A DNA stretch of 64,000 nt, from positions 257,238,001 to 257,302,000 of the forward strand of contig OZ024741.1 in the NCBI GenBank assembly GCA_964016885.1, in the 5' to 3' direction. Source of the stretch: Eledone cirrhosa (Eukaryota). Below the pieces are notes generated by a model. That model made no database searches, had not been told where the DNA came from, and saw nothing but the letters and a program-made list of their open reading frames with translations. Positions 1-64,000 of this stretch are shown in pieces. Within the stretch, counting starts at the first letter, position 1; every line of letters starts with the position of its first letter. A program made the position numbers and the translations under genes.

Positions 1-2153
1 CTACTTACGAGTGTTTTGAATTACGATTGTTTCGGCTTACGAGTGTTTCGACTTACGAGTATTTCGACTTACGAGTTTTTTTACTTACGGTGTTTCGGCT
101 TACGAGTGTTTCGACTTATGAGTGATCTGATTTACGGATGTTTCGACATACGAGTGTTTTGACTTACGGTGTTTCGACTTACGAGTGTTTCGACTTACTA
201 ATGTTTTTACTTACGAGTGTTTCGGCGTACGAGTGTTTCGACTTACGAGAGTTTCGACTTACGGGTGTTTTGACTTACGGGTGTTTCGGCTTACGAGGGT
301 TTCGACTTACGAGTGTTTTGACTTAAGGGTGTTTCGACTTACGAGTATTTTTGGCTTACGAGTGTTTCGACTTACGAGTGTTTTGACTTACGAGTGTTCT
401 AATTTATGGATGTTTCGACATACGAGTGTTTTGACTTACGAGTGTTTCGACTTACGAGTGTTTCGACTTACGAGTGTTTCGGCTTACGAGTGGTTTGACT
501 TACGAGTGTTCTGACTACGAGTGTTTTGACTTACGAGTGTTTCGGCTTATGAGTGTTTAGACTTACGAGTGTTTCCGCTTATGAGTGTTTCGACTTACGA
601 GTGTTTCGGTTTACGAGTGTTTCGACTTACGAGTGTTTCGACTTACGGGTGTTTCGACTGACGAGTGTTTCGACTACGAGTGTTTCGACTTACGAGTGTT
701 TCGGCGTACGAGTGTTTCGACATACGGGTGTTTCGACTTACGATGTTTCGGCTTACGAGTGTTTCGACTTACGAGTGTTCTGACTTACGAGTGTTCTGAC
801 TTATGAGTGTTCTGACTTACGAGTGTTCCGACTTACGAGTGTTTCGGCTTACGAGTGTTTCGGTTTACGAGTGTTTCGACTTACGAGTGTTTCGACTTAC
901 GAGTGTTTCGACTTACGAGTGTTTTGAGATACGGTGTTTCGGCTTACGAGTGTTTCGACTTACGAGTGTTTCGACTTACGAGTGTTTTGACATACGGTGT
1001 TTCGGCTTACGAGTGTTTCGACATACGGGTGTTTCGACTTACGGGTGTTTCGACTTAAGAGTGTTTCGACTTACGAGCGCTTCGACTAACGAGTGTTCTG
1101 ACTTACGAGTGTTCCGACTTACGAGTGTTTCTGCTTACGAGTGTTTCGACTTACGAGTGTTTCGACTTACGAGTGTTTCGGCGTACGAGTGTTTTGACTT
1201 ACGAGTGTTTCGACTTACGAGTGTTTCGACTTACGAGTGCTTTGACTTACGAATGTTTTGACTTACTTCGACTTACGAGTGATCTGACTTACGAGTGTTC
1301 CTACTTACAAGTGTTTCGACTTACGAGTGTTTCGACTTGCGAGTGTTTCGACTTACGAGTGTTTCGACTTACGAGTGTTCTGACTTACGAGTGTTCTGAC
1401 TTACGAGTGTTCCGACTTACGAGTGTTTCGGCTTACGAGTGTTTCGACTTACGAGTGTTCCGGCTTACGCATGTTCCGACTTACGAGTGTTTCGGCTTAT
1501 GAGTGTTTCGACTTACGAGTGTTTCGGTTTATGAGTGTTTCGACTTACGAGTGTTTCGGCTTACGAGTGTTTCGACTTACGAGTGTTTCGACATACGGGT
1601 GTTTCGACTTACGAGTGTTTCGACTACGAGTGTTTCGACTTACGAGTGTTTCGGCCTACGAGTGTTTCGACATACGGGTGTTTCGACTTACGGTGTTTCG
1701 GATTACGAGTGTTTCGACTTACGAGTGTTCTGACTTACGAGTGTTCTGACTTATGAGTGTTCTGACTTACGAGTGTTCCGACTTACGAGTGTTTCGGCTT
1801 ACCAGTGTTTCGGCTTACGAGTGTTTCGACTTACGAGTGTTTCGACTTACGAGTGTTTCGACTTACGAGTGTTTCGAATTATGAGTGTTTTGACTTACGG
1901 TGTTTCGGCTTACGAGTGTTTCGACTTACGAGTGTTTTGACTTACTGGTGTTTTGACATACGAGTGTTTCGATACGAGTGTTTCGACTTACGAGTGTTCT
2001 GACTTACGAGTGTTCTGACTTACGAGTGTTCTGACTTACGAGTGTTCTAACTTACGAGTGTTCTGACTTACGAGTGTTCTGACTTACGAGTGTTCCGACT
2101 TACGAGTGTTTCGGCTCACGAGTGTTTCGGCTTACGAGTGTTTCGACTTACGA

Positions 2154-2230
2154 AAATAACAAATAGACGCGGTTTCAAATCTCTATGCTTTTCAAATTCA
2201 TTACATTAATCTTTATTTATACGTTTCGCT
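2154..2230 (+). repeat. 77-bp AT-rich interspersed block, copy 1 (AAATCTCTATG allele)
   Basis: AAATAACAAATAGACGCGGTTTCAAATCTCTATGCTTTTCAAATTCATTACATTAATCTTTATTTATACGTTTCGCT inserted after ...GACTTACGA. The last ~8 bp blend into a degenerate monomer. Confidence 0.97.
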
Positions 2231-5200
2231 TTACGAGTGTTTCGACTTACGAGTGTTTCGACTTACGAGTGTTTCGGCTTACGAGTGTTTTGACTTACGA
2301 GTGTTTTGACTTACATGTGTTTCGACTTACGCGTGTTTCGACTTACGAGTGTTTCGACTTGCGAGTGTTTCGACTACGGGTGTTTCGACTTACGAATGTT
2401 TTGACTTACGGATGTTTTGACTTACGGGTGTTTCGGCTTACGAGTGTTTCGACTTACGAGTGTTCTGACTTACGAGTGTTCTGACTTACGAGTGTTCCGA
2501 CTTACGAGTGTTTCGACTTAAGAGTGTTTCGGATTACGAGTGCTTCGACTTACAAGTGTTTCGGCTAACGAGTGTTTCGACTTACGAGTATTCTGACTAC
2601 GAGTGTTCTGATTTACGGGTGTTCTGACTTACGAGTGTTCCGACTTACGAGTGTTTCGGCTTTCGAGTGTTTCGACTTACGAGTGTTTCGGGTTACGAGT
2701 GTTTCGACTTACGAATGTTTTAGCTTACGAGTGTTTCCGCTTACGAGTGTTTCGACTTACGAGTGTTTCGACTTACGAGTGTTTTGACTTACAGTTTTTC
2801 GGCTTGCGAGTGTTTCGACATACGAGTGTTTTGACTTACGGGCGTTTCGACTTACGGGTGTTTCGACTTACGAGTGTTTCGACTTACGAGTGTTCTGACT
2901 TACGAGTGTTCTGACTTACGAGTGTTCCGACTTACGAGTGTTTCGGCTTACGAGTGTTTCGACATACGAGTGTTTTGACTTACGGATGTTTCAACTTACG
3001 GGTGTTTCGACTTACGAGTGTTTCGACTTACGAGTGTTCTGACTACGAGTGTTTCGACTTACGAGTGTTTCGGCTTACGAGTGTTTCGACTTACGAGTGT
3101 TTTGACTTAGGAAGGTTTTGCCTTACGGGTGTTCCGGTTTACGAGTGTTTCGACTTACGAGTATTCTGACTTACGAGTGTTCCGACTTACGGGTGTTTCG
3201 ACTTACGAGTGTTTCGACTTACGAGTGTTCCGACCTATGAGGGTTTCGGCTTACTGGTGTTCCGACTTACGAGTATTTTCGGCTGACGAGTGTTTCGAGT
3301 TACGAGTGTTTTGACTTACGATTGTTTCGGCTTACGAGTGTTTCGGCTTACGAGTGTTTTGATTTACGAGTGTTTTGACTTACGGGTGTTTCGACTTACG
3401 CGTGTTTCGACTTACGAGTGTTTCGACTTACGAGTGTTTCGGCTTATGAGTGTTTCGAATTACGAGTGTTTTGACTTACGGGTGTTTTGACATACGAGTG
3501 TTTCGGTACGAGTGTTCTGACTTACGAGTGTTCTGACTTACGAGTGTTCTGACTTACGAGTGTTCTGACTTACGGGTGTTCTGACTTACGAGTGTTCCGA
3601 CTTACGAGTGTTTCGGCTATGAGTGTTTTGACTTACGGGTGTTTCGACTTACGGGTGTTTCAACTTACGAGTGTTTCGACTTACGTGTGTTTCCGCTTAC
3701 GAGTGTTTCGGCTTACGAGTGTTTCGAATTACGAGTGTTTTGGCTTACGAATGTTTTGACTTACGGGTGTTTCGGTGTACGAGTGTTTCGACTTAAGGAT
3801 GTTTCGACTTACGAGTGTTTCGACTTACAAGTGTTTCGACTTACGAGTGTTTCGACTTACGAGTGTTTTGGCTTACGAATGTTTTGACTTACGGGTGTTT
3901 CGACTTACGGGTGTTTCGGCTTACGAGTGTTTCGACTTACGAGTGTTTTGACTTACGAGTGTTCTGACTTACGAGTGTTCTGACTTACGAGTGTTCCGAC
4001 TTACGAGTGTTCCGACTTACGAGTGTTTCAGCTTACGAGTGTTTCGGCTTACGAGTGTTTCGGCTTACGAGTGTTTTGACTTACGAGTGTTCTGACTACG
4101 AGTGTTCTGACTTACGGGTGTTCTGACTTACGAGTGTTCCGACTTACGAGTGTTTCGGCTAATGAGTGTTTCGACTTACGGGCGTTTCGACTTACGGGTG
4201 TTTCGACTTACGAGTGTTTTGACTTACGAGTGTTCTGACTTACGAGTGTTCTGACTTACGAGAGTTCCGACTTACGACTGTTTCGACTTACGAGTGTTTT
4301 GACTTACGAGTGTTCCGACTTACGAGTGTTTCGGCTTACGGGTGTTTCGACGTACGAGTATTTTTGGCTTACGAGTGTTTCTACTTACGAGTGTTTTGAA
4401 TTACGATTGTTTCGGCTTACGAGTGTTTCGACTTATGAGTGTTCTGATTTACGGATGTTTCGACATACGAGTGTTTTGACTTACGGTGTTTCGACTTACG
4501 AGTGTTTCGACTTACGAGTGTTTCGACTTACGGGTGTTTCGACTTACGAGTGTTTCGACTTACGAGTGTTTCGACTTACGGGTGTTTCGGCTTACGAGTG
4601 TTTCGACTTACGAGTGTTCTGACTTACGAGTGTTCTGACTTACGAGTGTTCCGGCTTACAAGTGTTTCTACTTACGAGTGTTTCGACTTACGGGTGTTTT
4701 GACTTACGGGTGTTTCGGCTTACGAGTGTTTCGACTTACGAGTGTTTTGACTTAAGGGTGTTTCGACTTACGAGTATTTTTGGCTTACGAGTTTTTCGAC
4801 TTACGAGTGTTTTGACTTACGAGTGTTCTAATTTTCGGATGTTTCGACATACGAGTGTTTTGACTTACGAGTGTTTCGACTTACGAGTATTTCGACTTAC
4901 GAGTGTTTCGGCTTACGAGTGGTTTGACTTACGAGTGTTCTGACTACGAGTGTTTTGACTTACGAGTGTTTCGGCTTATGAGTGTTTCGACTTACGAGTG
5001 TTTCGGCTTATGAGTGTTTCGACTTACGAGTGTTTCGGTTTACGAGTGTTTCGACTTACGATTGTTTCGACTTACGGGTGTTTCGACTTACGAGTGTTTC
5101 GACTACGAGTGTTTCGACTTACAAGTGTTTCGGCTTACGAGTGTTTCGACATACGGGTGTTTCGACTTACGATGTTTCGGCTTACGAGTGTTTCGACTTA

Positions 5201-5888
5201 CGAGTGTTCTGACTTACGAGTGTTCTGACTTATGAGTGTTCTGACTTACGAGTGTTCCGACTTAAGAGTGTTTCGGCTTACGAGTGTTTCGGCTTACGAG
5301 TGTTTCGACTTACGAGTGTTTCGACTTACGAGTGTTTCGACTTACGACTGTTTCGACTTACGAGTGTTTTGAGATACGGTGTTTCGGCTTACGAGTCTTT
5401 CGACTTACGAGTGTTTTGACATACGGTGTTTCGGCTTACGAGTGTTTCGACATACGAGTGTTTTGACTTACGGGTGTTTCGACTTTCGGGTGTTTCGACT
5501 TAAGAGTGTTTCGACTTACGAGCGCTTCGACTTACGAGTGTTCTGACTTACGAGTGTTCCGACTTACGAGTGTTTCTGCTTACGAGTGTTCCGACTTACG
5601 AGTGTTTCGACTTACGAGTGTTTCGGCGTACGAATGTTTTGACTTACGGTGTTTCGACTTACGAGTGTTTCGACTTACGAGTGTTTTGACTTACCTTTGT
5701 TTTGACATACGAGTGTTTCGACTTACGAGTGTTCTGACTTACGAGTGTTCTGACTTACGAGTGTTCTGACTTACGAGTGTTCTAACTTACGAGTGTTCTG
5801 ACTTACGAGTGTTCTGACTTACGAGTGTTCCGACTTACGAGTGTTTCGGCTCACGAGTGTTTCGGCTTACGAGTGTTTCGACTTACGA

Positions 5889-5965
5889 AAATAACAAATA
5901 GACGCGGTTTCAAATCTCTATGCTTTTCAAATTCATTACATTAATCTTTATTTATACGTTTCGCT
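5889..5965 (+). repeat. 77-bp block, copy 2 (AAATCTCTATG allele)
   Basis: Direct match to copy 1, same insertion phase. Confidence 0.97.
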
Positions 5966-6510
5966 TTACGAGTGTTTCGACTTACGAGTGTTTCGACTTA
6001 CGAGTGTTTCGGCTTACGAGTGTTTTGACTTACGAGTGTTTTGACTTACATATGTTTCGACTTACGCGTGTTTCGACTTACGAGTGTTTCGACTTGCGAG
6101 TGTTTCGACTACGGGTGTTTCGACTTACGAATGTTTTGACTTACGGATGTTTTGACTTATGGGTGTTTCGGCTTACGAGTGTTTCGACTTACGAGTGTTT
6201 TGACATACGGTGTTTCGGCTTACGAGCGTTTCGACATACGAGTGTTTTGACTTACGGGTGTTTCGACTTACGGGTGTTTCGACTTAAGAGTGTTTCGACT
6301 TACGAGCGCTTCGACTTACGAGTGTTCTGACTTACGAGTGTTCCGACTTACGAGTGTTTCTGCTTACGAGTGTTTCGACTTACGAGTGTTTGGGCTTACG
6401 AGTGTTTCAGTGTTTCGGCTTACGTGTGTTTCGACTTACGAGTGTTTCGATTTACGAGTGTTTCGGCTTACGAGTGTTTCGGCTTACGAGTGTTTCGGCT
6501 TATTATATAT

Positions 6511-6588
6511 AAACGTTTCTATTTCCATCGTTTTATCGTAAACGTTTATATATTTCCATCGTTATATCATAACGTTTATATTTCCGTC
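6511..6588 (+). repeat. Degenerate ~30-bp tandem repeat, about 2.6 copies
   Basis: AAACGTTTCTATTTCCATCGTTTTATCGT (6511-6539), AAACGTTTATATATTTCCATCGTTATATCAT (6540-6570), AACGTTTATATTTCCGTC (6571-6588). Confidence 0.85.
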
Positions 6589-6747
6589 ACTAATCTCTTT
6601 TTCTCCTTTTTCGTTGTAACATATATTTATTTCAAAGATTTCACCGTATAGATAACATATATATTTATACATGCATAAAAGACACACTGAGAGACGGTGA
6701 ACATGTGGTGCCAAAAACATTTCTAATCCAAATCTCAACAATATCAG

Positions 6748-6809
6748 TATATAGACTAGATTTGCTAGCAGAAAACCGCCCACCGGGTGGTTTTCTGCTA
6801 GTCTATATA
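6748..6809. repeat. Inverted repeat / hairpin with CTAG at both ends of the core
   Basis: CTAGCAGAAAACCGCCC (6765-6781), loop ACC, GGGTGGTTTTCTGCTAG (6785-6801): 16 of 17 Watson-Crick pairs plus one G.T. Outer arms TATATAGA (6748-6755) and TCTATATA (6802-6809) extend the stem past a 9-nt bulge. Confidence 0.95.
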
Positions 6810-6816
6810 TATAAAA

Positions 6817-6923
6817 CTGAGGATGTCTGTCTGTGTGTGAGTTTGAATCCCTAAAACTCGAGAACCACCCAACCGACTGTTTTCAAACTTTACACATGTA
6901 ATACTTACGTTTCAGGGAGTGTT
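6817..6923 (+). repeat. ~110-bp direct repeat, copy 1 (Helitron-like 5' segment)
   Basis: CTGAGGATGTCTGTCTGTGTGTGAGTTTGAATCCCTAAAA...CCCAACCGA...TTTCAAACTTTACA...TACTTACGTTTCAGGGAGTGTT aligns by eye with 7094-7208. Confidence 0.93.
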
Positions 6924-7093
6924 CTGAGCAAAAAATATTTCAAATTTCCAATGCCCTAGGGACCACATTAGGCGATTTAGCGATCTCTCTCTATAATTCT
7001 TAGTCTTTCTCTTTTTAGATAGATACATACATATAACGTCGTGCCCTTATAATATCTGTCTGTATGTCTGGCTGTCTGCATTACGTCACTTCC

Positions 7094-7208
7094 CTGAGGA
7101 TGTCTGTCTGTGTGTGTGTCTGTGAGTTTGAATCCCTAAAATGCGAGAAGTACCCAACCGATTTTTTTCAAACTTTACATGTGTATTACTTATGTTTCAG
7201 GGAGTGTT
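7094..7208 (+). repeat. ~110-bp direct repeat, copy 2 (longer GT/GTCT microsatellite, several substitutions)
   Basis: CTGAGGATGTCTGTCTGTGTGTGTGTCTGTGAGTTTGAATCCCTAAAA...CCCAACCGA...TTTCAAACTTTACA...TACTTATGTTTCAGGGAGTGTT. Confidence 0.93.
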
Positions 7209-9397
7209 TGTTATGCACATAAAATTCAACCTTTTGATCTGGTGTTTCGACTTACGAGTGTTTCGACTTACGAGTGTTTCGGCTTACGAGTGGTTTGACT
7301 TACGAGTGTTCTGACTACGAGTGTTCTGACTTACGAGTGTTTCGGCTTATGAGTGTTTCGACTTACGAGTGTTTCGGTTTATGAGTGTTTCGACTTACGA
7401 GTGTTTCGGCTTACGAGTGTTTCGACTTACGAGTGTTTCGACTTACGGGTGTTTCGACTTACGAGTGTTTCGACTACGAGTGTTTCGACTTACGAGTGTT
7501 TCGGCTTACGAGTGTTTCGACATACGGGTGTTTCGACTTACGGTGTTTCGGCTTACGAGTGTTTCGACTTACGAGTGTTTTGACTTACGGTATTTCTGCT
7601 TACGAGTGTTTCGACTTACGAGTGTTACGAGTGTTCTGACTACGAGTGTTTCGACTTACGAGTGTTCTGACCTACGAGTGTTCTGACTTACGAGTTTTTC
7701 GACTTACGAGTGTTTTGACTTACGGGTGTTTCGACTTGCGAGTGTTTCGAGTTACGAGTGTTTCGAGTTACGAGTGTTTCGACTTACGAGTATTTTGACT
7801 TACGAATGTTCTGACTTACGGGTGTTTCGGCTTCCGAGTGTTTCGACTTACGAGTGTTATAACTTGCGGGTGTTTCGACTTACGCGTGTTTTGACTTACG
7901 GGCGTTTCGACTTAGGAGTGTTTCGACTACGAATGTTCCGACATACGAGTGTTTCGACTTACGAGTGTTTCGACTTACGAGTGTTCTGACTTACGAGTGT
8001 TCCGACTTACGAGTGTTTCGGCTTACGATTGTTTCGACTTACGAGTGTTTCGGTTTACGAGTGTTTCGACTTACGAGTGATTCGACTTACGAGTGTTCCG
8101 ACTTACGAGTGTTACGACTTACGAGTGTTCCGACTTACGAGTGTTTCGGCTTACGAGTGTTTCGGCTTACGAGTGTTTCGACTTACTAGTGTTTCGGCTT
8201 ACGAGTGTTTCGACTTACGGGTGTTTCGGCTTACGAGTGTTTCGACTTACGAGTGTTTCGACTTACGAGTGTTTTGACATACGGTGTTTAGGCTTACGAG
8301 CGTTTCGACATACGAGTGTTTTGACTTACGGGTGTTTCGACTTACGGGTGTTTCGACTTAAGAGCGTTTCGACTTACGAGCGCTTCGACTTACGAGCGTT
8401 CTGACTTACGAGTGTTCCGACTTACGAGTGTTTCTGCTTACGAGTGTTTCGACTTACGAGTGTTTCGACTTACGAGTGTTTCGACTTACGAATGTTTCGA
8501 CTTACGGGTGTTTCGGCTTACGAGTGTTTCGACTTACGAGTGTTTCGACTTACGAATGTTTCGACTTACGGGTGTTTCGGCTTACGAGTGGTTTGACTTA
8601 CGAGTGTTCTGACTTACGAGTGTTCCGGCTTACGAGTTTTTCGACTTACGAGTGTTTCGACTTACGAGTGTTTCGACTTACGAGTGTTTCGGCTTACGAG
8701 TGGTTTGAATTACGAGTGTTCTGACTACGAGTGTTCTGACTTACGAGTGTTTCGGCTTATGAGGGTTTCCACTTACGAGTGTTTCGGTTTATGAGTGTTT
8801 CGACTTACGAGTGTTTCGGCTTACGAGTGTTTCGACTTACGAGTGTTTCGACTTACGGGTGTTTCGTCTTACGAGTGTTTCGACTACGAGTGTTTCGACT
8901 TACGAGTGTTTCGGCTTACGAGTGTTTCGACATACGGGTGTTTCGACTTACGGTGTTTCGGCTTACGAGTGTTTCGACTTACGAGTGTTCTGACTTACGA
9001 GTGTTCTGACTTAAGAGTGTTCTGACTTACGAGTGTTCCGACTTACGAGTGTTTCGGCTTACGAGTGTTTCGGCTTACGAGTGTTTCGACTTACGAGTGT
9101 TTCGACTTACGAGTGTTTCGACTTATGAGTGTTTCGACTTATGAGTGTTTTGACTTACGGTGTTTCGGCTTACGAGTGTTTCGACTTACGAGTGTTTTGA
9201 CTTACTGGTGTTTTGACATACGAGTGTTTCAATACGAGTGTTTCGACTTACGAGTGTTCTGACTTACGAGTGTTCTGACTTACGAGTGTTCTGACTTACG
9301 AGTGTTCTAACTTACGAGGGTTTCGACTTACGAATGATCCGACTTACGAGTGTTTCGGCTCACGAGTGTTTCGGCTTACGAGTGTTTCGACTTACGA

Positions 9398-9474
9398 AAA
9401 TAACAAATAGACGCGGTTTCAAATCTCTATGCTTTTCAAATTCATTACATTAATCTTTATTTTTACGTTTCGCT
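9398..9474 (+). repeat. 77-bp block, copy 3 (AAATCTCTATG allele; TATTTTTACG variant)
   Basis: Direct match to copy 1 with one substitution. Confidence 0.97.
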
Positions 9475-12400
9475 TTACGAGTGTTTCGACTTACGAGTGT
9501 TTCGACTTACGAGTGTTTCGGCTTACGAGTGTTCTGACTTACGAGTGTTTTGACTTACATGTGTTTCGACTTACGCGTGTTTCGACTTACGAGTGTTTCG
9601 ACTTGCGAGTGTTTCGACTACGGGTGTTTCGACTTAGGAATGTTTTGACTTACGGATGTTTTGACTTACGGGTGTTTCGGCTTACGAGTGTTTCGACTTA
9701 CGAGTGTTCTGACTTACGAGTGTTCCGACTTACGAGTGTTTCGACTTAAGAGTGTTTCGGATTACGAGTGCTTCGACTTACGAGTGTTTCGGCTAACGAG
9801 TGTTTCGACTTACGAGTGTTCTGACTACGAGTGTTCTGACTTACGGGTGTTCTGACTTACGAGTGTTCCGACTTACGAGTGTTTCGGATTTCGAGTGTTT
9901 CGACTTACGAGTGTTTCGGGTTACGAGTGTTTCGACTTACGAATGTTTTCGCTTACGAGTGTTTCCGCTTACGAGTGTTTCGACTTACGAGTGTTTCGAC
10001 TTACGAGTGTTTTGACTTACGGTTTTTCGGCTTGCGAGTGTTTCGACATACGAGTGTTTTGACTTACGGGCGTTTCGACTTACGGGTGTTTCGACTTACG
10101 AGTGTTTCGACTTACGAGTGTTCTGACTTACGAGTGTTCTGACTTGCGAGTGTTCCGACTTACGAGTGTTTCGGCTTACGAGTGTTTCGACATACGAGTG
10201 TTTTGACTTACGGATGTTTCAACTTACGGGTGTTTCGACTTACGAGTGGTTTGACATACGAGTGTTCTGACTACGAGTGTTCTGTCTTACGAGTGTTTCG
10301 ACTTACGAGTGTTTCGGCTTATGAGTGTTTCGACTTACGAGTGTTTCGGCTTACGAGTGTTTCGACTTACGAGTGTTTCGACTTACGGGTGTTTCGACTT
10401 ACGAGTGTTTCGACTACGAGTGTTTCGACTTACGAGTGTTTCGGCTTACGAGTGTTTCGACTTATGGGTGTTTCGACTTACGAGTGTTTTTACTTACGGT
10501 GTTTCGGCTTACGAGTGTTTCGACATACGAGTGTTTTGACTTACGGGTGTTTCGACTTACGAGTGTTTCGACTTACGAATGTTTTGAATTACGGGTGTTT
10601 CGGCTTACGAGTGTTTCGATTTATGAGTGTTTCGGCTTACGAGTGTTTCGACTTACTAATGTTTTCACTTACGAGTGTTTCGGCGTACGAGAGTTTTGAC
10701 TTACGAGTGTTTCAACTTACGAGTGTTTCGACTTACGAGTGTTTTGACTTACGAATGTTTTGACTTACGGGTGTTTCGGCTTACGAGTGTTTCGACTTAC
10801 GAGTCTTTCGGCTTACGAGTCTTTCGACTTACTAATGTTTTTACTTACGAGTGTTTCGGCGTACGAGTGTTTCGACTTACGAGTGTTTCGACTTACGGGT
10901 GTTTTGACTTACGGGTGTTTCGGCTTACGAGTGTTTCGACTTACGAGTGTTTTGACTTAAGGGTGTTTCGACGTACGAGTATTTTTGGCTTACGAGTGTT
11001 TCGACTTACGAGTGTTCTAATTTACGGATGTTTCGGCATACGAGTGTTTTGACTTACGAGTGTTTCGACTTACGAGTGTTACGAGTGTTCTGACTTACGA
11101 GTGTTTCGACTTACGAGTGTTTTGACCTACGAGTGTTCTGACTTACCAGTGTTTCGACTTACGAGTGTTTCGACTTACGAGTGTTTCGAGTTACGAGTGT
11201 TTCGACTTACGAGTGTTTTGACTTACGAATGTTCTGACTTACGGGTGTTTCGGCTTACGAGTGTTTCGACTTACGAGCGTTTTAACTTACGGGTGTTTCG
11301 ACTTACACGTGTTTCGACTTGCGAGTGTTTCGACTTACGAGTATTTCGACGTACGAGTGTTTCGACTTACGAATGTTTCGACTTACGAGTGTTTCGACTT
11401 ACGAGTGTTTTGACTTACGGTGTTTCGGCTTACGAGTGTTTCGACTTACGAGTGTTTTGACTTACGGGTGTTTTGACATACGAGTGTTTCGATACGAGTG
11501 TTCTGACTTACGAGTGTTCTGACTTACGAGTGTTCTGACTTACGGGTGTTCTGACTTACGAGTGTTCCGACTTACGAGTGTTTCGGCTTATGAGGGTTTC
11601 GAATTACGAGTGCTTCGGCTTACGAGTGTTTCGACTTACGAGTGTTTCGACTTACGAGTGTTTCGACTTACGAATGTTTTGGCTTACGAGTGTTTCGGCT
11701 TACGAGTGTTTCGACTTACGAGTGTTTCAACTTACGAGTGTTTTGACTTACGGTGTTTCGGCTTACGAGTGTTTCGACATACGAGTGTTTTGACGTACGG
11801 GTGTTTCGACTTACGGGTGTTTCGACTTAAAGTGTTTCTACTTACGAGCGCTTCGACTTACGAGTGTTTCGACTTACGAGTGTTTCGGCGTATGAGTGTT
11901 TTGACTTACGAGTGTTTCGACTTACGAGTGTTTCGACTTACGAGTGTTTCGACTTACGAGTATTTCGACTTACGAGTGTTTTGACTTACGAGTGTTTTGA
12001 CTAAGGGTGTTTCTGCTTACGAGTGTTTCGACTTACGAGTGTTATGACTTACGGGTGTTTTGACATACGAGTGTTTCGATACGAGTGTTTCGACTTACGA
12101 GTGTTACGAGTGTTCTGACTTACGAGTGTTTCGACTTACGAGTGTTCTGACCTACGAGTGTTCTGACTTACGAGTGTTTCGACTTACGAGTGTTTTGACT
12201 TACGGGTGTTTCGACTTACGAGTGTTTCGAGTTACGAGTGTTTCGAGTTACGAGTGTTTCGAGTTACGAGTGTTTCGACTTACGAGTGTTTTTACTTACG
12301 AATGTTCTGACTTACGGGTGTTTCGGCTTACGAGTGTTTCGACTTACGAGTGTTTTAACTTACGGGTGTTTCTACTTACGCGTGTTTCGACTTGCAAGTG

Positions 12401-13112
12401 TTTAACTTACGAGTGTTTCGACTTGCAAGTGTTTCGACTTACGAGTGTTTCGACTACGAATGTTCCGACTTACGAGTGTTTCGACTTACGAGTGTTTCGA
12501 CTTACGAGTGTTCTGACTTACGGGTGTTCCGACTTACGAGTGTTTCGGCTTACGATTGTTTTGACTTACGATTGTTTTGGCTTACGAATGTTTCGACTTA
12601 CGAGTGTTTCGACTTACGAGTGTTTTGACTTACGAGTGTTTTGATTTAGGGGTGTTTTGACATACGAGTGTTTCCATACGAGTGTTCTGACTTACGAGTG
12701 TTCTGACTTACGAGTGTTCTGACTTACGAGTGTTCTGACTTACGAGTGTTCTGACTTACGGGTGTTCTGACTTACGAGTGTTCTGACTTACGAGTGTTTC
12801 GGCTTATGAGGGTTTCGACTTACGAGTGCTTCGGCTTACGAGTGTTTCGACCTACGACTGTTTCGGCTTACGAGTGTTTTGACTTACGAATGTTTTGGCC
12901 TAGGAGTGTTTCGGCTTACGAGTGTTTCGAATTACGAGTGTTTCGACTTACGAGTGTTTTGACTTACGGTGTTTCGGCTTACGAGTATTTCGACTTACGA
13001 GTGTTTTAACTTACGGGTGTTTCGACTTACGCGTGTTTCGACTTACGAATGTTCCGACTTACGAGTGTTTCGACTTACGAGTGTTTCGGCTTACGAGTGT
13101 TTCGACTTACGA

Positions 13113-13189
13113 AAATAACAAGTAGACGCGGATTCAAATATCTATGCTTTTCAAATTCATTACATTAATCTTTATTTATACGTTTCGCT
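13113..13189 (+). repeat. 77-bp block, copy 4 (CAAGTAGACGCGGATTC allele)
   Basis: Two substitutions shared only with copy 9. Confidence 0.97.
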
Positions 13190-13489
13190 TTACGAGTGTT
13201 TCGGCGTACGAGTGTTTCGACTTACGAGTGTTTTGACTTACGTGTGTTTCGGCATACGAGTGTTTTGACTTACGAGTGTTTTGACTTACGGGTGTTTCGG
13301 CTTACGAGTGTTTCGACTTACGAGTGTTCTGACTTACGAGTGTTCCGACTTACGAGCGTTCCGACTTACGAGTGTTTCGGCTTACGAGTGTTCCGACTTA
13401 CGAGTGTTTCGACTTACGAGTGTTTTGACTTACGGTGTTTCGGCTTACGAGTGTTTTGACTTACGAGTGTTTTGACTTACGGGTGATTT

Positions 13490-16400
13490 GACATACGAGT
13501 GTTTCGATACGAGTGTTCTGACTTACGAGTGTTCTGACTTACGAGTGTTCTGACTTACGAGTGTTCTGACTTACGAGTGGTCTGACTTACGGGTGTTCTT
13601 ACTTACGAGTGTTCCGACTTACGGGTGTTCTGACTTACGTGTGTTCCGACTTACGAGTGTTTCGGTTATGGGTGTTTCGACTAACGAGTGTTTCGACTTA
13701 CGAATGTTTTGGCTTACGAGTGTTTCGGCTTACGAATGTTTCGACTTACGAATGTTTTGGCTTACGAGTGTTTCGGCTTACGGGTGTTTCGACTTACGAG
13801 TGTTTCGACTTACGAGTGTTTTGACTTACGGTGTTTCGGCTTACGATTTATTCGACTTACGAGTGTTTCGACTTACGGGTGTTTCGACTTACTGGTGTTT
13901 CGACTTACGAGTGTTTCGACTTATGAGTGTTTCGACTTACGAGTGTTCTGACTTACGAGTGTTCTGACTTACGAGTGTTCCGACTTACGAGTGTTTCGGT
14001 TTACGAGTGTTTCGACATACGAGTGTTTTGACTTACGGGTGTTTCGACTTACGGGTGTTTCGACTTACGAGTGTTTCGGCTTACGAGTGTTTCGACTTAC
14101 TAATGTTTTTACTTACGAGTGTTTCGGTGTACGAGTGTTTAGACTTAAGGATGTTTCGACTTGCGAGTGTTTCGACTTACGTGTGTTTCGGCTTACGTGA
14201 GTTTCGACTTAAGAGTGTTCTGATTTACGAGTGTTCTGACTTGCGGGTGTTCTGATTTACGAGTGTTCCGACTTACGAGTGTTTCGGCTTATGAGTGTTT
14301 CGACTTACGAGTGTTTCGGCTTACGAGTGTTTCGACTGATGGGTGTTTCGACTTACGAGTGTTTTTACTTACGGTGTTTCGGCTTACGAGTGTTTCGACT
14401 TACGAGTGTTTCGACTTACGAGTGTTAAGACTTACGGGTGTTTTGACATACGAGTGTTTCGATACGAGTGTTTCGACTTACGAGTGTTACGAGTGTTCTG
14501 ACTTACGAGTGTTCTGACTTACGAGTGTTCTGATTTACGAGTGTTCTGACTTACGAGCGTTCTGACTTACGAGTGTTTCGGCTTACGAGTGTTTCGACTT
14601 ACGAGTGTTCTGACTTACGAGTGTTCCGACTTTCGAGCGTTCCGACTTACGAGTGTTTAGGCTTACAAGTGTTCCGACTTACGAGTGTTTCGAGTTACGA
14701 TTGTTTTGACTTACGGTGTTTCTGCTTACGAGTGTTTCGACTTACGAGTGTTAAGACTTACGGGTGTTTTGACATACGAGTGTTTCGATACGAGTGTTTC
14801 GACTTACGAGTGTTACGAGTGTTCTGACTTACGAGTGTTTCGACTTACGAGTGTTTTTTTCACTTACGGGTGTTCCGACTTACGAGTGTTTCGACTTACG
14901 AGTGTTTGGACTTACGGGTGTTCCGACTTACGAGTGTTTCGGCTTACGATTGTTTCGACTTACGAGTGTTTCGGTTTACGAGTGTTTCGACTTACGGGTG
15001 TTTTGACTTACGATTGTTTGGGCTTACGAATGTTTCGACTTACGAGTGTTTCGACTTACGAGTGTTTTGACTTACGGTGTTTCGGCTTACGGGTGTTTTG
15101 ACTTACGAGTGTTTTGACTTACGCGTGTTTTGACATACGAGTGTTTCGATACGAGTGTTCTGACTTACGAGTGTTCTGACTTACGAGTGTTCTGACTTAC
15201 GAGTGTTCTGACTTACGAGTGGTCTGACTTACGGGTGTTCTTACTTACGAGTGTTCCGACTTACGGGTGTTCTGACTTACGTGTGTTCCGACTTACGAGT
15301 GTTTCGGTTATGGGTGTTTCGACTAACGAGTGTTTCGACTTACGAATGTTTTGGCTTACGAGTGTTTCGGCTTACGAATGTTTCGACTTACGAATGTTTT
15401 GGCTTACGAGTGTTTCGGCTTACGGGTGTTTCGACTTACGAGTGTTTCGACTTACGAGTGTTTTGACTTACGGTGTTTCGGCTTACGATTTATTCGACTT
15501 ACGAGTGTTTCGACTTACGGGTGTTTCGACTTACTGGTGTTTCGACTTACGAGTGTTTCGACTTATGAGTGTTTCGACTTACGAGTGTTCTGACTTACGA
15601 GTGTTCTGACTTACGAGTGTTCCGACTTACGAGTGTTTCGGTTTACGAGTGTTTCGACATACGAGTGTTTTGACTTACGGGTGTTTCGACTTACGGGTGT
15701 TTCGACTTACGAGTGTTTCGGCTTACGAGTGTTTCGACTTACTAATGTTTTTACTTACGAGTGTTTCGGTGTACGAGTGTTTAGACTTAAGGATGTTTCG
15801 ACTTGCGAGTGTTTCGACTTACGTGTGTTTCGGCTTACGTGAGTTTCGACTTAAGAGTGTTCTGATTTACGAGTGTTCTGACTTGCGGGTGTTCTGATTT
15901 ACGAGTGTTCCGACTTACGAGTGTTTCGGCTTATGAGTGTTTCGACTTACGAGTGTTTCGGCTTACGAGTGTTTCGACTGATGGGTGTTTCGACTTACGA
16001 GTGTTTTTACTTACGGTGTTTCGGCTTACGAGTGTTTCGACTTACGAGTGTTTCGACTTACGAGTGTTAAGACTTACGGGTGTTTTGACATACGAGTGTT
16101 TCGATACGAGTGTTTCGACTTACGAGTGTTACGAGTGTTCTGACTTACGAGTGTTCTGACTTACGAGTGTTCTGATTTACGAGTGTTCTGACTTACGAGC
16201 GTTCTGACTTACGAGTGTTTCGGCTTACGAGTGTTTCGACTTACGAGTGTTCTGACTTACGAGTGTTCCGACTTTCGAGCGTTCCGACTTACGAGTGTTT
16301 AGGCTTACAAGTGTTCCGACTTACGAGTGTTTCGAGTTACGATTGTTTTGACTTACGGTGTTTCTGCTTACGAGTGTTTCGACTTACGAGTGTTAAGACT

Positions 16401-16850
16401 TACGGGTGTTTTGACATACGAGTGTTTCGATACGAGTGTTTCGACTTACGAGTGTTACGAGTGTTCTGACTTACGAGTGTTTCGACTTACGAGTGTTTTT
16501 TTCACTTACGGGTGTTCCGACTTACGAGTGTTTCGACTTACGAGTGTTTGGACTTACGGGTGTTCCGACTTACGAGTGTTTCGGCTTACGATTGTTTCGA
16601 CTTACGAGTGTTTCGGTTTACGAGTGTTTCGACTTACGGGTGTTTTGACTTACGATTGTTTGGGCTTACGAATGTTTCGACTTACGAGTGTTTCGACTTA
16701 CGAGTGTTTTGACTTACGGTGTTTCGGCTTACGGGTGTTTTGACTTACGAGTGTTTTGACTTACGCGTGTTTTGACATACGAGTGTTTCGATACGAGTGT
16801 TCTGACTTACGAGTGTTCTGACTTACGAGTGTTCTGACTTACGAGTGTTC
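13490..16850 (+). repeat. 1,642-bp near-perfect tandem duplication
   Basis: ORFs 13593-15101 recur with identical translations at 15235-16743 (constant offset 1,642). The private variant GACTAACGAG is at ~13680 and ~15322. Boundaries are approximate. Confidence 0.93.
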
Positions 16851-17637
16851 TGACTTACGAGTGGTCTGACTTACGGGTGTTCTGACTTACGAGTGTTCCG
16901 ACTTACGAGTGTTTCAGCTTATGAGTGTTTCGACTTACGAGTGCTTCGGTTTGCGAGTGTTTCGACTTACGAGTGTTTCGGCTTACGAGTGTTTCGACTT
17001 ATGAGTGTTTCGACTTACGAGTGTTTTGACTTATGGTGTTTCGGCTTACGAGTGTTTCGACATACGAGTGTTTTGACTTACGCGGGTTTCGACTTACGGG
17101 TGTTTCGACGTAAGAGTGTTTCGAGTTACGAGCGCTTCGACTTACGAGTGTTTCGACTTACGAGTGTTTCGGCGTACGAGTGTTTTGACTTACGAGTGTT
17201 TCGACTTACGAGTGCTTTGACTTACGAATGTTTTGAATTACTTCGACTTACGAGTGATCTGACTTACGAGTGTTCCTACTTACGAGTGTTTCGTCTTACG
17301 AGTGTTTCGACTTGCGAGTGTTTCGACTTACGAGTGTTTCGACTTACGAGTGTTCTGACTTACGAGTGTTCTGACTTACGAGTGTTCTGACTTACGAGTG
17401 TTCCGACTTACGAGTGTTTCGACTTACGAGTGTTTTGACTTACGAATGTTCAGACTTACGAGTGTTTCGCCTTACGAGTGTTTCGACTTACGAGTGTTTT
17501 AACTTACGGGTGTTTCGACTTACGCGTGTTTCGACTTACGAGTGTTTCGATTTACGAGTGTTTCGACTTACGAATGTTCCGACTTACGAGTGTTTCTACT
17601 TACGAGTGTTTCGGCTTACGAGTGTTTCGACTTACGA

Positions 17638-17714
17638 AAATAACAAATAGACGCGGTTTCAAATATCTATGCTTTTCAAATTCATTACATTAATATTTAT
17701 TTATACGTTTCGCT
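17638..17714 (+). repeat. 77-bp block, copy 5 (TTAATATTTA allele)
   Basis: Substitution shared only with copy 10. Confidence 0.97.
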
Positions 17715-20700
17715 TTACGAGTGTTTCGGCGTACGAGTGTTTCGACTTACGAGTGTTTTAACTTACGGTTGTTTCGACTTACGTGTTTTTCGACTACGAA
17801 TGTTTCGACTTACGAGTGTTTCGACTTACGAGTGTTTCGACTTACGAGTGCTTTGACTTACGAATGTTTTGACTTACTTCGACTTACGAGTGATCTGACT
17901 TACGAGTGTTCCTACTTACGAGTGTTTCGACTTACGATTGTTTCGACTTGCGACTGTTTCGACTTACGAGTGTTTCGGCTTACGAGTGTTTCGGTGTTTC
18001 GGCTTACGTGTGTTTCGACTTACGAGTGTTTCGACCTACGAGTGTTTCGGCTTATGAGTGTTTCGACTTACGAGTGCTTCGGCTTACGAGTGTTTCGACT
18101 TACGAGTATTTCGGCTTACGAGTGTTTCGACGTACGAATGTTTTGGCTTACGAGTGTTTCGGCTTATGAGTGTTTCGACTTACGAGTGTTACGAGTGTTC
18201 TGACTTACGAGTGTTTCGACTTACGAGTGTTCTGACCTACGAGCGTTCTGACTTACGAGTGTTTCGACTTACGAGTGTTTTGACTTACGGGTGTTTCGAC
18301 TTACGAGTGTTTCGAGTTACGAGTGTTTCGAGTTACGAGTGTTTCGACTTACGAGTGTTCTGACTTACGAGTGTTCCGACTTACGAGCGTTCCGACTTAC
18401 GAGTGTTTCGACTTACGAGTGTTAAGACTTACGGGTGTTTTGACATACGAGTGTTTCGATACGAGTGTTTCGACTTACGAGTGTTACGAGTGTTCTGACT
18501 TACGAGTGTTTCGACTTACGAGTGTTCTGACCTACGAGTGTTCTGACTTACGAGTGTTTCGACTTACGAGTGTTTTGACTTACGGGTGTTTCGACTTACC
18601 AGTGTTTCGACTTACGAGTGTTTCGAGTTACGAGTGTTTCGACTTACGAGTGTTTTGACTTACGAATGTTCCGACTTACGGGTGTTTCGGCTTACGAGTG
18701 TTTCGACTTACGAGTGTTTTAACTTACGGGTGTTTCGACTTACACGTGTTTCGACTTGCGAGTGTTTCGACGTACGAGTGTTTCGACTACGAATGTTCCG
18801 ACTTACGAGTGTTTCGACTTACGAGTGTTTCGACTTACGAGTAATCTGACTTACGGGTGTTCCGACTTACGAGTGTTTCGGCTTACGATTGTTTTGACTT
18901 ACGATTGTTTGGCTTACGAATGTTTCGACTTACGAGTGTTTCGACTTACGAGTGTTTTGACTTACGGTGTTTCGGCTTACGAGTGTTTCGACTTACGAGT
19001 GTTTTGACTTACGGGTGTTTTGACATACGAGTGTTTCGATACGAGTGTTCTGACTTACGAGTGTTCTGACTTACGAGTGTTCTGACTTACGGGTGTTCTG
19101 ACTTACGAGTGTTCCGACTTACGAGTGTTTCGGCTTATGAGGGTTTCGACTTACGAGTGCTTCGGCTTACGAGTGTTTCGACTTACGAGTGTTTCGGCTT
19201 ACGAGTGTTTCGACTTACGAATGTTTTGGCTTACGAGTGTTTCGGCTTACGAGTGTTTCGACTTACGAGTGTTTCGACTTATGGTGTTTCGGCTTACGAG
19301 TGTTTCGACATACGAGTGTTTTGACGTACGGGTGTTTCGACCTACGGGTCTTTCGACTTACGAGTGTTTCGACTTACGAGTGTTTCGGCGTACGAGTGTT
19401 TCGACTTACGAGTGTTTCGACTTACGAGTGTTTCGACTTACGAGTGTTTCGACTTACGAGTGTTTTGAATTACGAGTGTTTTGACTTACGGTGTTTCTGC
19501 TTACGAGTGTTTCGACTTACGAGTGTTATGACTTACGGGTGTTTTGACATACGAGTGTTTTCGATACGAGTGTTTCGACTTACGAGTGTTTTTACTTACG
19601 AGTGTTTCGAGTTACGAGTGTTTCGACTTACGAATGTTTTTACTTACGAATGTTCTGACTTACGGGTGTTTCGGCTTACGAGTGTTTCGACTTACGAGTG
19701 TTTTAAATTACGGGTGTTTCTACTTACGCGTGTTTCGACTTGCAAGTGTTTCGACTTACGAGTGTTTCGACTACGAATGTTCCGACTTACGAGTGTTTCG
19801 ACTTATGAGTGTTTCGACTTACGAGTGTTCTGACTTACGGGTGTTCCGACTTACGAGTGTTTCGGCTTACGATTGTTTTGACTTACGATTGTATTGGCTT
19901 ACGAATGTTTCGACTTACTTCGACTTACGAGTGATCTGACTTACGAGTGTTCCTACTTACGAGTGTTTCGACTTAGGAGTGTTTCGACTTGCGAGTGTTT
20001 CGACTTACGAGTGTTTCGGCTTACGAGTGTTTCGGTGTTTCGGCTCACGTGTGTTTCGACTTACGAGTGTTTCGACTTACGAGTGTTTCGGCTTATGAGT
20101 GTTTCGACTTACGAGTGCTTCGGCTTACGAGTGTTTCGACTTACGAGTGTTTCGGCTTACGAGTGTTTCGACGTACGAATGTTTTGGCTTACGAGTGTTT
20201 CGGCTTATGAGTGTTTCGACTTACGAGTGTTTCGACATACGAGTGTTTCGGCTTACGAGTGTTTCGACTTACGAGTGTTTCGTCTTACGAGTGTTTCAGT
20301 GTTTCGGCTTACGTGTTTTTTGACTTACGAGTGTTTCGACTTACGAGTGTTTCGGCTTACGAGTGTTTCGACTTACGATTGTTTGGGCTTAGGAATGTTT
20401 CGACTTACGAGTGTTTCGACTTACGAGTGTTTTGACTTACGGTGTTTCGGCTTACGAGTGTTTTGACTTACGAGTGTTTTGACTTACGCGTGTTTTGACA
20501 TACGAGTGTTTCGATACGAGTGTTCTGACTTACGAGTGTTCTGACTTACGAGTGTTCTGACTTACGAGTGTTCTGACTTACGAGTGGTCTGACTTACGGG
20601 TGTTCTGACTTACGAGTGTTCCGACTTACGAGTGTTTCAGCTTATGAGTGTTTCGACTTACGAGTGCTTCGGTTTGCGAGTGTTTCGACTTACGAGTGTT

Positions 20701-21296
20701 TCGGCTTACGAGTGTTTCGACTTATGAGTGTTTCGACTTACGAGTGTTTTGACTTATGGTGTTTCGGCTTACGAGTGTTTCGACATACGAGTGTTTTGAC
20801 TTACGCGGGTTTCGACTTACGGGTGTTTCGACGTAAGAGTGTTTCGACTTACGAGCGCTTCGACTTACGAGTGTTTTGACTTACGAGTGTTTCGGCGTAC
20901 GAGTGTTTTGACTTACGAGTGCTTTGACTTACGAATGTTTTGAATTACTTCGACTTACGAGTGATCTGACTTACGAGTGTTCCTACTTACGAGTGTTTCG
21001 ACTTACGAGTGTTCTGACTTACGAGTGTTCTGACTTACGAGTGTTCTGACTTACGAGTGTTCCGACTTACGAGTGTTTCGACTTACGAGTGTTTTGACTT
21101 ACGAATGTTCTGACTTACGAGTGGTTCGCCTTACGAGTGTTTCGACTTACGAGTGTTTTAACTTACGGGTGTTTCGACTTACGCGTGTTTCGACTTACGA
21201 GTGTTTCGATTTACGAGTGTTTCGACTTACGAATGTTCCGACTTACGAGTGTTTCTACTTACGAGTGTTTCGGCTTACGAGTGTTTCGACTTACGA

Positions 21297-21373
21297 AAAT
21301 AACAAATAGACGCGGTTTCAAATATCTATGCTTTTCAAATTCATTACATTAATCTTTATTTATACGTTTCGCT
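21297..21373 (+). repeat. 77-bp block, copy 6 (majority AAATATCTATG allele)
   Basis: Direct sequence match. Confidence 0.97.
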
Positions 21374-24185
21374 TTACGAGTGTTTCGGCGTACGAGTGTT
21401 TCGACTTACGAGTGTTTTGACTTACGTGTGTTTCGGCATACGAGTGTTTTGTCTTACGAGTGTTTTGACTTACGGGTGTTTCGGCTTACGAGTGTTTCGA
21501 CTTACGAGTGTTCTGACTTACGAGTGTTCCAACTTACGAGCGTTCCGACTTACGAGTGTTTCGGCTTACGAGTGTTCCGACTTACGAGTGTTTCGACTTA
21601 CGAGTGTTTTGACTTACGGTGTTTCGGCTTACGAGTGTTTTGACTTACGAGTGTTTTGACTTACGGGTGATTTGACATACGAGTGTTTCGATACGAGTGT
21701 TCTGACTTACGAGTGTTCTGACTTACGAGTGTTCTGACTTACGAGTGTTCTGACTTACGAGTGGTCTGACTTACGGGTGTTCTTACTTACGAGTGTTCCG
21801 ACTTACGGGTGTTCTGACTTACGTGTGTTCCGACTTACGAGTGTTTCGGTTATGGGTGTTTCGACTTACGAGTGTTTCGACTTACGAATGTTTTGGCTTA
21901 CGAGTGTTTCGGCTTACGAATGTTTTGGCTTACGAGTGTTTCGGCTTACGGGTGTTTCGACTTACGAGTGTTTCGACTTACGAGTGTTTTGACTTACGGT
22001 GTTTTGACATACGAGTATTTCGATACGAGTGTTCTGACTTACGAGTGTTCTGACTTACGAGTGTTCTGACTTACGGGTGTTCTGACTTACGAGTGTTCCG
22101 ACTTACGAGTGTTTCGGCTTATGAGGGTTTCGACTTACGAGTGCTTCGGCTTACGAGTGTTTCGACTTACGAGTGTTTCGGCTTACGAGTGTTTCGACTT
22201 ACGAATGTTTTGGCTTACGAGTGTTTCGGCTTACGAGTGTTTCGACTTACGAGTGTTTCGACTTATGGTGTTTCGGCTTACGAGTGTTTCGACATACGAG
22301 TGTTTTGACGTACGGGTGTTTCGACCTACGGGTCTTTCGACTTACGAGTGTTTCGACTTACGAGTGTTTCGGCGTACGAGTGTTTCGACTTACGAGTGTT
22401 TCGACTTACGAGTGTTTCGACTTACGAGTGTTTCGACTTACGAGTGTTTTGAATTACGAGTGTTTTGACTTACGGTGTTTCTGCTTACGAGTGTTTCGAC
22501 TTACGAGTGTTATGACTTACGGGTGTTTTGACATACGAGTGTTTTCGATACGAGTGTTTCGACTTACGAGTGTTTTGACTTACGAGTGTTTCGAGTTACG
22601 AGTGTTTCGACTTACGAATGTTTTTACTTACGAATGTTCTGACTTACGGGTGTTTCGGCTTACGAGTGTTTCGACTTACGAGTGTTTTAAATTACGGGTG
22701 TTTCTACTTACGCGTGTTTCGACTTATGAGTGTTTCGACTTACGAGTGTTCTGACTTACGGGTGTTCCGACTTACGAGTGTTTCGGCTTACGATTGTTTT
22801 GACTTACGATTGTATTGGCTTACGAATGTTTCGACTTACTTCGACTTACGAGTGATCTGACTTACGAGTGTTCCTACTTACGAGTGTTTCGACTTAGGAG
22901 TGTTTCGACTTGCGAGTGTTTCGACTTACGAGTGTTTCGGCTTACGAGTGTTTCGGTGTTTCGGCTCACGTGTGTTTCGACTTACGAGTGTTTCGACTTA
23001 CGAGTGTTTCGGCTTATGAGTGTTTCGACTTACGAGTGCTTCGGCTTACGAATGTTTCGACTTACGAGTGTTTCGGCTTACGAGTGTTTCGACGTACGAA
23101 TGTTTTGGCTTACGAGTGTTTCGGCTTATGAGTGTTTCGACTTACGAGTGTTTCGACATACGAGTGTTTCGGCTTACGAGTGTTTCGACTTACGAGTGTT
23201 TCGGCTTACGAGTGTTTCAGTGTTTCGGCTTACGTGTTTTTTGACTTACGAGTGTTTCGACTTACGAGTGTTTCGGCTTACGAGTGTTTCGACTTACGAT
23301 TGTTTGGGCTTAGGAATGTTTCGACTTACGAGTGTTTCGACTTACGAGTGTTTTGACTTACGGTGTTTCGGCTTACGAGTGTTTTGACTTACGAGTGTTT
23401 TGACTTACGCGTGTTTTGACATACGAGTGTTTCGATACGAGTGTTCTGACTTACGAGTGTTCTGACTTACGAGTGTTCTGACTTACGAGTGTTCTGACTT
23501 ACGAGTGTTCCGACTTACGAGTGTTTCAGCTTATGAGTGTTTCGACTTACGAGTGCTTCGGTTTGCGAGTGTTTCGACTTACGAGTGTTTCGGCTTACGA
23601 GTGTTTCGACTTATGAGTGTTTCGACTTACGAGTGTTTTGACTTATGGTGTTTCGGCTTACGAGTGTTTCGACATACGAGTGTTTTGACTTACGCGGGTT
23701 TCGACTTACGGGTGTTTCGACGTAAGAGTGTTTCGACTTACGAGCGCTTCGACTTACGAGTGTTTCGACTTACGAGTGTTTCGGCGTACGAGTGTTTTGA
23801 CTTACGAGTGCTTTGACTTACGAATGTTTTGAAATACTTCGACTTACGAGTGATCTGACTTACGAGTGTTCCTACTTACGAGTGTTTCGACTTACGAGTG
23901 TTCTGACTTACGAGTGTTCTGACTTACGAGTGTTCTGACTTACGAGTGTTCCGACTTACGAGTGTTTCGACTTACGAGTGTTTTGACTTACGAATGTTCT
24001 GACTTACGAGTGGTTCGCCTTACGAGTGTTTCGACTTACGAGTGTTTTAACTTACGGGTGTTTCGACTTACGCGTGTTTCGATTTACGAGTGTTTCGATT
24101 TACGAGTGTTTCGACTTACGAATGTTCCGACTTACGAGTGTTTCTACTTACGAGTGTTTCGGCTTACGAGTGTTTCGACTTACGA

Positions 24186-24262
24186 AAATAACAAATAGAC
24201 GCGGTTTCAAATATCTATGCTTTTCAAATTCATTACATTAATCTTTATTTATACGTTTCGCT
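24186..24262 (+). repeat. 77-bp block, copy 7
   Basis: Direct sequence match. Confidence 0.97.
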
Positions 24263-27200
24263 TTACGAGTGTTTCGGCGTACGAGTGTTTCGACTTACGA
24301 GTGTTTTGACTTACGTGTGTTTCGGCATACGAGTCTTACGAGTGTTTTGACTTACGGGTGTTTCGGCTTACGAGTGTTTCGACTTACGAGTGTTCTGACT
24401 TACGAGTGTTCCAACTTACGAGCGTTCCGACTTACGAGTGTTTCGGCTTACGAGTGTTCCGACTTACGAGTGTTTCGACTTACGAGTGTTTTGACTTACG
24501 GTGTTTCGGCTTACGAGTGTTTTGACTTACGAGTGTTTTGACTTACGGGTGATTTGACATACGAGTGTTTCGATACGAGTGTTCTGACTTACGAGTGTTC
24601 TGACTTACGAGTGTTCTGACTTACGAGTGTTCTGACTTACGAGTGGTCTGACTTACGGGTGTTCTTACTTACGAGTGTTCCGACTTACGGGTGTTCTGAC
24701 TTACGTGTGTTCCGACTTACGAGTGTTTCGGTTATGGGTGTTTCGACTTACGAGTGTTTCGACTTACGAATGTTTTGGCTTACGAGTGTTTCGGCTTACG
24801 AATGTTTTGGCTTACGAGTGTTTCGGCTTACGGGTGTTTCGACTTACGAGTGTTTCGACTTACGAGTGTTTTGACTTACGGTGTTTCGGCTTACGATTTA
24901 TTCGACTTACGAGTGTTTCGACTTACGGGTGTTTCGACTTACTGGTGTTTCGACTTACGAGTGTTTCGACTTATGAGTGTTTCGACTTACGAGTGTTCTG
25001 ACTTACGAGTGTTCTGACTTACGAGTGTTCCGACTTACGAGTGTTTCGGTTTACGAGTGTTTCGACATACGAGTGTTTTGACTTACGGGTGTTTCGACTT
25101 ACGGGTGTTTCGACTTACGAGTGTTTCGGCTTACGAGTGTTCCGACTTACGAGTGTTTCGACTTACGAGTGTTTTGACTTACGGTGTTTCGGCTTACGAG
25201 TGTTTTGACTTACGAGTGTTTTGACTTACGGGTGATTTGACATACGAGTGTTTCGATACGAGTGTTCTGACTTACGAGTGTTCTGACTTACGAGTGTTCT
25301 GACTTACGAGTGTTCTGACTTACGAGTGGTCTGACTTACGGGTGTTCTTACTTACGAGTGTTCCGACTTACGGGTGTTCTGACTTACGTGTGTTCCGACT
25401 TACGAGTGTTTCGGTTATGGGTGTTTTGACTTACGAGTGTTTCGACTTACGAATGTTTTGGCTTACGAGTGTTTCGGCTTACGAATGTTTTGGCTTACGA
25501 GTGTTTCGGCTTACGGGTGTTTCGACTTACGAGTGTTTCGACTTACGAGTGTTTTGACTTACGGTGTTTTGACATACGAGTGTTTCGATACGAGTGTTCT
25601 GACTTACGAGTGTTCTGACTTACGAGTGTTCTGACTTACGGGTGTTCTGACTTACGAGTGTTCCGACTTACGAGTGTTTCGGCTTATGAGGGTTTCGACT
25701 TACGAGTGCTTCGGCTTACGAGTGTTTCGACTTACGAGTGTTTCGGCTTACGAGTGTTTCGACTTACGAATGTTTTGGCTTACGAGTGTTTCGGCTTACG
25801 AGTGTTTCGACTTACGAGTGTTTCGACTTATGGTGTTTCGGCTTACGAGTGTTTCGACATACGAGTGTTTTGACGTACGGGTGTTTCGACCTACGGGTCT
25901 TTCGACTTACGAGTGTTTCGACTTACGAGTGTTTCGGCGTACGAGTGTTTCGACTTACGAGTGTTTCGACTTACGAGTGTTTCGACTTACGAGTGTTTCG
26001 ACTTACGAGTGTTTTGAATTACGAGTGTTTTGACTTACGGTGTTTCTGCTTACGAGTGTTTCGACTTACGAGTGTTATGACTTACGGGTGTTTTGACATA
26101 CGAGTGTTTTCGATACGAGTGTTTCGACTTACGAGTGTTTTGACTTACGAGTGTTTCGAGTTACGAGTGTTTCGACTTACGAATGTTTTTACTTACGAAT
26201 GTTCTGACTTACGGGTGTTTCGGCTTACGAGTGTTTCGACTTACGAGTGTTTTAAATTACGGGTGTTTCTACTTACGCGTGTTTCGACTTGCAAGTGTTT
26301 CGACTTACGAGTGTTTCGACTACGAATGTTCCGACTTACGAGTGTTTCGACTTATGAGTGTTTCGACTTACGAGTGTTCTGACTTACGGGTGTTCCGACT
26401 TACGAGTGTTTCGGCTTACGATTGTTTTGACTTACGATTGTATTGGCTTACGAATGTTTCGACTTACTTCGACTTACGAGTGATCTGACTTACGAGTGTT
26501 CCTACTTACGAGTGTTTCGACTTAGGAGTGTTTCAACTTGCGAGTGTTTCGACTTACGAGTGTTTCGGCTTACGTGTGTTTCGGTGTTTCGGCTCACGTG
26601 TGTTTCGACTTACGAGTGTTTCGACTTACGAGTGTTTCGGCTTATGAGTGTTTCGACTTACGAGTGCTTCGGCTTACGAGTGTTTCGACTTACGAGTGTT
26701 TCGGCTTACGAGTGTTTCGACGTACGAATGTTTTGGCTTACGAGTGTTTCGGCTTATGAGTGTTTCGACTTACGAGTGTTTCGACATACGAGTGTTTCGG
26801 CTTACGAGTGTTTCGACTCACGAGTGTTTCGGCTTACGAGTGTTTCAGTGTTTCGGCTTACGTGTTTTTTGACTTACGAGTGTTTCGACTTACGAGTGTT
26901 TCGGCTTACGAGTGTTTCGACTTACGATTGTTTGGGCTTAGGAATGTTTCGACTTACGAGTGTTTCGACTTACGAGTGTTTTGACTTACGGTGTTTCGGC
27001 TTACGAGTGTTTTGACTTACGAGTGTTTTGACTTACGCGTGTTTTGACATACGAGTGTTTCGATACGAGTGTTCTGACTTACGAGTGTTCTGACTTACGA
27101 GTGTTCTGACTTACGAGTGTTCTGACTTACGAGTGGTCTGACTTACGGGTGTTCTGACTTACGAGTGTTCCGACTTACGAGTGTTTCAGCTTATGAGTGT

Positions 27201-27845
27201 TTCGACTTACGAGTGCTTCGGTTTGCGAGTGTTTCGACTTACGAGTGTTTCGGCTTACGAGTGTTTCGACTTATGAGTGTTTCGACTTACGAGTGTTTTG
27301 ACTTATGGTGTTTCGGCTTACGAGTGTTTCGACATACGAGTGTTTTGACTTACGCGGGTTTCGACTTACGGGTGTTTCGACGTAAGAGTGTTTCGACTTA
27401 CGAGCGCTTCGACTTACGAGTGTTTCGACTTACGAGTGTTTCGGCGTACGAGTGTTTTGACTTACGAGTGCTTTGACTTACGAATGTTTTGAATTATTTC
27501 GACTTACGAGTGATCTGACTTACGAGTGTTCCTACTTACGAGTGTTTCGACTTACGAGTGTTCTGACTTACGAGTGTTCTGACTTACGAGTGTTCTGACT
27601 TACGAGTGTTCCGACTTACGAGTGTTTCGACTTACGAGTGTTTTGACTTACGAATGTTCTGACTTACGAGTGGTTCGCCTTACGAGTGTTTCGACTTACG
27701 AGTGTTTTAACTTACGGGTGTTTCGACTTACGCGTGTTTCGACTTACGAGTGTTTCGATTTACGAGTGTTTCGACTTACGAATGTTCCGACTTACGAGTG
27801 TTTCTACTTACGAGTGTTTCGGCTTACGAGTGTTTCGACTTACGA

Positions 27846-27922
27846 AAATAACAAATAGACGCGGTTTCAAATATCTATGCTTTTCAAATTCATTACATTA
27901 ATCTTTATTTATACGTTTCGCT
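27846..27922 (+). repeat. 77-bp block, copy 8
   Basis: Direct sequence match. Confidence 0.97.
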
Positions 27923-29247
27923 TTACGAGTGTTTCGGCGTACGAGTGTTTCGACTTACGAGTGTTTTGACTTACGTGTGTTTCGGCATACGAGTGTTTTG
28001 TCTTACGAGTGTTTTGACTTACGGGTGTTTCGGCTTACGAGTGTTTCGACTTACGAGTGTTCTGAATTACGAGTGTTCCAACTTACGAGCGTTCCGACTT
28101 ACGAGTGTTTCGGCTTACGAGTGTTCCGACTTACGAGTGTTTCGACTTACGAGTGTTTTGACTTACGGTGTTTCGGCTTACGAGTGTTTTGACTTACGAG
28201 TGTTTTGACTTACGGGTGATTTGACATACGAGTGTTTCGATACGAGTGTTCTGACTTACGAGTGTTCTGACTTACGAGTGTTCTGACTTACGAGTGTTCT
28301 GACTTACGAGTGGTCTGACTTACGGGTGTTCTTACTTACGAGTGTTCCGACTTACGGGTGTTCTGACTTACGTGTGTTCCGACTTACGAGTGTTTCGGTT
28401 ATGGGTGTTTCGACTTACGAGTGTTTCGACTTACGAATGTTTTGGCTTACGAGTGTTTCGGCTTACGAATGTTTTGGCTTACGAGTGTTTCGGCTTACGG
28501 GTGTTTCGACTTACGAGTGTTTCGACTTACGAGTGTTTTGACTTACGGTGTTTTGACATACGAGTATTTCGATACGAGTGTTCTGACTTACGAGTGTTCT
28601 GACTTACGAGTGTTCTGACTTACGGGTGTTCTGACTTACGAGTGTTCCGACTTACGAGTGTTTCGGCTTATGAGGGTTTCGACTTACGAGTGCTTCGGCT
28701 TACGAGTGTTTCGACTTACGAGTGTTTCGGCTTACGAGTGTTTCGACTTACGAATGTTTTGGCTTACGAGTGTTTCGGCTTACGAGTGTTTCGACTTACG
28801 AGTGTTTCGACTTATGGTGTTTCGGCTTACGAGTGTTTCGACATACGAGTGTTTTGACGTACGGGTGTTTCGACCTACGGGTCTTTCGACTTACGAGTGT
28901 TTCGACTTACGAGTGTTTCGGCGTACGAGTGTTTCGGCTTATGAGGGTTTCGACTTACGAGTGCTTCGGCTTACGAGTGTTTCGACCTACGACTGTTTCG
29001 GCTTACGAGTGTTTTGACTTACGAATGTTTTGGCCTAGGAGTGTTTCGGCTTACGAGTGTTTCGAATTAAGAGTGTTTCGACTTACGAGTGTTTTGACTT
29101 ACGGTGTTTCGGCTTACGAGTATTTCGACTTACGAGTGTTTTAACTTACGGGTGTTTCGACTTACGCGTGTTTCGACTTACGAATGTTCCGACTTACGAG
29201 TGTTTCGACTTACGAGTGTTTCGGCTTACGAGTGTTTCGACTTACGA

Positions 29248-29324
29248 AAATAACAAGTAGACGCGGATTCAAATATCTATGCTTTTCAAATTCATTACAT
29301 TAATCTTTATTTCTACGTTTCGCT
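29248..29324 (+). repeat. 77-bp block, copy 9 (CAAGTAGACGCGGATTC allele; TATTTCTACG variant)
   Basis: Shares two substitutions with copy 4. Confidence 0.97.
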
Positions 29325-32178
29325 TTACGAGTGTTTCGGCGTACGAGTGTTTCGACTTACGAGTGTTTTGACTTACGTGTGTTTCGGCATACGAGTGTTT
29401 TGACTTACGAGTGTTTTGACTTACGGGTGTTTCGGCTTACGAGTGTTTCGACTTACGAGTGTTCTGACTTACGAGTGTTACGACTTACGAGCGTTCCGAC
29501 TTACGAGTGTTTCGGCTTACGAGTGTTCCGACTTACGAGTGTTTCGACTTACGAGTGTTTTGACTTACGGTGTTTCGGCTTACGAGTGTTTTGACCTACG
29601 AGTGTTTTGACTTACGGGTGATTTGACATACGAGTGTTTCGATACGAGTGTTCTGACTTACGAGTGTTCTGACTTACGAGTGTTCTGACTTACGAGTGTT
29701 CTGACTTACGAGTGGTCTGACTTACGGGTGTTCTTACTTACGAGTGTTCCGACTTACGGGTGTTCTGACTTACGTGTGTTCCGACTTACGAGTGTTTCGG
29801 TTATGGGTGTTTCGACTTACGAGTGTTTCGACTTACGAATGTTTTGGCTTACGAGTGTTTCGGCTTACGAATGTTTCGACTTACGAATGTTTTGGCTTAC
29901 GAGTGTTTCGGCTTACGGGTGTTTCGACTTACGAGTGTTTCGACTTACGAGTGTTTTGACTTACGGTGTTTCGGCTTACGATTTATTCGACTTACGAGTG
30001 TTTCGACTTACGGGTGTTTCGACTTACTGGTGTTTCGACTTACGAGTGTTTCGACTTATGAGTGTTTCGACTTACGAGTGTTCTGACTTACGAGTGTTCT
30101 GACTTACGAGTGTTCCGACTTACGAGTGTTTCGGTTTACGAGTGTTTCGACATACGAGTGTTTTGACTTACGGGTGTTTCGACTTACGGGTGTTTCGACT
30201 TACGAGTGTTTCGGCTTACGAGTGTTTCGACTTACTAATGTTTTTACTTACGAGTGTTTCGGTGTACGAGTGTTTAGACTTAAGGATGTTTCGACTTGCG
30301 AGTGTTTCGACTTACGTGTGTTTCGGCTTACGTGAGTTTCGACTTAAGAGTGTTCTGATTTACGAGTGTTCTGACTTGCGGGTGTTCTGATTTACGAGTG
30401 TTCCGACTTACGAGTGTTTCGGCTTATGAGTGTTTCGACTTACGAGTGTTTCGGCTTACGAGTGTTTCGACTGATGGGTGTTTCGACTTACGAGTGTTTT
30501 TACTTACGGTGTTTCGGCTTACGAGTGTTTCGACTTACGAGTGTTTCGACTTACGAGTGTTAAGACTTACGGGTGTTTTGACATACGAGTGTTTCGATAC
30601 GAGTGTTTCGACTTACGAGTGTTACGAGTGTTCTGACTTACGAGTGTTCTGACTTACGAGTGTTCTGATTTACGAGTGTTCTGACTTACGAGCGTTCTGA
30701 CTTACGAGTGTTTCGGCTTACGAGTGTTTCGACTTACGAGTGTTCTGACTTACGAGTGTTCCGACTTTCGAGCGTTCCGACTTACGAGTGTTTAGGCTTA
30801 CAAGTGTTCCGACTTACGAGTGTTTCGAGTTACGATTGTTTTGACTTACGGTGTTTCTGCTTACGAGTGTTTCGACTTACGAGTGTTAAGACTTACGGGT
30901 GTTTTGACATACGAGTGTTTCGATACGAGTGTTTCGACTTACGAGTGTTACGAGTGTTCTGACTTACGAGTGTTTCGACTTACGAGTGTTCTGACCTACA
31001 AGTGTTCTGACTTACGAGTGTTTCGACTTACGATTGTTTTTTTCACTTACGGGTGTTCCGACTTACGAGTGTTTCGACTTACGAGTGTTTGGACTTACGG
31101 GTGTTCCGACTTACGAGTGTTTCGGCTTACGATTGTTTCGACTTACGAGTGTTTCGGTTTACGAGTGTTTCGACTTACGGGTGTTTTGACTTACGATTGT
31201 TTGGGCTTACGAATGTTTCGACTTACGAGTGTTTCGACTTACGAGTGTTTTGACTTACGGTGTTTCGGCTTACGAGTGTTTTGACTTACGAGTGTTTTGA
31301 CTTACGCGTGTTTTGACATACGAGTGTTTCGATACGAGTGTTCTGACTTACGAGTGTTCTGACTTACGAGTGTTCTGACTTACGAGTGTTCTGACTTACG
31401 AGTGGTCTGACTTACGGGTGTTCTGACTTACGAGTGTTCCGACTTACGAGTGTTTCAGCTTATGAGTGTTTCGACTTACGAGTGCTTCGGTTTGCGAGTG
31501 TTTCGACTTACGAGTGTTTCGGCTTACGAGTGTTTCGACTTATGAGTGTTTCGACTTACGAGTGTTTTGACTTATGGTGTTTCGGCTTACGAGTGTTTCG
31601 ACATACGAGTGTTTTGACTTACGCGGGTTTCGACTTACGGGTGTTTCGACGTAAGAGTGTTTCGAGTTACGAGCGCTTCGACTTACGAGTGTTTCGACTT
31701 ACGAGTGTTTCGGCGTACGAGTGTTTTGACTTACGAGTGTTTCGACTTACGAGTGCTTTGACTTACGAATGTTTTGAATTACTTCGACTTACGAGTGATC
31801 TGACTTACGAGTGTTCATACTTACGAGTGTTTCGTCTTACGAGTGTTTCGACTTGCGAGTGTTTCGACTTACGAGTGTTTCGACTTACGAGTGTTCTGAC
31901 TTACGAGTGTTCTGACTTACGAGTGTTCTGACTTACGAGTGTTCCGACTTACGAGTGTTTCGACTTACGAGTGTTTTGACTTACGAATGTTCAGACTTAC
32001 GAGTGTTTCGCCTTACGAGTGTTTCGACTTACGAGTGTTTTAACTTACGGGTGTTTCGACTTACGCGTGTTTCGACTTACGAGTGTTTCGATTTACGAGT
32101 GTTTCGACTTACGAATGTTCCGACTTACGAGTGTTTCTACTTACGAGTGTTTCGGCTTACGAGTGTTTCGACTTACGA

Positions 32179-32255
32179 AAATAACAAATAGACGCGGTTT
32201 CAAATATCTATGCTTTTCAAATTCATTACATTAATATTTATTTATACGTTTCGCT
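32179..32255 (+). repeat. 77-bp block, copy 10 (TTAATATTTA allele)
   Basis: Shares its substitution with copy 5. Confidence 0.97.
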
Positions 32256-35200
32256 TTACGAGTGTTTCGGCGTACGAGTGTTTCGACTTACGAGTGTTTT
32301 AACTTACGGTTGTTTCGACTTACGTGTTTTTCGACTACGAATGTTTCGACTTACGAGTGTTTCGACTTACGAGTGTTTCGACTTACGAGTGCTTTGACTT
32401 ACGAATGTTTTGACTTACTTCGACTTACGAGTGATCTGACTTACGAGTGTTCCTACTTACGAGTGTTTCGACTTACGATTGTTTCGACTTGCGACTGTTT
32501 CGACTTACGAGTGTTTCGGCTTACGAGTGTTTCGGTGTTTCGGCTTACGTGTGTTTCGACTTACGAGTGTTTCGACCTACGAGTGTTTCGGCTTATGAGT
32601 GTTTCGACTTACGAGTGCTTCGGCTTACGAGTGTTTCGACTTACGAGTATTTCGGCTTACGAGTGTTTCGACGTACGAATGTTTTGGCTTACGAGTGTTT
32701 CGGCTTATGAGTGTTTCGACTTACGAGTGTTACGAGTGTTCTGACTTACGAGTGTTTCGACTTACGAGTGTTCTGACCTACGAGCGTTCTGACTTACGAG
32801 TGTTTCGACTTACGAGTGTTTTGACTTACGGGTGTTTCGACTTACGAGTGTTTCGAGTTACGAGTGTTTCGAGTTACGAGTGTTTCGACTTACGAGTGTT
32901 CTGACTTACGAGTGTTCCGACTTACGAGCGTTCCGACTTACGAGTGTTTCGACTTACGAGTGTTAAGACTTACGGGTGTTTTGACATACGAGTGTTTCGA
33001 TACGAGTGTTTCGACTTACGAGTGTTACGAGTGTTCTGACTTACGAGTGTTTCGACTTACGAGTGTTCTGACCTACGAGTGTTCTGACTTACGAGTGTTT
33101 CGACTTACGAGTGTTTTGACTTACGGGTGTTTCGACTTACCAGTGTTTCGACTTACGAGTGTTTCGAGTTACGAGTGTTTCGACTTACGAGTGTTTTGAC
33201 TTACGAATGTTCCGACTTACGGGTGTTTCGGCTTACGAGTGTTTCGACTTACGAGTGTTTTAACTTACGGGTGTTTCGACTTACACGTGTTTCGACTTGC
33301 GAGTGTTTCGACGTACGAGTGTTTCGACTACGAATGTTCCGACTTACGAGTGTTTCGACTTACGAGTGTTTCGACTTACGAGTAATCTGACTTACGGGTG
33401 TTCCGACTTACGAGTGTTTCGGCTTACGATTGTTTTGACTTACGATTGTTTGGCTTACGAATGTTTCGACTTACGAGTGTTTCGACTTACGAGTGTTTTG
33501 ACTTACGGTGTTTCGGCTTACGAGTGTTTCGACTTACGAGTGTTTTGACTTACGGGTGTTTTGACATACGAGTGTTTCGATACGAGTGTTCTGACTTACG
33601 AGTGTTCTGACTTACGAGTGTTCTGACTTACGGGTGTTCTGACTTACGAGTGTTCCGACTTACGAGTGTTTCGGCTTATGAGGGTTTCGACTTACGAGTG
33701 CTTCGGCTTACGAGTGTTTCGACTTACGAGTGTTTCGGCTTACGAGTGTTTCGACTTACGAATGTTTTGGCTTACGAGTGTTTCGGCTTACGAGTGTTTC
33801 GACTTACGAGTGTTTCGACTTATGGTGTTTCGGCTTACGAGTGTTTCGACATACGAGTGTTTTGACGTACGGGTGTTTCGACCTACGGGTCTTTCGACTT
33901 ACGAGTGTTTCGACTTACGAGTGTTTCGGCGTACGAGTGTTTCGACTTACGAGTGTTTCGACTTACGAGTGTTTCGACTTACGAGTGTTTCGACTTACGA
34001 GTGTTTTGAATTACGAGTGTTTTGACTTACGGTGTTTCTGCTTACGAGTGTTTCGACTTACGAGTGTTATGACTTACGGGTGTTTTGACATACGAGTGTT
34101 TTCGATACGAGTGTTTCGACTTACGAGTGTTTTTACTTACGAGTGTTTCGAGTTACGAGTGTTTCGACTTACGAATGTTTTTACTTACGAATGTTCTGAC
34201 TTACGGGTGTTTCGGCTTACGAGTGTTTCGACTTACGAGTGTTTTAAATTACGGGTGTTTCTACTTACGCGTGTTTCGACTTGCAAGTGTTTCGACTTAC
34301 GAGTGTTTCGACTACGAATGTTCCGACTTACGAGTGTTTCGACTTATGAGTGTTTCGACTTACGAGTGTTCTGACTTACGGGTGTTCCGACTTACGAGTG
34401 TTTCGGCTTACGATTGTTTTGACTTACGATTGTATTGGCTTACGAATGTTTCGACTTACTTCGACTTACGAGTGATCTGACTTACGAGTGTTCCTACTTA
34501 CGAGTGTTTCGACTTAGGAGTGTTTCGACTTGCGAGTGTTCCGACTTACGAGTGTTTCGGCTTACGAGTGTTTCGGTGTTTCGGCTCACGTGTGTTTCGA
34601 CTTACGAGTGTTTCGACTTACGAGTGTTTCGGCTTATGAGTGTTTCGACTTACGAGTGCTTCGGCTTACGAGTGTTTCGACTTACGAGTGTTTCGGCTTA
34701 CGAGTGTTTCGACGTACGAATGTTTTGGCTTACGAGTGTTTCGGCTTATGAGTGTTTCGACTTACGAGTGTTTCGACATACGAGTGTTTCGGCTTACGAG
34801 TGTTTCGACTTACGAGTGTTTCGGCTTACGTGTGTTTCAGTGTTTCGGCTTACGTGTTTTTTGACTTACGAGTGTTTCGACTTACGAGTGTTTCGGCTTA
34901 CGAGTGTTTCGACTTACGATTGTTTGGGCTTAGGAATGTTTCGACTTACGAGTGTTTCGACTTACGAGTGTTTTGACTTAAGGTGTTTCGGCTTACGAGT
35001 GTTTTGACTTACGAGTGTTTTGACTTACGCGTGTTTTGACATACGAGTGTTTCGATACGAGTGTTCTGACTTACGAGTGTTCTGACTTACGAGTGTTCTG
35101 ACTTACGAGTGTTCTGACTTACGAGTGGTCTGACTTACGGGTGTTCTGACTTACGAGTGTTCCGACTTACGAGTGTTTCAGCTTATGAGTGTTTCGACTT

Positions 35201-35837
35201 ACGAGTGCTTCGGTTTGCGAGTGTTTCGACTTACGAGTGTTTCGGCTTACGAGTGTTTCGACTTATGAGTGTTTCGACTTACGAGTGTTTTGACTTATGG
35301 TGTTTCGGCTTACGAGTGTTTCGACATACGAGTGTTTTGACTTACGCGGGTTTCGACTTACGGGTGTTTCGACGTAAGAGTGTTTCGACTTACGAGCGCT
35401 TCGACTTACGAGTGTTTCGACTTACGAGTGTTTCGGCGTACGAGTGTTTTGACTTACGAGTGCTTTGACTTACGAATGTTTTGAATTACTTCGACTTACG
35501 AGTGATCTGACTTACGAGTGTTCCTACTTACGAGTGTTTCGACTTACGAGTGTTCTGACTTACGAGTGTTCTGACTTACGAGTGTTCTGACTTACGAGTG
35601 TTCCGACTTACGAGTGTTTCGACTTACGAGTGTTTTGACTTACGAATGTTCTGACTTACGAGTGGTTCGCCTTACGAGTGTTTCGACTTACGAGTGTTTT
35701 AACTTACGGGTGTTTCGACTTACGCGTGTTTCGACTTACGAGTGTTTCGATTTACGAGTGTTTCGACTTACGAATGTTCCGACTTACGAGTGTTTCTACT
35801 TACGAGTGTTTCGGCTTACGAGTGTTTCGACTTACGA

Positions 35838-35914
35838 AAATAACAAATAGACGCGGTTTCAAATATCTATGCTTTTCAAATTCATTACATTAATTTTTAT
35901 TTATACGTTTCGCT
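35838..35914 (+). repeat. 77-bp block, copy 11 (TTAATTTTTA variant)
   Basis: Direct match with one private substitution. Confidence 0.97.
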
Positions 35915-38710
35915 TTACGAGTGTTTCGGCGTACGAGTGTTTCGACTTACGAGTGTTTTGACTTACGTGTGTTTCGGCATACGAGTGTTTTGTCTTACGA
36001 GTGTTTTGACTTACGGGTGTTTCGGCTTACGAGTGTTTCGACTTACGAGTGTTCTGACTTACGAGTGTTCCAACTTACGAGCGTTCCGACTTACGAGTGT
36101 TTCGGCTTACGAGTGTTCCGACTTACGAGTGTTTCGACTTACGAGTGTTTTGACTTACGGTGTTTCGGCTTACGAGTGTTTTGACTTACGAGTGTTTTGA
36201 CTTACGGGTGATTTGACATACGAGTGTTTCGATACGAGTGTTCTGACTTACGAGTGTTCTGACTTACGAGTGTTCTGACTTACGAGTGTTCTGACTTACG
36301 AGTGGTCTGACTTACGGGTGTTCTTACTTACGAGTGTTCCGACTTACGGGTGTTCTGACTTACGTGTGTTCCGACTTACGAGTGTTTCGGTTATGGGTGT
36401 TTCGACTTACGAGTGTTTCGACTTACGAATGTTTTGGCTTACGAGTGTTTCGGCTTACGAATGTTTTGGCTTACGAGTGTTTCGGCTTACGGGTGTTTCG
36501 ACTTACGAGTGTTTCGACTTACGAGTGTTTTGACTTACGGTGTTTTGACATACGAGTATTTCGATACGAGTGTTCTGACTTACGAGTGTTCTGACTTACG
36601 AGTGTTCTGACTTACGGGTGTTCTGACTTACGAGTGTTCCGACTTACGAGTGTTTCGGCTTATGAGGGTTTCGACTTACGAGTGCTTCGGCTTACGAGTG
36701 TTTCGACTTACGAGTGTTTCGGCTTACGAGTGTTTCGACTTACGAATGTTTTGGCTTACGAGTGTTTCGGCTTACGAGTGTTTCGACTTACGAGTGTTTC
36801 GACTTATGGTGTTTCGGCTTACGAGTGTTTCGACATACGAGTGTTTTGACGTACGGGTGTTTCGACCTACGGGTCTTTCGACTTACGAGTGTTTCGACTT
36901 ACGAGTGTTTCGGCGTACGAGTGTTTCGACTTACGAGTGTTTCGACTTACGAGTGTTTCGACTTACGAGTGTTTTGAATTACGAGTGTTTTGACTTACGG
37001 TGTTTCTGCTTACGAGTGTTTCGACTTACGAGTGTTATGACTTACGGGTGTTTTGACATACGAGTGTTTTCGATACGAGTGTTTCGACTTACGAGTGTTT
37101 TGACTTACGAGTGTTTCGAGTTACGAGTGTTTCGACTTACGAATGTTTTTACTTACGAATGTTCTGACATACGGGTGTTTCGGCTTACGAGTGTTTCGAC
37201 TTACGAGTGTTTTAAATTACGGGTGTTTCTACTTACGCGTGTTTCGACTTATGAGTGTTTCTACTTACGAGTGTTCTGACTTACGGGTGTTCCGACTTAC
37301 GAGTGTTTCGGCTTACGATTGTTTTGACTTACGATTGTATTGGCTTACGAATGTTTCGACTTACTTCGACTTACGAGTGATCTGACTTACGAGTGTTCCT
37401 ACTTACGAGTGTTTCGACTTAGGAGTGTTTCGACTTGCGAGTGTTTCGACTTACGAGTGTTTCGGCTTACGAGTGTTTCGGTGTTTCGGCTCACGTGTGT
37501 TTCGACTTACGAGTGTTTCGACTTACGAGTGTTTCGGCTTATGAGTGTTTCGACTTACGAGTGCTTCGGCTTACGAGTGTTTCGACTTACGAGTGTTTCG
37601 GCTTACGAGTGTTTCGACGTACGAATGTTTTGGCTTACGAGTGTTTCGGCTTATGAGTGTTTCGACTTACGAGTGTTTCGACATACGAGTGTTTCGGCTT
37701 ACGAGTGTTTCGACTTACGAGTGTTTCGGCTTACGAGTGTTTCAGTGTTTCGGCTTACGTGTTTTTTGACTTACGAGTGTTTCGACTTACGAGTGTTTCG
37801 GCTTACGAGTGTTTCGACTTACGATTGTTTGGGCTTAGGAATGTTTCGACTTACGAGTGTTTCGACTTACGAGTGTTTTGACTTACGGTGTTTCGGCTTA
37901 CGAGTGTTTTGACTTACGAGTGTTTTGACTTACGCGTGTTTTGACATACGAGTGTTTCGATACGAGTGTTCTGACTTACGAGTGTTCTGACTTACGAGTG
38001 TTCTGACTTACGAGTGTTCTGACTTACGAGTGTTCCGACTTACGAGTGTTTCAGCTTATGAGTGTTTCGACTTACGAGTGCTTCGGTTTGCGAGTGTTTC
38101 GACTTACGAGTGTTTCGGCTTACGAGTGTTTCGACTTATGAGTGTTTCGACTTACGAGTGTTTTGACTTATGGTGTTTCGGCTTACGAGTGTTTCGACAT
38201 ACGAGTGTTTTGACTTACGCGGGTTTCGACTTACGGGTGTTTCGACGTAAGAGTGTTTCGACTTACGAGCGCTTCGACTTACGAGTGTTTCGACTTACGA
38301 GTGTTTCGGCGTACGAGTGTTTTGACTTACGAGTGCTTTGACTTACGAATGTTTTGAAATACTTCGACTTACGAGTGATCTGACTTACGAGTGTTCCTAC
38401 TTACGAGTGTTTCGACTTACGAGTGTTCTGACTTACGAGTGTTCTGACTTACGAGTGTTCTGACTTACGAGTGTTCCGACTTACGAGTGTTTCGACTTAC
38501 GAGTGTTTTGACTTACGAATGTTCTGACTTACGAGTGGTTCGCCTTACGAGTGTTTCGACTTACGAGTGTTTTAACTTACGGGTGTTTCGACTTACGCGT
38601 GTTTCGATTTACGAGTGTTTCGATTTACGAGTGTTTCGACTTACGAATGTTCCGACTTACGAGTGTTTCTACTTACGAGTGTTTCGGCTTACGAGTGTTT
38701 CGACTTACGA

Positions 38711-38787
38711 AAATAACAAATAGACGCGGTTTCAAATATCTATGCTTTTCAAATTCATTACATTAATCTTTATTTATACGTTTCGCT
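38711..38787 (+). repeat. 77-bp block, copy 12
   Basis: Direct sequence match. Confidence 0.97.
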
Positions 38788-41700
38788 TTACGAGTGTTTC
38801 GGCGTACGAGTGTTTCGACTTACGAGTGTTTTGACTTACGTGTGTTTCGGCATACGAGTGTTTTGTCTTACGAGTGTTTTGACTTACGGGTGTTTCGGCT
38901 TACGAGTGTTTCGACTTACGAGTGTTCTGACTTACGAGTGTTCCAACTTACGAGCGTTCCGACTTACGAGTGTTTCGGCTTACGAGTGTTCCGACTTACG
39001 AGTGTTTCGACTTACGAGTGTTTTGACTTACGGTGTTTCGGCTTACGAGTGTTTTGACTTACGAGTGTTTTGACTTACGGGTGATTTGACATACGAGTGT
39101 TTCGATACGAGTGTTCTGACTTACGAGTGTTCTGACTTACGAGTGTTCTGACTTACGAGTGTTCTGACTTACGAGTGGTCTGACTTACGGGTGTTCTTAC
39201 TTACGAGTGTTCCGACTTACGGGTGTTCTGACTTACGTGTGTTCCGACTTACGAGTGTTTCGGTTATGGGTGTTTCGACTTACGAGTGTTTCGACTTACG
39301 AATGTTTTGGCTTACGAGTGTTTCGGCTTACGAATGTTTTGGCTTACGAGTGTTTCGGCTTACGGGTGTTTCGACTTACGAGTGTTTCGACTTACGAGTG
39401 TTTTGACTTACGGTGTTTCGGCTTACGATTTATTCGACTTACGAGTGTTTCGACTTACGGGTGTTTCGACTTACTGGTGTTTCGACTTACGAGTGTTTCG
39501 ACTTATGAGTGTTTCGACTTACGAGTGTTCTGACTTACGAGTGTTCTGACTTACGAGTGTTCCGACTTACGAGTGTTTCGGTTTACGAGTGTTTCGACAT
39601 ACGAGTGTTTTGACTTACGGGTGTTTCGACTTACGGGTGTTTCGACTTACGAGTGTTTCGGCTTACGAGTGTTCCGACTTACGAGTGTTTCGACTTACGA
39701 GTGTTTTGACTTACGGTGTTTCGGCTTACGAGTGTTTTGACTTACGAGTGTTTTGACTTACGGGTGATTTGACATACGAGTGTTTCGATACGAGTGTTCT
39801 GACTTACGAGTGTTCTGACTTACGAGTGTTCTGACTTACGAGTGTTCTGACTTACGAGTGGTCTGACTTACGGGTGTTCTTACTTACGAGTGTTCCGACT
39901 TACGGGTGTTCTGACTTACGTGTGTTCCGACTTACGAGTGTTTCGGTTATGGGTGTTTTGACTTACGAGTGTTTCGACTTACGAATGTTTTGGCTTACGA
40001 GTGTTTCGGCTTACGAATGTTTTGGCTTACGAGTGTTTCGGCTTACGGGTGTTTCGACTTACGAGTGTTTCGACTTACGAGTGTTTTGACTTACGGTGTT
40101 TTGACATACGAGTGTTTCGATACGAGTGTTCTGACTTACGAGTGTTCTGACTTACGAGTGTTCTGACTTACGGGTGTTCTGACTTACGAGTGTTCCGACT
40201 TACGAGTGTTTCGGCTTATGAGGGTTTCGACTTACGAGTGCTTCGGCTTACGAGTGTTTCGACTTACGAGTGTTTCGGCTTACGAGTGTTTCGACTTACG
40301 AATGTTTTGGCTTACGAGTGTTTCGGCTTACGAGTGTTTCGACTTACGAGTGTTTCGACTTATGGTGTTTCGGCTTACGAGTGTTTCGACATACGAGTGT
40401 TTTGACGTACGGGTGTTTCGACCTACGGGTCTTTCGACTTACGAGTGTTTCGACTTACGAGTGTTTCGGCGTACGAGTGTTTCGACTTACGAGTGTTTCG
40501 ACTTACGAGTGTTTCGACTTACGAGTGTTTCGACTTACGAGTGTTTTGAATTACGAGTGTTTTGACTTACGGTGTTTCTGCTTACGAGTGTTTCGACTTA
40601 CGAGTGTTATGACTTACGGGTGTTTTGACATACGAGTGTTTTCGATACGAGTGTTTCGACTTACGAGTGTTTTGACTTACGAGTGTTTCGAGTTACGAGT
40701 GTTTCGACTTACGAATGTTTTTACTTACGAATGTTCTGACTTACGGGTGTTTCGGCTTACGAGTGTTTCGACTTACGAGTGTTTTAAATTACGGGTGTTT
40801 CTACTTACGCGTGTTTCGACTTGCAAGTGTTTCGACTTACGAGTGTTTCGACTACGAATGTTCCGACTTACGAGTGTTTCGACTTATGAGTGTTTCGACT
40901 TACGAGTGTTCTGACTTACGGGTGTTCCGACTTACGAGTGTTTCGGCTTACGATTGTTTTGACTTACGATTGTATTGGCTTACGAATGTTTCGACTTACT
41001 TCGACTTACGAGTGATCTGACTTACGAGTGTTCCTACTTACGAGTGTTTCGACTTACGAGTGTTTCGACATACGAGTGTTTCGGCTTACGAGTGTTTCGA
41101 CTTACGAGTGTTTCGGCTTACGAGTGTTTCAGTGTTTCGGCTTACGTGTTTTTTGACTTACGAGTGTTTCGACTTACGAGTGTTTCGGCTTACGAGTGTT
41201 TCGACTTACGATTGTTTGGGCTTAGGAATGTTTCGACTTACGAGTGTTTCGACTTACGAGTGTTTTGACTTACGGTGTTTCGGCTTACGAGTGTTTTGAC
41301 TTACGAGTGTTTTGACTTACGCGTGTTTTGACATACGAGTGTTTCGATACGAGTGTTCTGACTTACGAGTGTTCTGACTTACGAGTGTTCTGACTTACGA
41401 GTGTTCTGACTTACGAGTGGTCTGACTTACGGGTGTTCTGACTTACGAGTGTTCCGACTTACGAGTGTTTCAGCTTATGAGTGTTTCGACTTACGAGTGC
41501 TTCGGTTTGCGAGTGTTTCGACTTACGAGTGTTTCGGCTTACGAGTGTTTCGACTTATGAGTGTTTCGACTTACGAGTGTTTTGACTTATGGTGTTTCGG
41601 CTTACGAGTGTTTCGACATACGAGTGTTTTGACTTACGCGGGTTTCGACTTACGGGTGTTTCGACGTAAGAGTGTTTCGACTTACGAGCGCTTCGACTTA

Positions 41701-42129
41701 CGAGTGTTTCGACTTACGAGTGTTTCGGCGTACGAGTGTTTTGACTTACGAGTGCTTTGACTTACGAATGTTTTGAATTACTTCGACTTACGAGTGATCT
41801 GACTTACGAGTGTTCCTACTTACGAGTGTTTCGACTTACGAGTGTTCTGACTTACGAGTGTTCTGACTTACGAGTGTTCTGACTTACGAGTGTTCCGACT
41901 TACGAGTGTTTCGACTTACGAGTGTTTTGACTTACGAATGTTCTGACTTACGAGTGGTTCGCCTTACGAGTGTTTCGACTTACGAGTGTTTTAACTTACG
42001 GGTGTTTCGACTTACGCGTGTTTCGACTTACGAGTGTTTCGATTTACGAGTGTTTCGACTTACGAATGTTCCGACTTACGAGTGTTTCTACTTACGAGTG
42101 TTTCGGCTTACGAGTGTTTCGACTTACGA

Positions 42130-42206
42130 AAATAACAAATAGACGCGGTTTCAAATATCTATGCTTTTCAAATTCATTACATTAATCTTTATTTATACGT
42201 TTCGCT
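42130..42206 (+). repeat. 77-bp block, copy 13
   Basis: Direct sequence match. Confidence 0.97.
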
Positions 42207-45049
42207 TTACGAGTGTTTCGGCGTACGAGTGTTTCGACTTACGAGTGTTTTGACTTACGTGTGTTTCGGCATACGAGTGTTTTGTCTTACGAGTGTTTTG
42301 ACTTACGGGTGTTTCGGCTTACGAGTGTTTCGACTTACGAGTGTTCTGACTTACGAGTGTTCCAACTTACGAGCGTTCCGACTTACGAGTGTTTCGGCTT
42401 ACGAGTGTTCCGACTTACGAGTGTTTCGACTTACGAGTGTTTTGACTTACGGTGTTTCGGCTTACGAGTGTTTTGACTTACGAGTGTTTTGACTTACGGG
42501 TGATTTGACATACGAGTGTTTCGATACGAGTGTTCTGACTTACGAGTGTTCTGACTTACGAGTGTTCTGACTTACGAGTGTTCTGACTTACGAGTGGTCT
42601 GACTTACGGGTGTTCTTACTTACGAGTGTTCCGACTTACGGGTGTTCTGACTTACGTGTGTTCCGACTTACGAGTGTTTCGGTTATGGGTGTTTCGACTT
42701 ACGAGTGTTTCGACTTACGAATGTTTTGGCTTACGAGTGTTTCGGCTTACGAATGTTTTGGCTTACGAGTGTTTCGGCTTACGGGTGTTTCGACTTACGA
42801 GTGTTTCGACTTACGAGTGTTTTGACTTACGGTGTTTTGACATACGAGTATTTCGATACGAGTGTTCTGACTTACGAGTGTTCTGACTTACGAGTGTTCT
42901 GACTTACGGGTGTTCTGACTTACGAGTGTTCCGACTTACGAGTGTTTCGGCTTATGAGGGTTTCGACTTACGAGTGCTTCGGCTTACGAGTGTTTCGACT
43001 TACGAGTGTTTCGGCTTACGAGTGTTTCGACTTACGAATGTTTTGGCTTACGAGTGTTTCGGCTTACGAGTGTTTCGACTTACGAGTGTTTCGACTTATG
43101 GTGTTTCGGCTTACGAGTGTTTCGACATACGAGTGTTTTGACGTACGGGTGTTTCGACCTACGGGTCTTTCGACTTACGAGTGTTTCGACTTACGAGTGT
43201 TTCGGCGTACGAGTGTTTCGACTTACGAGTGTTTCGACTTACGAGTGTTTCGACTTACGAGTGTTTCGACTTACGAGTGTTTTGAATTACGAGTGTTTTG
43301 ACTTACGGTGTTTCTGCTTACGAGTGTTTCGACTTACGAGTGTTATGACTTACGGGTGTTTTGACATACGAGTGTTTTCGATACGAGTGTTTCGACTTAC
43401 GAGTGTTTTGACTTACGAGTGTTTCGAGTTACGAGTGTTTCGACTTACGAATGTTTTTACTTACGAATGTTCTGACTTACGGGTGTTTCGGCTTACGAGT
43501 GTTTCGACTTACGAGTGTTTTAAATTACGGGTGTTTCTACTTACGCGTGTTTCGACTTGCAAGTGTTTCGACTTACGAGTGTTTCGACTACGAATGTTCC
43601 GACTTACGAGTGTTTCGACTTATGAGTGTTTCTACTTACGAGTGTTCTGACTTACGGGTGTTCCGACTTACGAGTGTTTCGGCTTACGATTGTTTTGACT
43701 TACGATTGTATTGGCTTACGAATGTTTCGACTTACTTCGACTTACGAGTGATCTGACTTACGAGTGTTCCTACTTACGAGTGTTTCGACTTAGGAGTGTT
43801 TCGACTTACGAGTGTTTCGGCTTACGAGTGTTTCGGTGTTTCGGCTCACGTGTGTTTCGACTTACGAGTGTTTCGACTTACGAGTGTTTCGGCTTATGAG
43901 TGTTTCGACTTACGAGTGCTTCGGCTTACGAGTGTTTCGACTTACGAGTGTTTCGGCTTACGAGTGTTTCGACGTACGAATGTTTTGGCTTACGAGTGTT
44001 TCGGCTTATGAGTGTTTCGACTTACGAGTGTTTCGACATACGAGTGTTTCGGCTTACGAGTGTTTCGACTTACGAGTGTTTCGGCTTACGAGTGTTTCAG
44101 TGTTTCGGCTTACGTGTTTTTTGACTTACGAGTGTTTCGACTTACGAGTGTTTCGGCTTACGAGTGTTTTGACTTACGATTGTTTGGGCTTAGGAATGTT
44201 TCGACTTACGAGTGTTTCGACTTACGAGTGTTTTGACTTACGGTGTTTCGGCTTACGAGTGTTTTGACTTACGAGTGTTTTGACTTACGCGTGTTTTGAC
44301 ATACGAGTGTTTCGATACGAGTGTTCTGACTTACGAGTGTTCTGACTTACGAGTGTTCTGACTTACGAGTGTTCTGACTTACGAGTGGTCTGACTTACGG
44401 GTGTTCTGACTTACGAGTGTTCCGACTTACGAGTGTTTCAGCTTATGAGTGTTTCGGCTTACGAGTGTTTCGACTTATGAGTGTTTCGACTTACGAGTGT
44501 TTTGACTTATGGTGTTTCGGCTTACGAGTGTTTCGACATACGAGTGTTTTGACTTACGCGGGTTTCGACTTACGGGTGTTTCGACGTAAGAGTGTTTCGA
44601 CTTACGAGCGCTTCGACTTACGAGTGTTTCGACTTACGAGTGTTTCGGCGTACGAGTGTTTTGACTTACGAGTGCTTTGACTTACGAATGTTTTGAAATA
44701 CTTCGACTTACGAGTGATCTGACTTACGAGTGTTCCTACTTACGAGTGTTTCGACTTACGAGTGTTCTGACTTACGAGTGTTCTGACTTACGAGTGTTCT
44801 GACTTACGAGTGTTCCGACTTACGAGTGTTTCGACTTACGAGTGTTTTGACTTACGAATGTTCTGACTTACGAGTGGTTCGCCTTACGAGTGTTTCGACT
44901 TACGAGTGTTTTAACTTACGGGTGTTTCGACTTACGCGTGTTTCGACTTACGAGTGTTTCGATTTACGAGTGTTTCGACTTACGAATGTTCCGACTTACG
45001 AGTGTTTCTACTTACGAGTGTTTCGGCTTACGAGTGTTTCGACTTACGA

Positions 45050-45126
45050 AAATAACAAATAGACGCGGTTTCAAATATCTATGCTTTTCAAATTCATTAC
45101 ATTAATCTTTATTTATACGTTTCGCT
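45050..45126 (+). repeat. 77-bp block, copy 14
   Basis: Direct sequence match. Confidence 0.97.
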
Positions 45127-48100
45127 TTACGAGTGTTTCGGCGTACGAGTGTTTCGACTTACGAGTGTTTTGACTTACGTGTGTTTCGGCATACGAGTGT
45201 TTTGTCTTACGAGTGTTTTGACTTACGGGTGTTTCGGCTTACGAGTGTTTCGACTTACGAGTGTTCTGACTTACGAGTGTTCCAACTTACGAGCGTTCCG
45301 ACTTACGAGTGTTTCGGCTTACGAGTGTTCCGACTTACGAGTGTTTCGACTTACGAGTGTTTTGACTTACGGTGTTTCGGCTTACGAGTGTTTTGACTTA
45401 CGAGTGTTTTGACTTACGGGTGATTTGACATACGAGTGTTCTGACTTACGAGTGTTCTGACTTACGAGTGTTCTGACTTACGAGTGTTCTGACTTACGAG
45501 TGGTCTGACTTACGGGTGTTCTTACTTACGAGTGTTCCGACTTACGGGTGTTCTGACTTACGTGTGTTCCGACTTACGAGTGTTTCGGTTATGGGTGTTT
45601 CGACTTACGAGTGTTTCGACTTACGAATGTTTTGGCTTACGAGTGTTTCGGCTTACGAATGTTTTGGCTTACGAGTGTTTCGGCTTACGGGTGTTTCGAC
45701 TTACGAGTGTTTCGACTTACGAGTGTTTTGACTTACGGTGTTTCGGCTTACGATTTATTCGACTTACGAGTGTTTCGACTTACGGGTGTTTCGACTTACT
45801 TGTGTTTCGACTTACGAGTGTTTCGACTTATGAGTGTTTCGACTTACGAGTGTTCTGACTTACGAGTGTTCTGACTTACGAGTGTTCCGACTTACGAGTG
45901 TTTCGGTTTACGAGTGTTTCGACATACGAGTGTTTTGACTTACGGGTGTTTCGACTTACGGGTGTTTCGACTTACGAGTGTTTCGGCTTACGAGTGTTCC
46001 GACTTACGAGTGTTTCGACTTACGAGTGTTTTGACTTACGGTGTTTCGGCTTACGAGTGTTTTGACTTACGAGTGTTTTGACTTACGGGTGATTTGACAT
46101 ACGAGTGTTTCGATACGAGTGTTCTGACTTACGAGTGTTCTGACTTACGAGTGTTCTGACTTACGAGTGTTCTGACTTACGAGTGGTCTGACTTACGGGT
46201 GTTCTTACTTACGAGTGTTCCGACTTACGGGTGTTCTGACTTACGTGTGTTCCGACTTACGAGTGTTTCGGTTATGGGTGTTTCGACTTACGAGTGTTTC
46301 GACTTACGAATGTTTTGGCTTACGAGTGTTTCGGCTTACAAATGTTTTGGCTTACGAGTGTTTCGGCTTACGGGTGTTTCGACTTACGAGTGTTTCGACT
46401 TACGAGTGTTTTGACTTACGGTGTTTTGACATACGAGTGTTTCGATACGAGTGTTCTGACTTACGAGTGTTCTGACTTACGAGTGTTCTGACTTACGGGT
46501 GTTCTGACTTACGAGTGTTCCGACTTACGAGTGTTTCGGCTTATGAGGGTTTCGACTTACGAGTGCTTCGGCTTACGAGTGTTTCGACTTACGAGTGTTT
46601 CGGCTTACGAGTGTTTCGACTTACGAATGTTTTGGCTTACGAGTGTTTCGGCTTACGAGTGTTTCGACTTACGAGTGTTTCGACTTATGGTGTTTCGGCT
46701 TACGAGTGTTTCGACATACGAGTGTTTTGACGTACGGGTGTTTCGACCTACGGGTCTTTCGACTTACGAGTGTTTCGACTTACGAGTGTTTCGGCGTACG
46801 AGTGTTTCGACTTACGAGTGTTTCGACTTACGAGTGTTTCGACTTACGAGTGTTTCGACTTACGAGTGTTTTGAATTACGAGTGTTTTGACTTACGGTGT
46901 TTCTGCTTACGAGTGTTTCGACTTACGAGTGTTATGACTTACGGGTGTTTTGACATACGAGTGTTTTCGATACGAGTGTTTCGACTTACGAGTGTTTTGA
47001 CTTACGAGTGTTTCGAGTTACGAGTGTTTCGACTTACGAATGTTTTTACTTACGAATGTTCTGACTTACGGGTGTTTCGGCTTACGAGTGTTTCGACTTA
47101 CGAGTGTTTTAAATTACGGGTGTTTCTACTTACGCGTGTTTCGACTTGCAAGTGTTTCGACTTACGAGTGTTTCGACTACGAATGTTCCGACTTACGAGT
47201 GTTTCGACTTATGAGTGTTTCGACTTACGAGTGTTCTGACTTACGGGTGTTCCGAGTTACGAGTGTTTCGGCTTACGATTGTTTTGACTTACGATTGTAT
47301 TGGCTTACGAATGTTTCGACTTACTTCGACTTACGAGTGATCTGACTTACGAGTGTTCCTACTTACGAGTGTTTCGACTTAGGAGTGTTTCGACTTGCGA
47401 GTGTTTCGACTTACGAGTGTTTCGGCTTACGAGTGTTTCGGTGTTTCGGCTCACGTGTGTTTCGACTTACGAGTGTTTCGACTTACGAGTGTTTCGGCTT
47501 ATGAGTGTTTCGACTTACGAGTGCTTCGGCTTACGAGTGTTTCGACTTACGAGTGTTTCGGCTTACGAGTGTTTCGACGTACGAATGTTTTGGCTTACGA
47601 GTGTTTCGGCTTATGAGTGTTTCGACTTACGAGTGTTTCGACATACGAGTGTTTCGGCTTACGAGTGTTTCGACTTACGAGTGTTTCGGCTTACGAGTGT
47701 TTCAGTGTTTCGGCTTACGTGTTTTTTGACTTACGAGTGTTTCGACTTACGAGTGTTTCGGCTTACGAGTGTTTCGACTTACGATTGTTTGGGCTTAGGA
47801 ATGTTTCGACTTACGAGTGTTTCGACTTACGAGTGTTTTGACTTACGGTGTTTCGGCTTACGAGTGTTTTGACTTACGAGTGTTTTGACTTACGCGTGTT
47901 TTGACATACGAGTGTTTCGATACGAGTGTTCTGACTTACGAGTGTTCTGACTTACGAGTGTTCTGACTTACGAGTGTTCTGACTTACGAGTGGTCTGACT
48001 TACGGGTGTTCTGACTTACGAGTGTTCCGACTTACGAGTGTTTCAGCTTATGAGTGTTTCGACTTACGAGTGCTTCGGTTTGCGAGTGTTTCGACTTACG

Positions 48101-50463
48101 AGTGTTTCGGCTTACGAGTGTTTCGACTTATGAGTGTTTCGACTTACGAGTGTTTTGACTTATGGTGTTTCGGCTTACGAGTGTTTCGACATACGAGTGT
48201 TTTGACTTACGCGGGTTTCGACTTACGGGTGTTTCGACGTAAGAGTGTTTCGACTTACGAGCGCTTCGACTTACGAGTGTTTCGACTTACGAGTGTTTCG
48301 GCGTACGAGTGTTTTGACTTACGAGTGCTTTGACTTACGAATGTTTTGAATTACTTCGACTTACGAGTGATCTGACTTACGAGTGTTCCTACTTACGAGT
48401 GTTTCGACTTACGAGTGTTTTGACTTACGGTGTTTTGACATACGAGTGTTTCGATACGAGTGTTCTGACTTACGAGTGTTCTGACTTACGAGTGTTCTGA
48501 CTTACGGGTGTTCTGACTTACGAGTGTTCCGACTTACGAGTGTTTCGGCTTATGAGGGTTTCGACTTACGAGTGCTTCGGCTTACGAGTGTTTCGACTTA
48601 CGAGTGTTTCGGCTTACGAGTGTTTCGACTTACGAATGTTTTGGCTTACGAGTGTTTCGGCTTACGAGTGTTTCGACTTACGAGTGTTTCGACTTATGGT
48701 GTTTCGGCTTACGAGTGTTTCGACATACGAGTGTTTTGACGTACGGGTGTTTCGACCTACGGGTCTTTCGACTTACGAGTGTTTCGACTTACGAGTGTTT
48801 CGGCGTACGAGTGTTTCGACTTACGAGTGTTTCGACTTACGAGTGTTTCGACTTACGAGTGTTTCGACTTACGAGTGTTTTGAATTACGAGTGTTTTGAC
48901 TTACGGTGTTTCTGCTTACGAGTGTTTCGACTTACGAGTGTTATGACTTACGGGTGTTTTGACATACGAGTGTTTTCGATACGAGTGTTTCGACTTACGA
49001 GTGTTTTGACTTACGAGTGTTTCGAGTTACGAGTGTTTCGACTTACGAATGTTTTTACTTACGAATGTTCTGACTTACGGGTGTTTCGGCTTACGAGTGT
49101 TTCGACTTACGAGTGTTTTAAATTACGGGTGTTTCTACTTACGCGTGTTTCGACTTGCAAGTGTTTCGACTTACGAGTGTTTCGACTACGAATGTTCCGA
49201 CTTACGAGTGTTTCGACTTATGAGTGTTTCGACTTACGAGTGTTCTGACTTACGGGTGTTCCGACTTACGAGTGTTTCGGCTTACGATTGTTTTGACTTA
49301 CGATTGTATTGGCTTACGAATGTTTCGACTTACTTCGACTTACGAGTGATCTGACTTACGAGTGTTCCTACTTACGAGTGTTTCGACTTACGAGTGTTTC
49401 GACATACGAGTGTTTCGGCTTACGAGTGTTTCGACTTACGAGTGTTTCGGCTTACGAGTGTTTCAGTGTTTCGGCTTACGTGTTTTTTGACTTACGAGTG
49501 TTTCGACTTACGAGTGTTTCGGCTTACGAGTGTTTCGACTTACGATTGTTTGGGCTTAGGAATGTTTCGACTTACGAGTGTTTCGACTTACGAGTGTTTT
49601 GACTTACGGTGTTTCGGCTTACGAGTGTTTTGACTTACGAGTGTTTTGACTTACGCGTGTTTTGACATACGAGTGTTTCGATACGAGTGTTCTGACTTAC
49701 GAGTGTTCTGACTTACGAGTGTTCTGACTTACGAGTGTTCTGACTTACGAGTGGTCTGACTTACGGGTGTTCTGACTTACGAGTGTTCCGACTTACGAGT
49801 GTTTCAGCTTATGAGTGTTTCGACTTACGAGTGCTTCGGTTTGCGAGTGTTTCGACTTACGAGTGTTTCGGCTTACGAGTGTTTCGACTTATGAGTGTTT
49901 CGACTTACGAGTGTTTTGACTTATGGTGTTTCGGCTTACGAGTGTTTCGACATACGAGTGTTTTGACTTACGCGGGTTTCGACTTACGGGTGTTTCGACG
50001 TAAGAGTGTTTCGACTTACGAGCGCTTCGACTTACGAGTGTTTCGACTTACGAGTGTTTCGGCGTACGAGTGTTTTGACTTACGAGTGCTTTGACTTACG
50101 AATGTTTTGAATTACTTCGACTTACGAGTGATCTGACTTACGAGTGTTCCTACTTACGAGTGTTTCGACTTACGAGTGTTCTGACTTACGAGTGTTCTGA
50201 CTTACGAGTGTTCTGACTTACGAGTGTTCCGACTTACGAGTGTTTCGACTTACGAGTGTTTTGACTTACGAATGTTCTGACTTACGAGTGGTTCGCCTTA
50301 CGAGTGTTTCGACTTACGAGTGTTTTAACTTACGGGTGTTTCGACTTACGCGTGTTTCGACTTACGAGTGTTTCGATTTACGAGTGTTTCGACTTACGAA
50401 TGTTCCGACTTACGAGTGTTTCTACTTACGAGTGTTTCGGCTTACGAGTGTTTCGACTTACGA

Positions 50464-50540
50464 AAATAACAAATAGACGCGGTTTCAAATATCTATGCTT
50501 TTCAAATTCATTACATTAATCTTTATTTATACGTTTCGCT
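50464..50540 (+). repeat. 77-bp block, copy 15
   Basis: Direct sequence match; 8,334 bp after copy 13. Confidence 0.97.
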
Positions 50541-53383
50541 TTACGAGTGTTTCGGCGTACGAGTGTTTCGACTTACGAGTGTTTTGACTTACGTGTGTTT
50601 CGGCATACGAGTGTTTTGTCTTACGAGTGTTTTGACTTACGGGTGTTTCGGCTTACGAGTGTTTCGACTTACGAGTGTTCTGACTTACGAGTGTTCCAAC
50701 TTACGAGCGTTCCGACTTACGAGTGTTTCGGCTTACGAGTGTTCCGACTTACGAGTGTTTCGACTTACGAGTGTTTTGACTTACGGTGTTTCGGCTTACG
50801 AGTGTTTTGACTTACGAGTGTTTTGACTTACGGGTGATTTGACATACGAGTGTTTCGATACGAGTGTTCTGACTTACGAGTGTTCTGACTTACGAGTGTT
50901 CTGACTTACGAGTGTTCTGACTTACGAGTGGTCTGACTTACGGGTGTTCTTACTTACGAGTGTTCCGACTTACGGGTGTTCTGACTTACGTGTGTTCCGA
51001 CTTACGAGTGTTTCGGTTATGGGTGTTTCGACTTACGAGTGTTTCGACTTACGAATGTTTTGGCTTACGAGTGTTTCGGCTTACGAATGTTTTGGCTTAC
51101 GAGTGTTTCGGCTTACGGGTGTTTCGACTTACGAGTGTTTCGACTTACGAGTGTTTTGACTTACGGTGTTTTGACATACGAGTATTTCGATACGAGTGTT
51201 CTGACTTACGAGTGTTCTGACTTACGAGTGTTCTGACTTACGGGTGTTCTGACTTACGAGTGTTCCGACTTACGAGTGTTTCGGCTTATGAGGGTTTCGA
51301 CTTACGAGTGCTTCGGCTTACGAGTGTTTCGACTTACGAGTGTTTCGGCTTACGAGTGTTTCGACTTACGAATGTTTTGGCTTACGAGTGTTTCGGCTTA
51401 CGAGTGTTTCGACTTACGAGTGTTTCGACTTATGGTGTTTCGGCTTACGAGTGTTTCGACATACGAGTGTTTTGACGTACGGGTGTTTCGACCTACGGGT
51501 CTTTCGACTTACGAGTGTTTCGACTTACGAGTGTTTCGGCGTACGAGTGTTTCGACTTACGAGTGTTTCGACTTACGAGTGTTTCGACTTACGAGTGTTT
51601 CGACTTACGAGTGTTTTGAATTACGAGTGTTTTGACTTACGGTGTTTCTGCTTACGAGTGTTTCGACTTACGAGTGTTATGACTTACGGGTGTTTTGACA
51701 TACGAGTGTTTTCGATACGAGTGTTTCGACTTACGAGTGTTTTGACTTACGAGTGTTTCGAGTTACGAGTGTTTCGACTTACGAATGTTTTTACTTACGA
51801 ATGTTCTGACTTACGGGTGTTTCGGCTTACGAGTGTTTCGACTTACGAGTGTTTTAAATTACGGGTGTTTCTACTTACGCGTGTTTCGACTTGCAAGTGT
51901 TTCGACTTACGAGTGTTTCGACTACGAATGTTCCGACTTACGAGTGTTTCGACTTATGAGTGTTTCTACTTACGAGTGTTCTGACTTACGGGTGTTCCGA
52001 CTTACGAGTGTTTCGGCTTACGATTGTTTTGACTTACGATTGTATTGGCTTACGAATGTTTCGACTTACTTCGACTTACGAGTGATCTGACTTACGAGTG
52101 TTCCTACTTACGAGTGTTTCGACTTAGGAGTGTTTCGACTTACGAGTGTTTCGGCTTACGAGTGTTTCGGTGTTTCGGCTCACGTGTGTTTCGACTTACG
52201 AGTGTTTCGACTTACGAGTGTTTCGGCTTATGAGTGTTTCGACTTACGAGTGCTTCGGCTTACGAGTGTTTCGACTTACGAGTGTTTCGGCTTACGAGTG
52301 TTTCGACGTACGAATGTTTTGGCTTACGAGTGTTTCGGCTTATGAGTGTTTCGACTTACGAGTGTTTCGACATACGAGTGTTTCGGCTTACGAGTGTTTC
52401 GACTTACGAGTGTTTCGGCTTACGAGTGTTTCAGTGTTTCGGCTTACGTGTTTTTTGACTTACGAGTGTTTCGACTTACGAGTGTTTCGGCTTACGAGTG
52501 TTTCGACTTACGATTGTTTGGGCTTAGGAATGTTTCGACTTACGAGTGTTTCGACTTACGAGTGTTTTGACTTACGGTGTTTCGGCTTACGAGTGTTTTG
52601 ACTTACGAGTGTTTTGACTTACGCGTGTTTTGACATACGAGTGTTTCGATACGAGTGTTCTGACTTACGAGTGTTCTGACTTACGAGTGTTCTGACTTAC
52701 GAGTGTTCTGACTTACGAGTGGTCTGACTTACGGGTGTTCTGACTTACGAGTGTTCCGACTTACGAGTGTTTCAGCTTATGAGTGTTTCGGCTTACGAGT
52801 GTTTCGACTTATGAGTGTTTCGACTTACGAGTGTTTTGACTTATGGTGTTTCGGCTTACGAGTGTTTCGACATACGAGTGTTTTGACTTACGCGGGTTTC
52901 GACTTACGGGTGTTTCGACGTAAGAGTGTTTCGACTTACGAGCGCTTCGACTTACGAGTGTTTCGACTTACGAGTGTTTCGGCGTACGAGTGTTTTGACT
53001 TACGAGTGCTTTGACTTACGAATGTTTTGAAATACTTCGACTTACGAGTGATCTGACTTACGAGTGTTCCTACTTACGAGTGTTTCGACTTACGAGTGTT
53101 CTGACTTACGAGTGTTCTGACTTACGAGTGTTCTGACTTACGAGTGTTCCGACTTACGAGTGTTTCGACTTACGAGTGTTTTGACTTACGAATGTTCTGA
53201 CTTACGAGTGGTTCGCCTTACGAGTGTTTCGACTTACGAGTGTTTTAACTTACGGGTGTTTCGACTTACGCGTGTTTCGACTTACGAGTGTTTCGATTTA
53301 CGAGTGTTTCGACTTACGAATGTTCCGACTTACGAGTGTTTCTACTTACGAGTGTTTCGGCTTACGAGTGTTTCGACTTACGA

Positions 53384-53460
53384 AAATAACAAATAGACGC
53401 GGTTTCAAATATCTATGCTTTTCAAATTCATTACATTAATCTTTATTTATACGTTTCGCT
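53384..53460 (+). repeat. 77-bp block, copy 16
   Basis: Direct sequence match; 8,334 bp after copy 14. Confidence 0.97.
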
Positions 53461-56400
53461 TTACGAGTGTTTCGGCGTACGAGTGTTTCGACTTACGAGT
53501 GTTTTGACTTACGTGTGTTTCGGCATACGAGTGTTTTGTCTTACGAGTGTTTTGACTTACGGGTGTTTCGGCTTACGAGTGTTTCGACTTACGAGTGTTC
53601 TGACTTACGAGTGTTCCAACTTACGAGCGTTCCGACTTACGAGTGTTTCGGCTTACGAGTGTTCCGACTTACGAGTGTTTCGACTTACGAGTGTTTTGAC
53701 TTACGGTGTTTCGGCTTACGAGTGTTTTGACTTACGAGTGTTTTGACTTACGGGTGATTTGACATACGAGTGTTCTGACTTACGAGTGTTCTGACTTACG
53801 AGTGTTCTGACTTACGAGTGTTCTGACTTACGAGTGGTCTGACTTACGGGTGTTCTTACTTACGAGTGTTCCGACTTACGGGTGTTCTGACTTACGTGTG
53901 TTCCGACTTACGAGTGTTTCGGTTATGGGTGTTTCGACTTACGAGTGTTTCGACTTACGAATGTTTTGGCTTACGAGTGTTTCGGCTTACGAATGTTTTG
54001 GCTTACGAGTGTTTCGGCTTACGGGTGTTTCGACTTACGAGTGTTTCGACTTACGAGTGTTTTGACTTACGGTGTTTCGGCTTACGATTTATTCGACTTA
54101 CGAGTGTTTCGACTTACGGGTGTTTCGACTTACTTGTGTTTCGACTTACGAGTGTTTCGACTTATGAGTGTTTCGACTTACGAGTGTTCTGACTTACGAG
54201 TGTTCTGACTTACGAGTGTTCCGACTTACGAGTGTTTCGGTTTACGAGTGTTTCGACATACGAGTGTTTTGACTTACGGGTGTTTCGACTTACGGGTGTT
54301 TCGACTTACGAGTGTTTCGGCTTACGAGTGTTCCGACTTACGAGTGTTTCGACTTACGAGTGTTTTGACTTACGGTGTTTCGGCTTACGAGTGTTTTGAC
54401 TTACGAGTGTTTTGACTTACGGGTGATTTGACATACGAGTGTTTCGATACGAGTGTTCTGACTTACGAGTGTTCTGACTTACGAGTGTTCTGACTTACGA
54501 GTGTTCTGACTTACGAGTGGTCTGACTTACGGGTGTTCTTACTTACGAGTGTTCCGACTTACGGGTGTTCTGACTTACGTGTGTTCCGACTTACGAGTGT
54601 TTCGGTTATGGGTGTTTCGACTTACGAGTGTTTCGACTTACGAATGTTTTGGCTTACGAGTGTTTCGGCTTACAAATGTTTTGGCTTACGAGTGTTTCGG
54701 CTTACGGGTGTTTCGACTTACGAGTGTTTCGACTTACGAGTGTTTTGACTTACGGTGTTTTGACATACGAGTGTTTCGATACGAGTGTTCTGACTTACGA
54801 GTGTTCTGACTTACGAGTGTTCTGACTTACGGGTGTTCTGACTTACGAGTGTTCCGACTTACGAGTGTTTCGGCTTATGAGGGTTTCGACTTACGAGTGC
54901 TTCGGCTTACGAGTGTTTCGACTTACGAGTGTTTCGGCTTACGAGTGTTTCGACTTACGAATGTTTTGGCTTACGAGTGTTTCGGCTTACGAGTGTTTCG
55001 ACTTACGAGTGTTTCGACTTATGGTGTTTCGGCTTACGAGTGTTTCGACATACGAGTGTTTTGACGTACGGGTGTTTCGACCTACGGGTCTTTCGACTTA
55101 CGAGTGTTTCGACTTACGAGTGTTTCGGCGTACGAGTGTTTCGACTTACGAGTGTTTCGACTTACGAGTGTTTCGACTTACGAGTGTTTCGACTTACGAG
55201 TGTTTTGAATTACGAGTGTTTTGACTTACGGTGTTTCTGCTTACGAGTGTTTCGACTTACGAGTGTTATGACTTACGGGTGTTTTGACATACGAGTGTTT
55301 TCGATACGAGTGTTTCGACTTACGAGTGTTTTGACTTACGAGTGTTTCGAGTTACGAGTGTTTCGACTTACGAATGTTTTTACTTACGAATGTTCTGACT
55401 TACGGGTGTTTCGGCTTACGAGTGTTTCGACTTACGAGTGTTTTAAATTACGGGTGTTTCTACTTACGCGTGTTTCGACTTGCAAGTGTTTCGACTTACG
55501 AGTGTTTCGACTACGAATGTTCCGACTTACGAGTGTTTCGACTTATGAGTGTTTCGACTTACGAGTGTTCTGACTTACGGGTGTTCCGAGTTACGAGTGT
55601 TTCGGCTTACGATTGTTTTGACTTACGATTGTATTGGCTTACGAATGTTTCGACTTACTTCGACTTACGAGTGATCTGACTTACGAGTGTTCCTACTTAC
55701 GAGTGTTTCGACTTAGGAGTGTTTCGACTTGCGAGTGTTTCGACTTACGAGTGTTTCGGCTTACGAGTGTTTCGGTGTTTCGGCTCACGTGTGTTTCGAC
55801 TTACGAGTGTTTCGACTTACGAGTGTTTCGGCTTATGAGTGTTTCGACTTACGAGTGCTTCGGCTTACGAGTGTTTCGACTTACGAGTGTTTCGGCTTAC
55901 GAGTGTTTCGACGTACGAATGTTTTGGCTTACGAGTGTTTCGGCTTATGAGTGTTTCGACTTACGAGTGTTTCGACATACGAGTGTTTCGGCTTACGAGT
56001 GTTTCGACTTACGAGTGTTTCGGCTTACGAGTGTTTCAGTGTTTCGGCTTACGTGTTTTTTGACTTACGAGTGTTTCGACTTACGAGTGTTTCGGCTTAC
56101 GAGTGTTTCGACTTACGATTGTTTGGGCTTAGGAATGTTTCGACTTACGAGTGTTTCGACTTACGAGTGTTTTGACTTACGGTGTTTCGGCTTACGAGTG
56201 TTTTGACTTACGAGTGTTTTGACTTACGCGTGTTTTGACATACGAGTGTTTCGATACGAGTGTTCTGACTTACGAGTGTTCTGACTTACGAGTGTTCTGA
56301 CTTACGAGTGTTCTGACTTACGAGTGGTCTGACTTACGGGTGTTCTGACTTACGAGTGTTCCGACTTACGAGTGTTTCAGCTTATGAGTGTTTCGACTTA

Positions 56401-57036
56401 CGAGTGCTTCGGTTTGCGAGTGTTTCGACTTACGAGTGTTTCGGCTTACGAGTGTTTCGACTTATGAGTGTTTCGACTTACGAGTGTTTTGACTTATGGT
56501 GTTTCGGCTTACGAGTGTTTCGACATACGAGTGTTTTGACTTACGCGGGTTTCGACTTACGGGTGTTTCGACGTAAGAGTGTTTCGACTTACGAGCGCTT
56601 CGACTTACGAGTGTTTCGACTTACGAGTGTTTCGGCGTACGAGTGTTTTGACTTACGAGTGCTTTGACTTACGAATGTTTTGAATTACTTCGACTTACGA
56701 GTGATCTGACTTACGAGTGTTCCTACTTACGAGTGTTTCGACTTACGAGTGTTCTGACTTACGAGTGTTCTGACTTACGAGTGTTCTGACTTACGAGTGT
56801 TCCGACTTACGAGTGTTTCGACTTACGAGTGTTTTGACTTACGAATGTTCTGACTTACGAGTGGTTCGCCTTACGAGTGTTTCGACTTACGAGTGTTTTA
56901 ACTTACGGGTGTTTCGACTTACGCGTGTTTTGACTTACGAGTGTTTCGATTTACGAGTGTTTCGACTTACGAATGTTCCGACTTACGAGTGTTTCTACTT
57001 ACGAGTGTTTCGGCTTACGAGTGTTTCGACTTACGA

Positions 57037-57113
57037 AAATAACAAATAGACGCGGTTTCAAATATCTATGCTTTTCAAATTCATTACATTAATCTTTATT
57101 TATACGTTTCGCT
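57037..57113 (+). repeat. 77-bp block, copy 17
   Basis: Direct sequence match. Confidence 0.97.
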
Positions 57114-59983
57114 TTACGAGTGTTTCGGCGTACGAGTGTTTCGACTTACGAGTGTTTTGACTTACGTGTGTTTCGGCATACGAGTGTTTTGTCTTACGAG
57201 TGTTTTGACTTACGGGTGTTTCGGCTTACGAGTGTTTCGACTTATGAGTGTTCTGACTTACGAGTGTTCCAACTTACGAGCGTTCCGACTTACGAGTGTT
57301 TCGGCTTACGAGTGTTCCGACTTACGAGTGTTTCGACTTACGAGTGTTTTGACTTACGGTGTTTCGGCTTACGAGTGTTTTGACTTACGAGTGTTTTGAC
57401 TTACGGGTGATTTGACATACGAGTGTTTCGATACGAGTGTTCTGACTTACGAGTGTTCTGACTTACGAGTGTTCTGACTTACGAGTGTTCTGACTTACGA
57501 GTGGTCTGACTTACGGGTGTTCTTACTTACGAGTGTTCCGACTTACGGGTGTTCTGACTTACGTGTGTTCCGACTTACGAGTGTTTCGGTTATGGGTGTT
57601 TCGACTTACGAGTGTTTCGACTTACGAATGTTTTGGCTTACGAGTGTTTCGGCTTACGAATGTTTTGGCTTACGAGTGTTTCGGCTTACGGGTGTTTCGA
57701 CTTACGAGTGTTTCGACTTACGAGTGTTTTGACTTACGGTGTTTCGGCTTACGATTTATTCGACTTACGAGTGTTTCGACTTACGGGTGTTTCGACTTAC
57801 TGGTGTTTCGACTTACGAGTGTTTCGACTTATGAGTGTTTCGACTTACGAGTGTTCTGACTTACGAGTGTTCTGACTTACGAGTGTTCCGACTTACGAGT
57901 GTTTCGGTTTACGAGTGTTTCGACATACGAGTGTTTTGACTTACGGGTGTTTCGACTTACGGGTGTTTCGACTTACGAGTGTTTCGGCTTACGAGTGTTT
58001 CGACTTACTAATGTTTTTACTTACGAGTGTTTCGGTGTACGAGTGTTTCGACTTAAGGATGTTTCGACTTGCGAGTGTTTCGACTTACGTGTGTTTCGGC
58101 TTACGTGAGTTTCGACTTAAGAGTGTTCTGATTTACGAGTGTTCTGACTTGCGGGTGTTCTGATTTACGAGTGTTCCGACTTACGAGTGTTTCGGCTTAT
58201 GAGTGTTTCGACTTACGAGTGTTTCGGCTTACGAGTGTTTCGACTGATGGGTGTTTCGACTTACGAGTGTTTTTACTTACGGTGTTTCGGCTTACGAGTG
58301 TTTCGACATACGAGTGTTCAGACTTACGAGTGTTCCGACTTACGAGCGTTCCGACTTACGAGTGTTTCGACTTACGAGTGTTAAGACTTACGGGTGTTTT
58401 GACATACGAGTGTTTCGATACGAGTGTTTCGACTTACGAGTGTTACGAGTGTTCTGACTTACGAGTGTTCTGACTTACGAGTGTTCTGACTTACGAGTGT
58501 TCTGATTTACGAGTGTTCTGACTTACGAGCGTTCTGACTTACGAGTGTTTCGGCTTACGAGTGTTTCGACTTACGAGTGTTCTGACTTACGAGTGTTCCG
58601 ACTTTCGAGCGTTCCGACTTACGAGTGTTTAGGCTTACAAGTGTTCCGACTTACGAGTGTTTCGAGTTACGAGTGTTTTGACTTACGGTGTTTCTGCTTA
58701 CGAGTGTTTCGACTTACGAGTGTTAAGACTTACGGGTGTTTTGACATACGAGTGTTTCGATACGAGTGTTTCGACTTACGAGTGTTACGAGTGTTCTGAC
58801 TTACGAGTGTTTCGACTTACGAGTGTTCTGACCTACAAGTGTTCTGACTTACGAGTGTTTCGACTTATGATTGTTTTTTTCACTTACGGGTGTTCCGACT
58901 TACGAGTGTTTCGACTTACGAGTGTTTGGACTTACGGGTGTTCCGACTTACGAGTGTTTCGGCTTACGATTGTTTCGACTTACGAGTGTTTCGGTTTACG
59001 AGTGTTTCGACTTACGGGTGTTTTGACTTACGATTGTTTGGGCTTACGAATGTTTCGACTTACGAGTGTTTCGACTTACGAGTGTTTTGACTTACGGTGT
59101 TTCGGCTTACGAGTGTTTTGACTTACGAGTGTTTTGACTTACGCGTGTTTTGACATACGAGTGTTTCGATACGAGTGTTCTGACTTACGAGTGTTCTGAC
59201 TTACGAGTGTTCTGACTTACGAGTGGTCTGACTTACGGGTGTTCTGACTTACGAGTGTTCCGACTTACGAGTGTTTCAGCTTATGAGTGTTTCGACTTAC
59301 GAGTGCTTCGGTTTGCGAGTGTTTCGACTTACGAGTGTTTCGGCTTACGAGTGTTTCGACTTATGAGTGTTTCGACTTACGAGTGTTTTGACTTATGGTG
59401 TTTCGGCTTACGAGTGTTTCGACATACGAGTGTTTTGACTTACGCGGGTTTCGACTTACGGGTGTTTCGACGTAAGAGTGTTTCGACTTACGAGCGCTTC
59501 GACTTACGAGTGTTTCGACTTACGAGTGTTTCGGCGTACGAGTGTTTTGACTTACGAGTGTTTCGACTTACGAGTGCTTTGACTTACGAATGTTTTGAAT
59601 TACTTCGACTTACGAGTGTTCCTACTTACGAGTGTTTCGTCTTACGAGTGTTTCGACTTGCGAGTGTTTCGACTTACGAGTGTTTCGACTTACGAGTGTT
59701 CTGACTTACGAGTGTTCTGACTTACGAGTGTTCTGACTTACGAGTGTTCCGACTTACGAGTGTTTCGACTTACGAGTGTTTTGACTTACGAATGTTCTGA
59801 CTTACGAGTGTTTCGCCTTACGAGTGTTTCGACTTACGAGTGTTTTAACTTACGGGTGTTTCGACTTACGCGTGTTTCGACTTATGAGTGTTTCGATTTA
59901 CGAGTGTTTCGACTTACGAATGTTCCGACTTACGAGTGTTTCTACTTACGAGTGTTTCGGCTTACGAGTGTTTCGACTTACGA

Positions 59984-60060
59984 AAATAACAAATAGACGC
60001 GGTTTCAAATATCTATGCTTTTCAAATTCATTACATTAATCTTTATTTATACATTTCGCT
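59984..60060 (+). repeat. 77-bp block, copy 18 (TATACATTTCG variant)
   Basis: Direct match with one CpG>CpA change. Confidence 0.97.
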
Positions 60061-62786
60061 TTACGAGTGTTTCGGCGTACGAGTGTTTCGACATACGAGT
60101 GTTTTGACTTACGTGTGTTTCGGCATACGAGTGTTTTGACTTACGAGTGTTTTGACTTACGGGTGTTTCGGCTTACGAGTGTTTCGACTTACGAGTGTTC
60201 TGACTTACGAGTGTTCCGACTTACGAGCGTTCCGACTTACGAGTGTTTCGGCTTACGAGTGTTCCGACTTACGAGTGTTTCGACTTACGAGTGTTTTGAC
60301 TTACGGTGTTTCGGCTTACGAGTGTTTCGACTTACGAGTGTTTTGACTTACGGGTGATTTGACATACGAGTGTTTCGATACGAGTGTTCTGACTTACGAG
60401 TGTTCTGACTTACGAGTGTTCTGACTTACGAGTGTTCTGACTTACGAGTGGTCTGACTTACGGGTGTTCTTACTTACGAGTGTTCCGACTTACGGGTGTT
60501 CTGACTTACGTGTGTTCCGACTTACGAGTGTTTCGGTTATGGGTGTTTCGACTTACGAGTGTTTCGACTTACGAATGTTTTGGCTTACGAGTGTTTCGGC
60601 TTACGAATGTTTTGGCTTACGAGTGTTTCGGCTTACGAGTGTTTTGACTTACGGTGTTTCGGCTTACGATTTATTCGACTTACGAGTGTTTCGACTTACG
60701 GGTGTTTCGACTTACTGGTGTTTCGACTTACGAGTGTTTCGACTTATGAGTGTTTCGACTTACGAGTGTTCTGACTTACGAGTGTTCTGACTTACGAGTG
60801 TTCCGACTTACGAGTGTTTCGGTTTACGAGTGTTTCGACATACGAGTGTTTTGACTTACGGGTGTTTCGACTTACGGGTGTTTCGACTTACGAGTGTTTC
60901 GGCTTACGAGTGTTTCGACTTACTAATGTTTTTACTTACGAGTGTTTCGGTGTACGAGTGTTTCGACTTAAGGATGTTTCGACTTGCGAGTGTTTCGACT
61001 TACGTGTGTTTCGGCTTACGTGAGTTTCGACTTAAGAGTGTTCTGATTTACGAGTGTTCTGACTTGCGGGTGTTCTGATTTACGAGTGTTCCGACTTACG
61101 AGTGTTTCGGCTGATGAGTGTTTCGACTTACGAGTGTTTCGGCTTACGAGTGTTTCGACTGATGGGTGTTTCGACTTACGAGTGTTTTTACTTACGGTGT
61201 TTCGGCTTACGAGTGTTTCGACATACGAGTGTTCAGACTTACGAGTGTTCCGACTTACGAGCGTTCCGACTTACGAGTGTTTCGACTTACGAGTGTTAAG
61301 ACTTACGGGTGTTTTGACATACGAGTGTTTCGATACGAGTGTTTCGACTTACGAGTGTTACGAGTGTTCTGACTTACGAGTGTTCTGACTTACGAGTGTT
61401 CTGACTTACGAGTGTTCTGATTTACGAGTGTTCTGACTTACGAGCGTTCTGACTTACGAGTGTTTCGGCTTACGAGTGTTTCGACTTACGAGTGTTCCGA
61501 CTTTCGAGCGTTCCGACTTACGAGTGTTTAGGCTTACAAGTGTTCCGACTTACGAGTGTTTCGAGTTACGAGTGTTTTGACTTACGGTGTTTCTGCTTAC
61601 GAGTGTTTCGACTTACGAGTGTTAAGACTTACGGGTGTTTTGACATACGAGTGTTTCGATACGAGTGTTTCGACTTACGAGTGTTACGAGTGTTCTGACT
61701 TACGAGTGTTTCGACTTACGATTGTTTTTTTCACTTACGGGTGTTCCGACTTACGAGTGTTTCGACTTACGAGTGTTTGGACTTACGGGTGTTCCGACTT
61801 ACGAGTGTTTCGGCTTACGATTGTTTCGACTTACGAGTGTTTCGGTTTACGAGTGTTTCGACTTACGAGTGTTTTGACTTACGGTGTTTCGGCTTACGAG
61901 TGTTTTGACTTACGAGTGTTTTGACTTACGCGTGTTTTGACATACGAGTGTTTCGATACGAGTGTTCTGACTTACGAGTGTTCTGACTTACGAGTGTTCT
62001 GACTTACGAGTGGTCTGACTTACGGGTGTTCTGACTTACGAGTGTTCCGACTTACGAGTGTTTCAGCTTATGAGTGTTTCGACTTACGAGTGCTTCGGTT
62101 TACGAGTGTTTCGACTTACGAGTGTTTCGGCTTACGAGTGTTTCGACTTATGAGTGTTTCGACTTACGAGTGTTTTGACTTATGGTGTTTCGGCTTACGA
62201 GTGTTTCGACATACGAGTGTTTTGACTTACGCGGGTTTCGACTTACGGGGTTTTCGACGTAAGAGTGTTTCGACTTACGAGCGCTTCGACTTACGAGTGT
62301 TTCGACTTACGAGTGTTTCGGCGTACGAGTGTTTTGACTTACGAGTGTTTCGACTTACGAGTGCTTTGACTTACGAATGTTTTGAATTACTTCGACTTAC
62401 GAGTGATCTGACTTACGAGTGTTCCTACTTACGAGTGTTTCGTCTTACGAGTGTTTCGACTTGCGAGTGTTTCGACTTACGAGTGTTTCGACTTACGAGT
62501 GTTCTGACTTACGAGTGTTCTGACTTACGAGTGTTCTGACTTACGAGTGTTCCGACTTACGAGTGTTTCGACTTACGAGTGTTTTGACTTACGAATGTTC
62601 TGACTTACGAGTGTTTCGCCTTACGAGTGTTTCGACTTACGAGTGTTTTAACTTACGGGTGTTTCGACTTACGCGTGTTTCGACTTACGAGTGTTTCGAT
62701 TTACGAGTGTTTCGACTTACGAATGTTCCGACTTACGAGTGTTTCTACTTACGAGTGTTTCGGCTTACGAGTGTTTCGACTTACGA

Positions 62787-62863
62787 TAATAACAAATAGA
62801 CGCGGTTTCAAATATCTATGCTTTTCAAATTCATTACATTAATCTTTATTTATACGTTTCGCT
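62787..62863 (+). repeat. 77-bp block, copy 19 (starts TAATAAC)
   Basis: Direct match with a first-base substitution. Confidence 0.97.
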
Positions 62864-64000
62864 TTACGAGTGTTTCGGCGTACGAGTGTTTCGACATTAC
62901 GAGTGTTTTGACTTACGTGTGTTTCGGCATACGAGTGTTTTGACTTACGAGTGTTTTGACTTACGGGTGTTTCGGCTTACGAGTGTTTCGACTTACGAGT
63001 GTTCTGACTTACGAGTGTTCCGACTTACGAGCGTTCCGACTTACGAGTGTTTCGGCTTACGAGTGTTCCGACTTACGAGTGTTTCGACTTACGAGTGTTT
63101 TGACTTACGGTGTTTCGGCTTACGAGTGTTTTGACTTACGAGTGTTTTGACTTACGGGTGATTTGACATACGAGTGTTTCGATACGAGTGTTCTGACTTA
63201 CGAGTGTTCTGACTTACGAGTGTTCTGACTTACGAGTGTTCTGACTTACGAGTGGTCTGACTTACGGGTGTTCTTACTTACGAGTGTTCCGACTTACGGG
63301 TGTTCTGACTTACGTGTGTTCCGACTTACGAGTGTTTCGGTTATGGGTGTTTCGACTTACGAGTGTTTCGACTTACGAATGTTTTGGCTTACGAGTGTTT
63401 CGGCTTACGAATGTTTTGGCTTACGAGTGTTTCGGCTTACGAGTGTTTTGACTTACGGTGTTTCGGCTTACGATTTATTCGACTTACGAGTGTTTCGACT
63501 TACGGGTGATTCGACTTACTGGTGTTTCGACTTACGAGTGTTTCGACTTATGAGTGTTTCGACTTACGAGTGTTCTGACTTACGAGTGTTCTGACTTACG
63601 AGTGTTCCGACTTACGAGTGTTTCGGTTTACGAGTGTTTCGACATACGAGTGTTTTGACTTACGGGTGTTTCGACTTACGGGTGTTTCGACTTACGAGTG
63701 TTTCGGCTTACGAGTGTTTCGACTTACTAATGTTTTTACTTACGAGTGTTTCGGTGTACGAGTGTTTCGACTTAAGGATGTTTCGACTTGCGAGTGTTTC
63801 GACTTACGTGTGTTTCGGCTTACGTGAGTTTCGACTTAAGAGTGTTCTGATTTACGAGTGTTCTGACTTGCGGGTGTTCTGATTTACGAGTGTTCCGACT
63901 TACGAGTGTTTCGGCTTATGAGTGTTTCGACTTACGAGTGTTTCGGCTTACGAGTGTTTCGACTGATGGGTGTTTCGACTTACGAGTGTTTTTACTTACG

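What the first reader, a model, noticed from the sequence alone, without database searches (positions are those of the whole stretch)
1..64000. Satellite monomer resembles a pogo/Tigger subterminal transposase-binding motif and a partial CENP-B box: candidate transposon-end-derived centromere-like array
Seen: each 16-mer contains TTCGACTTACGAG, with a TCG-N5-CGA dyad. Read as TTCG-ACTT-A-CG-AGTG, it matches 7 of the 9 essential positions of the CENP-B box core (TTCG-NNNN-A-NN-CGGG). The common variant TTCGACTTACGGG carries TTCG-N4-A plus CGGG with 2 bp shorter spacing. Established: CENP-B and fission yeast Abp1/Cbh1/Cbh2 are domesticated pogo-family transposases. From memory and not verified here: many pogo/Tigger ends read like CAG...CCTCGACTTACGA followed by 2-3 tandem CGACTTACGAG-like subrepeats at about 16-bp spacing. 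Inference: the subterminal repeat of a pogo/Tigger element may have amplified into thousands of tandem binding sites for a CENP-B-type HTH protein, serving as a centromere or heterochromatin platform or a transposase sink.
Basis: partly seen in the sequence, partly recalled or inferred. Interest (0 to 1): 0.75.

Follow-up and report, generated by a model that had tools for sequence, protein, structure and literature searches.

The report
Satellite grown from a Helitron's repeat
This window is part of an estimated 7-million-base run of a 16-letter repeat that still carries pieces of the small rolling-circle jumping gene it likely grew from; the repeat unit may in turn descend from the end of a second jumping-gene family (Tigger), but its likeness to the mammalian centromere-protein site is near chance and no centromere role is shown.

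Summary
The window is a 16-bp satellite of 3,930 monomers, broken by 19 copies of a 69-bp spacer and one 739-bp insert. Spacer, first monomer, last monomer and insert are modules of a dispersed, young ~510-bp non-autonomous Helitron that holds only 2-4 monomers. 16 of 17 dispersed monomer sites on C1 lie in it; none is a TIR element. So the array likely grew from this Helitron's inner repeat, not directly from a pogo end.

TA-flanked TIR elements here, and published Tigger TIRs, end in the same core, with subrepeats about 16 bp apart. An older capture of a Tigger end is therefore plausible (about even odds), but no direct donor was found and the unselected part of the match is weak (P 0.03-0.2).

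The CENP-B-box match (7 of 9) is real but weak (P 0.03-0.04), with 0 full boxes. About 90% of the satellite sits in one block on C2, so it is not pan-centromeric.

The scan reached the same Helitron reading on other windows of this block. This is a new member of a known kind.

The parts
1..64000 (+). 16-bp satellite, 3,930 monomers, part of a block spanning about C2:254.74-263.08 Mb
5889..6801 (+). Helitron lacking its first ~73 bp: spacer, inner repeat expanded from 4 to 35 monomers, complete 3' body
5958..6502 (+). 35 monomers bounded by the element's own degenerate first and last units
6503..6801 (+). 3' body of the non-autonomous Helitron, 97.3% identical without gaps to dispersed copy L001
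6765..6801 (+). 17-bp-stem terminal hairpin ending in CTAG (predicted, -17.7 kcal/mol)
6802..7241 (+). 5' fragment of a second Helitron-like family that also follows dispersed copies L001, L002, L010, L012, L023; truncated, then monomers resume
2154..2222 (+). 69-bp spacer (Helitron positions ~74-135 behind a fixed junction)
5889..5957 (+). 69-bp spacer
9398..9466 (+). 69-bp spacer (parser ended it at 9462)
13113..13181 (+). 69-bp spacer
17638..17706 (+). 69-bp spacer
21297..21365 (+). 69-bp spacer
24186..24254 (+). 69-bp spacer
27846..27914 (+). 69-bp spacer
29248..29316 (+). 69-bp spacer
32179..32247 (+). 69-bp spacer
35838..35906 (+). 69-bp spacer
38711..38779 (+). 69-bp spacer
42130..42198 (+). 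69-bp spacer
45050..45118 (+). 69-bp spacer
50464..50532 (+). 69-bp spacer
53384..53452 (+). 69-bp spacer
57037..57105 (+). 69-bp spacer
59984..60053 (+). 69-bp spacer
62787..62855 (+). 69-bp spacer

Best explanation
The array is a 16-bp satellite that carries the spacer, first unit, last unit and 3' end of a dispersed ~510-bp non-autonomous Helitron, and it likely grew from that element's 2-4-copy inner repeat, whose unit possibly descends from the subterminal repeats of a Tigger-type transposon end. Inferred steps: (1) a Helitron acquired or evolved the short inner repeat, with Tigger-end capture at about even odds; (2) in one copy the repeat expanded by slippage or unequal exchange; (3) a single rearrangement joined a monomer end to position ~74 of the element, making a spacer-plus-monomers macro-unit; (4) that unit was multiplied by unequal crossing-over, possibly helped by aberrant rolling-circle replication, into one ~6-Mb block on C2, with copies on C1 (~97 kb) and at C2:240.96 Mb (4 kb). 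It most likely behaves as chromosome-specific heterochromatic satellite in a multi-satellite block, not as a general centromere signal.
For: 16 of 17 dispersed monomer sites on C1 0-279 Mb share one element. All 16 start with TC; 14 of 16 showed the hairpin-CTAG end within the span scanned. Those 14 are 482-517 bp, 97.7% identical, with no terminal inverted repeat. 29 of 30 more fetched copies (4 of them places already seen; 1 not parsed) hold 2-4 units. All 19 window spacers align to element positions 74-190/197, and 6444-6801 aligns to 139-515. 18 of 19 spacers share one junction (1 has a one-letter change), and 19 of 19 are followed by the element's own first unit. Spacers differ 2.0% from the element; monomers differ 3.9% from consensus outside four polymorphic columns, and the A/G dimorphism mirrors the element's two unit types. 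A 4-kb array has 253 monomers, 6 spacers and one Helitron 3' end. A stop-broken RepHel Helitron (PF14214 E 2e-29, PF05970 E 6e-66) precedes the element at 3 loci at 96% identity. 25 of 40 even samples over C2 255-265 Mb are this satellite (~6.25 +/- 0.8 Mb) against a genome-wide estimate of 6.7 Mb; strand splits agree (20:5 and 79:21). Tigger step.
Against: Direction is inferred: no spacer-free ancestral array or outgroup genome could be examined. No census of element copies with five or more units was made, so intermediates are known from two places only (window 5889-6801). No element with an intact 5' end and an expanded repeat was seen. The canonical A|T target was not shown: the 5' neighbour base is G in 9, A in 6 and T in 1 of 16 copies, because copies sit in chains of Helitrons. 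For the Tigger step, no donor family with the monomer's linker was found. Units match only 8-10 of 16 in two families, and units 2-3 alone give joint P 0.23 (dinucleotide shuffles) or 0.026 (base shuffles).
Confidence: 0.75

Rival explanations
1. The Helitron's inner repeat arose locally by slippage, and the likeness to Tigger ends is coincidence; the Helitron-to-satellite steps are unchanged.
For: Two of the three TIR families were found with a motif made from the monomer, and the third through a published TIR chosen for its match. Unselected units give P 0.20-0.65 per family against dinucleotide shuffles. No Tigger terminus or body is recognisable around the inner repeat.
Against: Period (16 bp), core and TCG-N5-CGA geometry recur in two families (self-identity 0.68 and 0.56 at lag 16). 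The joint score over all units gives P 0.014 and 0.0005. The element's odd first unit equals the inner 12 letters of a published octopus Tigger TIR.
Confidence: 0.4
2. The satellite came first; a Helitron captured four units, and a piece of that Helitron later invaded the array and was spread by homogenisation.
For: Helitrons capture host DNA, including tandem repeats (PMC12628747, passages). Monomers diverge more from consensus (8.9%) than spacers from the element (2.0%). A related Helitron lacks the repeat at this position (L098, by eye).
Against: Spacers occur in every longer stretch of the array examined (window) with one junction, and both degenerate border units of the element are kept in the array. 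Most monomer variation sits in four columns.
Confidence: 0.12
3. The array is a binding platform for a domesticated CENP-B-type protein and serves as the centromere or heterochromatin seed of C2.
For: An intact 553-aa CENP-B_N + HTH_Tnp_Tc5 + DDE_1 ORF lies on C6, 77% identical to an Octopus sinensis TIGD4-like protein. The third catalytic Asp position reads Arg in both (my reading of the alignment). The block lies mid-chromosome among other satellites. A neighbouring 19-bp satellite also resembles Tigger TIRs (P 0.006 and 0.035).
Against: 0 full CENP-B boxes. About 90% lies on one chromosome. The satellite is about as young as a 97.7%-identical transposon family. Nothing links that protein to this motif.
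Confidence: 0.07
4. One reading: a pogo/Tigger end amplified directly into the array.
For: Tigger ends share the core, and a 45-bp tandem array built directly from such an end exists on C1467.
Against: No TIR element carries the monomer: 0 of 17 dispersed sites on C1, 0 matches of the recalled end, and no excess similarity in 30 of 150 HTH_Tnp_Tc5 loci. Every non-repeat piece in the array is Helitron-derived.
Confidence: 0.04

Closest known systems
DINE-TR1 / dmgsat-7 of Drosophila and Cg_HINE / Cg170-HindIII of the oyster: satellites from central tandem repeats of non-autonomous Helitron-superfamily elements (PMC9957191, PMC7492417, PMC12628747; passages read)
   Same: Two conserved flanks around a short central repeat, a microsatellite in the left flank, a 3' palindrome, and the same repeat present both as dispersed short arrays and as long arrays, including forms with a Helitron piece on one side only.
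   Different: The carrier has canonical TC...CTAG ends rather than the subTIR structure described for Helentrons. The unit is 16 bp, not ~150-170 bp. A 69-bp piece of the left flank recurs every 84-339 monomers. The unit resembles a Tigger end.
Canonical Helitrons (Helibat/Helraiser; PMC4778049, passages read) and tandem truncated Helitron arrays (Xiong 2016, as summarised in PMC12628747)
   Same: 5'-TC and CTAG-3' ends, a 3' hairpin, no TIR, a RepHel partner, head-to-tail chains, and several 5' modules with one 3' end.
   Different: The hairpin runs to the last base instead of ending 11 nt before it. The repeated module lacks the 5' terminus itself. The A|T target was not shown.
Tigger (pogo superfamily) ends (PMC7386202 suppl. 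3 and PMC9219625 suppl. 1, rows found by search)
   Same: The monomer core matches the inner TIR half: 12 of 12 for the element's first unit against Ocbi-Tig1B and 12 of 13 for the consensus against a Dufourea Tigger. In-genome family 1 TIR matches the Pomacea Tigger TIR at 22 of 23 (all by eye). Subrepeats lie 15-16 bp apart.
   Different: The array and its carrier have no TIR start, no TA duplication and no transposase; the linker between cores differs.
Mammalian CENP-B box (PMC11060027, PMC11804003; passages read)
   Same: 7 of 9 core positions; a shared pogo ancestry of such motifs is proposed in the literature (PMC6947457, PMC7325037; passages).
   Different: No full box in 64 kb and the second CpG is misplaced. 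Loss of two essential positions is discussed as contributing to lost binding in donkey (PMC11804003). The array is not on all chromosomes.

Membership tests
Non-autonomous canonical Helitron (carrier element) | 5'-TC and CTRR-3' termini | tested here: met
   TC start in 16 of 16 and CTAG end in 14 of 16; both ends in 29 of 30
Non-autonomous canonical Helitron (carrier element) | 3' subterminal hairpin, no terminal inverted repeats | tested here: met
   17-bp stem predicted; 5' end and reversed 3' end unlike
Non-autonomous canonical Helitron (carrier element) | Insertion between A and T without duplication | tested here: inconclusive
   3' neighbour is T in 14 of 14 but is nearly always another Helitron's start; 5' neighbour is G 9, A 6, T 1 of 16
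Non-autonomous canonical Helitron (carrier element) | RepHel partner in the genome | tested here: met
   Stop-broken RepHel adjoining the element at 3 loci; an intact copy was not sought
Helitron-CTR-derived satellite | Same repeat as short central array in dispersed elements and as long array with element remnants | tested here: met
Helitron-CTR-derived satellite | Element older than array | not testable with these tools
   no related genomes are held
pogo/Tigger element or MITE (as direct source) | TA-flanked TIRs around the monomers | tested here: not met
   0 of 17 dispersed sites; 0 matches of the recalled end
pogo/Tigger element or MITE (as direct source) | Monomer matches Tigger TIR core and subrepeat period | tested here: inconclusive
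   joint P 0.014 / 0.0005 with selected units, 0.23 / 0.026 without; published TIR rows
pogo/Tigger element or MITE (as direct source) | In-genome TIR families linked to a pogo transposase | tested here: inconclusive
   no family 1 or 2 TIR near 30 of 150 HTH_Tnp_Tc5 loci; only weak transposase hits at 1 of 29 and 1 of 30 TIR loci; assigned to Tigger by TIR likeness only
CENP-B-box satellite | All nine essential positions | tested here: not met
CENP-B-box satellite | Binding by a CENP-B-type protein | not testable with these tools
   candidate protein exists; no binding data
Centromeric satellite | One major array per chromosome | tested here: not met
   about 6.25 of an estimated 6.7 Mb in one C2 block; other chromosomes were not listed one by one
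Centromeric satellite | CENH3 occupancy | not testable with these tools
   no chromatin data among the runs listed

The most novel reading that the evidence does not exclude
A two-transposon relay: a Tigger transposase-binding end was captured by a Helitron and amplified into about 400,000 tandem sites. Together with the 19-bp and 45-bp satellites that also resemble Tigger ends, this forms a recurring class of arrays bound by an octopod-conserved, catalytically dead CENP-B-like protein: an independent CENP-B/CENP-B-box system at cephalopod centromeric heterochromatin.
Probability: 0.07. Interest if true: 0.8.

Novelty: new member of a known kind. Interest (0 to 1): 0.36.

Why it matters
It is an unusually traceable case of satellite birth: the donor element is still dispersed at about 98% identity, and its border units and flank survive in a multi-megabase array, so the steps can be dated across related species. 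If the unit is a captured Tigger end, it is a two-transposon route to satellite DNA that I did not find described (searches). It would also give a concrete protein-DNA pair to test in a group whose centromeres my searches did not find characterised. Without binding data it remains an ordinary transposon-derived satellite.

Tried and rejected
Exact recalled pogo end: 0 matches.

Monomer likeness near transposase genes: 30 of 150 PF03221 loci, best 3-5 mismatches against 2-5 in shuffles.

First profile test mixed the two unlike ends of TIR family 1 and gave P 0.34-0.98 for unselected units. It was redone on the repeat-bearing end only, and family 1 stayed non-significant (P 0.11-0.65).

The family 3 statistics were computed on the wrong orientation and are discarded; one search replaces them. 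The dinucleotide null has only 659 distinct circular shuffles, so it is conservative.

Search for a Tig1B-like donor: 104 matches, 100 listed; 98 of these fall in three tandem arrays that did not otherwise look TIR-derived, and 2 led to family 3, which is not a direct donor.

Flank agreement between family 2 ends and the Helitron inner repeat adds only 3 score points over pure repeat, so it is not used.

16-mer against 19-mer satellite: P 0.18-0.26, no common origin shown.

CpG decay as a sign of protection: C-to-T at the first CpG is 32% but G-to-A is 2%, which points to early amplification of variants, so nothing is inferred.

Sequencing runs: no RNA holder listed. Contigs of 4 runs under other organism codes hold the monomer, and 2 hold the monomer-to-spacer joint, but at trace depth of the element body. 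Carry-over cannot be told from sharing, so this is not used for species range or as independent support.

A long-duplication megablast returned no rows; higher-order periods rest on 60-mer distances.

Supplements of PMC7325037 held none of four TIR terms. Supplements of the centromere-atlas preprint were not seen; its main text has no mollusc mention.

No genome-wide census of element copies with five or more units was obtained.

Full report
OBSERVATION. The window is one 16-bp tandem array. A wraparound parse gives 3,930 monomers of 271 types, 19 copies of a 69-bp AT-rich spacer and one 739-bp insert at 6503-7241. The dyad occurs 1,687 times and the GGG variant 62 times. The consensus does match 7 of 9 CENP-B-box positions, but 3.3-4.4% of shuffled or random 16-mers do too, and the window has no 9-of-9 site. 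Identical 60-mers recur mainly at 1.6-3.7 kb and 14.5 kb, so there is higher-order duplication.

THE CARRIER. A 14-letter monomer motif has 125,119 matches in the 3.0-Gb genome against 13 in the control. Before the first array on C1 there are 26 matches at 17 places. 16 places share one element and one is unrelated. The element starts with TC, has a short microsatellite, then the window's spacer, 3-4 monomers, the first 299 bp of the window's insert, and a hairpin ending in CTAG. The 14 complete copies are 482-517 bp and 97.7% identical, with no TIR. Thirty best hits of the body (of 1,305 candidates, 40 scored; 4 are places already seen) gave 29 with 2-4 units and 1 unparsed. A stop-broken RepHel Helitron lies directly upstream at L004, and its 3' part precedes the element at L010 and L167 as well. 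These are the hallmarks of canonical Helitrons (PMC4778049, passages). The A|T target could not be shown because copies sit in Helitron chains.

ARRAY FROM ELEMENT. All 19 spacers align to the element from position 74, and 6444-6801 aligns to its whole 3' part. The junction is the same in 18 of 19, and the element's odd first unit follows all 19. Window 5889-6801 is the element minus 73 bp with 35 monomers instead of 4; its body is 97.3% identical to L001, and the same second Helitron follows it. A 4-kb array at C2:240.96 Mb has 253 monomers, 6 spacers and one such 3' end. Spacers differ 2.0% from the element, and monomers 3.9% outside four polymorphic columns. Shown: shared modules. Inferred: direction, a single junction event, and growth by unequal exchange, with rolling-circle help possible (model in PMC12628747, passages).

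DISTRIBUTION. Window density (1,192 motif matches) scales to about 6.7 Mb genome-wide. 25 of 40 evenly spaced samples over C2 255-265 Mb are this satellite, about 6.25 +/- 0.8 Mb, 20 plus and 5 minus, matching the genome-wide 79:21 split. The block runs about 254.74-263.08 Mb, interleaved with 36-bp, 6-bp and other repeats; the C1 array is about 97 kb. So this is essentially one chromosome's satellite. Whether the block holds the C2 centromere is open. Arrays missing from the assembly would weaken the estimate.

THE TIGGER LINK. The exact recalled end is absent. A loosened form gave 24 matches against 6, and 10 of the 24 have a paired TIR. Three TA-flanked TIR families emerged (12, 29 and 30 loci examined). 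Families 1 and 3 have three subrepeats at 16-bp spacing (self-identity 0.68 and 0.56) matching the monomer at 8-10 of 16; family 2 has 15-17-bp units. Published Tigger TIRs carry the same core. Family 1 matches the Pomacea TIR at 22 of 23; the element's first unit equals the inner 12 letters of octopus Ocbi-Tig1B, whose next subrepeat lies 15 bp on; the consensus matches a Dufourea TIR at 12 of 13 (supplement rows of PMC7386202 and PMC9219625, read by eye). Statistically the joint match is P 0.014 (dinucleotide) and 0.0005 (base shuffles) over all units, but 0.23 and 0.026 over units not used in the search. The families were also found with motifs chosen for likeness. No direct donor and no transposase tied to these TIRs was found. 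I put capture of a Tigger end at about even odds.

CENP-B-TYPE PROTEIN. PF03221 has at least 150 matches. The best lies in an intact 553-aa CENP-B_N + HTH_Tnp_Tc5 + DDE_1 ORF, 77% identical to an Octopus sinensis TIGD4-like protein, with the next hit at 37%. It is likely domesticated (inference). This also places the genome among octopods. Nothing links the protein to the array. Repeated pogo domestication is known (PMC4231638, passages).

COMPARISON AND VERDICT. It works like the Drosophila DINE-TR1 and oyster Cg_HINE satellites (PMC9957191, PMC7492417, passages), with a canonical Helitron carrier and a recurring flank piece. It is not a CENP-B-box satellite and not a directly pogo-derived array. 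Earlier scan notes on other windows of this block reached the same Helitron reading. I saw them after my own tests; they are unreviewed and not independent. Papers were seen as search listings, matched passages or supplement rows, and none was read whole. New member of a known kind, interest 0.36; the relay-plus-binding reading has probability about 0.07.

Noticed in passing
G000 C1:279.408-279.474 Mb (L305-L309); short copies at C5:60.68-60.69 Mb: A 19-bp satellite next to the C1 copy of this array, found by blind sampling, resembles in-genome Tigger-type TIRs (P 0.006 for family 3, 0.035 for family 1, 0.25 for family 2; six other neighbouring satellites P 0.07 or more).
   Followed up: partly
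L103/L104 (G000 C1467:~10.0-11.2 kb): A 45-bp tandem array built from a family-2 TIR end, running out into the element's subterminal repeats: a direct TIR-to-tandem-repeat case.
   Followed up: partly
L031:1159-2820 (G000 C6:60.688 Mb): Intact CENP-B_N + HTH_Tnp_Tc5 + DDE_1 ORF, 77% identical to an Octopus sinensis TIGD4-like protein, third catalytic position Arg in both; likely domesticated.
   Followed up: partly
L105 minus strand (G000 C1:84.590-84.597 Mb): Near-full-length RepHel Helitron broken by in-frame stops, chained to the carrier element at three loci.
   Followed up: partly
L001-L026, L165-L194: The carrier's 3' end is nearly always followed directly by the TC start of another Helitron (14 of 14; 28 of 29), suggesting chain formation or targeting.
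   Followed up: no
G000 C1:279.295 Mb (L027) and C2:249-251 Mb (L106, L107): The same ~24-bp satellite family flanks both arrays, each at about 60-63% of contig length; it is a candidate for a shared (peri)centromeric repeat.
   Followed up: no
G000 C2:259.0-260.0 Mb (L141-L145): About 1.2 Mb of the block is inverted relative to the rest.
   Followed up: no
G000 C2:210.18 Mb, C4:66.94 Mb, C15:40.29 Mb: Tandem arrays of about 68, 43 and 32 bp that contain a Tigger-like TIR start motif but no further TIR likeness by eye.
   Followed up: partly
L168, L172, L177, L180, L006, L010: A SINE-like repeat (identity recalled, not tested) has inserted repeatedly at the AT-rich sites just after the inner repeat or near the element start.
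   Followed up: no
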